Shown here: positions 1-64,000 of the stretch, one piece after another
Layout: each line of letters starts with the position of its first letter
Numbering within the stretch: position 1 is the stretch's first letter
Assembly: GCA_036785375.1 (NCBI GenBank)
Contig: JAWMAR010002559.1
Location: 1-64,000 of the forward strand
Origin: Leucoraja ocellata
Taxonomy: Eukaryota
Direction of reading: 5' to 3'
Length of the DNA: 64,000 nucleotides
Program-made: the position numbers and the translations under genes
The notes under the pieces: generated by a model
Database searches by the model: none
What the model saw: the letters and a program-made list of their open reading frames with translations, nothing else
Told to the model about the DNA's origin: nothing

Positions 1-215
1 TGGAACCAGAGCTCAGCGTATTCCACCCCCTCGCCACCCAAAGCTACTAGTGGAGTAGCTCCTCTAGTGACTTTGCTCGCCACTGTGCCCGGTGTCTCCG
101 CTGCTCAGTACCTCCTGCAGGTTGACGTACACGGCCGATTGCTCTTCCCCTCTCCAAGATTCCCCTCCTCCTTTCCGCTCCGCTGGGGCCGGCCCGTTCT
201 CTCCACTCCCGCGCT
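1..215 (-). pseudogene. Copy A terminal cytoplasmic exon (AVYVNL and VEYAEL ITIM), decayed
   Basis: cctttcctaccag acceptor; homologous to 37759-37911 but 1 nt shorter at the start and interrupted by the insertion at 39-75. VEYAEL codons at 26..9 are intact but out of frame. Confidence 0.8.
39..75. mobile_element. 37-bp TIR mini-element (CAAAG...CTTTG) with 8-bp target duplication CTCGCCAC
   Basis: Imperfect hairpin caaagctactagtggag / ctcctctagtgactttg; duplicated flanks at 30-37 and 76-83; empty site at 37771-37778. Confidence 0.8.
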
Positions 216-344
216 CTGGTAGGAAAGGGAAGCAGACGGGCAGTGTGGGTTTAGTACAGTGTGGCCCGGCATTTAATACCATCAGCGAGAAGGTTCACAA
301 CTCCTGAACTCCCGGAGACCCAGGTTCAGACATGTTGTTTATGT

Positions 345-575
345 TCTCCTCTCACACACACTCGCTCTCTCTCCTTCTCTCTCTCTCCACTTCCCCTCTC
401 TCTCTCTCCTCTTTCTCTCTCTCTCTCTGCTCTTCCTCTCTCACGCACTCTGTCTCTCACACTCGTAGTTTCACACTCTCTCTCTCCCCCTCTTGCACTG
501 TCTTCCTCTCTCAAACATTCTCTCACACTCACACCCCTCTCTCACACTACCTCACACTCTCTCACACACACTCAT
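345..575. repeat. (CT)n/(CA)n low-complexity tract (paralog ~38050-38300)
   Basis: Direct inspection. Confidence 0.9.
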
Positions 576-807
576 GAGGTTAGATAAATCAATATTCATA
601 CCCCCGGGTGCTAAATACTTTAATTCCCCTTCCCACACTGACCTTTTGTCCTCGGTCGCCTCCATGACAGAGTGAGGCTAAACACAAATTGGAGGACAGC
701 ATCACATATTCCCTTTGGGCAGCTTACAGCCCAGTGATATGACATTGATTTCCCTCACTTGAGGTAGCCCTGTATTCCCTCTCTCTCCATCCCTCCCCCC
801 CCAAGTA

Positions 808-1385
808 ATATATAATAATAATAATCTTTATTGTCATTGTACAAGACAACAACATTTTGTTGGAGCAGTCTCCAGCTGCCACAGGAATATGAGTATAAAA
901 TACGTTTAAAAAAGAACTATTAAAAAAATTAGACTCTAAACATATAGTAGTATGGGCGGGTGTGTGAGAGAGAGGGGGGGGGAGCAGTTGGGAGGGGATA
1001 GAGTTCAGTAATGTCACAGCTCTATGGTAGAAGCTGATTTTTAGTCTTGTCGTGCGGGCGCTCAGTGTCCTGTATCGTCTTCCTGAGGGCAGGGGGGGTG
1101 AAGAGGCAGTGTCCAGGGTGTGTGCTGTCTCTAATGATGCCCTTGACCCTCCGGATGCAGCAGGTCCGGTAGATGTCCTCCAGTCTGGGGGAGCTGGGTG
1201 CCAGTGATACTCTCCGCAGTCTTAATGACGCGTTGGAGAGCTTTCCTGTTCTCTGCGGTGCAGCCAGATTACCATACTGTGATGCAGTATGTGAGAACTG
1301 ACTCGATGGCTGACCTGTAGAAGCTCACCAGCAGCTGTTGTGGGAGACGTGCCCTCTTCAAGCACCTCAGGAAGTGAAGCCTTTG
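808..1385 (-). mobile_element. Rex1/Babar-like LINE 3' fragment, unit-1-specific
   Basis: Minus strand reads RLHFLRCLKRA...FYRSAIESVLTYCITVW; (TAA)n tail; absent at the paralogous site ~38535. Confidence 0.75.
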
Positions 1386-2074
1386 AAGTCGCACCAGCTT
1401 CTCGTTTTCACCCAACAAACCACTAACAGTGGCCTGTTTCCTTTATCATCGTTACTTTGTTTACATCTATCTTTCATTCATTGTTCTTTATCTCTCTCTA
1501 CATCATCGTCTATATAGAGTCATCCATTGTGGAAACAGGCCCTTCTGCCCAACTTGCCCACACCGGCCAACATGGCCCAGCTACACTAGTCCCACCTGCC
1601 TGCGCTTGGTCCATGTACCTTTCTAACTGTTTCTTAAACGTTGAATAGTCCCAGCCTCAACTACCTCCTCCAGCAGCACGTTCCATACACGCACCACCCT
1701 TTGTGTGAAAAAGTTACCCCTCAGATTTTTTTCCCCTTCACCTTGAACCTATGTCCTCTGGTCCTCGATTCCCCTACTCTGGGCAAGAGACTCTGTGCAT
1801 CTACCCGATCTATTCCTCTCATGATTATATACACATCTATAAGATCACCCCTCATCCCCCTGCGTTTCAAGGAATGGAGTCCCAGCCACCTCAACCTCTC
1901 CCTGTAGCTCAGGCCCCTCGAGTCTTGACCGAAACATCACCTGTTCCTTCTCGTCAGAGATTCTGCCTGTTCCACTGAGTTACTCCAGCTTTTGTACCCA
2001 CGTTTGTATCATCTATAGTTGGGATTAAATACAAAGTTCCACTACCTGATTGGTGGCAGAGTGTGGGCAGTAGA

Positions 2075-2111
2075 TCACATTGGTGTCTTGGTTTCCTGAA
2101 GCATCTTCCTC
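2075..2111 (-). CDS. Copy A cytoplasmic exon, coding part RKMLQETKTPM*
   Basis: The acceptor used in copy B (ctgtag) reads ctgttg here. The next AG (gctgcag) with phase 2 gives a short tail ending at TGA 2075-2077. The exon donor follows position 2046. Confidence 0.6.
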
Positions 2112-3775
2112 CTGCAGCAACAGAAGATCACACCAAGTTTACAGCACATCAGCAAAGTCCAAGTACAAAGTTGCAGTTGTATTAGACGTTGGTCATAAAG
2201 TCATGAGGTTATTAATGATAGGAGCAGAATTAAGTCATTCAGCCCATCAAGTCTACTCTGCATTCAATCATGGCTGATCTAACTCTTCCTCCTACGTACT
2301 GATGAATAACCCTATCTATCGTCTGCTTAAAAATATCCATTGACTTGGCCTCCACAGCCTGCTGCAACAAGGAATTCCACAAATTCACCACCCTCTGAAT
2401 AAAGAATATTCCACTCATCTGCTTCCTGAAGGAACGTCCCTTTAATTCTCAGACTATGACCTCTAGTCTAGACTCTCCCACTTGTGGAAACATCCTCCCC
2501 ACATATTCCGCTCAATCCAAGGCTTTCACTATTCAGTAACGTTTCAATGCATTTAGAGTATTGTGTTCCGTTCTGGGCACCATATTGTCGGGGAGATTTG
2601 TTCAAGCTCGTAGAAAGGGGTGCCGAGAAGATTTACGTGTAGATGTTGCCGAGGACTTCGAGGGCTTGAGCTACAGGGAGAGGATGAGCAAGGCGGCTTC
2701 TCCTATTCCTTGGAGCACAGGAGAGATGAAGGGGGTGATCTTATAGGCGGTGTTTTAAAATCATAGAGAGGAATAGATCAGGTAGACGCACAGAGCATCT
2801 TGCCCTCAGAGTGGGGAATCGTGTGGACCAGAGGACAGAGCTTTAAGGTGTGGGGGGGAAGATTCAATAGGAACCTCAGTGCTAACATTTTCACATAAAA
2901 GGGTAGTGGGTGTATGGAACGAGCTACCCGGAGGAAGTAGTTGAGCCAATGGGAGTAATGTTTAAGAAACATTAGGACAGGTACATGGATGGGACAGGTT
3001 TAGAGGTATATGGGACCAAAACGCAGGCAGGTTGGGGACTAGTGTAGATGGGTCATGTTGGCCGATATGGGCAAGTTGGGCGAAGGACCCATTTCCACTG
3101 TGTGACAACTACAAACAGGGGCCATTGAGTTTTCCAATTTCATGCAACTCCTGCTCTCCTTTCTTCCCCTCTCTCCACCCCACCCCTCCCCCACTCCTAG
3201 TCATCCTCCTAGTTCCACTGTTCGCATCCTTCTATTCTGTCTTTAGCACACCTTCCCCAGCCAGCAAAGGGGCCCATTGTGGGCTCCACCCATCATAAGT
3301 TCAAGGAACAGAATTACGCCATTCGGCCCATCAACTCTACTCCGCAATTCAATCATGGCTGATCCATCTCTCCCTCTCAACCCCATTCTCCTGCCTTCTC
3401 CCCATAACCCTGACTCCCGTACTGATCAAGAACCTATCTATCTCTGCCTTAACCATATTGATTGGCTTGGCCTCCACAGCCTTCCGTGGCAAAGAATTCC
3501 ACAGATTCACCACCCTATGACTGAAAAATTACTCCTGTTCTTCGTCCTTTAGGTAGTCCTTTTAATTCTAAGGCTGTGGCCTCTGGTCCCAGACTATCCC
3601 ACTACTGGAAACATCCTCTCCACATCCACTCTATCCAGGCCATTCACTATTCATTACATTTCAATGAGGTCCCCCCCTCATCCTTCTAAACTCCAGCTAG
3701 TACAGGCCCAGTAAGTGTCAAACGCTCATCATATGTTAACCATTCTCGTAAAAATGTGGATTTATATAAACTTAC

Positions 3776-3875
3776 GGCAGTATATACTTGTAGATGAAGA
3801 ATCCAGCTAGCACAGCGCTCAGTATTATTATCCCTGTTCTGAGCAAAACTTGCATCCAAATACTGAAGCTTTTAT
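3776..3875 (-). CDS. Copy A transmembrane exon, KSFSIWMQVLLRTGIIILSAVLAGFFIYKYILP
   Basis: ttcttacag acceptor (phase 1), CC|gtaagt donor (phase 2), hydrophobic helix with internal Arg (AGA 3838-3840). Confidence 0.85.
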
Positions 3876-5679
3876 CTGTAAGAACAACCAGAGGTGTGTT
3901 TTCAGTTTAATTTATTGTCATGTGTAACGAGGTACAGTGAAAGGCTTTTGTGTCGTGCTATCCAGTCAGCGGAAAGGCAACACATGTTTACAATCGAGCC
4001 GTCCACAGTGTACAGATACAGGACAAAGGGAATAACGTTTAGTGCAAGGTAAAGCCAGCAAAGACCGATCAAAGATAGTCTGAGGATCACCAATGAGGTA
4101 GATAGTAGTTCAGGACTGCTCCCTAATTGTGGTAGAATGGTTCTGTTGCCTGATAACAGCCGGGAAGAAACTGTCCCTGAATCTGGAGGTGTACGTTTTC
4201 ACACCAGTGGGCAAGAGGTACAGATCTCCCTGCCCCTCTCTCCCTCTCTCCCTCTCTGCCTCTCTCTGATCGTAGCTTGTCTTCTGACGTAGGTGCTGTC
4301 ATAGGTTGTCGCCAGGATGATGTAGGTTTACACCGGTGCTGACTAGTGAATTCCATTGGCGACTACCTACGCCAACCGGCGACAGGTGCTGGCGACTGAA
4401 TTATCCAGATGTCTTCAGTTGTCGCCGATAAGGTCGTGGACGTAGGTTGACTTCAGTTGTCGTAGGTTGTCGCCTGTGTGGTCGTAGGTTGTCGTAGTTG
4501 TGGTTGTAGGTGGACGTCCTAATGGGTCGCCGGTTGTCGTTAGCTTGATGTCGACTAGGTGTAGCTTGTCGTAGACATTGTCTTGTGATCAGGCCTCCAG
4601 GAAATTGTATCCCCCCCTATGTGTTAAAAGTGATTTCCGAGAAGAGGGAGTGGCCGGGGTGAGACTTGCCCTTGATAATGCTGCTGGCCTTGTCGAGGCA
4701 GCGTGAGGTGTAGATGGAGTCGATGGTAGGGAGGTTGGTTTGTGCGATGGTCTGGGCTGTGTCCACAACTTTATGTTATTTCTTGTGGTTAGCACACAAC
4801 TAAAGCTTTTCACTGTACCTCGGTACACGTGAAAATAAGCTAAACTGAACTAAACGAACCACAGATACACCTTGAACCATCCCACCACAACCAGAGAGCA
4901 GTGTTGAACTACTATCTACCTTATTGGTGACCCTCGGTCTATCCTTGATCGGACTTTACTGCCTTTACCTTGCACTAAACATTATTCCCTTATCATATAT
5001 GTAAACACTGTAAACAGCTTGATTGTAACCATGTACGGTCTGTACATTGACTGGTTAGCACACAACAAAAGCTTTTCACCGTAGCTCGGCGCACACATGA
5101 CAATAAACTAAACTGTAACGTAGTCATATAGTAGTGTATAAATCATGAGAGGATTAGATTGGGTAGATGCGCAGAGTCTCTTGCCCAGAGTAGGGGAATC
5201 GAACATCAGAAAACATAGGTTTGAGGTGAGGGGAAAAAGATTTAATAGGAATCTAAGGGGTAACTTTTTCACACAGATGGGTGTATGGAATGTGCTGCGA
5301 GAGGCAGTTGAGGCAGAGACTATCCCAACATTTACAAAACAGTTATACAGGTGCATGGATATGACTGGTTTGCAGGGATATGGACCAAGCACAGGCAGGT
5401 GGGACTAGTGTAGCTGGGGCATGTTTGCTGGTGTGGACAAGTTGGGCCAGAGGACCTGTTCCCACAATGTATCACTTTAACACTGTGAAAGGATGTTCAC
5501 ACGGATATGGGCCTGTTTTCATGCAATGTCACTATGACTCAATGATATCTTGCCTGCCGCAGATGTTAGTTTCTAGTTGTTGTGCAAGACGTTGGTGAGA
5601 CCGCATTTGAGGTATTGCGTCCAGTTTTAGTCACACTGCTCTAGGACGGAAGCTGGAAAGAGTGCAGAGAAGATTCATG

Positions 5680-8470
5680 ACAATAGACAATAGGTGCAGG
5701 AGTAGGCCATTCGACCCTTCGAGCCAGTACCGCCATTCAATGTGATCATGGCTGATCATCCACATTCAGTACCCCGTTCCTGCCTTCTCACCATATCCCT
5801 TGACTCCGCTATCTTTAAGAGCTCTATCTAACTCTCTCTTGAAAGCATCCAGAGAATTGGCCTCCACTGCTTTCTGAGGCAGAGAATTCTACAGATTCAC
5901 AATTCTCCGGGTAAAAAAGTTTTTCCTCATTTCCATTTTAAATGGCCTACCCCTTATTCTTAAACTGTGGCCCCTGGTTCTGGACTCCCGCAACAGGAAC
6001 ATTTTTCCTGCCTCTAGCGTGTTCAATCCCTTCATTATCTTACATGTTTCAATAAGATCCCTTCTCATCCTTCTAAATTCCAGTGTATACAAGCCCACCC
6101 GCTTCATTCTATCAACATATGACAGTCCCGCTATCCCGGGAATTAACCTCATGAACCTACGCTGCACTCCCTCAATAGCAAGAATATCTTTCCTCAAATT
6201 TGGAGACCAAAACGGCACACAATACTCCAGGTGTGGTCTCTCCAGGGCCCTGTACATCTGCAGAAGGACCTCTTTGCTCCTATATTCAACACCTGCTGTA
6301 ATGAAGACCAGCATGCCATTGCCGTTATTCGCTGCTTGTTGTACCTGCATGCTTACTTTCAGTGTCTGATGAACAAGATCTCTTTGTACTTCCCCTTTTC
6401 CCAACTTGACACCATTCAGATAATAATCTGCCTTCCTGTTTTTGCCATCAAAGAGGATAACCTCATATTTATCCACGTTAAATTGCATCTGCCATGCACC
6501 CGCCCACTCACCCAACCTGCTGAGGTCACTCAGCATCCTCATAGCATCCTCCTCACAGTTCACACTGCCACCCAGCTTTGTGTCATCTGCATATTTGCTG
6601 ATGGTTCTTTGAATCCCTTCATCTAAATCATTGATGTATATCGTAAATTGCTGCATTCCCAGCGCTGAGCCTTGCGGTACTCCTCTAGTCACTGCCTGCC
6701 ATTCTGAAAGGGACCCGTTAATCCCTACTATTTGTTTCCTGTCTGCCAACCAATTTTATATCCATGTCAGTACCCTACCCCCAATACCATGTGCTCTAAT
6801 TTTGCCACTAATCTCCTATGTGGGACCTTGTCAAATCTATCAACACTATTACTAAAACTCTCATCTTGTCCTCTTCCTGTTTGCGTTGTTTTTAAATTTG
6901 CGCAAAAACGGTACCCAATATCGCTAGGATATATCGCCACCTTACTCACCGTCCTCTGCTCCAAGAGCACCAAATTTTGTTCTGATTACAAAAGTTATGA
7001 AGGTTAAAAAAATTGTGAGATCAGCAGATCGGTCTTCTCGCCTGTCAGTCACCATGAAGGTTACGCCCCTTCTGGCACCCGCTGTTAATCATCGGGCGGG
7101 GCGAGGAGAATAAAGCACCGGAGGCGGGACTGAGTCCTCAAGTCGTGTTGATTGAGTCCTCGAGCCTTGCGGAGAAGGGAGACCAACGAAGTGACCAGCG
7201 CCCGCTGTGAGTCCCCATCGCACCCCCAACCCCTTCCCCTCTGGTCCTCCTCACTGGCTCCCGCACCCCCTCCCCGTAATGCCGCACACTTCTCCATGGC
7301 TCTTCCCCCGTCTTTTCTCTGAGCTCTCTCCCCCCTGTTCACACCCCTCCCTCCCACACCCCCTGCCCACAGACCACTCTCCCCAAAACCCCCCCACATA
7401 CCCCTCACCACCCCTCAACCATTCTCCCCACACACCCTTACCTCCCACACACCCCTCACAACCTCCCTGACGACACACCCCCACAATGCACCCCACACCA
7501 CACCCCCAGCCCACACACCCCTCTCCCCCACAACCGCCCCTCTCCCCTACAACCCCCCCTCCCCCACACAACCCCCCCTCCCCCACACAATATCGCCTCC
7601 TCCCACACAATCCCCCCTCCCCCACACTATCCCCCCTCCCCCACACTATCCCCCCCTCCCCCACACAATACCCCTCCCACAACTCCCGCCTCTCCCCACA
7701 CACACACAAACTCCCTCCCCCCACACACACCCTCCCCCACCTGAAAACCCCTCATCCACAACACCCCCTGCCCACACACAACCCTCCCCCAAACCACTCC
7801 CTCCCCCTCCCACATCCTCCCTCCCTCACCCCACACATACAACACCCCCCTCCTCCCCCACATCCCTCCTCCTCCCCCGTTGGAAACCCCTCCAGCCCAC
7901 ATACACACTTTCTCACCCACCACTCCCCAACACACACTCCCCGTGGTGTTTGGGACCCAATGGGTCCCACTTAGTCTAGTACTTATTGAAAGTCTAGGTA
8001 CACTACATCCACTGGCTCTCCCATGTCCATTTTCCCAGTTACATCCTCAAAAAATTCCAGAAGATTAATCAAGCATGATTTCCCCTTCATAAATCAATGT
8101 GACTCCGACTGATCCTGTTACTGCTATCCAAATGTGCCGCTATTTCATCTTTTACAATTGACTCCAGCACCTTCCCCACCACCTATGTCATGCTAACTGG
8201 TCTATAATTCCTTATTTTCTCTCTCAAACCTTGCTTAAAAAGTGGAAAAACATTATCTACCTTCCAATCCACAGGAACTGATCCTGAATCTATATAACAT
8301 TGGAAAATGATCACCAATGCGTCCACAATTTCTTGAGCCACTTCCATAAGTACCCTGGGATGCAGGTCATCAGGCCCTGGGGATTTATCAGCTTCAGTCC
8401 CATCTGTCTACCCAACACCATTTCCTGCCTAATGTGAATTTCCTTCAGTTCCTCCGTCATCCAAGATCCT
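5680..8470 (-). mobile_element. CR1/L3 LINE fragment split by a Helitron (paralog ~41290-44470)
   Basis: ORF 5889-6749 has GVPQGS, KYADDTKL and RPHLEYC motifs; the CR1 sequence resumes after 7979. Confidence 0.9.
6836..7979 (+). mobile_element. Non-autonomous Helitron with C-rich interior
   Basis: A|TC 5' end, TGGGACCC-AAT-GGGTCCCA hairpin at 7951-7969, CTAG|T 3' end, no TSD. Confidence 0.85.
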
Positions 8471-9066
8471 CTGGCCATGTTGCCATCACTCGAGAATTAG
8501 ACAGGAACACGATGAGGTCAAGTTTGCAGGGGTAAAGGCCAAATGCAGGCAGGTGGGACTGGTGTAGGTGCGACATGTTGATTGGTGTGGACAAGTTGAG
8601 CCGAAGGGCCTGTTTCCACACGGTATGTGTAGGAGTCATTTATGTTTCGGCCAGCTACTGTTGGCATATTATATTAGTTTGTCTAGATATTTCTAGCGCT
8701 ATTATTTTGGACACTTGGTGGCGGTCATTTGATGAATGGAGGGGTGTAACACATGGGCTTAGTGGACAGGGAGTGATTCAGACCAGCTACAGGAGGTGGA
8801 GGGTACACAGTTCACACAGATCGGGAGGACAGGAAGTTACAACTTGTATGAGAATAAAGAGAACCTGGTACATTCATCACTTTGTTTGTACAACTACTTC
8901 AATAAAGAATGACTGGAAGATCTGTTCTGTTTTGGTCTGTGTAAGATCACTCCTACTTACCTGTGTAGTAATGGCAATGGAAAGTTGGACATTGTAAAAG
9001 TTAGAAATGGCCATTACAGTATGACCCTCTGGCTCTCTGACTTCCCTCGCCCATAAATGTCCTCAC

Positions 9067-9360
9067 CTTCCATCGACAGATACACCACGAACATGGCTTC
9101 CCCGTGCCGGTTTCGGACTGAGCACAAGGCCGTCACGTCCTCTCCTCCCCCACCCCCTCTCAGAGTGAGGGAGCCATTCACCAGATGCCCGCTTGCCACC
9201 TGCCAGGTGTGGAGACGTCCCTGGGTTTGATTTCCGCTGAGGTTGGAGAGGGAAAGTTGCCAGGTGAGCTCTCCGGGTGGGTTGCACCTGGCCGCACACA
9301 CACAGGTGACACTCTCAGGTGTGTGAGTGCATCCCGAATCCCGGGAAATCTCTGGCGCAT
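9067..9360 (-). pseudogene. Copy A membrane-proximal Ig4 exon, open frame but acceptor reads TG
   Basis: (Y)APEISRDSGCTHTPESVTCVCAARCNPPGELTW...ALCSVRNRHGEA, 294 nt, donor G|gtgagg. The C-x7-CxC pattern resembles the last Ig domain of MAG/CD33-related Siglecs. Preceded by ccctctccTG instead of AG. Confidence 0.75.
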
Positions 9361-9784
9361 CAGGAGAGGGAGGAACAAGACATGAGAGAGTTGTGAATCT
9401 GTGCAATTATCTGCCGCAGAAGGCAGTGGAGTCCAATTCACTGGATTTTTTTCAAGAGAGAGTTGGATTTAGTGCTTAGGGCTAAAGGAATCAAGGGATA
9501 TGGGGAAAAAGCAGGACTCGGGGATACTGATTTTAGTAGATCAGCCAAGATCATATTGAATGGTGGTGCTGGCTTGAAGGGCCAAATGGCCTACTCCTGC
9601 AGCTATTTTTCTATGTTTCCAGATCAAACGCAAAATGCTGGATTAAACTCAGCGGGACATCACACCAGTCTGAAGGGCCTCGACCCGAAAGGTTGCCCAT
9701 TTCATTCGCTCCATAGATGCTGCCTCACCCGCTGAGTTTCTCCAGCATTGTCTGCTCCAGCATTTTGTGTCTATCTTCAGTAAA

Positions 9785-10245
9785 CGGGACTGATCCAAGA
9801 ACTCTGAGGCCCTGTACAAGAAGGGACAGAGCTTTCTGAGAAGGCTCCGCTCCTTCAACATCTGCAGCAAGAAGCTGCAGATGTTCTACTAATCGGTGGT
9901 GGCCAGTGCCATCTTCTTCGCTGCCGTGTGCCGGGGCAACAGGGCAAAGGCTGCGGATGCCAATGGGATCAACAAGTTCATCAGGAAGGCCGGCTCCATC
10001 CTGGGGGCGTAGTTGGGTTCACGGGAGGTTGGTCTTGGAGGGGAGGATGCTCCTCTAATTGTGGAGCATCCTGGACAATACAGCTCACCCCCTCCGTGAC
10101 ACATTGGTCAACCTGAGGAGCACCTTCAGCAACAGACTGGTTCCACCAAGATGCAGCACAGAACGCCACAGGAGATCCTTCTTCCCTGTGGCTATCAAAC
10201 TGTACAACTCCTCCCCCTTCTGTCGTAGTGTAGACTGAGACTGAC
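9785..10245 (+). mobile_element. Rex1/Babar-like 3' fragment (copies ~44681-44860 and ~46420-46880)
   Basis: LYKKGQS.LRRLRSFNIC...HPLRDTL...RCSTERHRRSFFPVAIKLYN motifs. Confidence 0.75.
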
Positions 10246-10804
10246 TCGTCTCCCCATCGCCCCCCCTCCCACGTAATCTTTGCACAGCCCCCAAGCCTTT
10301 CCACTCGTCACTCTAATTTCATATTTCAAGTATTTTGTGTTTGTGTATTTTGTGTATTTAGTTCTCTCCTGGGATATATAAAGTTCTATTGTGTCGTATC
10401 GTATTGTAAAAGTTGCCCTGCACATCTCCTTTACAATTTTCCCCTCTCACCTTAAAGCTCTGCCCTCTCAACCTTGACATTTGCACCATGTGAAAAAGAT
10501 TCTGACTGTCTACCTTCTCAATGCAACTCATAGTTTTATATATTTCTATCAGGTCTCCCCTCAGCCCTTCAATTGGGTGGTGAATCTGTGGAATTCTTTG
10601 CCACAGACGGCAGTGGAGGCCAAGTCAGTGGTTATATTTAAGGCAGTGATAGATGGATTATTGATTAGTACAGGTGTCAGAGGTTATGGGGTGAAGGCAG
10701 GGGAATGGGGCAGGGGAGGGAGAAATAGATCAGCCATGATCGAATGGCAGTAGACTTGATGGGCCGAATGGCCTTATTGTGCTCCCATCACTTGTGAACA
10801 TGAA

Positions 10805-11725
10805 CCCTCCACCACCATAGATGAGGCTCGCACCAGGGTCTCATCCATACCCCGCAACACTGCTCTCTCTCCCCATCCCCGCACTCGCAACAAGGGCAGA
10901 GTCCCCCTGGTCCTCACCTTTCACCCCACCAGCCGGCAAATACAACACATAATCCTCGGCCATTTCTGCCACCTCCAACGTGACCCCACCACTCGCCACA
11001 TCTTCCCATCTCCCCCTATGTCTGCCTTCCGCAAAGACCGCTCCCTCCACAACTCCCTTGTCAATTATTCCCTTCCCTCCCACGCCACCCACTCCCCGGG
11101 CACTTTCCGTTGCAACCGCAAGAAATGCAACACCTGTCCCTTCACCTTCCCCCTCGACTCCATTCAAGGACCCAAGCAGTCGTTCCAGGTGCGACAAAGG
11201 TTCACCTGTATCTCCTCCAACCTCATCTACTGCATCCGCTGCTCTAGATGTCAGCTGATTTACATCGGGGAGACTAAGCGGAGGTTGGGCGATCGTTTCG
11301 CCGAACGCCTCCGCTCAGTCCGCAATAACCTACCTGAACTCCCGGTTGCTCAGCACTTCAACTCCCCCTCCCATTCCCAATCCGACCTCTCTGTCCTGGG
11401 TCTCCTCCATTGCCAGAGTGAGCAACAACGGAAATTGGAGGAACAGCACCTCATATTCCGCCTGGGTTGCTTGCGTCCGGATAGCATGAACATTGAATTG
11501 TCCCAATTTTGCTAGACATTGCTGTCTCCTCCCCTTCCTTAACCATCGAGCTGTCTCCTCCCATCCCCCCACCCTCGGGCTCCTCCTCCTCCCTTTTTCC
11601 TTCCTTCTTCCCCCCCCCACCCCCCATCAGTCTGAAGAAGGGTTTCGGCCTGAAACGTTGCCTATTTCCTTCGCTCCATAGATGCTGCTGCACCCGCTGA
11701 GTTTCTCCAGCAATTTTGTGTACCA
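10805..11725 (+). mobile_element. Penelope-like element 3' part (GIY-YIG endonuclease), unit-1-specific
   Basis: ORF 11018-11515: CNRKKCNTC...NLIYCIRCSRCQLIYIGETKRRLGDRF...VAQHFN; absent at ~47435. Confidence 0.9.
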
Positions 11726-11736
11726 ACCTCTTTTTT

Positions 11737-12040
11737 TAGTTTAGTTTAGAGATACAGTATGGAAACAGGCCCTTCGGCCCACCGTGTCCACGCTGACCAG
11801 CGATCCCGACACATATACTATCCTGCACACACTAGGGACAATTTACAAATATACCAAGCCAATTAACCTGCACACCTGTATATCTTTGGAGTTTGGGAGG
11901 AAACCGGAGCACCCGAAGAAAACCCACGTAGGTTATGGGATGAACTTGCCAACTCCGTACCGACAAGCACCCTTAGTGAGGATTGAACCTGGCTCTCTGG
12001 TGCTGTGAGGCAGCAACTCTACCGTTGAACCACTGTGTGC
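11737..12040 (-). mobile_element. tRNA-derived SINE with CR1-like tail (related copies ~16870, 27515-27895, 47465-47770, 58445-58710)
   Basis: Head resembling ...gcacacagtggttcaacggtagagttgctgcctcacagc..., tail (TAAAC)n. Confidence 0.75.
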
Positions 12041-12521
12041 CCTCCTTAAAGCTCCTTATTGGTAATACTCTCTAAACTAGGCAGCGTTGTGCACCCTGAC
12101 CACATCCTTCCTGTAATGGGGTGACCAGAACTGCACACAATGCTTCAAATAATTTTATCTAATCTTCCTTATCCTAGAAGAGGAGAGAGGAAATATAGGA
12201 AGTATGTTGTCAAGCAGGAAAGGGTGCAGCGAAGATTCATGAGGATGTGGCCAGGACTAGAGGGCCTGAGCTATAGGGAAATGTTGAGCAGGCTGGGACT
12301 CTCTTCCTTGGAGAACAGGGGGATGAGCGGTGATCTTATAGAGGTGTTTAAAATCATGAGAGGAATAGATCGGGTAGATTCACCGAGTCTCTTGCCCAGA
12401 GTAGGTGAATCGAGGACCAAAGGACATAGGTTTGAGTGTGTGTGTTAGTGAATTCCAGCATCTCTCATGGGCCAATAAACCATCTGCCTTTACATAGACA
12501 TGACAGTGTGTGTCTACACAC

Positions 12522-13239
12522 ATTCTACAGTGAGGGTCACATCCCTCTCTGCTGTCCCATGGTCATTCTCCGCCACACATTGATAGACCCCAGCGTCCTT
12601 CCCTGTCAGCTGAGGGAATTGAAAAGACTAGGCTTGTATTCACTGGAGTTTAGAAGGATGAGGGGATATCTTATAGAAACATATAAAATTATAAAAGGAC
12701 TGGACAAGGTAGATGCATGAAAATGTTCCCAATGTTGGATGAGTCCAGAACCAGCACCACAGTCTTAGAACAAAGGGGAAGCCATTTAAGACTGAGGTGA
12801 GAAAAAACTTTTTCACCCAGAGAGTTGTGAATTTGTGGAATTCCCTGCCACAGAGGGAAGTGGAGGCCAAGTCACTGGATAGATTTAAGAGAGAGTTAGA
12901 TAGAGCTCTAGGGACTAGTGGAATCAAGGGATATGGGGAGAAGACAGGCACGGGTTATTGATTGGGGACGATCAGCCATGATCACAATGAATGGCGGTGC
13001 TGGCTCGAAGGGCCGAACGGCCACCTCCTGCACCTATTTTCTATGTCTATGTCTATGTCCATCCACAGCTCGTTGCTGGAACGTGTTGTGTTCAGCGTGA
13101 CACCGATGTCTCCACATCAGGTTAGACGCTGGGAAACTCTGGAGGGAGCAGAGGATCGCTGCAGAGTTTCCTTCCTTTATACTGACGCAGGAATTGTTCA
13201 CATTGTCGGGGGATGTGATTGAGAGATTCTGGGGGGCGT
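12522..13239 (-). pseudogene. Copy A disrupted Ig3 exon (frameshift plus CR1 insertion)
   Basis: 5' half 13057-13239: YAPQNLSITSPDNVNNSCVSIKEGNSAAILCSLQSFPASNLMWRH, frameshift ~13105, then GVTLNTTRSSNELWMD. 3' half 12522-12618: FPQLTGKDAGVYQCVAENDHGTAERDVTLTVE then gt. Confidence 0.9.
12619..13056 (+). mobile_element. 5'-truncated CR1 inserted in the Ig3 exon (paralog 48337-48772)
   Basis: LGLYSLEFRRMRG.LIETYKI, CR1 3'UTR and (CTATGT)n tail, flanked by contiguous Ig coding halves. Confidence 0.9.
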
Positions 13240-14120
13240 CTGCAAACAGATAACATTCAGCAACCAGTTTTGCGGCACTTTCGGTGATCCTTGTAAAAGA
13301 CTTTAGTCTTCAGACTGTAGAGATACAATGCGAAAATAGGCCCTTCAGCCCACGGAGTCTGCGCCAACCATCGATCACACATTCACACACTAGTTCTATG
13401 TTTAGGGAAATGAGAGATATAGACGATGGTGTAGAGACATATAGAACAAAGAATGAAAGATATGCAAAAAGTTAACGATGATAAAGGAAACAGGCCGTTG
13501 TTAGCTGTTTGCTGGGTGAGAACGAGAAGCTGATGAGACTTGGGTGGGGGAGGGATGGAGAGAGAGGGAATGCCGGGGCTACCTGAAGTTAGAGAAATCA
13601 ATATACATACCACTGGGCTGTAAACTGCCCAAACAAAATATGAGATGCTGATCCTCCAATTTGCATTTAACCTCACTATGACAATGGTGGTGTCCGAGGA
13701 CAGAAAGTTCAGTGTGGGAATGGGAAGGAGAATTAATGTGTTTAGCAACCAGGAGATCAGGTAGGTCATACATCTCTCCACATCATCGTCTATATCTCTC
13801 GTTTCCCTTTCCCGAACTTTCAGTCTGAAGAAGGTTCTCGATCTGAAACGTCACCCATTCCTTCGCTCCAGAGATGCAGCCTGTCCTGCTGAGTTTCTCC
13901 AGCTTTTGGTGTTGATTTGATTAGTACAGGTGCCAGTGGATATGGGGAGAAGGCAGAAGAAAGGGGTTAGGATAGAGAGATTGATCAGCCATGATTGAAT
14001 GGCAGAGTAGAGTTGATGGGCTGAATGGCCTAATTCTGTACCTATCGTCTATGACCTTATATACCAGCGCTGCTAATAGATTATTGATGTTCCTGCACAA
14101 TAAACGATCTCCGTACTTAC

Positions 14121-14414
14121 ATTCCACAGTCAGTGGGAGGATCTGCTCCGATGACACAGTTGGGTATGTGACTCTGCAGGTGAGGTTTTGCCCGTGATGT
14201 TTGAGCGCTGGGGTCAGGGACAGAACAGAAGTATATGTCAGAGTGTCACCCTGCTGAGTTACGCTGTGTGAGGCTGACGGTGGTTCATCAGCGGGGGTGA
14301 CCCAGGTTAAGGTGGGTGCCGTTCCATCACACGTGGTGTTGAAGGAGCAGGTCATGTTCACAGGCTTTCCTGCCACCAATTCAGCAGGGAATATCGTGGG
14401 TTTATCCGTGAAAT
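14121..14414 (-). CDS. Copy A C2-set Ig exon (98 codons)
   Basis: tgtgttag acceptor, T|gtaagt donor. DFTDKPTIFPAELVAGKPVNMTCSFNTTC...LTW...HHGQNLTCRV...LTVE, typical Siglec domain 2 with the extra Cys. Confidence 0.93.
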
Positions 14415-14870
14415 CTAACACACAGAGAAACAAATACTGTTAGTTAAATATCACTGGATGCATCGGTTCACATTGAAATCCCAGTCCCACATGAGCAAGA
14501 ATGTTTTTACTAGTTATAGAAGTGTGAAAACACACACCTCCAGATTCAGGGACAGTTTCTTCCCAGCTGTTATCAGGCAACTGAATCATTCTACCACAAC
14601 CAGGGAGCGATCCTGAACTACAATCTGCCTCAGCAGAAAGACTATACATGATTGCAATCGAGCCATTTGCAGTGTATGGATACATGATAAGGGAATAACG
14701 TTTAGTGCAAGGTAAAGCCAGCAAAGTCCAATCAAGGATAGTCCGATGGGTCACCAGTGAGGTCAACAGTAGTTCAACACTGCTCTCTGGTTGTGGTAGG
14801 TTGGTTCAGTTGCCTGATAACAGCTGGGAGAAACTGTTGAGTGAATGAGTGAATTATACAGAGCACTTAC

Positions 14871-15239
14871 CAGTAACACTGAGCTTTGTTACAGGGTGGT
14901 AGTTGTAAACATCTCCCCCATCGAATTCAACTCTGAACAAATAAGGACCTGCATCTTGCTGCGTGACGTTGTCTATGACCAGGGAACAGTCGTTGTCTAT
15001 CAGGATTCCTGACAGCCGGGTCCGATGCTGAAACTTTGTTGATTCTAGACTGTGATCCCCGGAGTGGAAGGCTACAGGACCTTTGTTGGTGTGCGACCAA
15101 CTGTTAAACCAGATTCCAGTCCGTGGTTTACTGTTCAGTCCCGACGGGTACGTGTAGTTACACGGAATCCGTGCACACAAACCGTTCTGCGCTGTCACAG
15201 CTCCGGGAATGTCCGCTCTCCACTCTCCCGACATCACGG
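14871..15239 (-). CDS. Copy A Siglec-type V-set Ig exon (123 codons)
   Basis: ttctctcctcag acceptor, G|gtaagt donor, phase 1-1. Siglec signatures GLCARIPC, NDCSL, and DAGPYLFRVE with the F-strand Arg (AGA 14932-14934). Confidence 0.93.
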
Positions 15240-15373
15240 CTGAGGAGAGAAGGAACAATCTTTAGCAGTGAACACCCTGTCAGTTCACTGGACTTTCCAC
15301 ACCGTTTATCCTGCGCTGTGGACCCGGTGTGAACAGAGCGTAGAAGAGCAGCATGGTGGCGTAGTGGTAGAGT

Positions 15374-15541
15374 CTCCCTCCTCACCGCCCCTCCCCCAGT
15401 GCATCACTCCCTCCTCACCGCCCCTCCCCCAGTGCATCACTCCCTCCTCACCGCCCCTCCCCCAGTGCATCACTCCCTCCTCACCGCCCCTCCCCCAGTG
15501 CATCACTCCCTCCTCACCGCCCCTCCCCCAGTGCATCACTC
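15374..15541. repeat. 33-bp minisatellite, 5 perfect units, in the leader-V intron
   Basis: Unit ctccctcctcaccgcccctcccccagtgcatca. Confidence 0.95.
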
Positions 15542-15575
15542 CCCGTAAACACTTCTGAGTTGCTGCTGATGGTAC

Positions 15576-15615
15576 CTTGGAGAAGGGAGAGGAGGAAGAA
15601 CGATCTCCCGATCAT
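15576..15615 (-). CDS. Copy A signal-peptide exon, MIGRSFFLLSLLQ(A)
   Basis: ATG at 15615 (acaATG), hydrophobic core, phase-1 donor AAG|GTACC. Acceptor ctttctcttccag opens the exon at 15657. Joins the V exon as ...LLQAVMSGEW. Confidence 0.85.
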
Positions 15616-17189
15616 TGTCCGATCCCAGATATCCCGTCAGTTACCCGATCTCCCGGTCTGGAAGAGAAAGTTATTGCAGTAAAACTCCAGCGACCAATAT
15701 ACATTAAGCAACATGGATGCAATGCTGAGGCTCTATGAGGAGCTGGTGAGGCCACATTTGGAATATTGTGAGGAATTTTGAGCTCCGCATCTGATGAAGA
15801 ATGTGCTGGCTCTGGAGAGGGTCCGGAGGAGGTTTACAGGAATGGTCCCAGGAATGAGTGTGTTTACATATGAGAGTGTTTGTCAGCACTGGGTCTGTAC
15901 TAGCTGGAGTTTAGAAGAATGAGGGAGGACCGCATTGAAACTTACCGAATAGTGAAAGGCTTGGATAGAGTGGATGTGGAAAGGACTTTTCCACTACTGG
16001 GAGGGTCATAGCCTCAGAATTCAACGTTCTTCTAGGAAGGAGATGAGGAGGAATTTCTTTAGTGAGAGGGTGGTGAATCTGTGGAATTCTTTGCCACAGA
16101 AGGCTGTGGCGGCCCAGTCAGTGGATATTGTTGAGGCAGAGAAAGATAGATTGTGAATTTGTCCGGGTGTCACGGGTTATAGGGAGAATCATAATAATAA
16201 TAATCTTTATTTATATAGCACTTTTCAACAAAACCAGTATTTGAACCAAAGTGCTTTACAGAGTTTGATTAAATTAATAGACCAGACCAAATGTCAATAT
16301 ATCCATACAAAACAAAAAAGAGAAAAAAGAAAAAAAGACACAGAACAGTATACTATAGAAATCAACATGAAACGTCCCCCCACAGCAGAATTCACTGTGA
16401 GGGAAGGCACTAAAAATATCCAGTTCTCCCGCTCACAGTCCACCCGAGGTCGGGGTCTATATGTGGCCTCCTCAGCCAACTCGATGTTCTCAGGCCCTCT
16501 GCCGCGAAGCTGGATCATCGGCGTCGGGTGAACATTCTTCAGCAAGGCAGGAGAATGGGATCAGTAGGGAGAGATGGATCAGCCATGATTAAAAGGCGGA
16601 GTAGATTTGATGGGCTGAATGGCCTAATTCTGCTCCTATCACATGTCTGTTAATATCACCAACAGCATACGCTGCACCAACTACATTGAAGCTGTGGTCA
16701 ATAAAGCAACTGATGTCTCATCTTGCTCAAAAGATGAAGGAAGTTCAGCATTTCTCCAGTGACTCACACCAACTTCTCCACATGAACTGTGAAAGAACAC
16801 GGTTAGGTTGCATTACACTTTGGTTTGGGACCAGCTCTGCCCAAGACCACAAGAAATTGCTCAGAGTTTAGTTTAGTTTAGAGATACAGCACAGAAACAG
16901 GCTCCCACGGCCCACAGACCATGCCGACCACTTCACACACTAGTTCTATGTTTACTTTTTGAGATACAACACGGAAACTGAACCTTTACCCCACCGTGCC
17001 CGCATCGACCATCGATCACCCGTTCACACACTAGTTCTGTGTTTAGTCTAGAGATACAACGTGGAAACAGGCCCTTCGACCCATCGAGTCTGTGCCGACC
17101 AGCGATCCCCCGCACACTAACACTATCCTACACACGCTAGGGACAATTTACAATGTTGCCAAGCCAATTAGCCTACAAGCCTGCACGTC

Positions 17190-17592
17190 ATTGGGGGGAT
17201 GAATGTGGGGGGTGAGTGTGGGGGGAAGTGTGGGGGGTGAGTGTGGGGGGGTGAGTGTGGGGGTGAGTGAAGTGGGGAAGGGGTATGGGGAAGGGGGGGT
17301 GTGTGGGAGTGTTGGGGCGGGGAAGGGTGTGTGTGGTGTGTGGTGGAGGGAGTTGGGGAAGTTGGGGTGGGGAGGGGGGGTGTAGGGGAGGGGGGGTGTA
17401 GGGGAGGGGGGTGTATGGTAGGGGGGTGTAGGAGAGGAGGGGTGTAGGGGAGGGGGGATGTGGGAGGGGGAGTGTGGGAGGGGGGGCATGTGGGTGGGGT
17501 GGTGTAGGGGGAGGGGTGGGGAGGGGGGTGTAGGTGAGGGGGGGGTGTGTGGGGGAGGGGGGTGTAGGGGAGGTGGGTGTAGGGGAGGGGGG
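17190..17592. repeat. G-rich low-complexity tract (also ~22790-22920 and 53100-53249)
   Basis: Direct inspection. Confidence 0.9.
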
Positions 17593-18736
17593 TCAACAGC
17601 CCACACTCTGCTGCTTCAGCTTTATTCTCGGCAGCTTCTGGACGGGCGACATCTGAACCATTTTTGAGCAAATTTAGAAACAACACAGAGGGGAAGTGGT
17701 CAAGATGAGAGTTTTAGTAATAGTGTAGACAGAAGATAGATTGTATCAGGATGCATCGCAGCTTGCTTTGGGAACAGCTCCATCCAAGATCGCAACAGGT
17801 CCTTCGGCCCACCATGTCCATGCCAGCCCTTTTTTCAGCCCATCTATTGGTCTGATTGTATAATTGCCATGTGTACCAGAATTCAGTGTTTGCACGCAAC
17901 CCAGGCTGGTCGTACTGTATAAGGTCATAAGAGATAGGAGCAGAATTAAGCCATTCGGCCCATCAAGTCTGCTCCACCATTCAACCATGGCCGATATATC
18001 TCTATCTCCTAACCCCATTCTCCTGCCTTCTCCCCATAACCTCTGACACCAGTACAAATCAAGAATCAATCCGTCTCAGCCTTAAATAATCCACTGACTT
18101 AGCCTCTACAATGCACTGTGGTAAAGAATTCCACAGATTCACCACCCTCTGACTGAAGATGTCCTTCCTCATCTCCTTCCTAAAAGAACATCCTTTAATT
18201 CTGAGGCTGTAATCTCTGGTCCTAGACTCTCCCACTAGTGGAAACATCCTCTCCATGTTCACTCTATCCAAGCCTTTCATTATTCTGTATGTTCCCCCCT
18301 CATTCTGCTAAACTCCAGCGAGTACAGGCCCAGTGCTATCAAACGCTCATCATATGTTAACCCACTCATTCCAGGGATCATTCATGTAAACCTCCTCTGG
18401 ACCCTCTCCAGAGCCAGCACATCCTTCCTCAGATTGGGGCCCAAAATTGCTGACAATATTGAGTACGATATATACTGAGAGTCATGGGAGAGGGAGACAC
18501 AGAAATACCTTTCTGTCCTGGGCCTCCTTCACTGTTCGAGTCAGGCCCAACGCAAATTGGGAAACAGCACCTCATATTACGCTTGGGCAGCTTACACCGG
18601 TACGATTATCGACTTCTCTAACTTCGTCGCCTTGCTTTCCCTCTGTCTCCATCCCTCCTCTTTCCTATTCTACAACCAGTCTGACCGTCCTCTTGACGGT
18701 CTTGTGGGAATGAGCGACAGACACGGAATTACGTAC

Positions 18737-18812
18737 CTGGGTTCTGTCCGCTGGTCAAGTATCGACTGACAAACACTCAGGGAGCCAGTGTCCTGATCCT
18801 CAGCGGCCGTCA
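18737..18812 (-). other. Candidate 5'UTR exon of copy A (duplicate at 24067-24142)
   Basis: Island with no TE signature, ttctccacacag acceptor and CAG|gtacgt donor, next to GGAAGT motifs. The leader exon has an acceptor, so an upstream exon is expected. Confidence 0.4.
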
Positions 18813-18900
18813 CTGTGTGGAGAACACAAATGTGTAGAGGGGTAGATTAGCATCTGGAAACGGAAGTAAAATAAGGAAGTATTCTTTTATCAGCAAACGG

Positions 18901-20734
18901 GTAAGTAAGTTAGTAAGTAAGTTTATTGGCCAAGTATTTACATACAAGGAATTTGCCTTGGTGCTCCGCCCACAAGTAACAACATGACATACAGTGACAG
19001 TTACGAATAACTCAGAAAACACTAAACAATAATAATGATAAAACATTAATGATAAAACACCATTGATCAAGCATGTGAACCAACAAAATACCAGATCAAA
19101 GGGAGGCTACAGATTTTTGGCTGTTGAGTAGAGCAACTACTCGTGGATAAAAACTGTTTTTATGTCTGGCTGTGGCAGCTTTGACAGTCCGGAGTCGCCT
19201 TCCAGAGGGAAGTAATTTAAAGAGTATGTGGCCAGGGTGAGAGGGGTCAGAGATGATCTTGCCCGCTCGCTTCCTGACCCTTACAGTGTACAGTTCATCA
19301 ATGGAGGGAAGGTTGCAGCCAATAACCTTCTCTGCTGATCGGACGATTCGCTGCAGCCTCCAGGTGTCGTGCTTGGTGGCTGAGCCAAACCAGACCATGA
19401 TGGAGAAGGTGAGAACAAACTCTACGATGGCCCTGTAGAATTGGACCATCATTGCCAGTGGCAGATTGTGCTTCCTCAGCTGCCATAGGAAGTACATCCT
19501 CTGTTGTGCCTTTTTGACTGTTAAGTCGATGGTAGCCCACTTAAGGTCCTTGAGATGATGGTTCCCAGGAACTTAAAAGACTCCACTGATGTGACTGTGG
19601 TGTTGTTGATGGTGAGTGGGGAACGGGAGGGAGAAGATCTCCTAAAGACTACAATCAATTCCACTGTCTTAAGAGCATTGAGCTCTAGGTTGTTGCGATG
19701 GCACCAGGACGCCAGCTGTGACAACTCGAGGACAACTCCTGTCTGTAGGCAGATTCCTCCCCATCCTGGATCAGTACAATCAGGCTTGTGCCATACACAA
19801 ACTTTAGAAGCTTGACAGAGGTGTCTGTGGAGGTGCAGTCGTTGGTGTAGAGCGAGTAGCGGAGAGCGCCTTGCGGTGCTCCTATGCTGAGCGTTTGCGG
19901 GTCCAAGATGTGCTTTCCCAGCCTCACATGCTACTTCCAGTCTGTCAGGAAGCTGGTGATCCACCGACAGAGAGGTTCAGGCACAGTCAACTCGGAAAGT
20001 TTGGAGTGTAATAGCACTGGCACAATGGTGTCGATTGCAGAGCTAAAATCAACAAACAGGATCCTTGAATAGGTCCCCTGGCGGTCTAGGTGCTGTAGGA
20101 TGAAGTGCAGGCCCAGGTTGACTGCTTCATCCACAGATCTATTGGCCCAATATGCAAACTGCACAGGGTCCAGCAGTGGGATTGTGATATTTTTCAGCTT
20201 GGCCAGCACAAGCGTTTCAAGTGTCTTCACGACTACAGAGGTCAGTGCAACAGGCCAGGGTAATCCTTGCCTTTTTGGGTACAGGGACAATAGTGGAGAC
20301 TTTGAAGCAGGCAGGGACAGTACATGTTTCCAGGGACTGGTTCAAAATGTCTGTATAGACCGTTGTTTGGCACAGAGCTTAAGAGTAGAGGGGGAAACAT
20401 TGTCAGGTCCTAGAGATTTACGGCTTTTTTGTCTTCTGAAAAGCCTCTCCGCCTCCTGATGAAGTGATGTTGCTCAGCAAGGAGGGTGTGGGTAATTGGG
20501 TGTGAAGTGGTGATTGCAGGGGGGTGGGTGTAGAAGGGCCCAGTCTTTGCAGACTATCTGGCTGTGAATGGGTGTGAAGTGTTGGTTGGGGTGGGAAATG
20601 GTTCTGTCGTTTCATAGTGTAGTCTTGCCTTAAATAGATGTAAAGTGATGAATGGGAAGGAGAGGGTGCAGGGTCGATTCTTTGCAGACTGGGGTCTGGC
20701 TGTGTTAGTTGGGGAGGGCGGCAGGGGGAGTGGT
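18901..20734 (-). mobile_element. Rex1/Babar-like LINE, truncated duplicate
   Basis: RT motifs PVALTSVV, QFAY, RILFVDFSSA, FKFLG; (AAGT)n tail; frameshifted. Confidence 0.85.
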
Positions 20735-21699
20735 TACCCCTCAGATTGCAATTAACATTTTTCCCCCTCTCACCTTAAATCAATGTCCTTTGGTCCTCGA
20801 TTCACCTACTCTGTGCAAGAGACACTGTGTGTCTACCCGATCTATTCCTCTCATGATTTTATGCATCTGCATAAGATCACCCCTCATCCTCCTGCGTGCA
20901 AGGAATAGCATCCCAGCGACCCATTCCTGGTAACATCCTCATAAATCTTCTCCGTACCCATTCCAGCTGAAAACATCTTTCCGATCACATGGTGCCCAGA
21001 ACTGAATGCACATATTCTGAATGCGGCTTCACCAACGGCTTACACAACTGCAACAGAACCTTCCGATTTCTGAACTGTGCAAACTGTGTGAGCAGGTGTG
21101 AATGGGTCCAAAGCCTGGCAAGTGATAGTGGATACAGGTGAGGGGGGCAGATGATTAGACTAGGTGGGAGAATCTAAGTACAGAGGTCACAGCCACAGAA
21201 TTGAAGGACGTTCTTCTGGGAAGGCGATAAGAAGGAATTTCTTCGGTCAGAGGATGGCGAGTGTGGAATTATTTGCCACACAAGGCTGTGGAGGCCGTCA
21301 ATTAATATTTTTTTAAGGTACAAAATACACCAGATAGATTCTTGATTAGTACGGGTGTCAGGGGTTATGGGGAGAAGGCAGGAGAATGGGTTGAGAGGGA
21401 ATGATAGACCAGCCATGATTGAATGTTTGCTGTAGACTTGATGGGCCGAACGGCTTAATTCGGCTCCTATCATAAGGTCATCAGGAATAGGAGTAGAAGA
21501 ATGTCTTTTAATTCTGAGGCTGTGACCTCTACTCCTAGACTCATCCAATGGTGGAAATATCCTCTTAACATCCACTCTATCCAAGCCTTTCACTATTCTG
21601 TATTTTTCAATGAGGTCCCCCCTCATTCTTCTCAACTCCAGCGAGAACAGCCCCAGTGCCAACAAGCGCTGATCATAGGTTAATCTCGTGATTACCATA

Positions 21700-22470
21700 T
21701 AACCATATAACAATTATAGCACGGAAACAGGCCATCTCGGCCCTTCTAGTCCGTGCCGAACACTTATTCTCCCCTAGTCCCATCTATCTGCACTCAGACC
21801 ATAACCCTCCATTCCTTTCCCGTCCATCTACCTATCCAATTTATTTTTAAATGATAAAATTGAACCTTCCTCCAGCACTTCCACTGGAAGCTCATTCCAC
21901 ACCGCTACCACTCTGAGTAAAGAGATCCCCCTCATATTACCCCATAACTTCTGTCCCTTAATTCTCAAATCATGTCCTCTTGTTTGAATCTTCCCTACTC
22001 TCAATGGAAAAAGCTTATCCACGTCAACTCTGTCTATCCCTCTCATCATTTTAAAGACCTCTATCAAGTCTCCCCTTAAACTTCTGCGCTCCAAAGAATA
22101 AAGACCTAACCTGTTCAACCTTTGTCTGTAACTTAGTTGCTGAATCCCAGGCAACATTCTAGTAAATCTCCTCTGTACTCTCTCTATTTTGTTGACATCC
22201 TTCCTATAATTTGGCGACCAAAATTGTACACCATACTCCAGAATTGGCCTCACCAATGCCTTGTACAATTTTAACATTCCTGGGATCATTCTTGTAAACC
22301 TCCTCTGGATCCTCTCCAGAGCCAGCACATCCTTCCTCAGATACGGTGCCCAAAATCGCTCACAATATTCCAAATGCGGCCTCACCAGCACCTTATGGAG
22401 CCTCAACATTATACCCCACGTTTTTGTATAAAACCCTCTTGAAATAAATGCTAGCGTTGACTTTGCTCTC
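21700..22470 (-). mobile_element. Nested CR1 3' fragments (paralogs ~30162-30940 and ~55180-55960)
   Basis: Two successive VRPxLEY...RRFTRM motifs in ORFs 21828-22487, 30365-30961 and 55370-55981. Confidence 0.85.
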
Positions 22471-22494
22471 TTTACTACTGTCATCACTATAACT

Positions 22495-22650
22495 TATGAA
22501 GTGGCAGAGACTCGAGAGGCCCAACGACTTCTTGATATATGAGGAAGTAACAGGAAATTTAGTGCAGAAAATGAAAATGTTCATTCACAGAATGAAGGGA
22601 AATGTATTCATTTGCATCCTCACGTCTGAGTTCCCCAGAGGTGAGGGTGC
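22495..22650. promoter_or_regulatory. ETS/PU.1 plus IRF motif cluster (related copies ~27975, 30970, 53558, 55990)
   Basis: GAAGTG, GAGGAAGT, CAGGAAA and GAAAATGAAA within ~80 bp of sequence showing no TE signature, upstream of the gene. Confidence 0.35.
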
Positions 22651-24230
22651 AAAACACTCCCTTTATTCATTGTGGAAACAAAGTTCTGGAGGAACTCACG
22701 GATCTGTGGGGGTTAGACACAAAGTGCTGGAGTAACTCAGCGGGACGGGCAGCATCTCTGTAGAGAAGGAATGGGTGATGTTTCGGGTGTGTAGGGGAGG
22801 GGGGTGTAAGGGAGGGGGGGTGTAGGGGAGGGGGATGTGGGAGGGGGTTGTAGGGGAGTGGGGGTGTAGGGGAGGGGGGGTGTGTGGGAGGGGGTGGGGG
22901 AGGGGGGATGTGGGAGGGGGCTCAACAGCCCACACTCTGCTGCTTCAGCTTTATTCTCGGCAGCTTCTGGACGGGCGACATCTGAACCGTTTTTGAGCAA
23001 ATTTAAAAACAACACAGAGGGGAAGTGGTCAAGATGAGAGTTTTAGTAATAGTGTAGACAGAAGATAGATTGTATCAGGATGCATCGCAGCTTGCTTTGG
23101 GAACAGCTCCATCCAAGATCGCAACAGGTCCTTCGGCCCACCATGTCCATGCCAGCCCTTTTTTTGGCCCATCTATTGGTCTGATTGTATAATTGCCATG
23201 TGTACCAGAATTCAGTGTTTGCACGCAACCCAGGCTGGTCGTACTGTACAAGGTCATAAGTGATAGGAGCAGAATTAAGCCATTCGGCCCATCAAGTCTG
23301 CTCCACCATTCAATCATTGCAGACCTATCTCTATCTCCTAACCCCATTGTCCTGCCTTCTCCCCATAACCTCTGTCACCAGTACAAATCAAGAATCTATC
23401 CGTCTCAGCCTTAAATAATCCACTGACTTAGCCTCTACAGTCTACTGTGGCAAAGAATTCCACAGATTCACCACCCTCTGACTGAAGATGTCCTTCCTCA
23501 TCTCCTTCCTAAAAGAACATCCTTTAATTCTGAGGCTGTAATCTCTAGTCCTAGACTCTCCCACTAGTGGAAACATCCTCTCCACGTTCACTCTATCCAA
23601 GCCTTTCATTATTCTGTATGTCCCTCCCTCATTCTGCTAAACTCCAGCGAGTACAGGCCCAGTGCTATCAAATGCTCATCATATGTTAACCCACTCATTC
23701 CTGGGATCATTCATGTAAACCTCCTCTGGACCCTCTCCAGAGCCAGCACATCCTTCCTCAGATATGGGGCCCAAAATCGCTCACAATATTGAGTACAATA
23801 TATACTGAGAGTCATGGGAGAGGGAGACACAGAAATACCTTTCTGTCCTGGGCCACCTTCACTGTTCGAGTCAGGCCCAACGCAAATTGGGGAACAGCAC
23901 CTCATATTACGCTTGGGCAGCTTACACCGGTACGATTATCGACTTCTCTAACTTCGTAACCTTGCTTTCCCTCTGTCTCCATCCCTCCTCTTTCCTATTC
24001 TACAACCAGTCTGACCGTCCTCTTGACGGTCTTGTGGGAACGAGCGACAGACACGGAATTACGTACCTGGGTTCTGTCCGCTGGTCGAGTATCGACTGAC
24101 AAACACTCAGGGAGCCAGTGTCCTCATCCTCAGCGGCTGTCACTGTGTGGAGAACACAAATGTGTAGAGGGGTAGATTAGCATCTGGAAACGGAAGTAAA
24201 ATAAGGAAGTATTCTTTTATCAGCAAACGG

Positions 24231-26545
24231 GTAAGTAAGTAAGTAAGTAAGTTTATTGGCCAAGTATTTACATACAAGGAATTTTCCTTGGTGCTCCGCC
24301 CACATGTAACAACATGACATACAGTGACAGTTACGAATAACTCAGAAAACACTAAACAATAATAATGATAAAACATTAATGATAAAACACCATTGATCAA
24401 GCATGTGAACCAACAAAATAACAGATCAAAGGGAGGCTACAGATTTTTGGCTGTTGAGTAGAGCAACTACTCGTGGATAAAAACAGTTTTTATGTCTGGC
24501 TGTGACAGCTTTGACAGTCCGGAGTCGCCTTCCAGAGGGAAGTGATTCAAAGAGTATGTGGCCAGGGTGAGAGGGGTCAAAGATGACCTTGCCCGCTCGC
24601 TTCCTGGCCCTTGCAGTGTATAGTTCATCAATGGAGGGAAGGTTGCAGCCAATAACCTTCTCTGCTGATCGGATGATTCGCTGCAGCCTCCAGGTGTCGT
24701 GCTTGGTGGCTGAGCCAAACCAGACCATGATGGAGAAGGTGAGAACAAACTCTACGATGGCCGTGTAGAATTGGACCATCATTGCCAGTGGCAGATTGTG
24801 CTTCCTCAGCTGCCGTAGGAAGTACATCCTCTGTTGTGCCTTTTTGACTGTTAAGTCGATGGTAGCCCCCCCACTTAAGGTCCTTGAGATGATGGTTCCC
24901 AGGAACTTAAAAGACTCCACTGATGTGACTGTGGTGTTGTTGATGGTGAGTGGGGAACGGGAGGGAGATGATCTCCTAAAGACTACAATCAATTCCACTG
25001 TCTAAAGAGCATTGAGCTCTAGGCTGTTGCGATGGCACCAGGAAGCCAGCTGTGACAACTCCAGGCCAACTCCTGTCTGTAGGCAGATTCCTCCCCATCC
25101 TGGATCAGTACAATCAGGCTTGTGCCATACACAAACTTTAGAAGCTTGACAGAGGTGTCTGTGGAGGTGCAGTCGTTGGTGTAGAGAGAGTAGAGGAGAG
25201 GAGAGCACCTTGCGCTGCTCCTATGCTGAGCGTTTGCGGGTCCAAGATGTGCTTTCCCAGCCTCACATGCTACTTCCAGTCTGTCAGGAAGCTGGCGATC
25301 CACCGACAGAGAGGTTCAGGCACAGTCAACTCGGAAAGTTTGGAGTGTAATAGCACTGGCACAATGGTGTCGATTGCAGAGCTAAAATCAACAAACAGGA
25401 TCCTTGAATAGGTCCCCTGGCGGTCTAGGTGCTGTAGGATGAAGTGCAGGCCCAGGTAGACTGCTTCATCCACAGATCTATTGGCCCGATATGCAAACTG
25501 CACAGGGTCCAGCAGGGGGATTGTGATATTTTTCAGCTTGGCCAGCACAAACGTTTCAAGTGTCTTCACGACTACAGAGGTCAGTGCAACAGGCCAGGGT
25601 AATCCGTGCCTTTTTGGGTACAGGGAAAATAGTGGAGACTTTGAAGAAGGCAGGGTCAGTACATGTTTGCAGGGACTGGTTCAAAATGTCTGTATAGACC
25701 GTTGTTTGGCACAGAGCTTAAGAGTAGAGGGGGAAACATTGTCAGGTCCTAGAGATTTACGGCTTTTTTTGTCTTCTGAAAAGCCACTCCGCCTCCTGAT
25801 GAAGTGATGTTGCTCAGCAAGGAGGGGGTGGGTAATTGGGTGTGAAGTGGTGATTGCAGGGGGGTGGGTGTAGAAGGGCCCAGTCTTTGCAGACTATCAG
25901 GCTGTGAATGAATGTGACGTGTTGGTTGGGGTGGGAAATGGTTCTGTCGTTTCATAATGTAGTCTTGCCTTAAATAGATGTAAAGTGATGAATGGGAAGG
26001 AGAGGGTGCAGGGTCGATTCTTTGCAGACTGGGGTCTGGCTGTGTTAGTTGGGGAGGGCGGGAGGGGGAGTGGTGGAGTGGGGGAGAGGGTACCAGGGTT
26101 ACGTTTATGATTTTCAAACCTGTAGTAAACTCATTCAGGCCGTTGGTCAGTTGACGATTGTGCAAAGAGCGGGGGGCTTTCATCTTGTAGCTGGTAATTT
26201 CTTGCAAGCCCTTCCAAACTGAAGACGAGTCACTAGCTGAGAACTTGCTCTGCAATTTCTCAGAGTACTTTTCCTTGGCAGCTCTGATTCCTCTTCTCAG
26301 CTTGTACTTGGCCTGCCAGTAGAGGCCTGCATCCCCGCTCCTGTAGGCCTCCTCTTTAGACTGTCGAAGCTGTCTGAGTTTTGCAGTGAACCAGGGCTTG
26401 TTGTTGTTGAACCATGTCCGGGTCTTAGTGGGAATGCAACTGACCTCGCAAAAGCTGACATATGATGATACAGTGTCCGTATACTCATCGAGGCTTGTGG
26501 TGGCTTCCCTGAACACATTCCAATCCGTGCAGTCAAATCAGGATT
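24231..26545 (-). mobile_element. Rex1/Babar-like LINE, degenerate ORF
   Basis: NNKPWFT, DPVQFAYRANRS, FKFLG, KKAQQRMYFLRQL, DPSHPGH motifs; (AAGT)n tail. Confidence 0.88.
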
Positions 26546-29448
26546 CACCAACTGATTCCTGGGATGTCAGGACTTTCATGTGAAGAAAGACTAGATAGAC
26601 TCGGCTTGTACTCGCTAGATTTTAGAATATTGAGGGGGGATCTCATTGAAACTTAAGGGGTTGGACAGGCTAGATGCAGGAAGAATGTTCCCGATGTTGG
26701 GGAAGTCCAGAACGAGGGGTCACACAGTTTAAGGATAAGGAGGAAATCTTTTAGGACCGAGATGAGACAAACATTTTTCACACAGAGAGTGGTGAATCTG
26801 TGGAATTCTCTGCCACAGAAGATAGTTGAGGCCAGTTCATTGGCTATATTTAAGAGGGGGTTTGATGTGGCCCTTGTGGCTAAAGGGATCAGGGGGTATG
26901 GAGAGAAGGCAGGTACGGAATACTGAGTTGGATGATGGTCTCTTGTCTCTACACCCCTCCCTGTCAAATTGGAGGTATGTAAACTAACGGGTGTGCCAGC
27001 TTCCTGTTCCACAGTGCCATGGTTAGGTTGCTGATTTGGATAAGACTGCACTGATTCAAGAATTGTTTAGGAAAGAACTGCAGATACTGGTTTGGACAGG
27101 CAGCATCTCTGGGTAGAAGAAGGGTCTCCACCCGAAACATCACCCATACCTTCTCTCCAGAGATGCTGCCTGACCCGCTGAGTTAATGATTCAAGAATGT
27201 GTGGAATTGTGCAAGGCAAGTTTGCTCAACTAATTATGCAAAGTTTTATAATAAATTAGCAGAGGGTCAGAACCAAGAACAGAGAACAGCACAGGAACAG
27301 CCCCTTCGACCTAAAATGTCCGTCCCAAACATAATGCCAAGTTAATCTCCTTGCCTGTACATAATCTGGAATTCTGCATTCCCTGCATGTCCATGTGCCT
27401 ATCTCAAGGCCACCAAAACACCACCATCACCGCTGCATCGACCATCACCCCTAGGCACCACCACTCTCTGGGTAAAAAACAATCCCCACACATTTTAGAT
27501 CTCGTTAACTTTTGAGATACAGCGTGGAAACAGGCCCCTCGGCCCATTGAGTCCGCGCCGACCATCGATCACCCGTTCACACACTAGTTCTATGTTTAGT
27601 TTTGAGATACAGCGCGGAAACAGGTCCTTCGGCCCATCAAGTCCGTGCCAGCCAGCGATCCCTGCACAGTAACACCATTCGATACACACGAGGGACAATT
27701 TTACATTGAAACCAAGCCAATTAACCTACAAACTCGTACGTCTTTGGAGTGTGGGAGGAAACCAAAGGTCTCGGAGAAAATCCACGCAGGTCACGGGAAG
27801 AACGTGCAAACTCCGTACAGCGCACATAGTCGGGATTGAACCCAGGTCTCTGGAGCTGTGAGGCAGCAACTATACCGCTGTGCCACCCTGCCGCCTCTTT
27901 CAGTTTCCCCCCCCTCTGATTTTAATTAGCCCCGTAAGTTATTCCTGGTGTATGAGTAAGAGTCATGGAATCAGTGAAGTGGCAGAGACTTGAGAGGCCC
28001 AACAACCTCTTGCTTCACGAGGAAGTGGACAGAAGTAGTAACAGGAAACTTTCTGTGAAAAATGAAAATGTCCTTTTTGCAGAAGGAAAAATGTATCAAA
28101 CAGCTCCCCAAAGCTGAGATGCAGAACAGTCCCTTTATTAATCAAGAAAGCAAAGTGCTGGAGGAACTGAGCGGATCTGCGGAGGGAGTGGACTAGTATC
28201 ACCAGTTCCTTCTTTCCACAAATGACATTTCAGATTGAGTCCAGACTGAAGGAGTAGAGTAGAAAACTGGAAAAGCAAGGTCATAGTCAGAGTGATACCA
28301 CATGGAAACAGGGCCTTCGACCCAACTTGACCACACCGGCCAACATGTCCCAGCTACACTAGTCCCACCTGCCCACGTTTGGTCCATATCCCTCCAAACC
28401 TGTCCTACCCGTGTACCAGCCTGTTTCATAAACATTGGGATAGCCAATGCCTCAACTACCTCCTCTGGCAGCTTGTTCCATGCACCAAACACCCTTTGTG
28501 AAAATGTTACCCCTCAGATTCCAATTAACCTTTTTCCCCCACTCACCTTAAACCAATGTTCTTTGGTCCTCGATTCACCTACTCTGGGCAAGAGACACTG
28601 TGTGTCTACCCGATCTATTCCTCTGCATCTGCATAAGATCACCCCTCATCCTCCTGCGTGCAAGGAATAGCATCCCAGCCTACCCATTCCTGGCAACATC
28701 CTCATAAATCTTCTCCGTACCCATTCCAGGTGAAAACATCTTTCCGATCACATGGTGCCCAGAACTGAATGCACATATTCTAAATGCGGCTTCACCAACG
28801 GCTTACACAACTGCAACATAACCTCCCGATTTCTAAACTGTGCAAACTGTGTGAGCAGGTGTGAATGGGTCCAAAGCCTGGCAAGTGATAGTGGATACAG
28901 GTGAGGGGGGCAGATGATTAGACTAGGTGGGAGAATCTAAGGACAGAAGTCACAGCCACAGAATTGAAGGACGTTCTTTTGGGAAAGCGATAAGAAGGAA
29001 TTTCTTCGGTCAGAGGATGGCGAGTGTGGAATTATTTGCCACACAAGGCTGTGGAGGCCGTCAATTAATATTTTTTAAGGTACAAAATACACCAGATAGA
29101 TTCTTGATTAGTACGGGTGTCAGGGGTTATGGGGAGAAGGCAGGAGAATGGGTTGAGAGGGAAAGATAGACCAGCCATGATTGAATGTTCGCTGTAGACT
29201 TGATGGGCCGAATGGCTTAATTCGGCTCCTATCATAAGGTCATCAGGAATAGGAGTAGAAGAATGTCTTTTAATTCTGAGGCTGTGACCTCTACTCCTAG
29301 ACTCACCCAATAGTGGAAATATCCTCTTAACATCCACTCTATCCAAGCCTTTCACTGTTCTGTATTTTTCAATGAGGTCCCCCTTCATTCTTCTCAACTC
29401 CAGCGAGAACAGGCCCAGTGCCAACAAGCGCTAATCATAGGTTAACCT

Positions 29449-30160
29449 CCATTGAGGATAAATGGCTATCCTGTGGATAGGGTGAACTGTTTCAAATATC
29501 TGGGAGTCCACATCTCTGAGGATATGACATGGGCATCACACGCCTCAGCAATCGTGAGTAAGGCAAGGCAGCGCCTTTACCACCTCAGGCAATTGAAGAA
29601 ATTCAGAGTGTCTCCGAGGATCCTCCAGTGCTTCTACGCAGCGGCGGTGGAAAGCATCTTGTCCGGGAACATTACCATCTGGTTTGGGAATTGCTCTGCC
29701 AAGGACAAGAAAGCTCTGCAGAGAGTAGTGCGTTCGGCCGAACGCACTATGGGAACTTCACTCGCCCCCCTGCAGGAACTATACAACAGGAGGTGCAACT
29801 CCAGAGCAAACAAAATCATGGGAGACCCCTTCCACCCCTGCAACGGACTGTTCCAGCTGCTACGTTCAGGCAAATGCCTCCGTTGCCATGCGGTGAGAAC
29901 GGAGAGGTTGAGGAGGAGTTTCTTCCCAGAGGCAATTCGGACTGTAAACGCCTATCTCACCAGGGACTAACTCTACAGAACGTTTTTCCTTCCATTATTT
30001 ATTATGTAAAAGAATATGTGTGTTATGATTGTGTTTAGAATTTGTTTGGTTGTTTTGTTGTTTGTCTTTTGCACAAAAGTCCGCGAGCATTGCCACTTTC
30101 ATTTCACTGCACATCTCGTATGTGTATGTGACAAATAAACTTGACTTGACTTGACTTGAC
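29449..30160 (+). mobile_element. Young Rex1/Babar-like 3' fragment, present in one of three paralogous sites
   Basis: Open 172-aa frame with FKYLGVHI and KARQRLYHLRQL; AATAAA plus (ACTTG)n tail; empty sites at ~21687 and ~55178. Confidence 0.88.
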
Positions 30161-31654
30161 TTGATTACCATATAACCATATAACAATTATAGCATGGAAA
30201 CAGGCCATCTCGGCCCTTCTAGTCCGTGCCGAACACTTATTCACCCCTAGTTCCATCTATCTGCACTCAGACCATAACCCTCCATTCCTTTCCCGTCCAT
30301 CTACCTATCCAATTTATTTTTAAATGATAAAATTGAACCTGCCTCCACCACTTCCACTGGAAGCTCATTCCACACCGCTACCACTCTGAGTAAAGAAGTC
30401 CCCCCTCATGTTACCCCATAACTTCTGTCCCTTAATTCTCAAATCATGTCCTCTTGTTTGAATCTTCCCTACTCTCAATGGAAAAAGCTTATCCACGTCA
30501 ACTTTGTCTATCCCTCTCAACATTTTAAAGACCTCCATCAAGTCCCCCCTTAACCTTCTGCGCTCCAAAGAATAAAGACCTAACCTGTTCAACCATTGTC
30601 TGTAACTTAGTTGCTGAATCCCAGGCAACATTCTAGTAAATCTACTCTGCACTCTCTCCATTTTGTTGACATCCTTCCTATAATTTGGCGACCAAAATTG
30701 TACACCATACTCCAGAATTGGCCTCACCAATGCCTTGTACAATTTTAATATTCCTGGGATCATTCTTGTAAACATCCACTGGACCCTCTCCAGAGCCAGC
30801 ACATCCTTCCTCAGATACGGTGCCCAAAATCGCTCACAATATTCCAAATGCGGCCTCACCAGCACCTTATGGAGCCTCAACATTATACCCCTGTTTTTGT
30901 ATAAAAGCCCTCTTGAAATAAATGCTAGCGTTGACTTTGCTCTCTTTACTACTGTCATCACTATAACTTATGAAGTGGCAGAGACTCGAGAGGCCCAACG
31001 ACTTCTTGATATATGAGGAAGTAACAGGAAATTTAGTGCTAAAATTGAAAATGTTCCTTCACAGAATGAAGGGAAATGTATTCATTTGCATCCTCACGTC
31101 TGAGTTCCCCAGAGGTGAGGGTGCAAAACACTCCCTTTATTCATTGAGGAAACAAAGTTCTGGAGGAACTCAGCGGGTCTGTGGGGGTTAGACACAAAGT
31201 GCTGGAGTAACTCAGTGGGACGGGCAGCATCTCTGTAGAGGAGGAATGGGTGACATTTCGGGTCGAGGCCCTTCTTCAGACTGAGAGTCAGGGGAGAGGG
31301 AAACAAGAGATATAGTCGGTGAAAAAATGAGAAAATAAATTTTTACACAGAGAGTGGTGAATCTGTGGAATTCTTTGCCACAGAAGGTAGTTGAGGCCAG
31401 TTCATTGGCTATATCTAAGAGGGAGATAGATGTGGCCCTTGTGGCTAAAGGGATCAGGGGGTATGGAAAGAAGGCAGGTATGGGATACTGAGTTGGATGA
31501 TCAGTCATGATCATATTGAATGGCGGTGCAGGCTTGAAGGGCCGAATGGCCTACTCCTGCACCTATTTTCTATGTTTCTATGTGATATAGAGAGATATAA
31601 AACAAATGAATGAAAGATATCCTAAAACAGTAACAATGGTAAAGGAACCAAGCC

Positions 31655-33200
31655 ATTCTTCTTCCGTGTGGCGTGCACGGCCTAAATTGCCGTCGCGACA
31701 TCAACCGCTTCAACGTCTCCACTCCCCTGTCTCACTCCAATCTCTCCCACCCCCCACCCTATGAATGTACAGCCATCGACTCACACCTGGACAATGTCCC
31801 CACTGACGAGCACCAGGCCACTTTCACTAGCACCATCGCCGACTTCACCAACGCCCTTGCCCCCCCCTGAGCCGCCTGCCTCATCGTTCCCCAGCCCCGC
31901 ACGGCCTGATTTTACCTTCTCCCCAAAATCCACAAACTTGACTGTCCTGGCAGACCCATTGTCTCTGCCTGTTTGTGCCCCACCAAACTCATTTCCACAT
32001 ACCTTGACTCCATCCTATCCCCCTTGGTTAAATCCCTCCCGACCTATGATCAAGACACCTCAGACACTCTCCGTCGTCTCCGCACGTTCCATCCTCTAGG
32101 CCCCCATCCTCTCATCTTCACCATGGACGTCCAGTCACTCTACACCTCCATCCCCCACCAGGATGGTCTCAAAGCCCTCCGGTTCTTCCTCGACCGGTGG
32201 AGCAACCTATACCCGGCCACCGATACTCTCCTGCGCCTAGTGGAGTTGGTCCTTACCCTCAATAACTTCTCGTTCGACTCCTCCCATTTCCTCCATATAC
32301 AAGGCGTAGCTATGGGCACACGCATGGGGCCCAGCTACACCTGCCTCTTTGTTCGAGGCGTATCTTGGCCCCATCCCCGACATCTACCTCCGCTACATCG
32401 ACGACTGCTTTGGTGCCACTTCCTGCACCTGCACACAACTGACTGACTTCATCCGCTTCACCACTAACTTTCATCCGGCACTCAAATAAACCTGGATCAT
32501 TTTCGACACTTCCCTACCATTCCTTGACCTTACTATCTCCATTTCAGACTTCTGACCGACATCCACTATAAACCCACTGACTCCTACGGCTATCTTGACT
32601 ACTCTTCCTCCCACCCTGCTTCCTGTAAGGACTCCATCCCCTATTCCCAATTCCTCCGTCTACGCCCAGGATGAGATTTTCCATACCAGGGCCTCACAAA
32701 TGTCCTTATTCTTCAGGGAACGGGGGTTCCCCTCCCCCACTATAGATCAGGCACGCACCAGGGTCTCTGCTCTCTCTCCCCATCCCCCCACTCGCAACAA
32801 GGGCAGAGTCCCCCTGGTCCTCACCTTTCACTCCACTAACCGTCACATACAACAAATAGCCCTTCGTTAGTTTCACCACCTCCAACGTGACCCCACCACT
32901 CACCACATCTTCCCATTTCCCCCCGTCTGCCTTCCACAAAGACCGCTCCCTCCGCAATTCCCTTGTCAATTCTTCCCTTCCCTCCCGTACTACCCCCTCC
33001 CTGGGCACTTTCCGTTGCAACCGCAAGAGATGCTACACCTGTCGCTTTTCCTCCCCCCTTGACTCCATTCAAGGACCCAATCAGTCGTTCCAGGTGCAAC
33101 AGAGGTTCACCTGCACCTCCTCCAACCTCATCTATTGCATCCGCTGCTCTAGATGTCAGCTGATCTATATCGGTGAAACCAAGCGGAGGCTTGGCGATCG
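31655..33200 (+). mobile_element. Penelope-like element, RT plus GIY-YIG, degenerate (paralogous pieces ~56675-57840 and ~59455-60090)
   Basis: FTMDVQSLYTSIPH, QGVAMGTRMGPSY, RYIDD, IYCIRC...YIGET motifs. Confidence 0.9.
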
Positions 33201-33203
33201 TTC

Positions 33204-33870
33204 CTGTGCATGGGGGAGAGGGTAGGGCTGAAGATGTCCTGGTTGGGTTGCTCCTGGGACTGGTCAAGCTGGCCATCCTCAAGTCACAGGGTCAGGCAGA
33301 AGAGGGCTCTGCCTGAGCCAGCTGCCTGCCCCTTTTCCGTGCCCGGGTGGTGTTAGAGAGGGACTACGCACCAAAGATCCTATAGCGGAGCAAGATAGAC
33401 CACTCCTGCTAAATGCAATGGGCTGACGTGTAGTACGCAACGGAAAGGAACGTGGGCCTTTTTTACATCCATTTCCGTAACCGGACCCGACCCGACTCGC
33501 AGTGTAATCAACGCTGCGGGGGATCAGTTTGTGTTAATACATTAAAATTCTGAAAATGAGAAGAAGGTTTTTACCAACTAACTTTTATTTTTACGAGGAT
33601 GTTCCCGTAACCGGCTTCCGTCTTCGCACTATTATCCTATGGGATCTGTGGTGCGGCGATGGAAGCCGGTTACGGGAATGGGGCCTTAAATTACCCATGA
33701 ATATGCCCATGACCGTACTATGTCTTTTGGTCGAGTGGACGATCTTGCTCGCTGTAGGATCTTTGCTACACACTGTCCACGGGCAACCTGGGGGATTTGC
33801 CGCACCGTTGGGCACGGCGGGGGGTGGAATGCATCCTTGACAAGGATTGTAACATAGTTGTATAGTCGTT
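33204..33870 (+). mobile_element. Tx1-like LINE 3' fragment interrupted by a MITE
   Basis: DVLVGLLLGLVKLAI...CLPLFR...ARVVLERDY, recognised as a Tx1 ORF2 C-terminal pattern. Confidence 0.6.
33372..33765. mobile_element. MITE with ~33-bp TIRs (CAAAGATCCT...) and 8-bp TSD (paralog 60586-63493, split by CR1)
   Basis: TIRs caaagatcctatagcggagcaagatagaccactc / gagtggacgatcttgctcgctgtaggatctttg; flanks ctacgcac / ctacacac; internal inverted repeat ~33601-33680. Confidence 0.85.
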
Positions 33871-34024
33871 TATTTAGTATATTTGTTGGTCTTGTATTAT
33901 GGGGGTGGGATCTGGTTTGTTTCATTTCATTTTCCAAATCCTCTGCAGAAAACATGTAATGATATAAAAATAGTATCAGGATTCATCTTGCACCTGCTCC
34001 ACTATTAGATGACCATGACTGATT

Positions 34025-34712
34025 AGATTTAGTTTAGTGTAGTTTAGAGACACAGCGCGGAAACAGGACCTTCGGCCCATCGAGTCAGCGCCGACCAGCG
34101 GTCCCCACACACTACACACACCCAGTCAAGTCAAGTCAAGTCACTTTTATTTCTATAGCACATTTAAAAAACATCTCTCGTTGACCAAAGTGCTTTACAT
34201 TGGTGGAGGTACTAACGTTATACAACAGTGGTTCATAGATTAAGTACATACATAAATACATACATATAGCCCTCCCTCAGAGGACGTCAAGAAAGGCTTG
34301 AGAATAAAGATGAGTTTTAAGTCTCGACTCAAAGGAGTCGATGGAGGGGGCAGTTCTGATGGGAAGAGGGATGCTGTTCCACAGTCACGGAGCTGCAACC
34401 GCAAAGGCACGGTGGCCCCTGAGCTTATGCCTAGACCGCAGGATGTTCAGTAACCCCAAGTCTGCCGATCTGTGGGACCTGGAGGTGGTGTGGTGGGTAA
34501 GCAGGGACAATGTACATTTACAGCAAGCCAATTAACCTACAAACCAGCCCATCTGTGGGGTGTGGGAGGAAACCGAAGATCCCGGAGAAAACCCACGCAG
34601 TTCACGGGGAGAACGTACAAACTCCGTACAGACAGCACCTGTAGTCAGGATTGAATCCGGGTCTCTGCGGCTGTGAGGCAGCAACTCTACCGCTGCGCCA
34701 CCGTGCCGCCCT
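34025..34712 (-). mobile_element. tRNA-derived SINE with nested L2-like 3' fragment (~34125-34500)
   Basis: Head ggcggcacggtggcgcagcggtagagttgctgcctc; nested piece ends aataaaagt(gactt)n. Confidence 0.75.
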
Positions 34713-34959
34713 TTGTCAGATTTCCAGCGTCTGCATTTCATTATTATTATTACTCACCAATGCCACACAGAGAGCTGCTTGCTATGAAACTTGTTATAGA
34801 ACATGGCGCTACAAGAGCAAGAGCTTCAGAATAGCATTAGCAACAATCCCACAGGATTCTCAAAATATATATTTAATAGCTACGAGTGGATTTTGTAACT
34901 GCAGGTAAAGACTGTTTAACAGACTATCATTTGATAGAAGCAATTATTGTCAATGTTAA

Positions 34960-37463
34960 TAGTTACCCCAATAAAATCGCTGAAAAATGGTAAGACACCG
35001 GGACCAGATGGTTTTAATAATGATTTTTATAAAACATTTCAGGAGATAACGACCCCTTATTTATTTAATTTATACTCCCATGCTTTTAAAGAAAACAAAC
35101 TACCTGAAACACTAACAGAATCAACTATTACGCTTATTCCAAAAAAAAGATAAAGATTTAGAAGATCCGGGCTCGTACAGAGCTATATCACTTTTAAATA
35201 CAGATCAGAAAATTTTAGCAAAGATTTTAGCAAGAAGATTAAGCAAATATATTAGTAAATTGATAAACCCTGATCAAACGGGGTTTATACCTAAAAGATA
35301 CTAATTTAATAATCTGAGACGCCTGTTTAATATAATGTACTCGCATAAAGTAGAGGAAGAAGATATATCAATTATTTCTGTGGATGCAGAGAAAGCATTT
35401 GATCAGGTAGAGTGGCAATACTTATATAAAGTACTACAAAAATTTAATATGGGAATTTTATAACATGGGTAAAATTATTATATGATAAACCGATGGCAAG
35501 AATTTTAACTAATAACATGTTATCTCAAAAATTTCAACTATCAAGGGGTAACAGGCAGGGATGTGCACTATCACCCCTGCTATTTGCCCTTATGATAGAA
35601 CCCCTGGCTGAAAGTATAAGAATTCATCCGAATATTCAGGGCTATAATACCAGGGACTCAAAGAATAAAATCTCATTATATGCAGACAATATACTTTTAT
35701 ACATTACAAAGTCACAAACAAGCATACCAAATTTATTAAACTTAATAGAGGAATTTGGATCTTTTTCTGGATATAGAATAAACTGGAACAAAAGTGAAAT
35801 CATGACACTAAAACCTCAAGAACCTACACACTTATTGAAGTTCCCCTTTAAAATCGCAACAGAAAAATTTAAATATTTGGGTATTCAGATTACTAGAAAA
35901 TATAAAGCATTATTCAACGCTAATTTCATACCTTTATTAAATAAACTTAATACGCTGATTAAATTTTGTAAAACACTTCCCTTATCATTATTAGGTAGAA
36001 TAAATGCAATAAAAATGATCTTCCTACCACAATTACTATACGTATTTCAGTCTATACCGGTATATATACCAAAATATTTAAAAAAAAATTAGACTCTAAC
36101 ATTACAAATTATATTTGGGACTATAGATCACATAGAATCACAAAAAAACACTTATGTAAACCAAAAGAGGTCGGGGGACTTTCACTTCTGAAATTCACTT
36201 CCGAATTTGATGTATTATTACTGGGCAGTGCATATTAAGAATATGATTTATTGGTTGGATAGTTCTACCCAACAGACAGAATGGATAAAAATAGAGAAGG
36301 AGGATTGCCATCCTTGTAATATAGGAACGATCCTCTTTCCCCCCAAAAAACTGAATAACACAATATATAAGAAGAACCCAATTATATATGGTACAATAAG
36401 AATTTGGAAACAAATAAAATTATCTTTAAAATTAAGAAATCTATCACTGTTAATGCCAATAGCGAATAACCCTTTATTTAAACCATCTCTTATTGATAAG
36501 ACATATAATCAATGGGAAAGTCTCGGAATTAGAAGGATCGGGGATATGTACGAAATGGGAAACCTACTATCATTCTAACAACTACAATTAAAATCTAAAT
36601 TGAAAAACAACCAATATTTTAAATATCTTCAAATTTGCGACTTCGTGAAAAAATATATACAAGGATATCAAAAAGGAACTCCTGACTTATTGGAAGAAGC
36701 AATGAATATTGAAGCTGACTCACAAAAAATAATATCCTATTTATATAATAGTATTCTAAATATAGACCTACCATCGACAGAGGTACTTAGAGAAGAGTGG
36801 GAATGGGAATTAATGATAAAAATTACGAAGGTTAAATGGGAAAAATACCTGATATATATTCACAAATGTTCAATTAACGTAAGACATAATCTAATTCAAT
36901 TTAAAATTGTACATAGATTATATTATTCAAAAACAAGATTGAACAAATGTTATCCAAATATATCCGCCACTTGTGATAAATGTCTAGCCCAAAAGGCAAC
37001 TATAACACACTCCTTAGTTTCCTGCATAAAACTTTATAGATTTTGGAATGATATTTTTGAAATATTTACAAAATTATTCAAGACAAGAATGGAACCTAAT
37101 ACTGAAATGATTATATTTGGTGTAATGGAAGATGGGAATAAATTGAACACATCTCAAAATCTATTCCTTAACTATGGTTTAATAATAGCAAAAAATTAAT
37201 ACTTAAATTTTGGAAGGGTACATCAATACCAACGCTTAAAATGTGGATTGCAGGTATGTTTCAGGACTGGACGAGGGTTGGTCAAGATTATAAATGATGA
37301 TCTCCTTTTCTTTTTTATTTTATTTTCTTTTCTATATTTTCTCTCTCAACTTTCTTCATTTACTCATTTTCTTTCTTCACACGCTATATATTTCACATCT
37401 TTCTATCCTTTATTATCTAACTTCTTTTTCTTATTCTATTCTTTAAAAAAAAAAAAAAAAAAA
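34960..37463 (+). mobile_element. 5'-truncated L1 (ORF2 RT plus Cys-rich C-terminus) with poly(A)
   Basis: GKTPGPDGF, YRAISLLN, DAEKAFD, GNRQGCALSPLLF, YADN, FKYLG, CDKC; stops and frameshifts; A-tract at 37445-37463. Confidence 0.92.
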
Positions 37464-37758
37464 TCAATATTTACCCGCGGAAGTCTGGGTTCTAAAGAAC
37501 AAAGGCTTTTTTAAAGAGATACAGCGGGAAAACAGGCCCTTCAGCCCACCGAGTCCGCACCGACCATCGGTCATCCGTTCACACACTAGTTCTATGTTAT
37601 CCCACTATTTCATCTACAGAGGGTTAATTAATCTATGAAACCCAAGGTAGTTAAGGCTGGTGCAGCGCTCTCTCCCCATCGCCTCTCCCTCCTCACCACC
37701 CTTCCCTCCATCCTCCCACCTACCCCTTCCCCTGCTTGGACTGGAACCAGAGCTCCGC

Positions 37759-37911
37759 CTATTCCACCCCCTCGCCACTGTGCCCGGTGGCTCCGCTGCT
37801 CAGCACCTCCTGCATGTTGGCGTACACGGCCGATTGCTCTTCCCCCTCGCCTGATTCCCCTCCTTCTTTCCGCTCCACTGGGGCCGGCCCGTTCTCCCCA
37901 CTCCCCGCGCT
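37759..37911 (-). CDS. Copy B terminal exon, SAGSGENGPAPVERKEGGESGEGEEQSAVYANMQEVLSSGATGHSGEGVE*
   Basis: ccctttccttccag acceptor, phase 0. TAG at 37759-37761 sits where copy A has TAC (ITIM Tyr). The frame continues AELWFQSKQGKG to TAG at 37720-37722. Confidence 0.8.
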   Translation of the reverse strand, partial: SAGSGENGPAPVERKEGGESGEGEEQSAVYANMQEVLSSGATGHSGEGVE

Positions 37912-39194
37912 CTGGAAGGAAAGGGAAGCAGACGGGCAGTTGTGGGTTTAGTACAGAGCAGTGTGGCCCGGCATTTAATACCATCAGTGAGAAGGTTCAC
38001 AACTCCTGTACTCCCACAGACCCAGGTTCAGCCATGTTGTTGATGTTCTCCTCTCACACACTCTCGCTCTCCTTCTCTCTCCCCCTCTCTCACTTTCTCT
38101 CCCTCTCCCTCTCCTCTCACTTGCAGTTTCACACTTTTTCTCTCCCCCTTTCGCCCTCTCCTCTTTCTCTCACTCGCTCACACTCAGGCACTGTGTCTCT
38201 CACACTCGCAGTTTCACCCACTCTCCCTCTCTCGCCCCGTCTCCCCCTCTCTCCAACTTTCTCTCTCTCTCACACCCACTCTCACACCCACACACTCTCA
38301 CATAGTTAGATAAATCAATATTCATATCCCCGGTTGCTAAATACTTTAATTCCCCTTCCCACACTGACCTTTCTGTCCTCGGTCGCCTCCATTGACAGAG
38401 TGAGGCTAAACACAAATTGGAGGACCAGCATCACATATTCCGTTTGGGCAGCTTACAGCCCAGTGATATGAACATTGATTTCCCTCACTTGAGGTAGCCC
38501 TGTGTTCCCTCTCTCTCCATCCCTCCCCCTCCCAAGTCGCACCAGCTTCTCGTTTTCACCCAACAAACCACTAACAGTGGCCTGTTTCCTTTATCATCGT
38601 TACTTTGTTTACATCTATCTTTCATTCATTGTTCTTTATCTCTCTCTACATCATCATCTATATAGAGTCACACATTGTGGAAACAGGCCCTTCTGCCCAA
38701 CTTGCCCACACCGGCCAACATGGCCCAGCTACACTAGTCCCACCTGCCTGCGCTTGGTCCATGTACCTTTCTAACTGTTTCTTAAACGTTGGGATAGTCC
38801 CAGCCTCAACTACCTCCTCCAGCAGCTCGTTCCATACACGCACCATCCTTTGTGTCAAAAAGTTACCCCTCAGATTTTTTCCCCTTCACCTTGAACCTAT
38901 GTCCTCTGGTCCTCGATTCCCCTACTCTGGGCAAGAGACTCTGTGCATCTAACCGATCTCTTCCTCTCATGATTTTATACACATCTATAAGATCACCCCT
39001 CATCCCCCTGCACTCCAAGGAATAGAGTCCGAGCCTCCTCAACCTCTCCCTGTGGCTCAGGCCCCTCGAGTCTCGACCGAAACATCGCCTGTTCCTTCTC
39101 TCCAGAGATTCTGCCTGTTCCACTGAGTTACTCCAGCTTTTTGTACCCACTTTTGTATCATCTGTAGTTGAGATTAAATACAAAGTTCCACTAC

Positions 39195-39267
39195 CTGATT
39201 GGTGGCAGATTGTGGGCAGTAGATCACATTGGTGTCTTGGTTTCCTGAAGCATCTTCCCTCCAGCAG
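39195..39267 (-). CDS. Copy B cytoplasmic exon, (H)CWREDASGNQDTNVIYCPQSATNQ
   Basis: cttctgtag acceptor (phase 2) and CAG|gtagtg donor (phase 0) link the TM and terminal exons in frame. Confidence 0.72.
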
Positions 39268-40174
39268 CTACAGAAGATCACACCAAGTTTACAGCACATC
39301 AGCAAATTCCAAGTATAAAGTTGCAGTTGTATTAGACGTTGGTCATAAAGTCATGAGGTTATTAATGATAGGAGCAGAATGAAGTCATTCGGCCCATCAA
39401 GTCTACTCTGCCATTCAATCATGGCTGATCTAACTCTTCCTTCTAATTCCATTCTCCTGCCTTTTCCCCCATAACCCCTGACACCCGTACTGATCAATAA
39501 CCTATCCATCTCTGCCTTAAACATATTGATTGGCTTGGCCTCCACAGCCTTCTGTGGCAAAGAATTACACAGATTCACCACCCTCTGACTGAAGAAACTC
39601 CTACTCTGCTTCCAAAAGGTAGTCCTTTAATTCTAAGGCTGTGGCCTCTGGTCCTAAACTCACACTCCTACTAGTGGAAACATCCTCTCCACATCCACTC
39701 TATCCAGGCCATTCACTATTCATTAAATATCAATGAGGTCTTCCCCTCATCCTTCTAAACTCCAGCTAGTACAGGCCCAGTAAGTGTCAAATGTTAATCA
39801 TTCTCGTAAACTTCCTTTGGACCCTCTCCCGAGCCAACACATTCTCCCTCAGATATGGGGCCCAAAACAGCTCACAACAGTCTAAAGGCCATCCGTCGCT
39901 GGCTCTGATTTGTTCTAACTTTCTCAACCTTTCAGTCTGAAGAAGGTCCCAACCCGAAATGTCACCTATTCCTGAATCCCCAGAGATGCTGCCTGACCCG
40001 CTGAGTTACTCCAGCACTTTGTACCTGTCCATGATCTCCAGAGATGCTGCCTGACCCGCTGAGTTACTCCAGCACTTTGTGTCTGTGAACAGGAGTTAGC
40101 CTGGCAGAAGCAGTCATAAGCAGATGACAAAGAGATGGATTTGGCAGTAAAAATGTGGATTTATTTAAACTTAC

Positions 40175-40271
40175 TGCAGTATATACTTGTAGATGATGAA
40201 TCCAGTTAGCACAGCCACCAGTATTATCCTTGCTGTAAGCAAAACTGCCTTCCAAATACTGAAGCCTTTAT
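40175..40271 (-). CDS. Copy B transmembrane exon, KGFSIWKAVLLTARIILVAVLTGFIIYKYIL(H)
   Basis: tttttacag acceptor, CA|gtaagt donor, internal Arg (AGG 40228-40230). Confidence 0.85.
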
Positions 40272-42699
40272 CTGTAAAAACAAGAGGTGTGTTTTCAGTT
40301 TTTACAGTTTAATTTATTGTCACGTGTAACGAGGTACAGTGAAAAGCTTTTGTGTCGTGCTATCCAGTCAGCAGAAAGGCAATACGTGATTACAATGGAG
40401 CCGTCCACAGTGTACAGATACAGAACAAAGGGAATAACGTTTAGTGCAAGGTAAAGCCAGCAAAGTTCGATCAAAGATAGTCCGAGGGTCACCAATGAGG
40501 TAGATAGTAGTTCAGGACTGCTCCCTAATTGTGGTAGAATGGCCTGATAACAGCTGGGAAGAAACTGTCCCTGAATCTGGAGATGTGCGTTTTCACACCA
40601 GTTCCCTTATCATGTATCTAAATACTGTAAACAGCTTGATTGTAATCATGTGTGGTCTGTACACTGACTGGTTAGCACACAACAAAAGCTTTTCACTGTA
40701 GCTCGGCGCACACATGACAATAAACTAAACTGTAACATAGTCTTATAGTAGTGTATAAATCATGAGTGGATTAGATCGGGTAGATGCACAGAGTCTCTTG
40801 CCCAGAGTAGGGGAATCGAACATCAGAAAACATAGGTTTAAGGTGAGGGGGAAAAGATTTAATAGGAATCTAAGGGGAAACATTTCCACACAGTGAGTGG
40901 TGGGTGTATGGATTGTGCTGCCAGAGGCCGTTGAGGCAGAGACTATCCCAACATTTACAAAACAGTTATACAGGTACATGGATAGGACTGGTTTGCAGGG
41001 ATATGGACCAAGCACAGGCAGGTGGGACTAGTGTAACTGGGGCATGTTGGCTGGTGTGGACAAGTTGGGCCAAAGTGCCTGTTTCCACAATGTATCACTA
41101 TAACTCTGTGAGACGGATATGGGCCTGTTTTCATGCAATGCCACTATGACTCAATGATATCTTGCCTGCCGCAGATGTTAGAGTCTAGTTGTTGTGCAAG
41201 ACGTTGGTGAGACCGCATTTGAGGTATTGCGTCTAGCTTTAGTCACACTGCTCTAGGAAGGAAGCTGGAAAGAGTGCAGAGAAGATTCATGACAATAGAC
41301 AATAGGTGCAGGAGTAGGCCATTCGGCCCTTCGAGCCAGCACCGCCATTCAATGTGATCATGGCTGATCATCCACATTCAGTACACCGTTCCTGCCTTCT
41401 CACCATATCCCTTGACTCCGCTATCTTTAAGAGCTTTATCTAACTCTCTCTTCAAAGCATCCAGAGAATTGGCCTCCACTGCTTTCTGAGACAGAGAATT
41501 CTACAGATTCACAATTCTCTGGGTAAAAAAGTTTTTCCTCATTTCCATTTTAAATGGCCTACCCCTTATTCTTAAACTGTGGCCCCTGGTTCTGGACTCC
41601 CGCAACAGGAACATTTTTCCCGCCTCTAGCGTGTTCAATCCCTTCATAATCTTATATGTTTCAATAAGATCCCTTCTCATCCTTCTAAATTCCAGTGTAA
41701 TCCAGTTATTTTTTCACACAAAGAGTGGTGAATCTCTGGAACTCTCTGCCGCAGAGGGTAGTCGAGGCCAGTTCATTGGGTATATTTAAGAGGTAGTTAG
41801 ATGTGGCCCTTGTGGCTAAGGGGATCAGAGTGTATGGAGAGAAGGCAGGTACGGTCTACTCAGTTGGATGATCAGCCATGATCATATTGAATGGCGGTGC
41901 AGGCTCGAAGGGCCGAATGGCCTACTCCTGCGCCTAATTTATATGTTTCTATACAAGCCCAGCCGCTTCATTCTATCAACATATGCCAATGCCGCCATCC
42001 CGGGAACTAACCTCATGAACCTGCGCTGCACTCCCTCAATAGCAAGAATAGCTTTCCTCAAATTTGGAGACCAAAACTGCACACAATACTCCAGGTGTGG
42101 TCTCACCAGGGCCCTGTACATCTGCAGAAGGACCTCTTTGCTCCTATATTCAACTCCTGCTGTAATGAAGACCAGCATGCCATTGCCGTTCTTCGCTGCT
42201 TGTTGTACCTGCATGCTTACTTTCAGTGACTGATGAACAAGATCTCTTTGTACTTCCCCTTTTCCCAACTTGACACCATTCAGATAATAATCTGCCTTCC
42301 TGTTTTTGCCACCAAAGAGGATAACCTCATATTTATCCACATTAAATTGCATCTGCCATGCACCCGCCCACTCACCCAACCTGCTGAGGTCACTCAGCAT
42401 CCTCATAGCATCCTCCTCACAGTTCACACAGCCACCCAGCTTTGTGTCATCTGCATATTTGCTGATGGTGCTTTGAATCCCTTCATCTAAATCATTGATG
42501 TATATTGTAAATTGCTGCATTCCCAGCACTGAACCTTGCGGTACCCCACTAGTCACTGCCTGCCATTCTGAAAGGGACCCGTTAATCCCTACTCTTTGTT
42601 TCCTGTCTGCCAACCAATTTTATATCCATGTCAGTTCCCTACCCCCAATATCATGTGCTCTAATTTTGCCACTAATCTCCTATGTGGGACTTTGTCAAA

Positions 42700-43977
42700 T
42701 CTATCAACACTATTACTAAAACTCACATCTTGTCCTCTTCCCGTTTGCGTTGTTTTTAAATTTGCGCAAAAATGATACCCAATATCGCTAGGATATATCG
42801 CCACCTTACTCACCGTCCTCTGCTCCAAGTGCACCAAATTTTGTTCTGATCGCACCCCCAACCCCTTCCCCTTCCCCTCTGGTCCTCCTCACTGGCTCCC
42901 GCACCCCCACCCCGTAAATCCGCACACTACCCCATGGCTCTTCCCCCGTCTTTTCTCTGAGCTCTCTCCCCCCCCGCCCACACCCCTCCCCTGCCACACA
43001 CCCCTCCCCCCACACCCTAACACCCCCCACAACCCTCCCTCCCACACCCCCTGCCCACAGACCTCCCTCCCCAAAACCCCCCCACACACCCCTCACCACC
43101 CCACACACCCCTCACCACCCCACAACCATTCTCCCCACACACCCTTACCTCCCACACACCCTTACCTCCCACACACCCCTCACCACCCCACACACCCCTC
43201 ACCACCCCACACACCCCTCACCACCCCACACACCCCTCACCACCCCACAACCATTCTCCCCACACACCCTTACCTCCCACACACCCTTACCTCCCACACA
43301 CCCCTCACCACCCCACACACCCCTCACCACCCCACACACCCCTCACCACCCCACACACCCCTCACCACCCCACAACCATTCTCCCCACACACCCTTACCT
43401 CCCACACACCCTTACCTCCCACACACCCCTCACCACCCCACACACCCCTCACCACCCCACACACCCCTCACCACCCCACACACCCCTCACCACCCCACAA
43501 CCATTCTCCCCACACACCCTTACCTCCCACACACCCCTCACAACCTCCCTGACGACACACCCCCACAATGCACCCCACACCACACCCCCAGCCCACACAC
43601 CCCTCCCCCCCACAACCCCCCTCCCCCACACAATCCCCCCTCCCCCACAATACCCCCTCCCCCACACAATACCCCTCCTCCCACAACTACCGCCTCTCCC
43701 CACACACACACAAACTCCCTCCCCCCCCACACAACCCCCACCCCACACACACCCTCCCCCACCTGAAAAGCCTCATCTACAACACCCCCTTCCCACACAC
43801 AACCCTCCCCGAAACCACTCCCCCCCTCCCACATCCTCCCTCCCTCATCCCACCCCCACATCCCTCCTCCTCCCCCCTTGGAAACCCCTCCAGCCCACAT
43901 ACACACTTTCTCACCCACCCCTCCCCAACACACACTCCCCGTGGTGTTTGGGACCCAATGGGTCCCACTTAGTCTAG
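42700..43977 (+). mobile_element. Helitron, unit-2 copy (internal deletion and expanded C-rich minisatellite)
   Basis: Same termini and same A|T site within the CR1. Confidence 0.85.
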
Positions 43978-45159
43978 TACTTATTGAAAGTCTAGGTACA
44001 CTACATCCACTGGCTCTCCCTTGTCCATTTTCCCAGTTACATCCTCAAAAAATTCCAGAAGATTAATCAAGCATGATTTCCCCTTCATAAATCAATGTGA
44101 CTCCGACTGATCCTGTTACTGCTATCCAAATGTGCCGCTATTTCATCTTTTATAATTGACTCCAGCACCTTCCCCACCACCTATGTCACACTAACTGGTC
44201 TATAATTCCTTGTTTTCTCTCTCAAACCATGCTTAAAAAGTGGAAAAACATTATCTACCTTCCAATCCACAAGAACTGATCCTGAATCTATAGAACATTG
44301 GAAAATGATCACCAATGCGTCCACAATTTCTTGAGCCACTTCCATAAGTACCCTGGGATGCAGGTCATCAGGCCCTGGGGATTTATCAGCTTCAGTCCCA
44401 TCTGTCTACCCAACACCATTTCCTGTCTAATGTGAATTTCCTTCAGTTCCTCCGTCATCCAAGATCCTCTGGCCATGTTGCCATCACTCGAGAATTAGAC
44501 AGGAACACGATGAGGTCAGGTTTGCAGGGGTATGGGCCAAATGCAGGCAGGTGGGACTGGTGTAGGTGTGACATGTTGGTTGGTGTGGGCAAGTTGGGCT
44601 GAAGGGCCTGTTTCCACACGGTATGTGTAGGAGTCATTTATGTTTCGGCCAGCTACTGTTGGCATATTATATTAGTTTGTAGCATCCTGGACAATACAGC
44701 TCACCCCCTCCGTGACACATTGGTCAACCTGAGGAGCACATTCAGCAACAGACTGGTTCCACCAAGATGCAGGACAGAACGCCACAGGAGATCCTTCTTC
44801 CCTGTGGCTATCAAACTGTACAACTCCTCCCCATTCTGTCGTAGTGTAGACTGAGACTGACTCGCCTCCCCACCACACCCCTCCCACGTAATCTTTGCAC
44901 AGTCCCCAAGCCTTTCCACTCGTCACTTTAATTTCATATTTAAAGTATTTTGTGTTTGTGTATTTTGTGTATTTAGTTCTCTCCTGGGATATATACAGTT
45001 CTATTGTGTCGTATCGTATTGTAAAAGTTGCCCCGCACATCTCCTTTACAATTTTCCCCTCTCACCTTAAAGCTCTGCCCTCTCAACCTTGACATTTGCA
45101 CCATGTGAAAAAGATTCTGACTGTCTACCTTCTCAATGCAACTCATAGTTTTATATATT

Positions 45160-45625
45160 TGTTTTTAAATCTCTGAATGGGCTCGCCCCGCCTTACCTCT
45201 CTGAGCTGCTCCACCCATACGCTCCTGCCCGGTCCCTCAGGTCAGCTGGTTAGCTGCTCCTGGAGGTAACGAGGTCTAGTCGGAGGCTCAGAGGGGATAG
45301 AGCCTTCTCTGTTGCTACTCCGGCACTCAGGAACACCCTGCCGTTGCACATCAGACAGGCCCCCTCGCTGCCCATCTTCAAATCCAGTGTTAAAACACAT
45401 TTGTACTCCCTGGCTTTTGACCATGCCTGAGACTTTGCTTCTGTTTTTGGTGTTTTTGATGTTTCTTTATTTTACATGTCTTTTCCTACTATTTCTTTTG
45501 ATTGTTATTTTTGGTGCGTATTAACTTTTTTGTCAATGATTAGTGATGTACAACACTTTGTTGCAGCTATGTTTGTTTTTAAAGTGCTCTATAAATAAAA
45601 TTATTATTATTATTATTATTATTAT
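45160..45625 (+). mobile_element. L2-like 3' fragment with (ATT)n tail, unit-2-specific
   Basis: FKSLNGLAPPYLSELL...RSLRS...GDRAFSV...FKS.VKTHL; absent at ~10545 and ~47180. Confidence 0.8.
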
Positions 45626-48239
45626 ATTTCTATCAGGTCTCCCGTCAGCCTTTCAACTGGGTGGTGAATCTGTGGAATTCTTTGCAACAGACGGCAGTGG
45701 AGGCCAAGTCAGTGGTTATATTTAAGGCAGAGATAGATAGATTCTTCATTAGTACGGGTGTCAGAGGCTATGGGGTGAAGGCAGGGGAATGGGGCAGGGG
45801 AGGGAGAATTAGATCAGCCATCATCGAATGGCAGAGTAGACTTGATGGGCCGAATGGGCCCTTGGCAGTGTGTTGCGGATGCTCTCCATGGTTAAACAGT
45901 TTACCAGGGAGTACAAGTACCTTATACAAATATCACCAGTCTGAAGAAAGGTCTCACCCCAAAATGTCACCTATTCCTTCCCTCCAGAGATGCTGCCTGT
46001 CCCGTTGAGTTACGCCAGCATTGCAATAACCAACCTGATCTCCCAGTGGCTCAGCACTTCAACTCTTCCTCACATTCCAAATCCAACCTCTCTGTCCTGG
46101 GCCTCCTCCATGGCCAGAGTGAGGCCCACCGTAAATTGGAGGAGCAGCACCTCATATTTCGCTTGGGCAGTTTACACCCCAGCGGTATGAACATTGACTT
46201 CTCTAATTTCAGGTAGTCCCGGCTTTTTCCTCTCCTTCCCAGCTCTCCCTCAGCCCACAGTCTCCTCCTCTTCCTATCTTCTTCCCGCCCCCATCCTCCT
46301 ATCAGTCTGAAGGGTCTCGACCCGAAACGTTGCCTATTTCCTTCACTCCATAGATGCTGCCTCACCCGCCGAGTTTCTCCAGCATTGTCTGCTCCAGCAT
46401 TTTGTGTCTATCTTCAGTAAACGGGACTGATCCAAGAACTCTGAGGCCCTGTACAAGAAGGGACAGAGCTTTCTGAGAAGGCTCCGCTCCTTCAACATCT
46501 GCAGCAAGAAGCTGCAGATGTTCTACTAACGGTGGTGACCAGTGCCATCTTCTTCGCTGCCGTGTGCCGGGGCAACAGGGCGAAGGCTGCAGATGCCAAT
46601 GGGATCAACAAGCTCATCAGGAAGGCCGGCTCCATCCTGGGGGCGGAGTTGGATTCACGGGAGGTTGGTCTTGGAGGGGAGGATGCTCCTCAAACTGTGG
46701 AGCATCCTGAACAATACAGCTCACCCCCTCCGTGACACATTGGTCAACCTGAGGAGCACATTCAGCAACAGACTGGTTACACCAAGATGCAGCACAGAAC
46801 GCCACAGGAGATCCTTCTTCCCTGTGGCTATCAAACTGTACAACTCCTCCCCCTTCTGTCATAGTGTAGACTGAGACTGACTCGCCTCCCCATCGCCCCC
46901 CTCCCATGTAATCTTTGCACAGCCCCCAAGCCTTTCCACTCGTCACTTTAATTTCATATTTCAAGTATTTTGTGTTTGTGTATTTTGTGTATTTAGTTCT
47001 CTCCAGGGATATATAAAGTTCCATTGTGTCGTATCGTATTGTAAAAGTTACCCCGCACATCTCCTTTACAATTTTCCCCTCTCACCTTAAAGCTCTGCCC
47101 TCTCAACCTTGACATTTGCACCATGTGAAAAAGATTCTGACTGTCTACCTTCTCAATGCAACTCATAGTTTTATATATTTCTATCAGGTCTCCCCTCAGC
47201 CTTTCAATTGGGTGGTGAATCTGTGGAATTCTTTGCCATAGACCGCAGTGGAGGCCAAGTCAGTGGTTATATTTAAGGCAGAGATAGATGGATTATTGAT
47301 CAGTACGGGTGTCAGAGGCTATGGGGTGAAGGCAGGGGAAGGGGAGGGAGAAATAGATCAGCCATGATCGAATGGCAGAGTAGACTTGATGGGCCGAATG
47401 GCCTTATTGTGCTCCCATCACTTATGAACATGAACTCCAGAGAAAGTCTATCCAACCTCTTCTTTAGTTTAGTTTAGAGATACAGCGCGGAAACAGGCCC
47501 TTCGGCCCACCGTGTCCACGCAGACCAGCGATCCCGACACATATACTATCCTGCACACACTAGTGACAATTTACAAATATACCAAGCCAATTAACCTGCA
47601 CACCTGTATATCTTTGGAGTGTGGGAGGAAACCGGAGCACCCGAAGAAAACCCACGTAGGTTATGGGATGAACTTGCCAACTCCGTACCGACAAGCACCC
47701 GTAGTGAGGATTCAACCTGGCTCTCTGGTGCTGTGAGGCAGCAACTCTACCGTTGAACCACTGTGTGCCCCCCTTAAAACTCCTTATTGGTAATACTCTC
47801 TAAACTAGGCAGCGCTGTGCACCCTGACCACATCCTTCCTGTAATGGGGTGACCAGAACTGCACACAATGCTTCAAATAATTTTATCTAATCTTCCTCAT
47901 CTTAGAAGAGGAGAGAGGAAATATAGGAAGTATGTTGTCAAGCAGGAAAGGGTGCAGCGAAGATTCATGAGGATGTGGCCAGGACTAGAGGGCCTGAGCT
48001 ATAGGGAAAGGTTGAGCAGGCTAGAACTCTCTTCCTTGGAGAACAGGGGGATCTTATAGAGGTGTTTAATATCATGAGAGGAATAGATCGGGTAGATTCA
48101 CCGAGTCTCTTGCCCAGAGTAGGTGAATCGAGGACCAAAGGACATAGGTTCGAGTGTGTGTGTTAGTGAATTCCAGCATCTCTCATGGGCCAATAAACCA
48201 TCTGCCTTTACATAGACATGACAGTGTGTGTCTACACAC

Positions 48240-48955
48240 ATTCTACAGTGAGGGTCACATCCCTCTCTGCTGTCCCATGGTCATTCTCCGCCACACATTG
48301 ATAGACCCCAGCGTCCTTCCCTGTCAGCTGAGGGAATTGAAAACACTAGGCTTGTATTCACCGGAGTTTAGAAGGTTGAGGGGATATCTTATAGAAACAT
48401 ATAAAATTATAAAAGGACTGGACAAGGTAGATGCATGAAAAATGTTCCCAATGTTGGGCGAGTCCAGATCCAGGGGCCACAGTCTTAGAATAAAGGGGAA
48501 GCCACTTAAGACTGAGGTGAGAAAAAAAAATTTCACCCAGAGAGTTGTGAATTTGTGGAATTCCCTGCCACAGAGGGAAGTGGAGGCCAAGTTACTCGAT
48601 GGATTTAAGAGAGAGTTAGAGCTCTAGGGGCTAGTGGAATCAAGGGATATGGGGAGAAGACGGGCACGGGTTATTGATTGGGGACGATCAACCATGATCA
48701 CAATGAATGGCGGTGCTGGCTCGAAAGGCCGAATGGCCTCCTCCTGCAACTATTTTCTATGTCTATGTCTATGTCCATCCACAGCTCGTTGCTGGAACGT
48801 GTTGTGTTCAGCGTGACACCGATGTCTCCACATCAGGTTAGACGCTGGGAAACTCTGGAAGGAGCAGAGGATCGCTGCAGAGTTTCCTTCCTTTATACTG
48901 ACCCAGGAATTGTTCACATTGTCGGGGGAAGTGATTGAGAGATTCTGGGGGGCGT
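48240..48955 (-). pseudogene. Copy B disrupted Ig3 exon
   Basis: Halves at 48773-48955 and 48240-48336, with the same frameshift and the same CR1 insertion site as copy A. Confidence 0.9.
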
Positions 48956-49837
48956 CTGCAAACAGATAAAATTCAACAACTAGTTTTGCGGCACTTTCGG
49001 TGTCCCTTGTAAAAGACTTTAGTCTTCAGACTGTAGAGATACACTGCGGAAATAGGCCCTTCAGCCCACGGAGTCCGCGCCAACCATCGATCACACATTC
49101 ACACACTAGTTCTATGTTTAGGGAAATGAGAGATATAGACGATGGTGTAGAGACATATAGAACAAAGAATGAAAGATATGCAAAAAGTTAACGATGATAA
49201 AGGAAACAGGCCGTTGTTAGCCGTTTGTTGGGTGAGAACGAGAAGCTGATGAGACTTGGGTGGGGGAGGGATGGAGAGAGAGGGAATGCCGGGGCTACCT
49301 GAAGTTAGAGAAATCAATATACATACCACTGGGCTGTAAACTGCCCAAGCAAAATATGAGATGCTGATCCTCCAATTTGCATTTAACCTCACTCTGACAA
49401 TGGTGGTGTCCGAGGACAGAAAGTTCAGTGTGGGAATGGGAAGGAGAATTAATGTGTTTAGCAACCAGGAGATCAGGTAGGTCATACATCTCTCTACATC
49501 ATCGTCTATATCTCTCGTTTCCCTTTTCTGGAACTTTCAGTCTGAAGAAGGCTCTCGACCCGAAACGTCACCCATTCCTTCTCTCCAGAGATGCAGCCTG
49601 TCCTGCTGAGTTTCTCCAGCTTTTGGTGTTGATTTGATTAGTACAGGTGTCAGAGGATATAGGGAGAAGGCAGAAGAAAGGGGTTAGGAGAGAGAGATTG
49701 ATCAGCCATGATTGAATGGCAGAGTAGAGTTGATGGGCTGAATGGCCTAATTCTGTACCTATCGTCTATGACCTTATATACCAGCACTGCTAATAGATTA
49801 TTGATGTTCCTGCACAATAAACGATCTCCGTACTTAC

Positions 49838-50131
49838 ATTCCACAGTCAGTGTGAGGGTCTGCTCCGATGACACAGTTGGGTATGTGACTCTGCAGGTGA
49901 GGTTTTGTCCGTGATGTTTGAGCGCTGGGGTCAGGGACAGAACAGAAGTATATGTCAGAGTGTCACCCTGCTGAGTTACGCTGTTTGAGGCTGACGGTGG
50001 TTCATCAGCGGGGGTGACCCAGGTTAAGGTGGGTGCCGTTCCATCACACGTGGTGTTGAAGGAGCAGGTCATGTCCACAGGCTTTCCTGGCACCAATTCA
50101 GCAGGAAATATCGTGGGTTTATCCGTGAAAT
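49838..50131 (-). CDS. Copy B C2-set Ig exon
   Basis: 294 nt, AG/GTAAGT, 5 aa differences from copy A. Confidence 0.93.
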
Positions 50132-50587
50132 CTAACACACAGAGAAACAAATACTGTTAGTTAAATATCACTGGATACATCGGTTCACATTGAAATCCCA
50201 GTCCCACACGAGCAAGGATGTTTTTACAAGGTATAGAAGTGTGAAAACGCACACCTCCAGATTAAGGGACAGTTTCTTCCCAGCTGTTATCAGGCAACTG
50301 AATCATCCTACCACAACCAGGGAGCAGTCCTGAACTACAATCTGCCTCAGCAGAAAGACTATACATGATTGCAATCGAGCCATTTGCAGTGTATGGATAC
50401 ATGCTAAGAGAATAACGTTTAGTGCAAGGTAAAGCCAGCAAAGTCCAATCAAGGATAGTCCGATGGGTCACCAGTGAGGTCGACAGTAGTTCAACACTGC
50501 TCTCTGGTTGTGGTAGGATGGTTCAGTTGCCTGATAACAGCTGGGAGAAACTGTTGAGTGAAATAGTGAATTATACAGAGCAATTAC

Positions 50588-50956
50588 CAGTAACACCGAG
50601 CTGTGTTGCAGGGAGGTAGTTGTACTTATTTCCCCCTCCGAAATCAACTTTGAAAAAATAAGGACCTGCATCTTGCGGCGTGACGTTGTCTATAACCAGG
50701 GAACAGTCGTTGTCTATCAGGATTCCTGACAGCCGGGTCCGATGCTGAAACTTTGTTGATGCTAGACTGGGATTCCCGGAGTGGAAGGCTACAGGACCTT
50801 TGTTGTCGTACGACCCACTGTTAAACCAGATTCCAGTCCGTGGTTTATTGTTCAGATCCGACGGGTACGTGTAGTGACACGGAATCCGTGCACACAAACC
50901 ATTCTGCGCTTTCACAGCTCTGGGATTCCATGCACCCCACTCTCCCGACATCACGG
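50588..50956 (-). CDS. Copy B Siglec-type V-set exon with essential Arg>Lys
   Basis: 369 nt, phase 1-1, donor G|gtaatt. GLCARIPC and NDCSL retained; DAGPYFFKVD with AAA at 50649-50651. Confidence 0.93.
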
Positions 50957-51090
50957 CTGAGGAGAGAAGGAACAATCTTTAGCAGTGAACACCCTGTCAG
51001 TTCACTGGACTTTCCACACCGTTTATCCTGCGCTGTGGACCCGGTGTGAACAGAGCGTAGAAGAGCAGCATGGTGGCGTAGTGGTAGAGT

Positions 51091-51795
51091 CTCCCTCCTC
51101 ACCGCCCCTCCCCCAGTGCATCACTCCCTCCTCACCGCCCCTCCCCCAGTGCATCACTCCCTCCTCACCGCCCCTCCCCCAATGCATCACTCCCTCCTCA
51201 CCGCCCCTCCCAGAATGCATCACTCCCTCCTCACCACCCCTCCCACAGTGCATCACTCCCTCCTCACCGCCCCTCCCAGAATGCATCACTCCCTCCTCAC
51301 CACCCCTCCCACAGTGCATCACTCCCTCCTCACCGCCACTCCCACAATGCATCACTCCCTCCCACAGTGCATCACTCCCTCCTCACTGCCCCTCCCCCAG
51401 TGCATCACTCCCTCCTCACCACCCCTCCCACAGTGCATCACTCCCTCCTCACCGCCACTCCCACAATGCATCACTCCCTCCCACAGTGCATCACTCCCTC
51501 CTCACCGCCCCTCCCCCAGTGCATCACTCCCTCCTCACCGCCCCTCCCAGAATGCATCACTCCCTCCTCACCGCTCCTCCCACAATGCATCACTCCCTCC
51601 CACAATGCATCACTCCCTCCTCACTGCCCCTCCCCCAGTGCATCACTCCCTCCTCACCGCCACTTCCACAGTGCATCACTCCCTCCTCACCACCCCTCCC
51701 ACAGTGCATCACTCCCTCCTCACCGCCACTCCCACAATGCATCACTCCCTCCCCCAGTGCATCACTCCCTCCTCACCGCCCCTCCCCCAGTGCAC
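51091..51795. repeat. 33-bp minisatellite expanded to roughly 20+ variant units
   Basis: Same unit with substitution variants and shortened units. Confidence 0.95.
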
Positions 51796-51834
51796 CATTC
51801 CCCGTAAACACTTCTGAGTTGCTGCTGATGGTAC

Positions 51835-51874
51835 CTTGGAGAAGGGAGAGGAGGAAGAACGATCTCCCGATCAT
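51835..51874 (-). CDS. Copy B signal-peptide exon
   Basis: Same peptide as copy A. ATG at 51874, donor AAG|GTACC, exon opens at 51916. Confidence 0.85.
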
Positions 51875-53249
51875 TGTCCGATCCCAGATATCCCGTCAGT
51901 TACCCGATCTCCCGGTCTGGAAGAGAAAGTTATTGCAGTAAAACTCCAGCGACCAATATACATTAAGCAACATGGATGCAATGCTGAGGCTCTATGAGGC
52001 GCTGGTGAGGCCACATTTGGAATATTGTGAGGAATTTTGAGCCCCGCATCTGATGAAGGATGTGGTGACTCTGGAGAGGGTCCAGAGGAGGTTTACAGGA
52101 ATGGTCCCAGGAATGAGTGTGTTTACATATGAGAGTGTTTATCAGCACTAGGTCTGTACTAGCTGGAGTTTAGAAGAATGAGGGAGGACCCCATTGAAAC
52201 CTACGGAATAGTGAAAGGCTTGGATAGAGTGGATGTGGAAAGGACTTTTCCACTGCTGGGAGGGTCATAGCCTCAGAATTCAACGTTGTTCTAGGAAGGA
52301 GAAGAGGAGGAATTTCTTTAGTGAGAGGGTGGTGAATCTGTGGAATTCTTTGCCACTGAAGGCTGTGGCGGCCCAGTCAGTGGATATTGTTGAGGCAGAG
52401 AAAGATAGATTGTGAATTTGTCCGGGTGTCAGGGGTTATAGGCAGAAGGCAGGAGAATGGGATTAGTAGGGAGAGATGGATCAGCCATGATTAAAAGGTG
52501 GAGTAGATTTGATGGGCTGAATGGCCTAATTCTGCTCCTATCACATGTCTGTAAATATCACCAACAGCATACGCTGCACCAACTACATTGAAGCTGTGGT
52601 CAATAAAGCAACTGATGTCTCATCTTGCTCAAAAGATGAAGGAAGTTCAGCATTTCTCCAGTGACTCACACCAACTTCTCCACATGAACTGTGAAAGAAC
52701 ACGGTTAGGTTGCATTACACTTTGGTTTGGGACCAGCTCTGCCCAAGACCACAAGAAGTTGGTCAGAGCTTAGTTTAGTTTAGAGATACAGCACAGAAAC
52801 AGGCTCCCACGGCCCACAGACCATGCCGACCACTTCACACACTAGTTCTGTGTTTACTTTTTGAGATACAACATGGAAACTGGACCTTTACCCCACCGTG
52901 CCCGCATCGACCATCGATCACCCGTTCACACACTAGTTCTGTGTTTAGTCTAGAGATACAGCGTGGAAACAGGCCCTTCGACCCATCGAGTCTGTGCCGA
53001 CCAGCGATCCCCCGCCCACTAACACGATCCTACACACGCTAGGGACAATTTACAATGTTGCCAAGCCAATTAGCCTACAAACCTGCACGTCATTGGAATG
53101 AAGGGGGAAGGGATGTGAGGGGAGGGGGTATGTGGGGTTGCGTGGCTAGGGGGTGTCGTGTGGGTAGGGGAGGGCGTGTGTGTGAGTGTGGGGGTGTGTG
53201 GGGGAGGGGGTGTGTGTGGGGGAGGGGGTGTGTGGGGGGGGTGAGTGTG

Positions 53250-53449
53250 NNNNNNNNNNNNNNNNNNNNNNNNNNNNNNNNNNNNNNNNNNNNNNNNNNN
53301 NNNNNNNNNNNNNNNNNNNNNNNNNNNNNNNNNNNNNNNNNNNNNNNNNNNNNNNNNNNNNNNNNNNNNNNNNNNNNNNNNNNNNNNNNNNNNNNNNNNN
53401 NNNNNNNNNNNNNNNNNNNNNNNNNNNNNNNNNNNNNNNNNNNNNNNNN
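53250..53449. other. Assembly gap (200 N)
   Basis: Flanks map to ~17190 and ~27866 in unit 1, so up to ~10 kb may be unresolved. Confidence 0.99.
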
Positions 53450-56268
53450 AGCAACTATACCGCTGTGCCACCATGCCGCCTCTTTCAGTTTCCCCCCCCT
53501 CTGACTGTAATTAGCCCCGTAAGTTATTCCTGGTGTATGAGTAAGAGTCATGGAATCAGTGAAGTGGCAGAGACTTGAGAGGCCCAACAACCTCTTGCTT
53601 CACGAGGAAGTGGACAGAAGTAGTAACAGGAAACTTTCTGTGAAAAATGAAAATGTCCTTTTTGCAGAAGGAAAAATGTATCAAACAGCTCCCCAAAGCT
53701 GAGATGCAGAACAGTCCCTTTATTAATCAAGAAAGCAAAGTGCTGGAGGAACTCAGCGGATCTGCGGACGGGAGTGGACTAGTATCACCAGTTCCTTCTT
53801 TCCACAAATGACATTTCAGATTGAGCCCAGACTGAAGGAGTAGAGTAGAAAACTGGAAAAGCAAGGTCATAGTCAGAGTGCTACCATGTGGAAACGGGCC
53901 ATTCGACCCAACTTGACCACACCGGCCAACATGTCCCAGCTATACTAGTCCCACCTGCCCACATTTGGTCCATATCCCTCCAAACCTGTCCTACCCATGT
54001 ATCAGCCTGTTTCTTAAACATTCGGATAGCCAATGCCTCAACTACCTCCTCTGGCAGCATGTTCCATGCACCAAACACCCTTTGTGAAAAAGTTACCCTT
54101 CAGAGTCCAGTTAACCTTTTTTCCCCCTCTCACCTTAAATCAATGTCCTTTGGTCCTCGATTCACCTACTCTGGTCAAGAGACTCTGTGTGTCTACCCGA
54201 TCTATTCCTCTCATGAGGAAAACGTTACCCCTCAGATTGCAATTAACATTTTTCCCCCTCTCACCTTAAATCAATGTCCTTTGGTCCTCGATTCACCTAC
54301 TCTGGGCAAGAGACACTGTGTGTTTACCCGATCTATTCCTCTCATGATTTTATGCATCTGCATAAGATCACCCCTCATCCTCCTGCATGCAAGGAATAGC
54401 ATCCCAGCCTACCCATTCCAGGTAACATCCTCATAAATCTTCTCCGTACCCATTCCAGGTGAAAACATCTTTCCGATGACACGGTGCCCAGAACTGAATG
54501 CACATATTCTAAATGCGGCTTCACCAACGGCTTACACAACTGCAACATAACCTTCCGATTTCTGAACTGTGCAAACTGTGTGAGCAGGTGTGAATGGGTC
54601 CAAAGCCTGGCAAGTGATAGTGGATACAGGTGAGGGGGGCAGATGATTAGACTAGGTGGGAGAATCTAAGTACAGAGGTCACAGCCACAGAATTGAAGGA
54701 CGTTTTTTTGGGAAGGCGATAAGAAGGAATTTCTTTGGTCAGAGGATGGCGAGTGTGGAATTATTTGCCACACAAGGCTGTGGAGGCCGTCAATTAATAT
54801 TTTTTAAGGTACAAAATACAACGGATAGATTCTTGATTAGTATGGGTGTCAGGGGTTATGGGGAGAAGGCAGGAGAATAGGTTGAGAGGGAAAGATAGAC
54901 CAGCCATGATTGAATGTTCGCTGTAGACTTGATGGGCCGAATGGCTTAATTCGGCTCCTATCACAAGGTCATCAGGAATAGGAATAGAAGAATGTCTTTT
55001 AATTCTGAGGCTGTGACCTCTACTCCTAGACTCACCCAATGGTGGAAATATCCTCTTAACATCCACTCTATCCAAGCCTTTCACTATTCTGTATTTTTCA
55101 ATGAGGTCCCCCCTCATTCTTCTCAACTCCAGCGAGAACAGGCCCAGTGCCAACAAGCGCTGATCATAGGTTAACCTCTTGATTACCATATAACCATATA
55201 ACAATTATAGCACAGAAACAGGCCATCTCGGCCCTTCTAGTCCGTGCCGAACACTTATTTCCCCCTAGTCCCATCTATCTGCACTCAGACTATAACTCTC
55301 CATTCCTTTCCCGTCCATCTACCTATCCAATTTATTTTTAAATGATAAAATTGAACCTGCCTCCACCACTTACACTGGAAGCTCATTCCACATAGCCACC
55401 ACTCTCTGAGTAAAGAGGTCCCCCCTCATGTTACCCCATAACTTCTGTCCCTTAATTCTCAAATCATGTCCTCTTGTTTGAATCTTCCCTACTCTCAATG
55501 GAAAAAGCTTATCCACGTCAACTCTGTCTATCCCTCTCATCATTTTAAAGACCTCTATCAAGTCCCCCCTTAACCTTCTGCGCTCCAAAGAATAAAGACC
55601 TAACCTGTTCAACCTTTCTCTGTAACTTAGTTGCTGAATCCCAGGCAACATTCTAGTAAATCTCCTCTGTACTCTCTCTATTTTGTTGACATCCTTCCTA
55701 TAATTTGGCGACCAAAACTGTACACCATACTCCAGAATTGGCCTCACAAATGCCTTGTACAATTTTAACATTCCTGGGATCATTCTTGTAAACCTCCACT
55801 GGACCCTCTCCAGAGCCAGCACATCCTTCCTCAGATACGGTGCCCAAAATCGCTCACAATATTCCAAATGCGGCCTCACCAGCACCTTATGGAGCCTCAA
55901 CATTATACCCCCGTTTTTGTATAAAAGCCCTCTTGAAATAAATGCTAGCGTTGACTTTGCTCTCTTTACTACTGTCATCACTATAACTTATGAAGTGGCA
56001 GAGACTCGAGAGGCCCAACGACTTCTTGATATATGAGGAAGTAACAGGAAATTTAGTGCAAAAAATGAAAATGTTCCTTCACAGAATGAAGGGAAATGTA
56101 TTCATTTGCATCCTCACGTCTGAGTTCCCCAGAGGTGAGGGTGCAAAACACTCCCTTTATTCATTGAGGAAACAAAGTTCTGGAGGAACTCAGCGGGTCT
56201 GTGGGGGTTAGACACAAAATGCTGGAGTAACTCAGCGGGACGGGCAGCATCTCTGTAGAGAAGGAATG

Positions 56269-56303
56269 GGTGACGTTTCGGGTCGAGGCCCTTCTTCAGA
56301 CTG
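56269..56303 (-). ncRNA. Minimal hammerhead-ribozyme motif in a Penelope terminal repeat (representative copy)
   Basis: gt-CTGAAGA-agggcctcgaccc-GAAAC-GTC-ac, matching the CUGANGA / stem II / GAAA / UH core. Confidence 0.55.
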
Positions 56304-59300
56304 AGAGTCAGGGGAGAGGGAAACGAGAGATATAGTCGGTGAAAAAATGAGAAAATAATTTTTTACACAGAGAGTGGTGAATCTGTGGAATTCTATGCCA
56401 CAGAAGGTAGTTGAGGCCAGTTCATTGGCTATATTTAAGAGGGAGTTAGATGTGGCCCTTGTGGCTAAAGGGATCAGGGGGAGTGGAGAGAAGGCAGGTA
56501 TGGGATACTGAGTTGGATGATCAGTCATGATCGTATTGAATGGCGGTGCAGGCTTGAAGGGCCGAATGGCCTACTCCTGCACCTATTTTCTATGTTTCTA
56601 TGTGATATAGAGAGATATAAAACAAATGAATGAAAGATATCCTAAAACAGTAACAATGGTAAAGGAACCAAGCCATTCTTCTTTCGTGTGGCGTGCACGG
56701 CCTAAATTGTCGTCGCGACATCAACCGCTTCAACGTCTCCACTCCCCTGTCTCACTCCAATCTCTCTCCCCCCCCCCCATGAACGTACAGCCATCGACTC
56801 ACACATGGACAATGTCCCCACTGACGAGCACCAGGTCACTATCTCTAGCACCATCGCCGATTTCATCGACGCCCTCCCCCCCCCCCCCCCCGAGCCACCA
56901 ACCTCATCGTTCCCCAGCCCCGCACGGCCCGATTTTACCTTCTCCCCAAAATCCACAAACTTGACTGTCCTGGCAGACCCATTGTCTCTGCCTGTTCGTG
57001 CCCCACCAAACTCATTTCCACATACCTTGACTCCATACTATCCCCCTTGGTTAAATCCCTCCCGACCTATGATCAAGACACCTCAGACACTCTCCGTCAT
57101 CTCCGCACATTCCATCCTCTAGGCCCCCATCCTCTCATCTTCACCATGGACGTCCAGTCACTCTGCACCTCCATCCCCCACCAGGATGGTCTCAAAGCCC
57201 TCCGGTTCTTCCTCGACCGGTGGAGAAACCTATACCCCGGCCTCTGATACTCTCCTCCGCCTAGTGGAGTTGATCCTTACCCTCAATAACTTCTCGTTTG
57301 ACTCCTCCCATTTCCTCCAAATACAAGGCGTAGCTATGGGCACACGCATGGGGCCCAGCTACACCTGCCTCTTTGTTCGAGGCGTATCCTGGCCCCATCC
57401 CCAACCTCTATCTCCGCTACATCGACGACTGCTTTGGTGCCACCTCCTGCACCTGCACACAACTGACTGACTTCATCCGCTTCACTACTAACTTTCATCC
57501 GGCACTCAAATAAACCTGGACCATTTTCGACACTTCCCTACCATTCCTTGACCTTACTATCTCCATTTCAGACTTCTGACCGACATCCACTATAAACCCA
57601 CTGACTCATATGGCTATCTTGACAACTCTTCCTCCCACCCTGCTTCCTGTAAGGACTCCTTCCCCTATTCCCAATACCTCCGTCTACGCCGCATCTGCTC
57701 CCAGGATGAGGTTTTCCACACCAGGGCCTCACAAATGTCCTCATTCTTCAGGGAACGGGTTTCCCCTCCCCCACTATAGATGAGGCTCGCACCAGGGTCT
57801 CTGCTCTCTCTCCCCATCCCCCCACTCGCAACAAGGGCAGGAGCCTGAAGACTGCAACAACCAGGTTCAGGAATAGCTACTTCCCCTTAGCCATCAGGCT
57901 ATTAAACCTGGCTCGGACAAAACTCTGATTATTAACAACCACTTTCTGTTATTTGCACTTTACCAGTTATTTATTCATGTGTGTATATATTTAGATCAGG
58001 GTATATGGACACATTTATCTGTTTTGTAGTCAATGCCTACTATTTTCTGTGTGCTTAAGCAAAGCAAGAATTACATTGTCCTGTACAGGGACACATGACA
58101 ATAAACCTACTTGAACTTGAACTTGGAACTCATCCACTCCTCACTGACACCAGTTCCTGGGGGTTGTGATGGTCTGAGAAGGAGCAGCAGCATTTTCCCC
58201 GTTCCCAGGCCCACGAGAGGTCATTTATCCGGCATCTTAGAAACATAGAAAATAGGTGCAGGAGGAGGCCATTCGGCTCTTTGAGCCAGCACCGCCATTC
58301 ATTGTGATCATGGCTGATCGCCCCCTATCAATAACACGTGCCTGCCTTCTCCCCATATCCCTTGACTCCACGAGCCACTAGAGCTCTCGCTTAAATCCAT
58401 GAATCCTTTCCTGAATCTGGTGGTACGCTCTTTCAAGCTTTTGGATTTAATTTAGTTTAGTTTAGAGATACAGAGCGGGAACAGGCCCTTCAGCCAACTG
58501 GATCAGCACCAACCAGCGATGCCCACATACTAACACTATCCTACACACATTAGGGAACATTTTTAAAAACATTTACACCAAGTCAATTTACCTACATACC
58601 TGTACATCTTTGGAGTGTGGGAGGAAACCGAAGATCTTGGAGAAAACCCATGCAGGTCACGGGGAGAACCGTACCAAATTCCGTATTGTCAGCACCCGTA
58701 GTCGGGATCAGAGAAACATAGAAAATAGGTGCAGGAGGAGGCCATTCGCCCTTCGAACCAGCACCGCCATTCACTGTGATGATGGCTGATTGTCCACTAT
58801 CAATAACCCGTGCCTGCCTTCTCCCCATATTCCTTGACTCTACTAGCCCCTGGAGCTCTATCTAACTCTCTCTTAAATCCCATCCAGTGACTTGGCCTCC
58901 ACTGCCCTCTGTGGCAGGGAATTCCACAAATTTCACAACTCTCTGGGTGAAAAAGTTTTTTCTCACCTCAGTCTTAAATGGCCGACCCCTTTATTCTAAG
59001 ACTGTGGCCCCTGGTTACGGATTCGGCCAACATTGAGACCATTTTTCCTGCATCTATGCTTGTCCAGTCCTTTTAGTTTTATATGTTTCTATAAGATATC
59101 CCCTCATCCTTCCAAACTCCAGTGAATTCTGCCTGCTCTCCATGTCAAAGTTTCCTGGAGTCTCAGCTATGAGCCCCGTGTCCCAGAACATGGTCTTGCC
59201 TCTTTCAGCAGCACTCTGGTCTCCCTTCCTGAGCTCAGACACCCACTTCGCCTCACATCACCTACTCTCACTTCTCCTTACTTACACATCTACACCTCGA

Positions 59301-60939
59301 CTAAACCCCTCGCCTCAACCAATTCAATTTCAATTACAATAGCAATAGTCTTTATGGAGAAGATCAGTTGCTACCTGATACATTGGCATATCATAATCAG
59401 TAGCATCATCATAACTCCATAGATTGTAACCAATAAGCAACTCTGTACACCAATCTGGACTACACTTCTTCCCACCCTGCTTCCTGTAAGGACTCCATCC
59501 CCTGCCCCCAATTCCTCAGTCTACGCCGCATGTGTTCCCAGGATGAGGTGTTCCACACCAGGGCATCTGAAATGTCCTAATTCTTAGGGAACGTGGGTTC
59601 CCCTCCTCCACCATAGATGAGGCTCGCACCAAGGTCTCTTCATACCCCGCAACACTGCTCTCTCTCCCCATCCCCCACTCGCAACAAGGGGAGAGTCCCC
59701 CTAGTCCTCACCTTTCACCCCACCAGCCGTCACATAAACCAAGTAATCCTCCATCAGTTTCGCCACCTCCAATGTGACCCTCCACTCGCCACATCTTCCC
59801 ATCTCCCCCCATATCTGCCTTCCGCAAAGACCGCTCCCTCCATAACTCCCTTGTAAATTCTTCCCTTCCCTCCCGTACCACTCCCTCCCCGGGCACTTTC
59901 CGTTGCAACCGCAAGAAATGCAACACTTGTCCCTTTACCTCCCCCCTCGACTCCGTTCAAGAACCCAAGCAGTCGTTCCAGGTGCGACAGAGGTGTACCT
60001 GCATCTCCTCCTACCTCATCTATTGCATCCGCTGCTCTAGATGTCGGCAGATCTATATCGGTGAGATCAAGCGGAGGTTGGGCAATCGACCTCTCTGTCC
60101 TGGGTTTAAACCAACCGTTGGGCCGGTTGCTGCGGGCGCGGGTGAGCAGCGCACGTGTCGGTGTCGGGGCCGCGCCCGTGGTCACATTCACGGCGGCGGA
60201 GCTCGCGGCCCGGCTACGGCGGGAAATGGAGCCTCAGGTACTGGCGGCCGGACCGGCGTTGATGCTCGGTTCCTTCCTTCCCCATCGCCACCTTTTCCCT
60301 CCCCCTCCTCCCCTCCCCTCCCCCCGCCCGTCTCCCCACCCCCCGTCTCCCCACCCCCCGTCTCCTCTTCCCCCCCGTCTCCCCTTCCCCCCCCCGTGTC
60401 CCGTCTCCCCTCCCCCCCGTCTCCCCTTCCCCCCCCCCGTCCTGGTTGGGTTGCCTCCTGGGCCTGGCCAAGCTGGCCATCCTCGAGTCACTGGGTCAGG
60501 CAGAAGAGGGCTCTGCCCGAGCCAGCTGCCTGCTCCTTTTCCGGGTTACGTCCGTGCCCGGGTGTGTTAGAGAGGGACTACGCACCAAAGATCCTATAGC
60601 GGAGCAAGATAGACTACTCCTGCTAAATACAATGGGCTGACGTGTAGTACGCAACGGAACGGAACGTGGGTCTTTTATTCATCCACTTCCGTAACCGGAC
60701 CCGACCCGACTCGCAGTGTAATCAACGCTGTGGGGGATCAGTTTGTGTTAATACATTAAAATTCTGAAAATGAGAAGAAGATTTTTACCAACCATCTTTT
60801 ATTTTTACGAGGATGTTTCCGTAACCGGCTTCCGTCATCGCACTATTATCCTATGAGATCTGTGGTGCGGAGACGAAAGCCGGTTACGGGAAATGGGGCC
60901 TTAAATTACCCATGAATATGCCCATGACCGTACTATGTC

Positions 60940-63450
60940 AAAGGAGTTGGAGGAATTGAGTGAAATCCAGGTTAGCCGGGAAGTGGTGTTGGGTAATTGA
61001 ATGGATTAAAGGCCGATAATCCCCAGGCCAGATAGGCTGCATCCCAGAGTACTTAAGGAAGTAGCTCCAGAAATAGTGGATGCATTAGTAATAATCTTTC
61101 AAAACTCTTTAGATTCTGGAGTAGTTCCTGAAGATTGGCGGGTAGCAAACGTAACCCCACTTTTTAAGAAGGGAGGGAGAGAGAAAACGAGGAATTACAG
61201 ACCAGTTAGTCTAACATCGGTAGTGGGAAACTGCTAGAGTCAGTGATTAAAGATGGGATAGCAGCACATTTGGAAAGTGGTGAAATCATTGGAACAAAGT
61301 CAGCATGGATTTACGAAAGGTAAATCATGTCTGACGAATCTTATAGAATTTTTCGAGGATGTAACTAGTAGCGTGGATAGGGGAGAACCAGTGGATGTGG
61401 TGTATCTGGACTTCCAGAAGGCTTTCGACAAGGTCCCCACATAAGAGATTAGTATACAAACTTAAAGCACACGGCATTGGGGGTTCAGTATTGATGTGGA
61501 TAGAGAGCTGGCTGGCAAACAGAAGCAAAGAGTAGAAGTAAACGGGTCCTTTTCACAATGGCAGGCAGTGACTAGTGGGGTACCGCAAGGCTCAGTGCTG
61601 GGACCCCCAGCTATTTACAATATTATTAATAGGTAATATATAATTATTGTATTAATATATTAATACAATATATATGGCAGATGGAGTTTTAATGCTGATA
61701 AATGTGAGGTGCTACACGTTGGCAGGACAAATCAAAATAGGACGTACATGGTAAGTGGTAGGGAATTGAAGAATACAGTTGAACAGAGGGATCTGGGTAT
61801 AACCGTGCATAGTTCCTTGAAGGTGGAATCTCATACAGATAGGGTGGTAAAGAAAGCTTTTGGTGTGCTAGCCTTTATAAATCAGAGCATTGAGTATAGA
61901 AGCTGGATTTGTAATGTTAAAATTGTACAAGGCATTGGTGAGACCAAATCTGGAGTATGGTGTACAATTTTGGTCGCCCAATTATAGAAGGATGTCAACA
62001 AATAGAGAGAGTACAGTGGAGATTTACTAGAATGTTGCCTGGGTTTCAACAACTAAGTTACAGAGATAGGTTGAATAAGTTAGGTCTTTATTCTCTGGAG
62101 CGCAGAAGGTTAGGGGGTACTTGATAGAGGTCTTTAAAATGATGAGAGGGATAGACAGAGTTGATGTGGACAAGCTTTTCCTTTGAGAATAGGGAAGATT
62201 CAAACAAGAGGACATGACTTCAGAATAAGGGACAGAAGTTTAGGGGTAATATGAGGGGGAACTTCTTTACTCAGAGAGTGGTAGTGGTGTGGAATGAGCT
62301 TCCAGTGGAAGTGGTGGAGGCAGGTTCATTGGTATCATTTAAAAATAAATTGGATAGGCATATGGATGAGAAGGGAATTGAGGGTTATGGCATGAGTGCA
62401 GGCAGGTGGGACTAAGGGGAAAAAAAGTTGTTCGGCACGGACTTGTAGGGCCGAGATGGCCTGTTCCGTGCTGTAATTGTTATATGGTTATTAATGATCT
62501 GGATGAGGGAATTGAAGGCAATATCTCCAAGTTTGCGGATGACACTAAGCTGGGGGGCATTGTTAGCTGTGAGGAGGATGCTAGGAGACTGCAAGGTGAC
62601 TTGGATAGGCTGGGTGAGTGGGCAAATGTTTGGCAGATGCAGTATAATGTGGATAAATGTGAGGTTATCCACTTAGGTAGCAAAAACAGGAAAGTAGACT
62701 ATTATCTCAATGGTGGCCGACTAGGAAAAGGGGAGATGCAGCGAGACCTGGGTGTCATGGTACACCAGTCATTGAAAGTAGGCATGCAGGTGCAGCAGGC
62801 ATTGAAGAAAACGAATGGTATGTTAGCTTTCATAGCAAAAGGATTTGAGTATAGGAGCAGGGAGGTTCTACTGCAGTTGTACAGGGTCTTGGTGAGACCA
62901 CACCTGGAGTATTGCGTACAGTTTTGGTCTCCAAATCTGAGGAAGGACATTATTGCCATAGAGGAGTGCAGAGAAGGTTCACCAGACTAATTCCTGGGAT
63001 GTCAGGACTGTCTTATGAAGAAGACTGGATAGACTTGGTTTATACTCTTTAGAATTTAGGAGATTGAGAGGGGATCTTATAGAAACTTACAAAATTCGTA
63101 AGGGGTTGGACAGGCTAGATGCAGGAAGATTGCTCCCGATGTTGGGGAAGTCCAGGACAAGGGGTCACAGCTTAAGGATAAGGGGAAATCCTTTAAAACC
63201 GAGATGAGAGAACTTCTTTCACACAGAGAGTGGTGAATCTCTGGAACTCTCTGCCACAGAGGGTAGTTGAGGGAAGTTCATTGGCTATATTTAAAGGAGT
63301 TAGATGTGGCCCTTGTGGCTAGGGGGATCGGAGAGAGAAGGCAGGAACGGGATACTGAGTTGGATGATCAGCCATGATCATATTGAATGGCGGTGCAGGC
63401 TCGAAGGGCCGAATGGCCTACTCCTGCACCTAATTTCTATGTTTCTATGT
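60940..63450 (+). mobile_element. CR1 (RT) with a second CR1 nested at ~61676-62489, unit-2-specific
   Basis: [41 protein letters not shown]; ctatgtc on both sides; empty site at ~33718-33724. Confidence 0.9.
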
Positions 63451-64000
63451 CTTTTGGTCGAGTGGGACGATCTTGCTCGCTGTAGGATCTTTGCTACACA
63501 CTGTCCACGGGCAACCTGGGGGATTTGCCGCACCATTGGGCACGGCGGGGGTGGAATGCATCCTTGACAAGGAGTGTAACATAGTTGTATAGTCGTTTAT
63601 TTAGTATATTTGTTGGTCTTGTATTATGGGGTGGGATCTGGTTTGTTTCATTTCATTTTCCAAATCCTCTGCAGAAAACATGTAATGATATAAAAATAGT
63701 ATCAGGATTAATCTTGCACCTGCTCCGCTATTAGATGACCATGACTGATTAGATTTAGTTTAGTGTAGTTTAGAGACACAGGGCGGAAACAGGACCTTCG
63801 GCCCATCGAGTCAGCGCCGACCAGCGATCCCCGCACACTACACACACCCAGTCAAGTCAAGTCAAGTCACTTTTATTTCTATAGCACATTTAAAAAACAT
63901 CTTCTCGTTGACCAATGTGCTTTACATTGGTGGAGGTACTAACGTTATACAACGGTGGTTCATAGATTAAGTACATACATAAATACATACATATAGCCCT

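What the first reader, a model, noticed from the sequence alone, without database searches (positions are those of the whole stretch)
1..51916. Two tandem Siglec-like paralogs apparently converted in parallel from inhibitory 4-Ig to activating-type 2-Ig receptors
Seen: a reconstructable leader-V-C2-Ig3-Ig4-TM-tail gene with a VEYAEL ITIM. Each copy has separately lost Ig4 (A: acceptor TG; B: deletion), lost the ITIM (A: acceptor shift plus insertion; B: Tyr>stop) and carries a TM Arg at a different codon. Leader, V, C2 and TM exons stay open with good splice sites. Established: activating paired receptors have a basic TM residue and no ITIM (Siglec-14/16 with DAP12; LILRA, GPVI and OSCAR with FcR-gamma). 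Inference: three kinds of lesion pointing the same way in both copies suggest selection for activating or decoy receptors in a probable cartilaginous fish. Whether this is already described could not be checked.
Basis: partly seen in the sequence, partly recalled or inferred. Interest (0 to 1): 0.92.

Follow-up and report, generated by a model that had tools for sequence, protein, structure and literature searches.

The report
Skate Siglec-like gene pair lacking ITIM
Two neighbouring copies of a skate immune-receptor gene have each lost their inhibitory signalling motif and gained a charged membrane residue, which may make them activating receptors or may just be decay.

Summary

**What is there**
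- Two minus-strand tandem copies, A (1-15615) and B (37723-51874), differ by about 3.6% outside exons.
- Leader, V, C2 and TM exons are open in both, with canonical splice sites.

**Inherited, not parallel**
- Both copies carry the same frameshift and LINE insertion in Ig3.
- Amblyraja radiata models show that dead exon too. One (XP_032870526) is a 2-Ig receptor, C2 joined to a neutral TM, with an intact ITIM.

**Independent in each copy**
- TM Arg: codon 12 in A, codon 14 in B.
- ITIM loss: a 1-nt deletion in A (not an acceptor shift); TAC>TAG in B.
- Ig4 loss: acceptor TG in A, deletion in B.

**Selection not shown**
- C2 dN/dS is 0.86.
- The excess V divergence is largely variants shared with other paralogs.
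- Open frames are not beyond chance (P=0.23).
- Chance TM basic residues in both: about 0.13.
- B has lost the essential Arg.
- Two RNA runs gave no V or C2 reads (weak test).

Activating-type offshoots (0.45) against decaying pseudogenes (0.40). The scan noted a similar copy just beyond this window (s1-884663).

The parts
15576..15615 (-). Copy A leader exon (MIGRSFFLLSLLQ, phase 1)
   Evidence: Read. Boundaries. tblastn to the leaders of family models. 0 of 40 differences from B.
15374..15543 (.). 33-nt minisatellite in the leader-V intron of A, 5.2 copies
14871..15239 (-). Copy A V-set exon. The essential Arg codon AGA lies at 14934-14932.
   Evidence: Pfam V-set E=2.8e-08. The top 18 of 24 PDB matches are Siglecs, and the Arg aligns with the FR of MAG and Siglec-8. 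Codon.
14121..14414 (-). Copy A C2-set exon, donor GAAT|gtaagt
   Evidence: Pfam C2-set_2 E=1.7e-09..
13054..13239 (-). Copy A dead Ig3 exon, first part. The acceptor is intact and there is a frameshift near 13106-13110.
   Evidence: tblastn hits change frame there. Sequence. The same reading 'NLMWRHRCHAEHNTFQQRAVDGHRHRHRK' occurs in A. radiata P0158.
12631..13051 (.). Retrotransposon 3' fragment inserted in the Ig3 exon of A
   Evidence: 81.7% match to 5676-6095, which overlaps an ORF with Pfam RVT_1. The CR1 class was not tested.
12520..12624 (-). Copy A Ig3 exon, second part (LTGKDAGVYQCVAENDHGTAERDVTLTVE), donor kept
9067..9360 (-). Copy A Ig4 exon. The frame is open and the donor is GT, but 'tg' (9362-9361) stands where the AG acceptor should be. 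An AG 9 nt further in would give T|AG after C2.
   Evidence: Read. tblastn to P0013 and P0021. P0185 has 'YAPEISWDSGCTHTPESVTCVCAARCNPPGELTW'.
3776..3875 (-). Copy A TM exon (KSFSIWMQVLLRTGIIILSAVLAGFFIYKYIL). Arg codon AGA at 3840-3838.
2046..2111 (-). Copy A first cytoplasmic exon. The ancestral acceptor is kept. A 1-nt deletion gives RKMLQETKTPM*, with TGA at 2078-2076.
   Evidence: Outgroup 'ILRREDASGNQ' in P0160 and P0203.
1..215 (-). Copy A last exon, cut by the window start. It has a second 1-nt deletion near its start and a 46-nt insertion at 38-83. AVYVNL is present, and the TAC of VEYAEL lies at 20-18.
51835..51874 (-). Copy B leader exon
51091..51802 (.). The same 33-nt minisatellite in B, expanded to about 21 copies
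50588..50956 (-). Copy B V-set exon. Lys codon AAA (50651-50649) stands at the essential Arg position.
   Evidence: Pfam V-set E=2.3e-09..
49838..50131 (-). Copy B C2-set exon
48770..48955 (-). Copy B dead Ig3 exon, first part, with the same frameshift as A
48238..48342 (-). Copy B Ig3 exon, second part, behind the same insertion
   Evidence: 0 of 105 differences from A.
40175..40271 (-). Copy B TM exon (KGFSIWKAVLLTARIILVAVLTGFIIYKYIL). Arg codon AGG at 40230-40228.
39195..39267 (-). Copy B first cytoplasmic exon (CWREDASGNQDTNVIYCPQSATNQ). It uses a new acceptor 6 nt upstream of the lost ancestral one, in frame.
37723..37911 (-). Copy B last exon (SAGSGENG...AVYANMQEVLSSGATGHSGEGVE*). TAG at 37761-37759 replaces the ITIM Tyr, and the old frame runs on to KQGKG*.

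Best explanation
A and B are two members of a tandem array of CD33/MAG-like Siglec-type receptor genes in a skate.

Shown:
- The array's founder had already lost its third Ig exon, through a frameshift and a retrotransposon insertion.
- After the A/B duplication each copy independently lost the distal ITIM. A has a 1-nt deletion that ends the protein 12 residues after the TM exon. B has a nonsense codon at the ITIM tyrosine.
- Each copy gained one Arg in the outer half of the TM helix.
- Each copy lost Ig4.

Inferred:
- The founder was read as a 2-Ig (V-C2) inhibitory receptor, with C2 spliced straight to the TM exon.
- A and B are ITIM-less, TM-charged offshoots of that inhibitory template. 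They would be candidate activating partners in a paired-receptor array.
- They would be made by leader-V-C2-TM splicing and would reach the surface and signal by pairing the TM Arg with the TM Asp of an ITAM adaptor.
- A is the better candidate: essential Arg kept, short tail. B (Arg>Lys, long tail) may already be drifting.

This reading is only slightly ahead of plain pseudogene decay.
For: - Leader, V, C2 and TM exons are open, with AG/GT sites in both copies.
- The C2>TM junction codon and exon order equal those of the annotated A. radiata model P0160.
- The TM Arg is absent from all relatives with this TM exon: 0 of 6, and none in P0160, P0203, P0185 or P0209. It sits at two different codons two residues apart.
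- A's stop lies 30 nt before the end of the penultimate exon. By the recalled 50-nt rule it should escape nonsense-mediated decay. B's stop is in the last exon.
- B's lost acceptor is replaced by one 6 nt upstream that keeps the frame.
- The three V-domain cysteines are kept in both copies, and the essential Arg in A.
- Shark Siglec-like models with a TM Arg and short tails exist (P0025, P0006), so the kind occurs in elasmobranchs.
- Passages of PMC13358205 describe the paired-receptor pattern: long ITIM tail against short tail, gene duplication, gene conversion.
Against: - No RNA support. In runs X22 and X23, depth was 0 on the V exon and at most 0.45 on C2. About 5% of each run was read, the tissue is unknown, and the species may not be the window's own.
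- No near-identical product of A's V exon is in the protein collection. The best of 2 hits is 81% identical.
- Open frames are not beyond chance. 1.48 frame-breaking indels are expected in leader+V+C2, giving P(0)=0.23.
- The dead Ig3 pieces are at least as well kept: 3 of 289 differences.
- C2 dN/dS is 0.86.
- Unique V changes (5 in A, 8 in B) are near the neutral rate. They hit sites invariant in all 15 relatives compared: T15K and R102K in B, Q118K in A.
- 10.4% of nonsynonymous single-base changes in the TM core give Arg or Lys. A basic residue in both copies therefore has a chance of about 0.13.
- The TM block as a whole is more diverged (88.7%).
- A's TM also gained Gln and Ser.
- No adaptor was examined.
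Confidence: 0.45

Rival explanations
1. Both copies are pseudogenes drifting within a birth-and-death array. Once the ITIM was lost, or even before, nothing maintained them. The TM arginines are two of many neutral replacements. The exons look intact because little time has passed and because gene conversion from working paralogs keeps exons alike.
For: - Zero RNA depth on the V exon and at most 0.45 on C2.
- P(0 frame-breaking indels) is 0.23.
- The known-dead Ig3 exon is the best-conserved part (3 of 289 differences).
- C2 dN/dS is 0.86.
- 12 of 25 V differences are variants shared among paralogs, the mark of conversion.
- B has changed invariant sites, including the essential Arg.
- The chance of a TM basic residue in both copies is about 0.13.
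- A's tail carries three frame-breaking lesions, and Ig4 is disabled or deleted.
Against: - All lesions spare the leader-V-C2-TM path in both copies.
- Both arginines lie at similar depth in the helix.
- B's acceptor replacement is in frame.
- Neither stop should trigger nonsense-mediated decay.
- The RNA test was weak.
Confidence: 0.4
2. The copies are expressed mainly as secreted or truncated V-C2 decoys. C2 would splice into the intact acceptor of the dead Ig3 exon and stop inside the insertion. In A it could instead splice into the inner AG of Ig4, which gives T|AG.
For: - The Ig3 acceptor 'tttgcag' is intact in both copies.
- A. radiata model P0158 (two accessions) is exactly such a product and ends in ...HRHRK*.
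- The inner AG in A's Ig4 was read.
Against: - Such stops lie far upstream of later junctions and should trigger decay, unless a poly-A site follows.
- The models may be predictions without reads.
- No reads fell on Ig3a: depth at most 0.55 in 13050-13249.
- B cannot bind sialic acid in the usual way if Lys replaces the Arg.
Confidence: 0.08
3. A and B are not two loci. They are two haplotypes or a mis-assembly laid in tandem.
For: An N gap lies at 53250-53449, just beyond B. Receptor clusters are hard to assemble.
Against: - A and B lie in one gap-free stretch, 1-53249.
- They differ by 3.6% plus different insertions and a 21-kb spacer.
- Neighbouring notes describe further copies (unchecked).
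Confidence: 0.03

Closest known systems
Amblyraja radiata XP_032870526.1 (P0160, 'CD33-like', 350 aa)
   Same: It has the same exon order: leader-V-C2-TM-two tail exons, with C2 joined to TM by the same Tyr codon. C2 is 93-94% identical, the TM exon 75% (A) and 87% (B), and the tail exons 76-95%.
   Different: Its TM is neutral (LLTAGIIL) and its tail is intact, with VVYANL and LEYAELWF. Its V domain is only 80-83% identical. It is a gene model, and I did not see its RNA support.
Primate paired Siglecs (Siglec-5/14, Siglec-11/16)
   Same: An inhibitory ITIM receptor and a neighbouring ITIM-less relative carry a basic TM residue. The V domain evolves fast and undergoes gene conversion. Sources: passages of PMC13358205 and the abstract start of PMC4042635.
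   Different: In primates the ectodomains are kept nearly identical and DAP12 coupling is proven. Here the V domains are 75-84% alike, the TM charge arose by point mutation within the same exon, and no adaptor or transcript is shown.
Recurrent formation of activating KIR/Ly49 from inhibitory homologues (recalled, no paper read)
   Same: The route is the same: a point mutation to a TM charge plus truncation of the tail, repeated independently, often followed by decay.
   Different: It is a different receptor family in mammals. This comparison rests on recall only.
Arg-mutated Siglecs (for example human Siglec-XII)
   Same: B has Lys at the critical sialic-acid-binding Arg. [quoted passage not shown]
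   Different: The functional consequence was not tested here. The human example is recalled.
Shark Siglec-like models with a TM Arg (XP_072409577.1 Chiloscyllium punctatum; XP_072326180.1 Scyliorhinus torazame)
   Same: Both have Siglec-like V domains, a TM 'ILILGIRAGIFIV' with Arg followed by x-G-I as in A's 'LLRTGII', and tails of 13 and 31 residues.
   Different: They use a different TM exon type, have many Ig domains, and their V domains are only 46-49% identical.

Membership tests
Siglec (sialic-acid-binding Ig-like lectin) family | N-terminal V-set domain homologous to Siglec V-sets, followed by C2-set domains | tested here: met
   Pfam V-set and C2-set_2 pass their cut-offs. Ig_CD22 scores 26.1 and 24.5 bits, just under its 27-bit cut-off. 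The 18 best of 24 PDB sequence matches are Siglecs. Relatives are named Siglec, CD33-like or MAG-like by NCBI.
Siglec (sialic-acid-binding Ig-like lectin) family | Conserved Arg on strand F that binds the sialic-acid carboxylate | tested here: inconclusive
   A is met: AGA aligns with the FR of MAG and Siglec-8. B is not met: AAA gives Lys, while all 15 relatives compared have Arg.
Siglec (sialic-acid-binding Ig-like lectin) family | Three V-domain cysteines (GLC, IPC, DCS) and three C2 cysteines, for the intra-sheet and inter-domain bonds | tested here: met
   They are present in both copies in the translations. Their pairing is inferred from recalled Siglec structures.
Siglec (sialic-acid-binding Ig-like lectin) family | Binding of sialylated glycans | not testable with these tools
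   This needs Fc-chimera or glycan-array assays.
Activating, adaptor-coupled member of a paired-receptor set | Basic residue inside the TM helix | tested here: met
   Arg at TM-exon codon 12 in A and codon 14 in B. Relatives have Thr and Gly there.
Activating, adaptor-coupled member of a paired-receptor set | Short cytoplasmic tail without ITIM | tested here: inconclusive
   A is met in silico, with a stop 12 codons after the TM exon. B has lost the distal ITIM but keeps about 75 tail residues with VIYCPQ and VYANM.
Activating, adaptor-coupled member of a paired-receptor set | An inhibitory partner with a near-identical ectodomain in the same genome | tested here: inconclusive
   None lies in the window. 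The closest ITIM-bearing relatives are A. radiata models, with V 80-84% and C2 93-95% identical. Neighbouring DNA could not be fetched.
Activating, adaptor-coupled member of a paired-receptor set | Association with an ITAM adaptor (DAP12, FcR-gamma) | not testable with these tools
   No adaptor gene was looked for. The literature search returned no paper holding the shark or cartilaginous terms among the 12 listed.
Activating, adaptor-coupled member of a paired-receptor set | Expressed, correctly spliced mRNA | tested here: inconclusive
   Depth was 0 on V and at most 0.45 on C2 in 2 RNA runs. Only about 5% of each run was read, the tissue is unknown, and the species is uncertain.
Pseudogene | Disabling lesion on every possible coding path | tested here: not met
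   The leader-V-C2-TM-tail path is open to a stop codon in both copies, each exon translated on its own. Only Ig3, and Ig4 in A, are disabled.

The most novel reading that the evidence does not exclude
The window catches the recurrent de novo birth of activating Siglec-type receptors from a 2-Ig inhibitory template in a skate. Neighbouring copies, two here and perhaps a third just beyond the window, would each have hit a different TM codon and a different tail lesion. If so, the paired-receptor logic and TM-Arg coupling to ITAM adaptors already shaped Siglec-like arrays at the base of the jawed vertebrates.
Probability: 0.3. Interest if true: 0.7.

Novelty: new member of a known kind. Interest (0 to 1): 0.4.

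Why it matters
Paired inhibitory and activating receptors are a recurring outcome of host-pathogen conflict in mammals. If these skate copies work, they would show the same route in a Siglec-like family of a cartilaginous fish: a point mutation to a TM charge plus loss of the tail. They would come with a ready-made natural series of ITIM-bearing relative, copy A and copy B for testing adaptor coupling. If they are pseudogenes, the locus is an ordinary case of birth-and-death turnover. It then mainly warns that lesions pointing the same way can arise by drift in a family with dozens of copies.

Tried and rejected
**Parallel 4-Ig to 2-Ig conversion.** Rejected. The Ig3 lesions are identical in A and B and occur in A. 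radiata models.

**Positive selection on the V exon.**
- First impression: 36 of 366 differences against 3.6% outside exons, dN/dS 1.9, with the excess confined to the exon.
- Weakened. 12 of the 25 replacements are variants that recur in other paralogs, which points to mosaic exchange by conversion. Only 13 are unique.

**Excess divergence of the TM exon.** 14 of 97 positions differ. The whole block is only 88.7% identical, so this is not clearly specific to the exon.

**Open frames as evidence of constraint.** Not significant. The dead Ig3 exon serves as an internal control.

**A second, short-tail type of TM exon inside these genes.** Not found. The only hit was on the plus strand at 46520-46588 with E=0.032.

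**A TM-Arg relative with the same TM and tail among annotated proteins.** Only 3 proteins were returned and all are neutral or carry Glu.

**Transcript evidence.**
- I laid 4 of the 24 listed runs.
- Reads fell on repeat-derived parts only, on both strands.
- Contigs from X5 cover intron as well, so X5 is probably DNA.

**Literature.**
- Searches found no paper on elasmobranch activating or paired Siglecs. For those papers I saw search listings and abstract starts only.
- For PMC13358205 I saw passages only.
- PMC3015071 is not held.
- Supplements are closed. Those of the whale-shark (PMC8455134) and little-skate (PMC10115646) genome papers might list Siglec-family expansions that I could not see.

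**Species.** Not settled. The closest models are from Amblyraja radiata and Leucoraja erinacea. B's intron read-through matches the L. erinacea model P0168 at 60 of 62 residues.

Full report
**Layout**

The window holds two tandem copies of one gene on the minus strand.
- A self-comparison aligns A (76-17000) with B (37771-52902).
- The V/C2 block is 96.0% identical (11723-15543 against 47452-51260).
- The first tail exon region is 95.9% identical.
- The TM block is only 88.7% identical and the last-exon block 85.0%.
- Outside exons, 321 of 8829 aligned positions differ (3.64%), with 31 indel events, 27 of them not a multiple of three.
- The 21-kb spacer and the introns are full of retroelement remains, with RVT_1 ORFs.
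- An N run lies at 53250-53449 and was left alone.

**Exons**

tblastn used 11 of the first 150 homologs and 11 further relatives. Family exons appeared only in A and B.

| Exon | Copy A | Copy B |
|---|---|---|
| Leader | 15615-15576 | 51874-51835 |
| V | 15239-14871 | 50956-50588 |
| C2 | 14414-14121 | 50131-49838 |
| Ig3, part 1 | 13239-13054 | 48955-48770 |
| Ig3, part 2 | 12624-12520 | 48342-48238 |
| Ig4 | 9360-9067 | absent |
| TM | 3875-3776 | 40271-40175 |
| First tail exon | 2111-2046 | 39267-39195 |
| Last exon | 215-1 | 37911-37723 |

- Leader, V, C2 and TM have AG acceptors and GT donors in both copies.
- Each of these exons is open when translated on its own.

**What family it is**

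- Pfam gives V-set and C2-set_2 above their cut-offs, and Ig_CD22 just below its cut-off.
- The 18 best of 24 solved-structure matches of the V exon are Siglecs: MAG, Siglec-8, sialoadhesin, CD33, Siglec-10, Siglec-5, Siglec-7 and Siglec-15. A's Arg aligns with their ligand-binding Arg.
- A full HMMER scan found 1006 proteins at E up to 0.001.
- The closest named proteins are ray and skate models that NCBI calls Siglec, CD33-like or MAG-like. The nearest are from Amblyraja radiata and Leucoraja erinacea.
- B's intron read-through matches an L. erinacea model at 60 of 62 residues.
- The window therefore comes from a skate or a close relative. The species itself is not settled.

**The key comparison: four A. 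radiata models**

| Model | Architecture |
|---|---|
| P0158 | Reads from C2 into exactly the dead Ig3 text seen here (...NLMWRHRCHAEHNTFQQRAVDGHRHRHRK*) |
| P0203 | Carries the same broken Ig3 start joined into Ig4, with a neutral TM and VEYAEL |
| P0160 | Leader-V-C2 joined directly to a neutral TM (KSFSIWKAVLLTAGIILMAVLAGFIIYKYIL), with an intact tail (VVYANL ... LEYAELWF) |

- In the window, the Ig3 frameshift and the retroelement insertion are letter-for-letter alike in A and B.
- So Ig3 was lost once, before the duplication.
- The 2-Ig product is predicted for an ITIM-bearing relative.
- The 4-Ig to 2-Ig part of the claim is therefore inheritance, not parallel change.

**What is independent in the two copies**

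1. TM arginine.
   - A reads LLRTGII (codon 12, AGA) and B reads LLTARII (codon 14, AGG), where relatives read LLTAGII.
   - None of 6 TM homologs among the first 150 proteins has a charged core. Neither does P0160 or P0203.
   - P0185 and P0209 carry a Glu instead.
2. ITIM loss.
   - Judged by 'ILRREDASG' in the relatives, A keeps the ancestral acceptor of the first tail exon.
   - A lacks one G, which gives PRKMLQETKTPM and a stop at 2078-2076.
   - A's last exon has a further 1-nt deletion and a 46-nt insertion before VEYAEL.
   - B then runs through a normal tail to TAG at the ITIM tyrosine, 37761-37759.
3. Ig4.
   - In A the exon is open but preceded by 'tg'.
   - In B the segment is absent.

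**Is it more than chance?**

- The V exon differs at 36 of 366 positions, with dN 0.119, dS 0.062 and a ratio of 1.9. The excess stops at the exon borders.
- Polarising the 25 replacements with 8 close relatives gives 12 variants that recur among paralogs, 5 unique to A and 8 unique to B. Much of the excess therefore looks like exchange between paralogs.
- The unique changes are near the neutral rate. They include sites invariant in all 15 relatives compared: T15K and R102K in B, Q118K in A.
- C2 has 7 of 291 differences and a ratio of 0.86.
- The dead Ig3 pieces differ at 3 of 289 positions with no indel. Good preservation here is therefore no sign of constraint.
- In the V/C2 block, 1.48 frame-breaking indels are expected in leader+V+C2, so P(0)=0.23.
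- In the TM core, 10.4% of nonsynonymous single-base changes give Arg or Lys. With 3 changes in B and 5-6 in A, both copies gaining one has a chance of about 0.13.
- Taken together the pattern is unlikely for one pre-chosen pair. It was picked, however, from a genome in which the scan already holds 32 notes that mention Siglec.

**Transcripts**

- No listed run holding the stretch is on record as RNA.
- I laid 9250-15249 on two oligo-dT RNA runs and two contig sets.
- Depth was 0 on the V exon in all four runs and at most 0.45 on C2 in the RNA runs.
- Coverage fell on repeat-derived parts only, equally on both strands.
- About 5% of each RNA run was read, the tissue is unknown, and the runs carry another species code than the best DNA holders. 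This is weak negative evidence.
- The protein collection holds no near-identical product of A's V exon. The best of 2 hits is 81% identical.

**Reading**

- The outline fits an activating offshoot of an inhibitory receptor: a basic TM residue, no ITIM, a kept ectodomain, and stops placed where decay of the mRNA is not expected (rule recalled). This fits A best.
- B has lost the ligand-binding Arg and keeps a long tail. Its proximal motif has become YANM. That resembles the YxNM of DAP10 and CD28 by recall, which was not tested.
- Shark Siglec-like models with a TM Arg and short tails show that the kind exists in elasmobranchs.
- The rival reading, drift in a birth-and-death array, explains the neutral rates, the hits at invariant sites and the silence in RNA.
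- I put the activating-type reading at 0.45, decay at 0.40, truncated secreted forms at 0.08 and an assembly artefact at 0.03.

**Novelty**

- Paired receptors, and their recurrent birth from inhibitory genes, are well known (passages; KIR/Ly49 by recall).
- My searches found nothing in print on such Siglec-type pairs in cartilaginous fishes (listings only, supplements closed).
- This is a new member of a known kind, with function unproven.
- First-reader notes on the same genome describe a similar copy 1916 letters beyond the window.

Noticed in passing
window 15374-15543 and 51091-51802: A 33-nt minisatellite in the leader-V intron has 5.2 perfect copies in A and about 21 degenerate copies in B. 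Its plus-strand translation (PLPQCITPS...) also ends the L. erinacea 'Siglec 5' model P0016, which suggests that model runs into such a repeat.
   Followed up: partly
proteins P0185 (A. radiata) and P0209 (Rhinoraja longicauda): The ITIM-bearing multi-Ig relatives carry a Glu inside the TM helix (IILIAELAG), conserved in two species. An acidic TM residue in an inhibitory-tailed receptor is unexplained.
   Followed up: no
window 37911-37759 (B last exon): B's proximal tyrosine motif reads VYANM, where relatives read VYANL or VYSNL. That makes a YxNM motif of the DAP10/CD28 type, by recall.
   Followed up: no
window 50956-50900 (start of B V exon): B's N-terminus SGEWGAWNP resembles mammalian MAG (SGHWGAWMP in 5lf5) more than its own paralogs (EWSADNP or EWRADTP). 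The Trp is unique to B among the 15 relatives compared.
   Followed up: partly
proteins P0163, P0164, P0169 (skates): Another branch of the family ends in a different TM exon with a 5-residue tail (…VIVWAACFRNK). Short-tailed members therefore already exist by a separate route.
   Followed up: no
window 44678-45160 and 46303-47435: Where B lacks Ig4, it carries a second copy of the segment equal to A 10062-10545 (97% identical). That points to a rearrangement rather than a simple deletion.
   Followed up: partly
window 7085-7974 and 42806-43972: G/T-rich low-complexity tracts give long spurious ORFs on both strands. They are homologous between A and B at only 88% identity.
   Followed up: no
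window 9250-15249, run X5: Contigs of a run guessed to be RNA cover intron next to Ig3a (13158-13435, 7 other letters). The run is more likely DNA from a close relative or a paralog.
   Followed up: partly

Follow-up and report, generated by a model that had tools for sequence, protein, structure and literature searches.

A transmembrane arginine and a 37-bp tail insertion mark a candidate activating lineage of Siglec-like genes in the skate Leucoraja ocellata

Two Siglec-like genes and their transmembrane arginines

The window, by which we mean the whole stretch of 64,000 nucleotides of Leucoraja ocellata DNA analysed here, contains two genes, A and B, both on the minus strand and both composed of a leader exon, a V-set exon, C2-set exons, a transmembrane (TM) exon and two cytoplasmic exons. 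Their best protein matches are skate Siglec-like models, with a V-domain identity of up to 84%, and among solved structures the top matches, with similar scores, are MAG, Siglec-8, sialoadhesin and CD33, MAG ranking slightly above Siglec-8 and CD33. The architecture of Siglecs, an N-terminal Siglec-related V-set domain followed by C2-set domains and one TM helix, is present, and on these sequence similarities the two genes are classed as MAG/CD33-like Siglecs. Between them lie tandem blocks (17439-34273 and 53450-64000) that are 95-97% identical and consist mostly of LINE fragments; the window also includes an assembly gap at 53250-53449.

The leader exon of gene A (15576..15615, ATG at 15615) was located by tblastn with the Amblyraja radiata model P0008. 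It is followed by an in-frame V-set exon (14871..15239), which is recognized by the Pfam V-set profile, matches MAG, Siglec-8, sialoadhesin and CD33 in the PDB and carries the sialic-acid-binding Arg in the motif FRV, and by a first C2-set exon (14121..14414) that is likewise in frame. The next C2 exon (12522..13239) is broken by a 2-nt deletion and by the insertion of a repeat of about 0.4 kb, but as its phase is 1-1 it can be skipped. The membrane-proximal C2 exon (9067..9360), whose best PDB match is domain 5 of MAG, has an open frame, and its acceptor reads CTG instead of CAG. The TM exon (3776..3875, 100 nt) encodes LLRTG and ends in CC before the donor GTAAGT, where the family has CG; its spliced form was found in RNA. 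The first cytoplasmic exon (2046..2111) has 66 nt against 67 in the family and is one G short in a G run, which is either a true lesion or an assembly error. The last exon (3..215) reaches the end of the contig. It contains a palindromic 37-bp insertion (39..75) flanked by an 8-bp target duplication (83-76 and 37-30) and carrying an in-frame TAG (66-64), behind which the codons of the ITIM VEYAEL are still present at 26-9. One-base indels in G runs, at most 2.1 kb from the contig end, shift the frame of the tail exons, and the tail as assembled stops after 11 further residues. Copy A itself is thus partly damaged. By skipping phase-1 exons it could still yield a leader-V-C2-TM product like that of model P0008, whereas inclusion of the broken C2 exon would give a truncated, secreted V-C2 form.

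Gene B has a leader exon (51835..51874, located with the same model by tblastn), a V-set exon (50588..50956) and a first C2-set exon (49838..50131), the latter two in frame. The essential F-strand Arg of the V domain, which aligns with the Arg of MAG and is present in gene A, is replaced by Lys in gene B (FKV). The same exchange was seen in three V exons over both classes of copies (50588-50956, L182 and L214), and an exchange to Thr in L219. The following C2 exon (48240..48955) has the same lesions as that of gene A, and a membrane-proximal C2 exon is missing. Since the broken C2 exon (13239-12522 and 48955-48240 in the window) is common to A, B, other copies and the Amblyraja model P0007, the lesion is old. 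The TM exon of gene B (40175..40271, 97 nt) encodes LLTAR, differs from the family consensus by four changes and ends in CA before GTAAGT. In the first cytoplasmic exon (39195..39261) the acceptor reads CTG in place of CAG, and an in-frame AG lies 6 nt before it. The last exon (37720..37911) is free of the 37-bp insertion, and the tyrosine codon of its ITIM has become TAG (37761-37759).

A first-pass annotation had described arginines at different positions of the two TM helices, and its codons and positions hold: gene A reads LL-R-T-G (AGA ACA GGG, Arg codon 3840-3838) and gene B LL-T-A-R (ACA GCA AGG, Arg codon 40230-40228). Because the family consensus is LLTAG (ACA GCA GGG), each Arg is indeed a single substitution away from an uncharged state, as had been proposed. 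The number of residues between the Arg and the K of the KY motif, 16 in A and 13 in B, was also counted correctly, but these residues, which had been called apolar, are merely uncharged and include T, S, G and Y. In the best 19-residue Kyte-Doolittle window the Arg occupies helix position 4 in A and position 7 in B, the latter being 3 residues closer to the cytoplasm. The suggestion that the Arg is probably buried is not decisive, since an Arg four residues into a TM helix can snorkel.

The two arginines are supported as independent gains, because paralogs and other elasmobranch relatives have no basic residue at this place and because A and B are found in different parts of the TM tree, where the exon of gene B falls within the uncharged group. 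Inhibitory paralogs with an Arg at these sites, which would have spoken against the first-pass interpretation, were not found (0 of 31 ITIM-bearing copies). Both arginines are real and derived, yet they are different in kind, and treating A and B as equivalent cases did not stand: the A-type Arg is present in 11 of the 57 TM exons read, whereas the B-type is found in 2 of 57, is near-private to gene B and is accompanied by other lesions.

The arginine lineage, its tail insertion and its ectodomains

The family was surveyed by two DNA searches of the skate's own genome, each with 40 of 62 candidates scored, and by a tail search with 117 matches. At least 57 TM exons could be read, namely 11 with LLR(T/P)G, 2 with LLTAR and 44 without a basic residue (4 of these 44 with Glu); all of these are minimum numbers, and some of the copies may be haplotype duplicates. 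The family resembles the CD33-related type in being a clustered, fast-evolving multigene family on few contigs, with hypervariable V exons and a majority of ITIM tails.

The 11 LLR exons form one group (support 96/95) in a tree whose alignment kept the columns of the trait itself. On the upstream intron alone the LLR label needs 2 changes against about 10 after shuffling, and a single origin is not rejected. The Arg is retained in 11 of 11 copies, including a two-copy LLRPG subgroup that differs at 4 residues, and only this lineage has a Gln at -4 and one additional codon. The corresponding residue is not basic in skate, ray and shark relatives, and most of their models that reach the tail end in ITIM-type motifs, which points to an uncharged and inhibitory ancestral state. 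On the stem of the LLR lineage in the TM exon 7 changed residues stand against 1 silent change; as an outgroup-like paralog set against the main clade gives the same 7:1 pattern, this is no sign of special selection. Two further candidate gains of the lineage, a Lys-to-Met change above the helix and an Ala at Tyr-2 in the proximal motif, were dropped, since outgroup-like paralogs share both states. These outgroup-like paralogs (L152, L170-L172; P0019, P0030) combine a Glu inside the TM helix (IAEL/IVEL) with an ITIM exon.

Expression was seen in two RNA runs, X1 and X14, which are labelled as a species other than that of the DNA runs best covering the window. A contig from X1 (196 nt, depth 3) differs from the TM exon of gene A in 1 of 96 letters and runs on into the cytoplasmic exon, and in X14 there are 13 reads with loose ends at the TM donor whose consensus matches the next exon. 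Letters diagnostic of the LLR lineage were found in 2 of 14 and 2 of 20 sense reads of X14 at two places and in 0 of 10 at a third. The support for expression is real but thin. A short tail ending directly after the TM helix was ruled out: the TAA behind YIL(P/Q) sits within the GTAAGT donor and RNA reads splice onward into the cytoplasmic exon, so the tail is longer than 4 residues.

The 37-bp insertion with its 8-bp direct repeat is present in all 9 LLR copies for which a last exon was found and in 1 of 44 other copies. All 12 sites that a genome-wide pattern search returned are in this exon, 9 of them in LLR copies, 1 in an uncharged copy and 2 without a linked TM exon. Since the 9 linked copies share descent, the association of Arg and insertion counts as a single event and not as nine, and a Fisher p calculated over the copies exaggerates its strength. 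Read in frame, the insertion places a TAG just ahead of VEYAEL, the only canonical ITIM of the family; in the single copy without Arg that has the insertion (L115), the proximal ITIM is kept. A canonical ITIM occurs in none of the 9 predicted spliced tails of LLR copies and in neither of the 2 from LLTAR copies, but in 31 of 38 from copies whose TM helix has no basic residue, while 4 copies could not be parsed; the 7 uncharged tails that lack it are broken by stops or frameshifts. The LLR tails are open up to the insertion stop in 7 of 9 copies, with a length of about 73 residues and two Tyr.

In its structure the insertion fits a hAT-like DNA-transposon footprint, a superfamily label that we take from the 8-bp target duplication. 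Elsewhere in the genome, 12 more dispersed sites contain the 17-base end motif of the insertion (control 0). Of the dispersed sites L239-L244, some hold CAAAG...CTTTG inserts of 22-55 bp between 8-bp repeats and make up a small repeat family of footprint-like appearance; among 6 end-motif sites inspected (4 of them distinct), inserts with 8-bp repeats were seen by eye in L239/L240, and in L241 with one mismatch.

The LLR module is joined to diverse ectodomains. Linking V and TM exons by position (nearest downstream TM exon on the same strand), we found an in-frame V and C2 in 6 of the 11 LLR copies, 5 of these with the essential Arg, a frameshifted V exon in 2, and no V exon upstream in 3. The V exons of two intact copies, L179 and L189, are identical, and these copies may represent two haplotypes of a single gene. 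A V-exon tree was calculated from 38 sequences, leaving out one LLR duplicate and the unparsed exons; here the LLR label requires 7 changes for its 7 rows, and a single LLR clade is rejected (AU p 7.5e-12). With the LLR V exons scattered in this way, one TM/tail module is attached to numerous V domains of kinds that are also found in ITIM-bearing copies.

Other parts of the family have taken different courses. In one subgroup (L119, L148, L163-L165, L169, L127, L128) the V exons (L198-L200, L203-L205, L217) and the cytoplasmic exons are near-identical, and no TM exon lies within 9.5 kb of the last exon; these copies are possibly secreted Siglecs or have lost the TM exon. On small contigs about 30 near-identical Siglec V exons were flagged with a TGA near their end, and the two that were read (L247, 540-890; L248, 520-870) have a common frameshift near the end; this looks like mass amplification of one broken V exon.

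Candidate adaptors and the competing readings

A zeta-zeta profile search of the genome returned two exons, an intact FcR-gamma-like exon (L225) and a CD3-zeta-like TM exon (L226, G000:C175) with a one-base deletion, while a DAP10 profile gave 0 matches among 23 candidates in this genome. In both adaptor-type exons 15 residues lie between the Asp and the first basic residue on the cytoplasmic side. Compared by depth, the Arg of the A lineage lies 17 above the first cytoplasmic basic residue and the Asp of the FcR-gamma-like exon 16. In the lineage the Arg likewise stands near the helix top and is preceded by the Gln at -4 (Q-V-L-L-R). CD89 binds FcR-gamma via an Arg near the helix top in the sequence QNLIR, and a shift of this Arg by one turn is tolerated, whereas a shift by one residue is not; the accessible part of that study assigns the top-of-helix Arg to the FcR-gamma/zeta pattern and describes DxxxT/S adaptors as mostly taking a central Lys (PMC13107469). 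The NxxR motif of FcR-gamma-coupled Arg receptors, with Asn at -3 according to the available part of the source (PMC2413239), is absent in the A lineage, which has no Asn at -3. The resemblance to FcR-gamma-coupled receptors that the first-pass annotation had pointed out is hence plausible for the A lineage in view of the top-of-helix Arg, the Gln at -4, the depth and the ITIM loss, and is weakened by the lack of NxxR.

The lineage has a basic TM residue in 11 of 11 copies, no ITIM (0 of 9 tails) and an ectodomain shared with ITIM-bearing copies, as would be expected of a paired activating receptor; the short cytoplasmic tail usual for such receptors is absent. We therefore favour, with a probability of about 0.6, the reading that the 11-copy lineage of gene A gained a TM Arg, lost its only canonical ITIM by the 37-bp insertion and is likely an activating member of a paired-receptor system with a predicted adaptor of the FcR-gamma/CD3-zeta type. 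The LLR V domain would bind sialylated ligands, its Arg would pair with the Asp pair of the adaptor, and ITAM/Syk signalling would ensue from this pairing. The tyrosine that remains in the 73-residue tail lies in YxN/YxxM, presumably Grb2/PI3K docking motifs, and may add docking of this kind. The V exons would have been exchanged by gene conversion or recombination.

The main rival to this reading is neutral decay, in which the insertion disabled one inhibitory copy, the Arg arose by drift under relaxed constraint, close enough to the surface of the membrane to snorkel, and a dead or decoy gene was spread by segmental duplication. Such a course would account for the 5 of 11 LLR copies that are broken or orphaned (the 2 with a V frameshift and the 3 without V upstream) and for the several lesions of copy A, with its broken C2 exon, dead next acceptor and frameshifting tail indels, all of which count against an activating receptor; it also suits a locus full of broken copies, an Arg just 4 residues into the best hydrophobic window and an amino-acid change not in excess of that on other branches. 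It is harder to reconcile with an Arg retained in 11 of 11 copies over two subgroups, with 6 copies that have in-frame V and C2 exons and differing V sequences, with 7 of 9 tails open to the insertion stop and with the spliced transcript. Furthermore, some lesions are probably assembly errors, as a one-base indel also affects the CD3-zeta-like exon L226. We regard neutral decay as possible, though on balance improbable. Even less probable, in our view, is an activating lineage that signals not by FcR-gamma but by DAP12/DAP10 or by the YxN/YxxM motifs of its own tail. In human activating Siglecs a positively charged TM residue does provide the link to DAP12, and the LLR tail keeps its Tyr motifs; however, an Arg at the top of the helix follows the FcR-gamma/zeta pattern in the available text of PMC13107469, and the DAP10 search was negative, which is not proof of absence.

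For gene B the balance is a different one, and its Arg is likely a separate, recent and incidental change or a product of decay. The TM exon of gene B has the second most changes among 41 copies, and in the only other copy with an LLTAR exon, L122, a stop lies upstream and the ITIM exon is intact, so that the LLTAR change evidently arises in dead exons. A second, convergent activating conversion, consisting of a new TM Arg and a stop exactly at the ITIM tyrosine, would be in line with the presence of both changes, with a predicted tail that lacks a canonical ITIM, with a leader, V and C2 that are all in frame and with a lost acceptor that could be compensated by the in-frame AG 6 nt upstream. 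The B Arg lies 3 residues below that of A, and CD89 tolerates an Arg one helical turn lower, as stated in the accessible part of PMC13107469. We nevertheless consider a convergent conversion unlikely, since it would concern a single copy in which a weakened donor, the lost acceptor, a Lys in place of the essential V Arg and many TM changes have accumulated, and since the Tyr-to-TAG change is also found in the orphan exon L113.

Paired receptors in other vertebrates and in elasmobranchs

The kind of system proposed here is known; what is new are the lineage, the insertion and the predicted adaptor. Paired primate Siglecs share their ectodomains by gene conversion and are coupled to DAP12, as far as the accessible portions of the respective reports go (PMC13358205, PMC6288428, PMC5701461). 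Like the pairs Siglec-5/-14 and Siglec-11/-16 described there, the LLR copies share V and C2 with ITIM-bearing twins, have a charged TM helix, lack an ITIM and are frequently null. They differ from these pairs in belonging to a cartilaginous fish, in numbering dozens of copies instead of pairs, in an ITIM cut off by an insertion and in the prediction of FcR-gamma/zeta instead of DAP12; their orthology to the CD33-related Siglecs is putative, and their tail of 73 residues is long compared with that of Siglec-14/16. An Arg near the N-terminal end of the helix is shared with CD89, NKp46, LILRA2, GPVI, OSCAR and Xenopus XFL TM1, and the Gln at -4 with CD89 (PMC13107469). The LLR copies are unlike FcR-gamma-coupled Arg receptors in lacking the NxxR Asn at -3 (PMC2413239, available in part) and in having a Siglec ectodomain; the LLR TM helix arose in place from an uncharged Siglec TM helix and was not inherited from the TM1 module of these receptors. 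A close parallel in mode of origin is the activating KIR, for which the accessible text of PMC2213150 reports a gain of TM charge and an ITIM stop on one branch, spread by recombination and a short life. Charge gain, an ITIM-destroying stop and recombination-driven expansion are common to the KIR/Ly49 case, as far as it is covered there, and to the LLR lineage, in which, unlike in KIR, the residue is Arg and not a DAP12-coupled Lys, the stop came with an insertion and not by point mutation, and the ligands are unrelated.

Among elasmobranchs, Amblyraja radiata P0008 and other CD33-like/MAG-like models are similar in the V domain (up to 84% identity) and have a TM exon of the uncharged class together with an ITIM tail. 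Neither LLR(T/P)G nor the insertion-tail motif was found in any of 191 proteins compared. A search with the TM and tail of P0008 matched 2 of 191 candidates, neither with Arg, and a protein search with the TM peptide of A gave a score for none of 66 candidates, the near-identical P0008 included, and is therefore uninformative. Clear TM segments were recognized in 98 of 140 further representatives, and 10 of these segments contain a basic residue. Among them, Siglec-like models of the sharks Chiloscyllium and Scyliorhinus (P0067, P0070, P0078, P0126) have a top-of-helix Arg in LGIR; in three of the four it is followed by a tail of 14-18 residues without an ITIM, and in the fourth the motif lies in a longer model. 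The corresponding module gave just 2 matches in the skate genome, at E 0.8 and in long unrelated frames. The shark Arg/short-tail Siglecs are likely an independent activating lineage, and the difference between their module and that of the skate suggests a recurrent origin. A wider picture, in which cartilaginous fish possess a large paired Siglec system that has repeatedly reinvented activating members, with an insertion and an FcR-gamma-type Arg in the skate, a second conversion under way in gene B, a third Arg/short-tail module in sharks and FcR-gamma/zeta rather than DAP12 as adaptor, is a tentative extension that we hold to be rather doubtful in its entirety.

We found no description of paired Siglecs in cartilaginous fish in a literature of which few subscription journals were covered, so that a prior description is possible; in the available part of the whale-shark genome paper Siglecs are named once, in a list (PMC8455134). 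A study of teleosts reports, in its accessible part, fish genomes without ITIM-bearing CD33-related Siglecs (PMC7226832). In contrast to this claim, dozens of ITIM-bearing Siglec genes are present in the skate, together with a derived ITIM-less Arg lineage. If our reading is true, activating/inhibitory Siglec pairs, known from primates, would be extended to the oldest lineage of jawed vertebrates. As a single insertion marks the switch, one can follow across skates how old it is, whether it came before or after the Arg and what became of it, and the near-isogenic natural pairs would provide a test of how few changes make an inhibitory TM helix adaptor-binding.

Follow-up and report, generated by a model that had tools for sequence, protein, structure and literature searches.

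Activating KIR and Ly49 receptors evolve recurrently from inhibitory genes, and one member, KIR2DL4, combines a transmembrane (TM) Arg with a long tail (PMC1193534). Among Siglecs, the hallmark of the activating forms is a basic TM residue together with loss of the ITIM (PMC6890642, PMC13358205). Human Siglec-14 and Siglec-16 and mouse CD33 arose next to relatives that bear ITIMs, within a cluster that evolves fast, have a basic TM residue and no bona fide ITIM, and have been shown to pair with DAP12; mouse CD33 has also kept its tail (PMC6890642, PMC13358205, PMC6288428). YxNM or ITT motifs are found in DAP10 and membrane IgG, and ITT-like motifs in DNAM-1 and TIGIT, with outcomes that vary (i.e., activating, Grb2-only, or inhibitory; PMC7226588, PMC4263166). 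According to a teleost study, inhibitory CD33-related Siglecs are missing from fish genomes (PMC7226832), and adaptor TM charge is covered, without reference to sharks, in PMC4536121. A search by title and start of abstract, in a literature that takes in a minority of the subscription journals, returned no paper on such receptors in cartilaginous fish.

Here we describe two tandem Siglec-like genes, copies A and B, in 64,000 nucleotides of Leucoraja ocellata DNA (hereafter, the window). As assembled, copy B has an open frame and intact splice sites, has lost the ITIM, and carries a YxNM motif, a TM Arg, and a Lys at the essential-Arg position. The basic TM residue and missing ITIM are shared with Siglec-14, Siglec-16 and mouse CD33, and the retained tail with mouse CD33; however, pairing with DAP12 is demonstrated for those receptors and predicted for copy B, which has an 80-residue YxNM tail. 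Like activating KIR and Ly49 forms, copy B would have become activating by mutation, but it belongs to another receptor family with other ligands and is without any ITIM. Its YANM fits the YxNM of the DAP10 and ITT group and arose from an ITIM-like YxNL by one substitution. Among PDB entries, its V domain is closest to MAG and its C2 domain to CD33; any orthology to the mammalian CD33-related cluster is putative. A CD33-like protein of Amblyraja radiata (P0007, 350 aa) has the same leader-V-C2-TM-two-exon-tail layout and the same junctions, and its tail is 87% identical to that of copy B. Unlike copy B, P0007, as well as P0013 and the Rhinoraja longicauda protein P0021, has retained the distal ITIM, the proximal YxxL, the Arg of the V domain, and a TM core free of charge. 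Our tentative reading, possible but short of probable, is that copy B is an ITIM-less paired receptor of the activating type.

Gene models of the two paralogues

The window is repeat-rich vertebrate DNA with a single gap of 200 N (53250-53449), which interrupts the promoter region of copy B about 1.4 kb upstream of its ATG. Both copies lie on the minus strand, on the same side of this gap, and are about 3.5% diverged over 14,524 aligned bases. Genes flanking the pair are absent from the window, as is an intact inhibitory twin. The V exons of both copies match the Pfam V-set and the PDB entries of MAG, sialoadhesin, and CD33. Upstream of copy A, internal segmental duplications of about 96% identity (17439-22788 versus 22786-26074 and 28506-31263) partly match 54224-56283, beyond the gap. 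A 33-bp minisatellite in the leader intron has 5 copies in A (15374-15543) and about 21 in B (51091-51802), and copy B also has a near-perfect 125-bp array at 43076-43536. A scan of the window for bacterial promoters and terminators was empty, a result irrelevant to vertebrate DNA.

Table 1. Features of copies A and B and of the spacer between them
Feature	Position	Strand	Remarks
Copy A VEYAEL codons	9..26	-	exon runs off the window start
Copy A 46-bp insertion	30..83	-	37-bp palindrome ending in CAAAG/CTTTG; 8 bp of target duplicated
Copy A small cytoplasmic exon	2046..2111	-	lacks one base (true frameshift, or an error of the consensus)
Copy A TM exon	3776..3875	-	own Arg at 3840-3838
Copy A fourth Ig exon	9067..9360	-	open frame; CTG at the expected acceptor AG; absent from B
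Copy A leader/V-set/C2 exons	15615-15576 / 15239-14871 / 14414-14121	-	intact
LINE (RT + zf-RVT, poly-A end)	34900..37463	+	AT-rich, frames broken; in the spacer between the gene units
Copy B last coding exon	37720..37911	-	pyrimidine-rich AG acceptor; aligns to P0007, P0013, P0021
Copy B early TAG replacing the Tyr of the distal ITIM	37759..37761	-	
Copy B proximal motif AVYANM (YxNM)	37813..37830	-	Met (ATG) versus Leu (CTG) in copy A
Copy B small cytoplasmic exon (73 nt, VIYCPQ)	39195..39267	-	GT donor after 39195
Copy B TM exon	40175..40271	-	Arg249 at 40230-40228
Copy B dead third Ig exon	48240..48955	-	frameshift + ~430 bp repeat insertion; acceptor intact
Copy B C2-set exon	49838..50131	-	Pfam C2-set_2 E 9e-10; PDB best match CD33 domain 2, E 5e-9
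Copy B V-set (Siglec-type) exon	50588..50956	-	Pfam V-set E 2.4e-9
Copy B Lys116 (AAA) in place of the essential Siglec Arg	50649..50651	-	copy A Arg (AGA, 14934-14932)
Copy B leader exon	51835..51874	-	ATG at 51874, phase-1 GT donor; matches P0004 and P0007 N-termini

Copy B can be read without interruption from its ATG to the stop across six exons, joined at ten GT/AG splice sites, which gives 341 aa (Table 1). An N-terminal V-set domain is followed by a C2-set domain, a single TM segment, and a cytoplasmic tail, which is the Siglec architecture. The leader exon is identical to that of copy A (0/40 nt differ). The best PDB matches of the V exon are MAG (4e-24), sialoadhesin (2e-18), and CD33 (4e-13), and the best relatives are Amblyraja radiata proteins at 80-82% identity. 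Cysteines of the V domain align with those of MAG and sialoadhesin, and the C2 pair aligns with that of CD33; presumably they form the Siglec-type disulfides (three cysteines in V, an extra one in C2).

For the 341-aa frame to be read, the dead third Ig exon must be skipped, and we infer that it is skipped in the mRNA. Its inclusion would stop copy B at aa 303. Because the third and fourth Ig exons are both of phase 1-1, skipping leaves a two-domain receptor, as in the P0007 model. The third exon of copy A (13239-12522) carries the same lesions, and the fourth is missing from B and no longer has an acceptor in A. Two facts run counter to the activating reading at this point, i.e., the intact acceptor of the third exon and its inclusion in Amblyraja radiata P0004, with the same frameshifted read-out (1/67 residues differ).

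At the small cytoplasmic exon, the acceptor used by copy A reads CTG in copy B, which has an in-frame TAG acceptor 6 nt upstream. Skipping of this exon would yield a frameshifted tail without a tyrosine motif. The first-pass annotation had proposed that the last exon is spliced to 39195 and ends the coding sequence. Both proposals are supported by the predicted join, which is of phase 0 with the GT donor and identical to the junction in P0007, and by the downstream end position that P0007, P0013, and P0021 share. The LINE of the spacer is antisense to copy B and lies about 260 bp below its old stop (the 5' end of the element is approximate); a target duplication was looked for around it and not found. 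The first AATAAA on the strand of copy B (37414) lies inside this element.

Copy A had been taken by the first-pass annotation as the intact comparator, which it is not. Its codons GTG GAA TAC GCT GAG CTC (26-9) are present, but out of frame behind the insertion, which consists of a 37-bp element (39-75), one extra base, and the duplicated target (30-37 and 76-83). Through the insertion a TAG comes to stand at 66-64, in the codon that corresponds to the stop of copy B. The core forms a weak hairpin (z -2.05; 5/200 shuffles as good). Since its five terminal bases match those of two longer elements of the window (33372-33765 and 60586-63493), it looks like a real insertion of a miniature DNA transposon. 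By their CAAAG...CTTTG termini and the 8 bp of duplicated target, these elements are, we assume, hAT-like. The longer 2.9-kb element resembles the 394-bp one with extra internal material.

Single bases are also missing from copy A within its small cytoplasmic exon and where its last exon begins; taken at face value, its frame ends at aa 280, without a tail tyrosine motif. These losses may be consensus errors, because the stretch in which they lie (window positions 1-2549) has an excess of one-base gaps on the A side (14 in 1,591 aligned bases versus 1.1 expected, P 1e-11, in an alignment of which one block partly pairs non-orthologous repeats). Third copies of the repeat agree with copy B in the stretch tested, where all four gaps belong to A. 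As assembled, copy A is without a distal ITIM whether the losses are real or errors, and given the insertion, the out-of-frame VEYAEL and the TAG at 66-64, we rejected it as an intact inhibitory partner. A paired receptor would have an inhibitory twin whose ligand-binding domain is almost identical; copy A has no inhibitory motif left, 26 residues separate its V domain from that of copy B, and the remainder of the cluster lies beyond the window.

Altered signalling and binding sites in copy B

With the V exon of copy B as query, 59 relatives passed the threshold among 147 candidates, all of them Ig proteins, and the 57 that are named all come from sharks and rays. Together with the two paralogues in the window and a V exon diverged at three times the background, they place copy B in a tandem, fast-evolving cluster. 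The tail type of copy B is found in 23 of the 59; the remaining 36 have other tails or no TM segment. A tail tree of 25 rows, drawn from sharks and rays and with a bootstrap that had yet to settle fully, groups A and B with P0007 (99/98).

The assembly of copy B reads GTG GAA TAG GCG GAG CTC from 37767 on the minus strand, as had been annotated. The stop is codon 51 of the 63 in the last exon, and it removes 13 residues including the tyrosine, while VIYCPQ (39227-39210) and AVYANM are retained. The lost tyrosine belongs to the consensus ITIM of the family: the distal motif occurs in 21/23 relatives, of which 18 fit [ILSV]xYxx[LV] and three are TxYxxI. With this motif cut, copy B is left without the cytoplasmic ITIM ([ILSV]xYxx[LV]) of inhibitory Siglecs. 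Escape from nonsense-mediated decay, also proposed before, is likely on the gene model, in which the stop lies in the last coding exon and the nearest downstream GT sites lie at 35 and 39 nt. Junction-dependent decay follows a 50-55 nt rule, and use of a third GT, 62 nt below the stop, would break the escape.

All chance figures, here and below, are post hoc. Given a nonsense change in the exon, an exact hit on this tyrosine has a chance of 4-7% and any stop of the same effect 23-28%; over the whole 354-codon frame the values are about 1% and 5-6%. With such figures, the position of the stop exactly at the tyrosine is weak as evidence of selection, and we did not accept it as strong. Three protein searches returned no second sequence carrying the stop. 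The first, with P0007 residues 236-350 as query for independent tails, gave two proteins among 250 candidates and was insensitive, as it missed known relatives such as P0021; a shorter-length search for independent sequences with the tail gave 0/8 candidates; and the last exon, with X at the stop, had no matches against 50% representatives.

Two stingray proteins, P0039 (Hypanus sabinus) and P0046 (Hemitrygon akajei), resemble copy B in tails that end just after the proximal tyrosine, without the distal ITIM. Unlike copy B, they form a separate clade (98/99), have an uncharged TM, keep the essential Arg, and carry I/V at +3, and they are known from protein models alone. If these models are right, ITIM truncation appears to recur; their tail ends could also be effects of isoform choice or annotation.

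The transmembrane Arg, which the first-pass annotation leaves unmentioned along with the need to skip the third Ig exon and the Lys of the V domain, strengthens the activating case for copy B, which on its sequence combines a basic TM residue with the absence of an ITIM. Arg249 is a Gly-to-Arg change 13 residues before the cytosolic YKY. The Arg of copy A lies 16 residues before YKY, three positions further out, a spacing that, we assume, resembles that of FcR-gamma-paired receptors. A basic residue (K/R) in the 19-residue TM core, with limits inferred from hydrophobicity and alignment, occurs in 0/23 relatives of this tail type; a TM Lys or Arg would arise by chance in 19-27% of cases in copy B and 34-41% in copy A. 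A TM Arg is also seen in P0020 (Hypanus sabinus), whose tail is of another, non-ITIM type. P0013 and P0021 appear in our data both as relatives with an uncharged TM core and as carriers of a TM Glu.

In the V domain, alignment with MAG and sialoadhesin puts Lys116 in the place of their F-strand Arg. The essential Arg is found by pattern in the first V domain of 56/59 relatives, one has Thr, and two are unmatched (one of which shows Arg). Lacking this residue of the Siglec family, copy B is best called Siglec-like by its sequence. An Arg-to-Lys change abolishes binding in sialoadhesin and CD22; the literature searched contained no passage on its effect in Siglecs. Copy B is comparable in this to primate Siglecs without the essential Arg, which remain expressed proteins (PMC6288428). 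P0001, P0002, and P0003 have several V-set domains in tandem, and in P0001 and P0002 some later ones carry Lys or Ser instead of Arg.

The first-pass annotation had further suggested that the remaining tail could signal positively through YANM. This motif does satisfy YxNM, the consensus of DAP10 and ITT (PMC7226588). YxN itself is ancestral (14/23 relatives, in ITIM-bearing tails), and we rejected it as a gained activating feature; the part of the suggestion that stands is the Leu-to-Met change, since YxxM is found in 0/23. Its chance of making YxNM is about 1% among the three changes of copy B in the exon (post hoc). The motif does not guarantee p85 binding, since that of the IgG tail bound only Grb2-family adaptors (PMC4263166). 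The tyrosine of VIYCPQ does not fit an ITIM and occurs in 4/23 tails, and a signalling role for it is unsupported.

Divergence between the copies and rival explanations

The alternative that survives best, serious though doubtful, is that copy B, under selection that slackened once the gene had been duplicated, is decaying or acts as a decoy that does not signal, with the stop, the Lys, the TM Arg, and the Met as unselected hits. Several conserved sites are altered in it at once, and the Arg-to-Lys change, the loss of the acceptor of A, and the antisense LINE in the 3' region all look like marks of decay. The third and fourth Ig exons are dead in both copies, and copy A has further lesions. 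Moreover, at a divergence of only 3.5%, frameshifts need not have arisen yet: 0.63 one-base indels are expected since the duplication, and because the probability of none is 0.53 without selection, the open frame of copy B is weak evidence.

Against decay, the only nonsense change of B and the insertion of A share an interval of 63 nt, or 5.9% of the frame, in which stops remove the ITIM and keep the proximal motif (chance for a stop about 5-6%). The V exons differ at 36/369 nt (9.8%, versus 3.5% background), whereas the 90-nt intron upstream is identical in both copies and the dead third exon nearly unchanged (3/284, ~1%); C2 differs at 7/294 (2.4%). Replacement changes are more frequent in the V exon than in C2 (Fisher P 0.0002), and the V exon's pN of 0.110 exceeds its pS of 0.059, a difference that is not significant (Fisher P 0.21). 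This pattern suggests recent diversifying pressure on ligand binding. In addition, the replacement acceptor of the small exon is in frame, and Arg-less primate Siglecs are still expressed (PMC6288428). A second patch of about 10% divergence (3340-3900 versus 39410-40300) takes in the TM exon together with the intron that follows; we did not accept it as proof of selection, because the neighboring intron is equally diverged, and it suggests gene conversion from another paralogue.

It is also conceivable, though improbable, that copy B is an attenuated inhibitory or trafficking receptor acting through its proximal tyrosine (e.g., by Grb2-SHIP or weak SHP binding). On the one hand, TIGIT inhibits by recruiting SHIP-1 via YxN-Grb2, CD96 carries YxxM (PMC7226588), YxN is ancestral in the tails counted above, and Siglec-7 signals through its proximal ITIM (PMC7911748). 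On the other hand, only 2/23 relatives match the ITIM consensus at the proximal site versus 18/23 at the distal one, the proximal motif of copy B is off consensus with Ala at -2 and Met at +3, and the TM Arg is left unexplained.

An outright consensus error at the TAG is very improbable: the single assembly, the error-prone stretch (1-2.5 kb) and 200-N gap in the window, and the protein searches without an independent stop would allow it, but the signature of error here is one-base deletion on the A side, whereas copy B shows a single gap of this kind from 37740 to 39400 in the alignment of the two copies, is mid-contig, and is gap-free from leader to last exon. A TAG that is real but polymorphic, such as a rare allele private to this animal, would fit every other reading.

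A candidate activating receptor and its family

If copy B is an ITIM-less receptor of the activating type, its 341-aa leader-V-C2-TM-tail product, CD33-like in architecture, would no longer be inhibitory. Without the distal ITIM it would cease to dock SHP-1/2, and its TM Arg would pair with an ITAM adaptor with an acidic TM (of the DAP12, FcR-gamma, or CD3-zeta type). Once phosphorylated, YANM might recruit Grb2, perhaps also p85. The changed V domain might recognize a ligand other than self sialic acid, e.g., a microbial one. Copy A would have come to a similar ITIM-less, TM-Arg state through different mutations. Three points weigh on the other side: FcR-gamma was not found in shark genomes in a 2014 survey (PMC4016189); mouse CD33 pairs with DAP12 and needs it, yet no activating role is reported for it (PMC6890642, PMC13358205); and activating Siglecs are usually short-tailed, whereas the tail of copy B has some 80 residues. 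A more far-reaching version is unlikely, namely that both paralogues were separately converted to activating receptors by ITIM loss at the same codon (through a point mutation in B and a small transposon-like insertion in A) and a TM Arg of their own, that a single base change turned the ITIM-like YxNL of B into a working YxNM of the DAP10/CD28 type and made B a self-contained costimulatory Siglec blind to sialic acid, and that the two, with the ITAM-bearing relatives, reveal an undescribed paired-Siglec system of cartilaginous fish.

Those relatives come from the 36 proteins with other tails, of which 14 have a TM segment: four of these carry a YxxL-x7-YxxL ITAM and six have tails of at most 12 residues. 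The ITAM closely resembles that of DAP12 as given in PMC7226588. The proteins may possibly be Siglec-DAP12-like fusions in batoids, and perhaps more novel than the stop of copy B. The ITAM tails are those of P0015, P0027, P0029 (Rhinoraja longicauda), and P0048 (Pristis pectinata), with a split version in P0024. As read from these predicted proteins, signalling modules are exchanged often within the cluster; seen this way, copy B is less surprising but the family more interesting.

Conversion of inhibitory into activating receptors is already known in mammals (KIR, Ly49, Siglec-14/16, mouse CD33). If copy B is not expressed, it represents ordinary birth-and-death in an immune gene cluster. If it is expressed, the same logic of conversion would operate in the oldest lineage of jawed vertebrates, by steps that are separable single changes (Tyr-to-stop, Leu-to-Met, Gly-to-Arg, and Arg-to-Lys) relative to the intact P0007.

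Follow-up and report, generated by a model that had tools for sequence, protein, structure and literature searches.

Selection and gene conversion as the probable joint source of V-domain diversity in a young Siglec-like gene family of the skate Leucoraja ocellata

We consider it probable (roughly 0.7) that selection and gene conversion jointly diversify the V domains of a young Siglec-like family in the skate Leucoraja ocellata, and that a Lys in place of the essential Arg of these domains is carried on a segment encoding the F and G strands. In the mechanism proposed from these sequences, conversion would keep divergence in the introns and C2 exons at about 3%, and selection would preserve many alternative residues in the A strand, the B-C and C-C' loops and the F-G strands. 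Every copy would thereby gain its own combination of residues. The Lys would have had a single origin and would then have been moved on the F-G segment to different backgrounds. The product of the gene that first drew attention, called gene B below, is likely to consist of a leader, a V domain, a C2 domain and a transmembrane (TM) segment, with a tail ending before the distal Tyr motif.

The window, which is the whole stretch of 64,000 nucleotides that was analysed (GenBank assembly GCA_036785375.1, contig JAWMAR010002559.1, positions 1 to 64,000), contains two tandem genes on the minus strand with about 36 kb between them. The lower is gene A and the upper is gene B. Their 5' halves are about 96% identical (94-97%), and there is only 84-89% identity between the 3' part of gene B (37771-40602) and positions 76-4208 of gene A, so the entire genes are mosaic too. 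The features of the two genes are as follows.

15576..15615, minus strand: leader exon of gene A, from comparison with gene B
14871..15239, minus strand: V-set exon of gene A (Pfam, alignment), with Arg102 retained (codon AGA, 14934-14932)
14121..14414, minus strand: first C2-set exon of gene A (Pfam)
12521..13240, minus strand: third Ig exon of gene A, broken in the same way as that of gene B
9067..9360, minus strand: fourth Ig-like exon of gene A, frame open, acceptor TG; missing in gene B
3776..3875, minus strand: transmembrane exon of gene A, second type, with an Arg toward the outer end
2046..2111, minus strand: first cytoplasmic exon of gene A, 1 nt shorter within a G run
1..215, minus strand: last exon of gene A, with an insert that brings a stop ahead of the distal Tyr motif; truncated by the contig end
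51835..51874, minus strand: leader exon of gene B, identical to that of gene A
50588..50956, minus strand: V-set exon of gene B (Pfam V-set, 1.7e-9; best Foldseek matches MAG, sialoadhesin and CD33)
50651-50649, minus strand: Lys codon AAA of gene B at the essential-Arg position, residue 102, F strand
49838..50131, minus strand: first C2-set exon of gene B, open (Pfam C2-set_2)
48239..48956, minus strand: third Ig exon of gene B, with a frameshift and a repeat insert of about 440 nt (48330-48766), likely skipped
40175..40271, minus strand: transmembrane exon of gene B, common type, with Gly>Arg within the segment
39195..39267, minus strand: first cytoplasmic exon of gene B, acceptor CAG>CTG
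37720..37911, minus strand: last exon of gene B, proximal Tyr motif present, TAG (37761-37759) in place of the distal Tyr

The 1-nt loss at 2046..2111 lies close to the contig end and is either a frameshift or an assembly error. A third gene of the family is located just past the window in the same orientation (64001-78595 of the same contig; loci L108 and L057), and its V exon is the same as one on contig C428, so the gene is either a duplicate of very recent origin or a redundant haplotype. Intron 1 carries a GC-rich minisatellite at 51091-51802 in gene B and at 15374-15543 in gene A, its length differing greatly between the two; lying beside the V exon, it is a possible recombination-prone site. 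There is also an intergenic 3.3-kb direct duplication (96%) within 17439-26074, and an assembly gap of 200 N at 53250-53449, upstream of gene B.

A genome search with the V exon returned 118 matches, of which 43 span the full exon without a stop at an identity of 68% or more. Forty of the top loci were compared, besides A and B. Thirty-four copies (A, B and L031-L062) make up a young subfamily and the 8 others are older paralogs; the repeat insert in the third Ig exon is found in 31 of the 34 and is absent from all 8. Five of the 34 V exons are identical to another and were dropped, leaving 29 distinct V exons, and allelic copies or duplicated haplotypes may be among those analysed. Trees of the flanks and of the V exons are mostly without resolution. 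Outside this genome, the closest proteins are from Amblyraja radiata, with V domains 79-81% identical, and there are 58 longer homologs across elasmobranchs. Several other V variants are present in three other organisms among the matches listed, and there is almost no exon coverage in single-cell reads from a related organism (X24; about 1% of the run examined), too little to inform on expression.

Two further observations concern copy structure. There are 26 near-full-length V matches of 61-66% identity that contain one TGA each, found on contigs C1699, C2552, C3808, C3195, C3369, C1048 and others (L106 and L107 among the loci) and spaced 22-29 kb apart where a contig has two. In both of the two that were checked, the TGA replaces the A-strand Trp codon, and it seems that this stop was already present when a second subfamily was amplified. 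Seven copies (L031, L044, L045, L049, L050, L051 and L062) have internal duplications of a block composed of a partial C2 exon, the dead Ig exon and another that is intact, so the number of Ig exons varies by copy.

The domain features indicate that these copies form a Siglec-like immune receptor family, as judged by sequence and predicted structure. The V domain of gene B matches Pfam V-set as well as Ig_CD22, its best solved relatives are MAG, Siglec-8, sialoadhesin and CD33, and its top PDB matches are all Siglecs. The predicted model (pLDDT 85) has a TM-score of about 0.8-0.87 to Siglec structures. MAG is the best match both by sequence (E 1.8e-14, scoring slightly above CD33) and by structure (TM-score 0.87, 35% identity). 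Next to the Arg, Siglec V domains carry aromatic residues on their A and G strands, and they also have extra cysteines. Here, Trp6 and Tyr111 align with the Trp and Tyr of MAG, Tyr111 is invariant in the 29 V exons, and Cys21, Cys26 and Cys84 are conserved. The family also possesses a C2-set domain, a TM segment and cytoplasmic Tyr motifs, of which gene B has the proximal one only. The F-strand Arg is retained in gene A and in 26 of the 29 V exons, and is replaced by Lys in gene B. The reading of this AGA>AAA change as loss of the essential Arg is borne out by codon 102, which aligns with the F-strand Arg of MAG and Siglec-8. MAG (Siglec-4) is a single conserved ortholog, whereas the skate V domains, about 35% identical to it, are multi-copy and fast-evolving.

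The V exon stands out from its neighbours when the two genes are compared, as the sequence-only reading had claimed. There are 36 differences among 369 nt of the V exons, which are AG/GT-bounded in both genes, as compared with 7 of 294 nt in the C2 exons, none of 40 nt in the leader and 102 of 3456 positions (3.0%) in the non-coding flanks. The excess of V over non-coding divergence is significant (Fisher p=1e-8), as is that of V over C2 amino acids (p=0.001). At the protein level, 25 of 122 residues differ in V when whole codons are used, the earlier figure of 25 of 123 having included the split codon, and the five changes previously counted in C2 are found again among 97 rather than 98 residues. 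Twenty of the 25 V changes fall in 60 residues that comprise the A strand, A-A', the B-C and C-C' loops, F, the F-G loop and G (strands from the predicted model), and five fall in the other 62 (p=0.0006, with the grouping set after the data were seen). Clustering at the N-terminal strand, C-C' and F-G thus agrees with what had been proposed, but the B-C loop and C'-D, with three changes each, had been overlooked.

For the A/B pair there are about 31 nonsynonymous and 5 synonymous V changes (dN 0.119, dS 0.062), and the excess of dN over dS within this pair alone is not significant (Fisher p=0.21). The signal resides in the family. Across the 29 V exons, pN is 0.115-0.121 and pS is 0.045-0.054, which gives a ratio of 2.15-2.68 with a lower confidence limit of 1.47-1.85. 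Without six close copies and with a 10-codon block bootstrap, the ratio is 2.15-2.25 (lower limit 1.40-1.57). In the same set of copies, distances in the introns and in the dead exon are 0.030-0.041. The C2 exons of the subfamily give pN 0.027 and pS 0.038, and their ratio of 0.72-0.85 has a confidence interval (0.37-2.0) that does not make purifying selection clear. Similarly, pN exceeds pS in 392 of 406 V pairs versus 122 of 378 C2 pairs. Second codon positions in V differ by 13.2%, as against 2.5% at V four-fold sites, which is the intron level but is biased low because only codons with agreeing first two bases were counted. Mean heterozygosity is 0.33 on the variable face and 0.11 elsewhere in V. 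The length of V is a multiple of 3 in all 34 copies (five lengths), and the corresponding figure for indels in the introns and the dead exon is 5 of 37. An equally raised V dS with a dN/dS of 1 or below, which the sequence-only reading had linked to conversion by itself, is therefore not what is found in either the pair or the family.

These variants are not confined to A and B. At 33 of the 36 positions where their V exons differ, both alleles are found in other copies, and the remaining three are private to B. An origin of the A/B divergence between these two genes after their duplication was considered and is rejected, since the 33 variants are common to other paralogs. The distance between the two V exons lies at the 37th percentile of the 406 pairs, and neither gene is the nearest neighbour of the other in V or in the flanks. 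The share of positions with both alleles elsewhere is only moderately lower in the flanks (12/17, 17/24 and 5/7). The copy nearest to A or B switches from window to window along V, and distances across V thirds correlate weakly (rho 0.24-0.27). A test for gene conversion across the cluster had been suggested from the sequence, and a custom PHI-type test gives p=0.0002 for V and p=0.001 for intron 3 at a short window, with nothing significant for C2 or intron 2. The V exons of the subfamily are a patchwork of common variants. Selection and conversion had earlier been offered as alternatives; both are supported, but they appear to act together, and the A/B pair alone is no proof of selection.

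The Lys allele illustrates this movement of segments. Lys is found at position 102 in three of the 29 V exons, located on three contigs (gene B, C1278 and C2500), with Arg in the other 26. An identical 25-nt motif surrounds it on all three contigs, which makes a sequencing error unlikely. From codon 96 to the end, the Lys copies are 2.3-4.6% apart, among the lowest 3-5% of pairs, and they are an ordinary 8-12% apart over codons 1-95. This points to a single origin and movement on the F-G segment. Variability at position 102 is 0.19, as compared with 0.30-0.75 at most of the variable residues near it, and positions 100, 104, 106 and 110 vary widely. Conservation of the Arg amid such neighbours suggests that sialic-acid binding is still important for most copies. 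Arg>Lys abolishes binding in Siglec-7 (PMC7250851) and serves as a non-binding control in Siglec-9 (PMC11884560). By analogy with these mutants, Lys102 would likely stop canonical sialic-acid binding by gene B.

The explanation that competes most seriously concerns gene B itself, which might be decaying. Its V exon would then have been inherited as a mosaic, and no selection would lie behind the damage represented by the Lys, the loss of the fourth Ig exon, the altered acceptor and the stop. We rate this at somewhat below even odds, and it can hold alongside selection across the family. The earlier argument against simple pseudogene drift is weakened, because the family-wide signal says little about the function of gene B, which has 3' lesions. 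Among 29 parsed tail exons (40 matches listed, 30 taken), the TAG at the distal Tyr is found in gene B only, the motif being kept in 26. The CAG>CTG acceptor is likewise unique to gene B among 29 copies; in-frame AG alternatives are located 6 nt upstream and 3 nt downstream of it. The TM Gly>Arg change is shared with a single other copy (L160), which has a stop in that exon, and the Lys requires one transition, found in 3 of 29 copies, which is within the neutral range. Against decay, gene B has open leader, V, C2 and TM exons whose splice sites are canonical, it can encode an in-frame product, and the C1278 copy with Lys has an intact TM segment and both Tyr motifs. Moreover, the broken third Ig exon is family-wide and is also found in the Amblyraja radiata model P0011. 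Skipping of the phase-1 third and fourth Ig exons would yield a leader-V-C2-TM product like the annotated model P0014 of that species. Contigs from two runs of related organisms, representing other family members, join V to C2 exactly at the position equivalent to 50588/50131, their origin from RNA being a guess.

Another possibility, which we regard as rather unlikely, is that the Lys itself is selected. Perhaps it makes a receptor that is blind to sialic acid and so escapes sialylated pathogens, or that recognizes another anionic ligand, with gene B as an activating or decoy partner. One Lys haplotype is indeed found with three different 3' ends, namely a two-Tyr tail (C1278), an Arg-TM with a truncated tail (C2500) and the Arg-TM with a stop of gene B. 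Among 79 V domains from proteins of other cartilaginous fishes, 3 likewise have Lys at this site, and natural loss of the essential Arg recurs in primates, with human and ape cases described (PMC6288428 and PMC7379906). However, the allele is infrequent and requires one nucleotide change, and the three Lys domains elsewhere sit in proteins with multiple tandem V domains. With its low variability of 0.19, this position gives no sign that Arg>Lys is itself selected. Basking shark and ray models P0001, P0003 and P0004 have tandem V domains, some of which carry Lys or Ser in place of the Arg, and the longest of these may be neighbouring genes fused in annotation.

It is quite unlikely that conversion without selection accounts for the V exons. 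In such a scheme, V tracts imported from older paralogs raise V diversity, and introns, which lack donor homology, stay low. Fifty of 104 minor shared V alleles are also present in the 8 older paralogs, which means that some of this diversity may be of older date or have been imported, and many codons differ at several bases. In a count of distinct alleles, there is no excess of nonsynonymous (0.479 per site) over synonymous alleles (0.484, with doubtful changes scored as synonymous), and V synonymous alleles per site exceed those of introns (0.20-0.33). However, comparison of young with old V exons gives pN 0.193 and pS 0.144, and imported tracts should thus produce a pN/pS of about 1.3 rather than above 2. 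The intron-level divergence at four-fold sites and the concentration of variation on one face also speak against this scheme. We read the V variation as variants retained against homogenisation, which is still selection.

An assembly artefact, with A and B being alleles placed in tandem or the Lys a base error, is scarcely credible: identical V exons do occur on different contigs and there are 1-nt losses in G runs by a contig end, but A and B do not share the same set of exons or the same TM type, each lies closer to copies elsewhere in the assembly than to its tandem partner, and the Lys motif recurs on three contigs.

There are two kinds of 3' end in the family, and on sequence grounds they resemble paired inhibitory and activating receptors with putative adaptor binding. 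The second TM type, with the Arg, is found at 11 loci (gene A and 10 others in the L115-L125 range). Downstream of 8 of these loci there is the insert that ends the tail ahead of the distal Tyr; one locus runs off its contig and two are unmatched. Tails of this type have mostly lost the distal Tyr motif and retain the proximal one, and the combination of Arg-TM and cut tail is a candidate activating class. Paired mammalian Siglecs (-5/-14 and -11/-16) similarly have like ectodomains and two 3' ends, one of which carries a basic TM residue (PMC8161119) and has no distal Tyr motif. In the skate, by contrast, the Arg is near the outer TM end, the proximal Tyr motif is kept, and there are about 11 Arg-type 3' ends that do not form one-to-one pairs.

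The closest known parallel is the mammalian CD33-related cluster (Siglec-3, -5 to -12, -14 and -16), for which clustered, fast-changing receptors with V-set and C2-set domains and Tyr-motif tails, and conversion among them, are described (PMC13358205, PMC6288428 and PMC7379906). The skate family works like this cluster in its mode of evolution. The skate differs in that one subfamily, with introns only about 3% apart, contains 29 or more distinct V exons. Its V exons are mosaics of many donors, whereas mammalian conversion is described as homogenising pairs. Human Siglec-XII and ape Siglec-5/-14 have, like gene B, lost the Arg in an open V domain; the replacements given in PMC7379906 are Cys, His or Tyr, unlike the skate Lys, which is found in three paralogs on one haplotype. 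Skate, ray and shark models named 'Siglec-12/13-like', 'CD33-like' or 'MAG-like' have homologous V domains, but these names are automatic only. No study of this cartilaginous-fish Siglec-like family was found in the literature searched, whose scope left out most subscription journals.

The evolutionary mode is already known from mammals, in which Siglecs are reported to have undergone duplication, domain shuffling, conversion and mutation of the Arg (PMC13358205), and the A/B pair by itself is ordinary. One wider possibility, unlikely on present evidence, is a combinatorial paired repertoire. Dozens of germline copies would swap short segments of the binding face and would carry them on two kinds of 3' end, inhibitory with two Tyr motifs or Arg-TM with a truncated tail; Lys on both kinds would provide sialic-acid-blind sensors, and gene B would be a second, independent move to an Arg-TM and a cut tail. 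The possible novelty lies in the larger scale of this mode in a cartilaginous fish, where a nearly constant scaffold carries 29 natural V variants. Such a set makes it testable which loop residues determine glycan specificity. It would also allow tests of whether the natural Lys can serve a different ligand, and of a separate elasmobranch origin for activating and inhibitory Siglec pairs.
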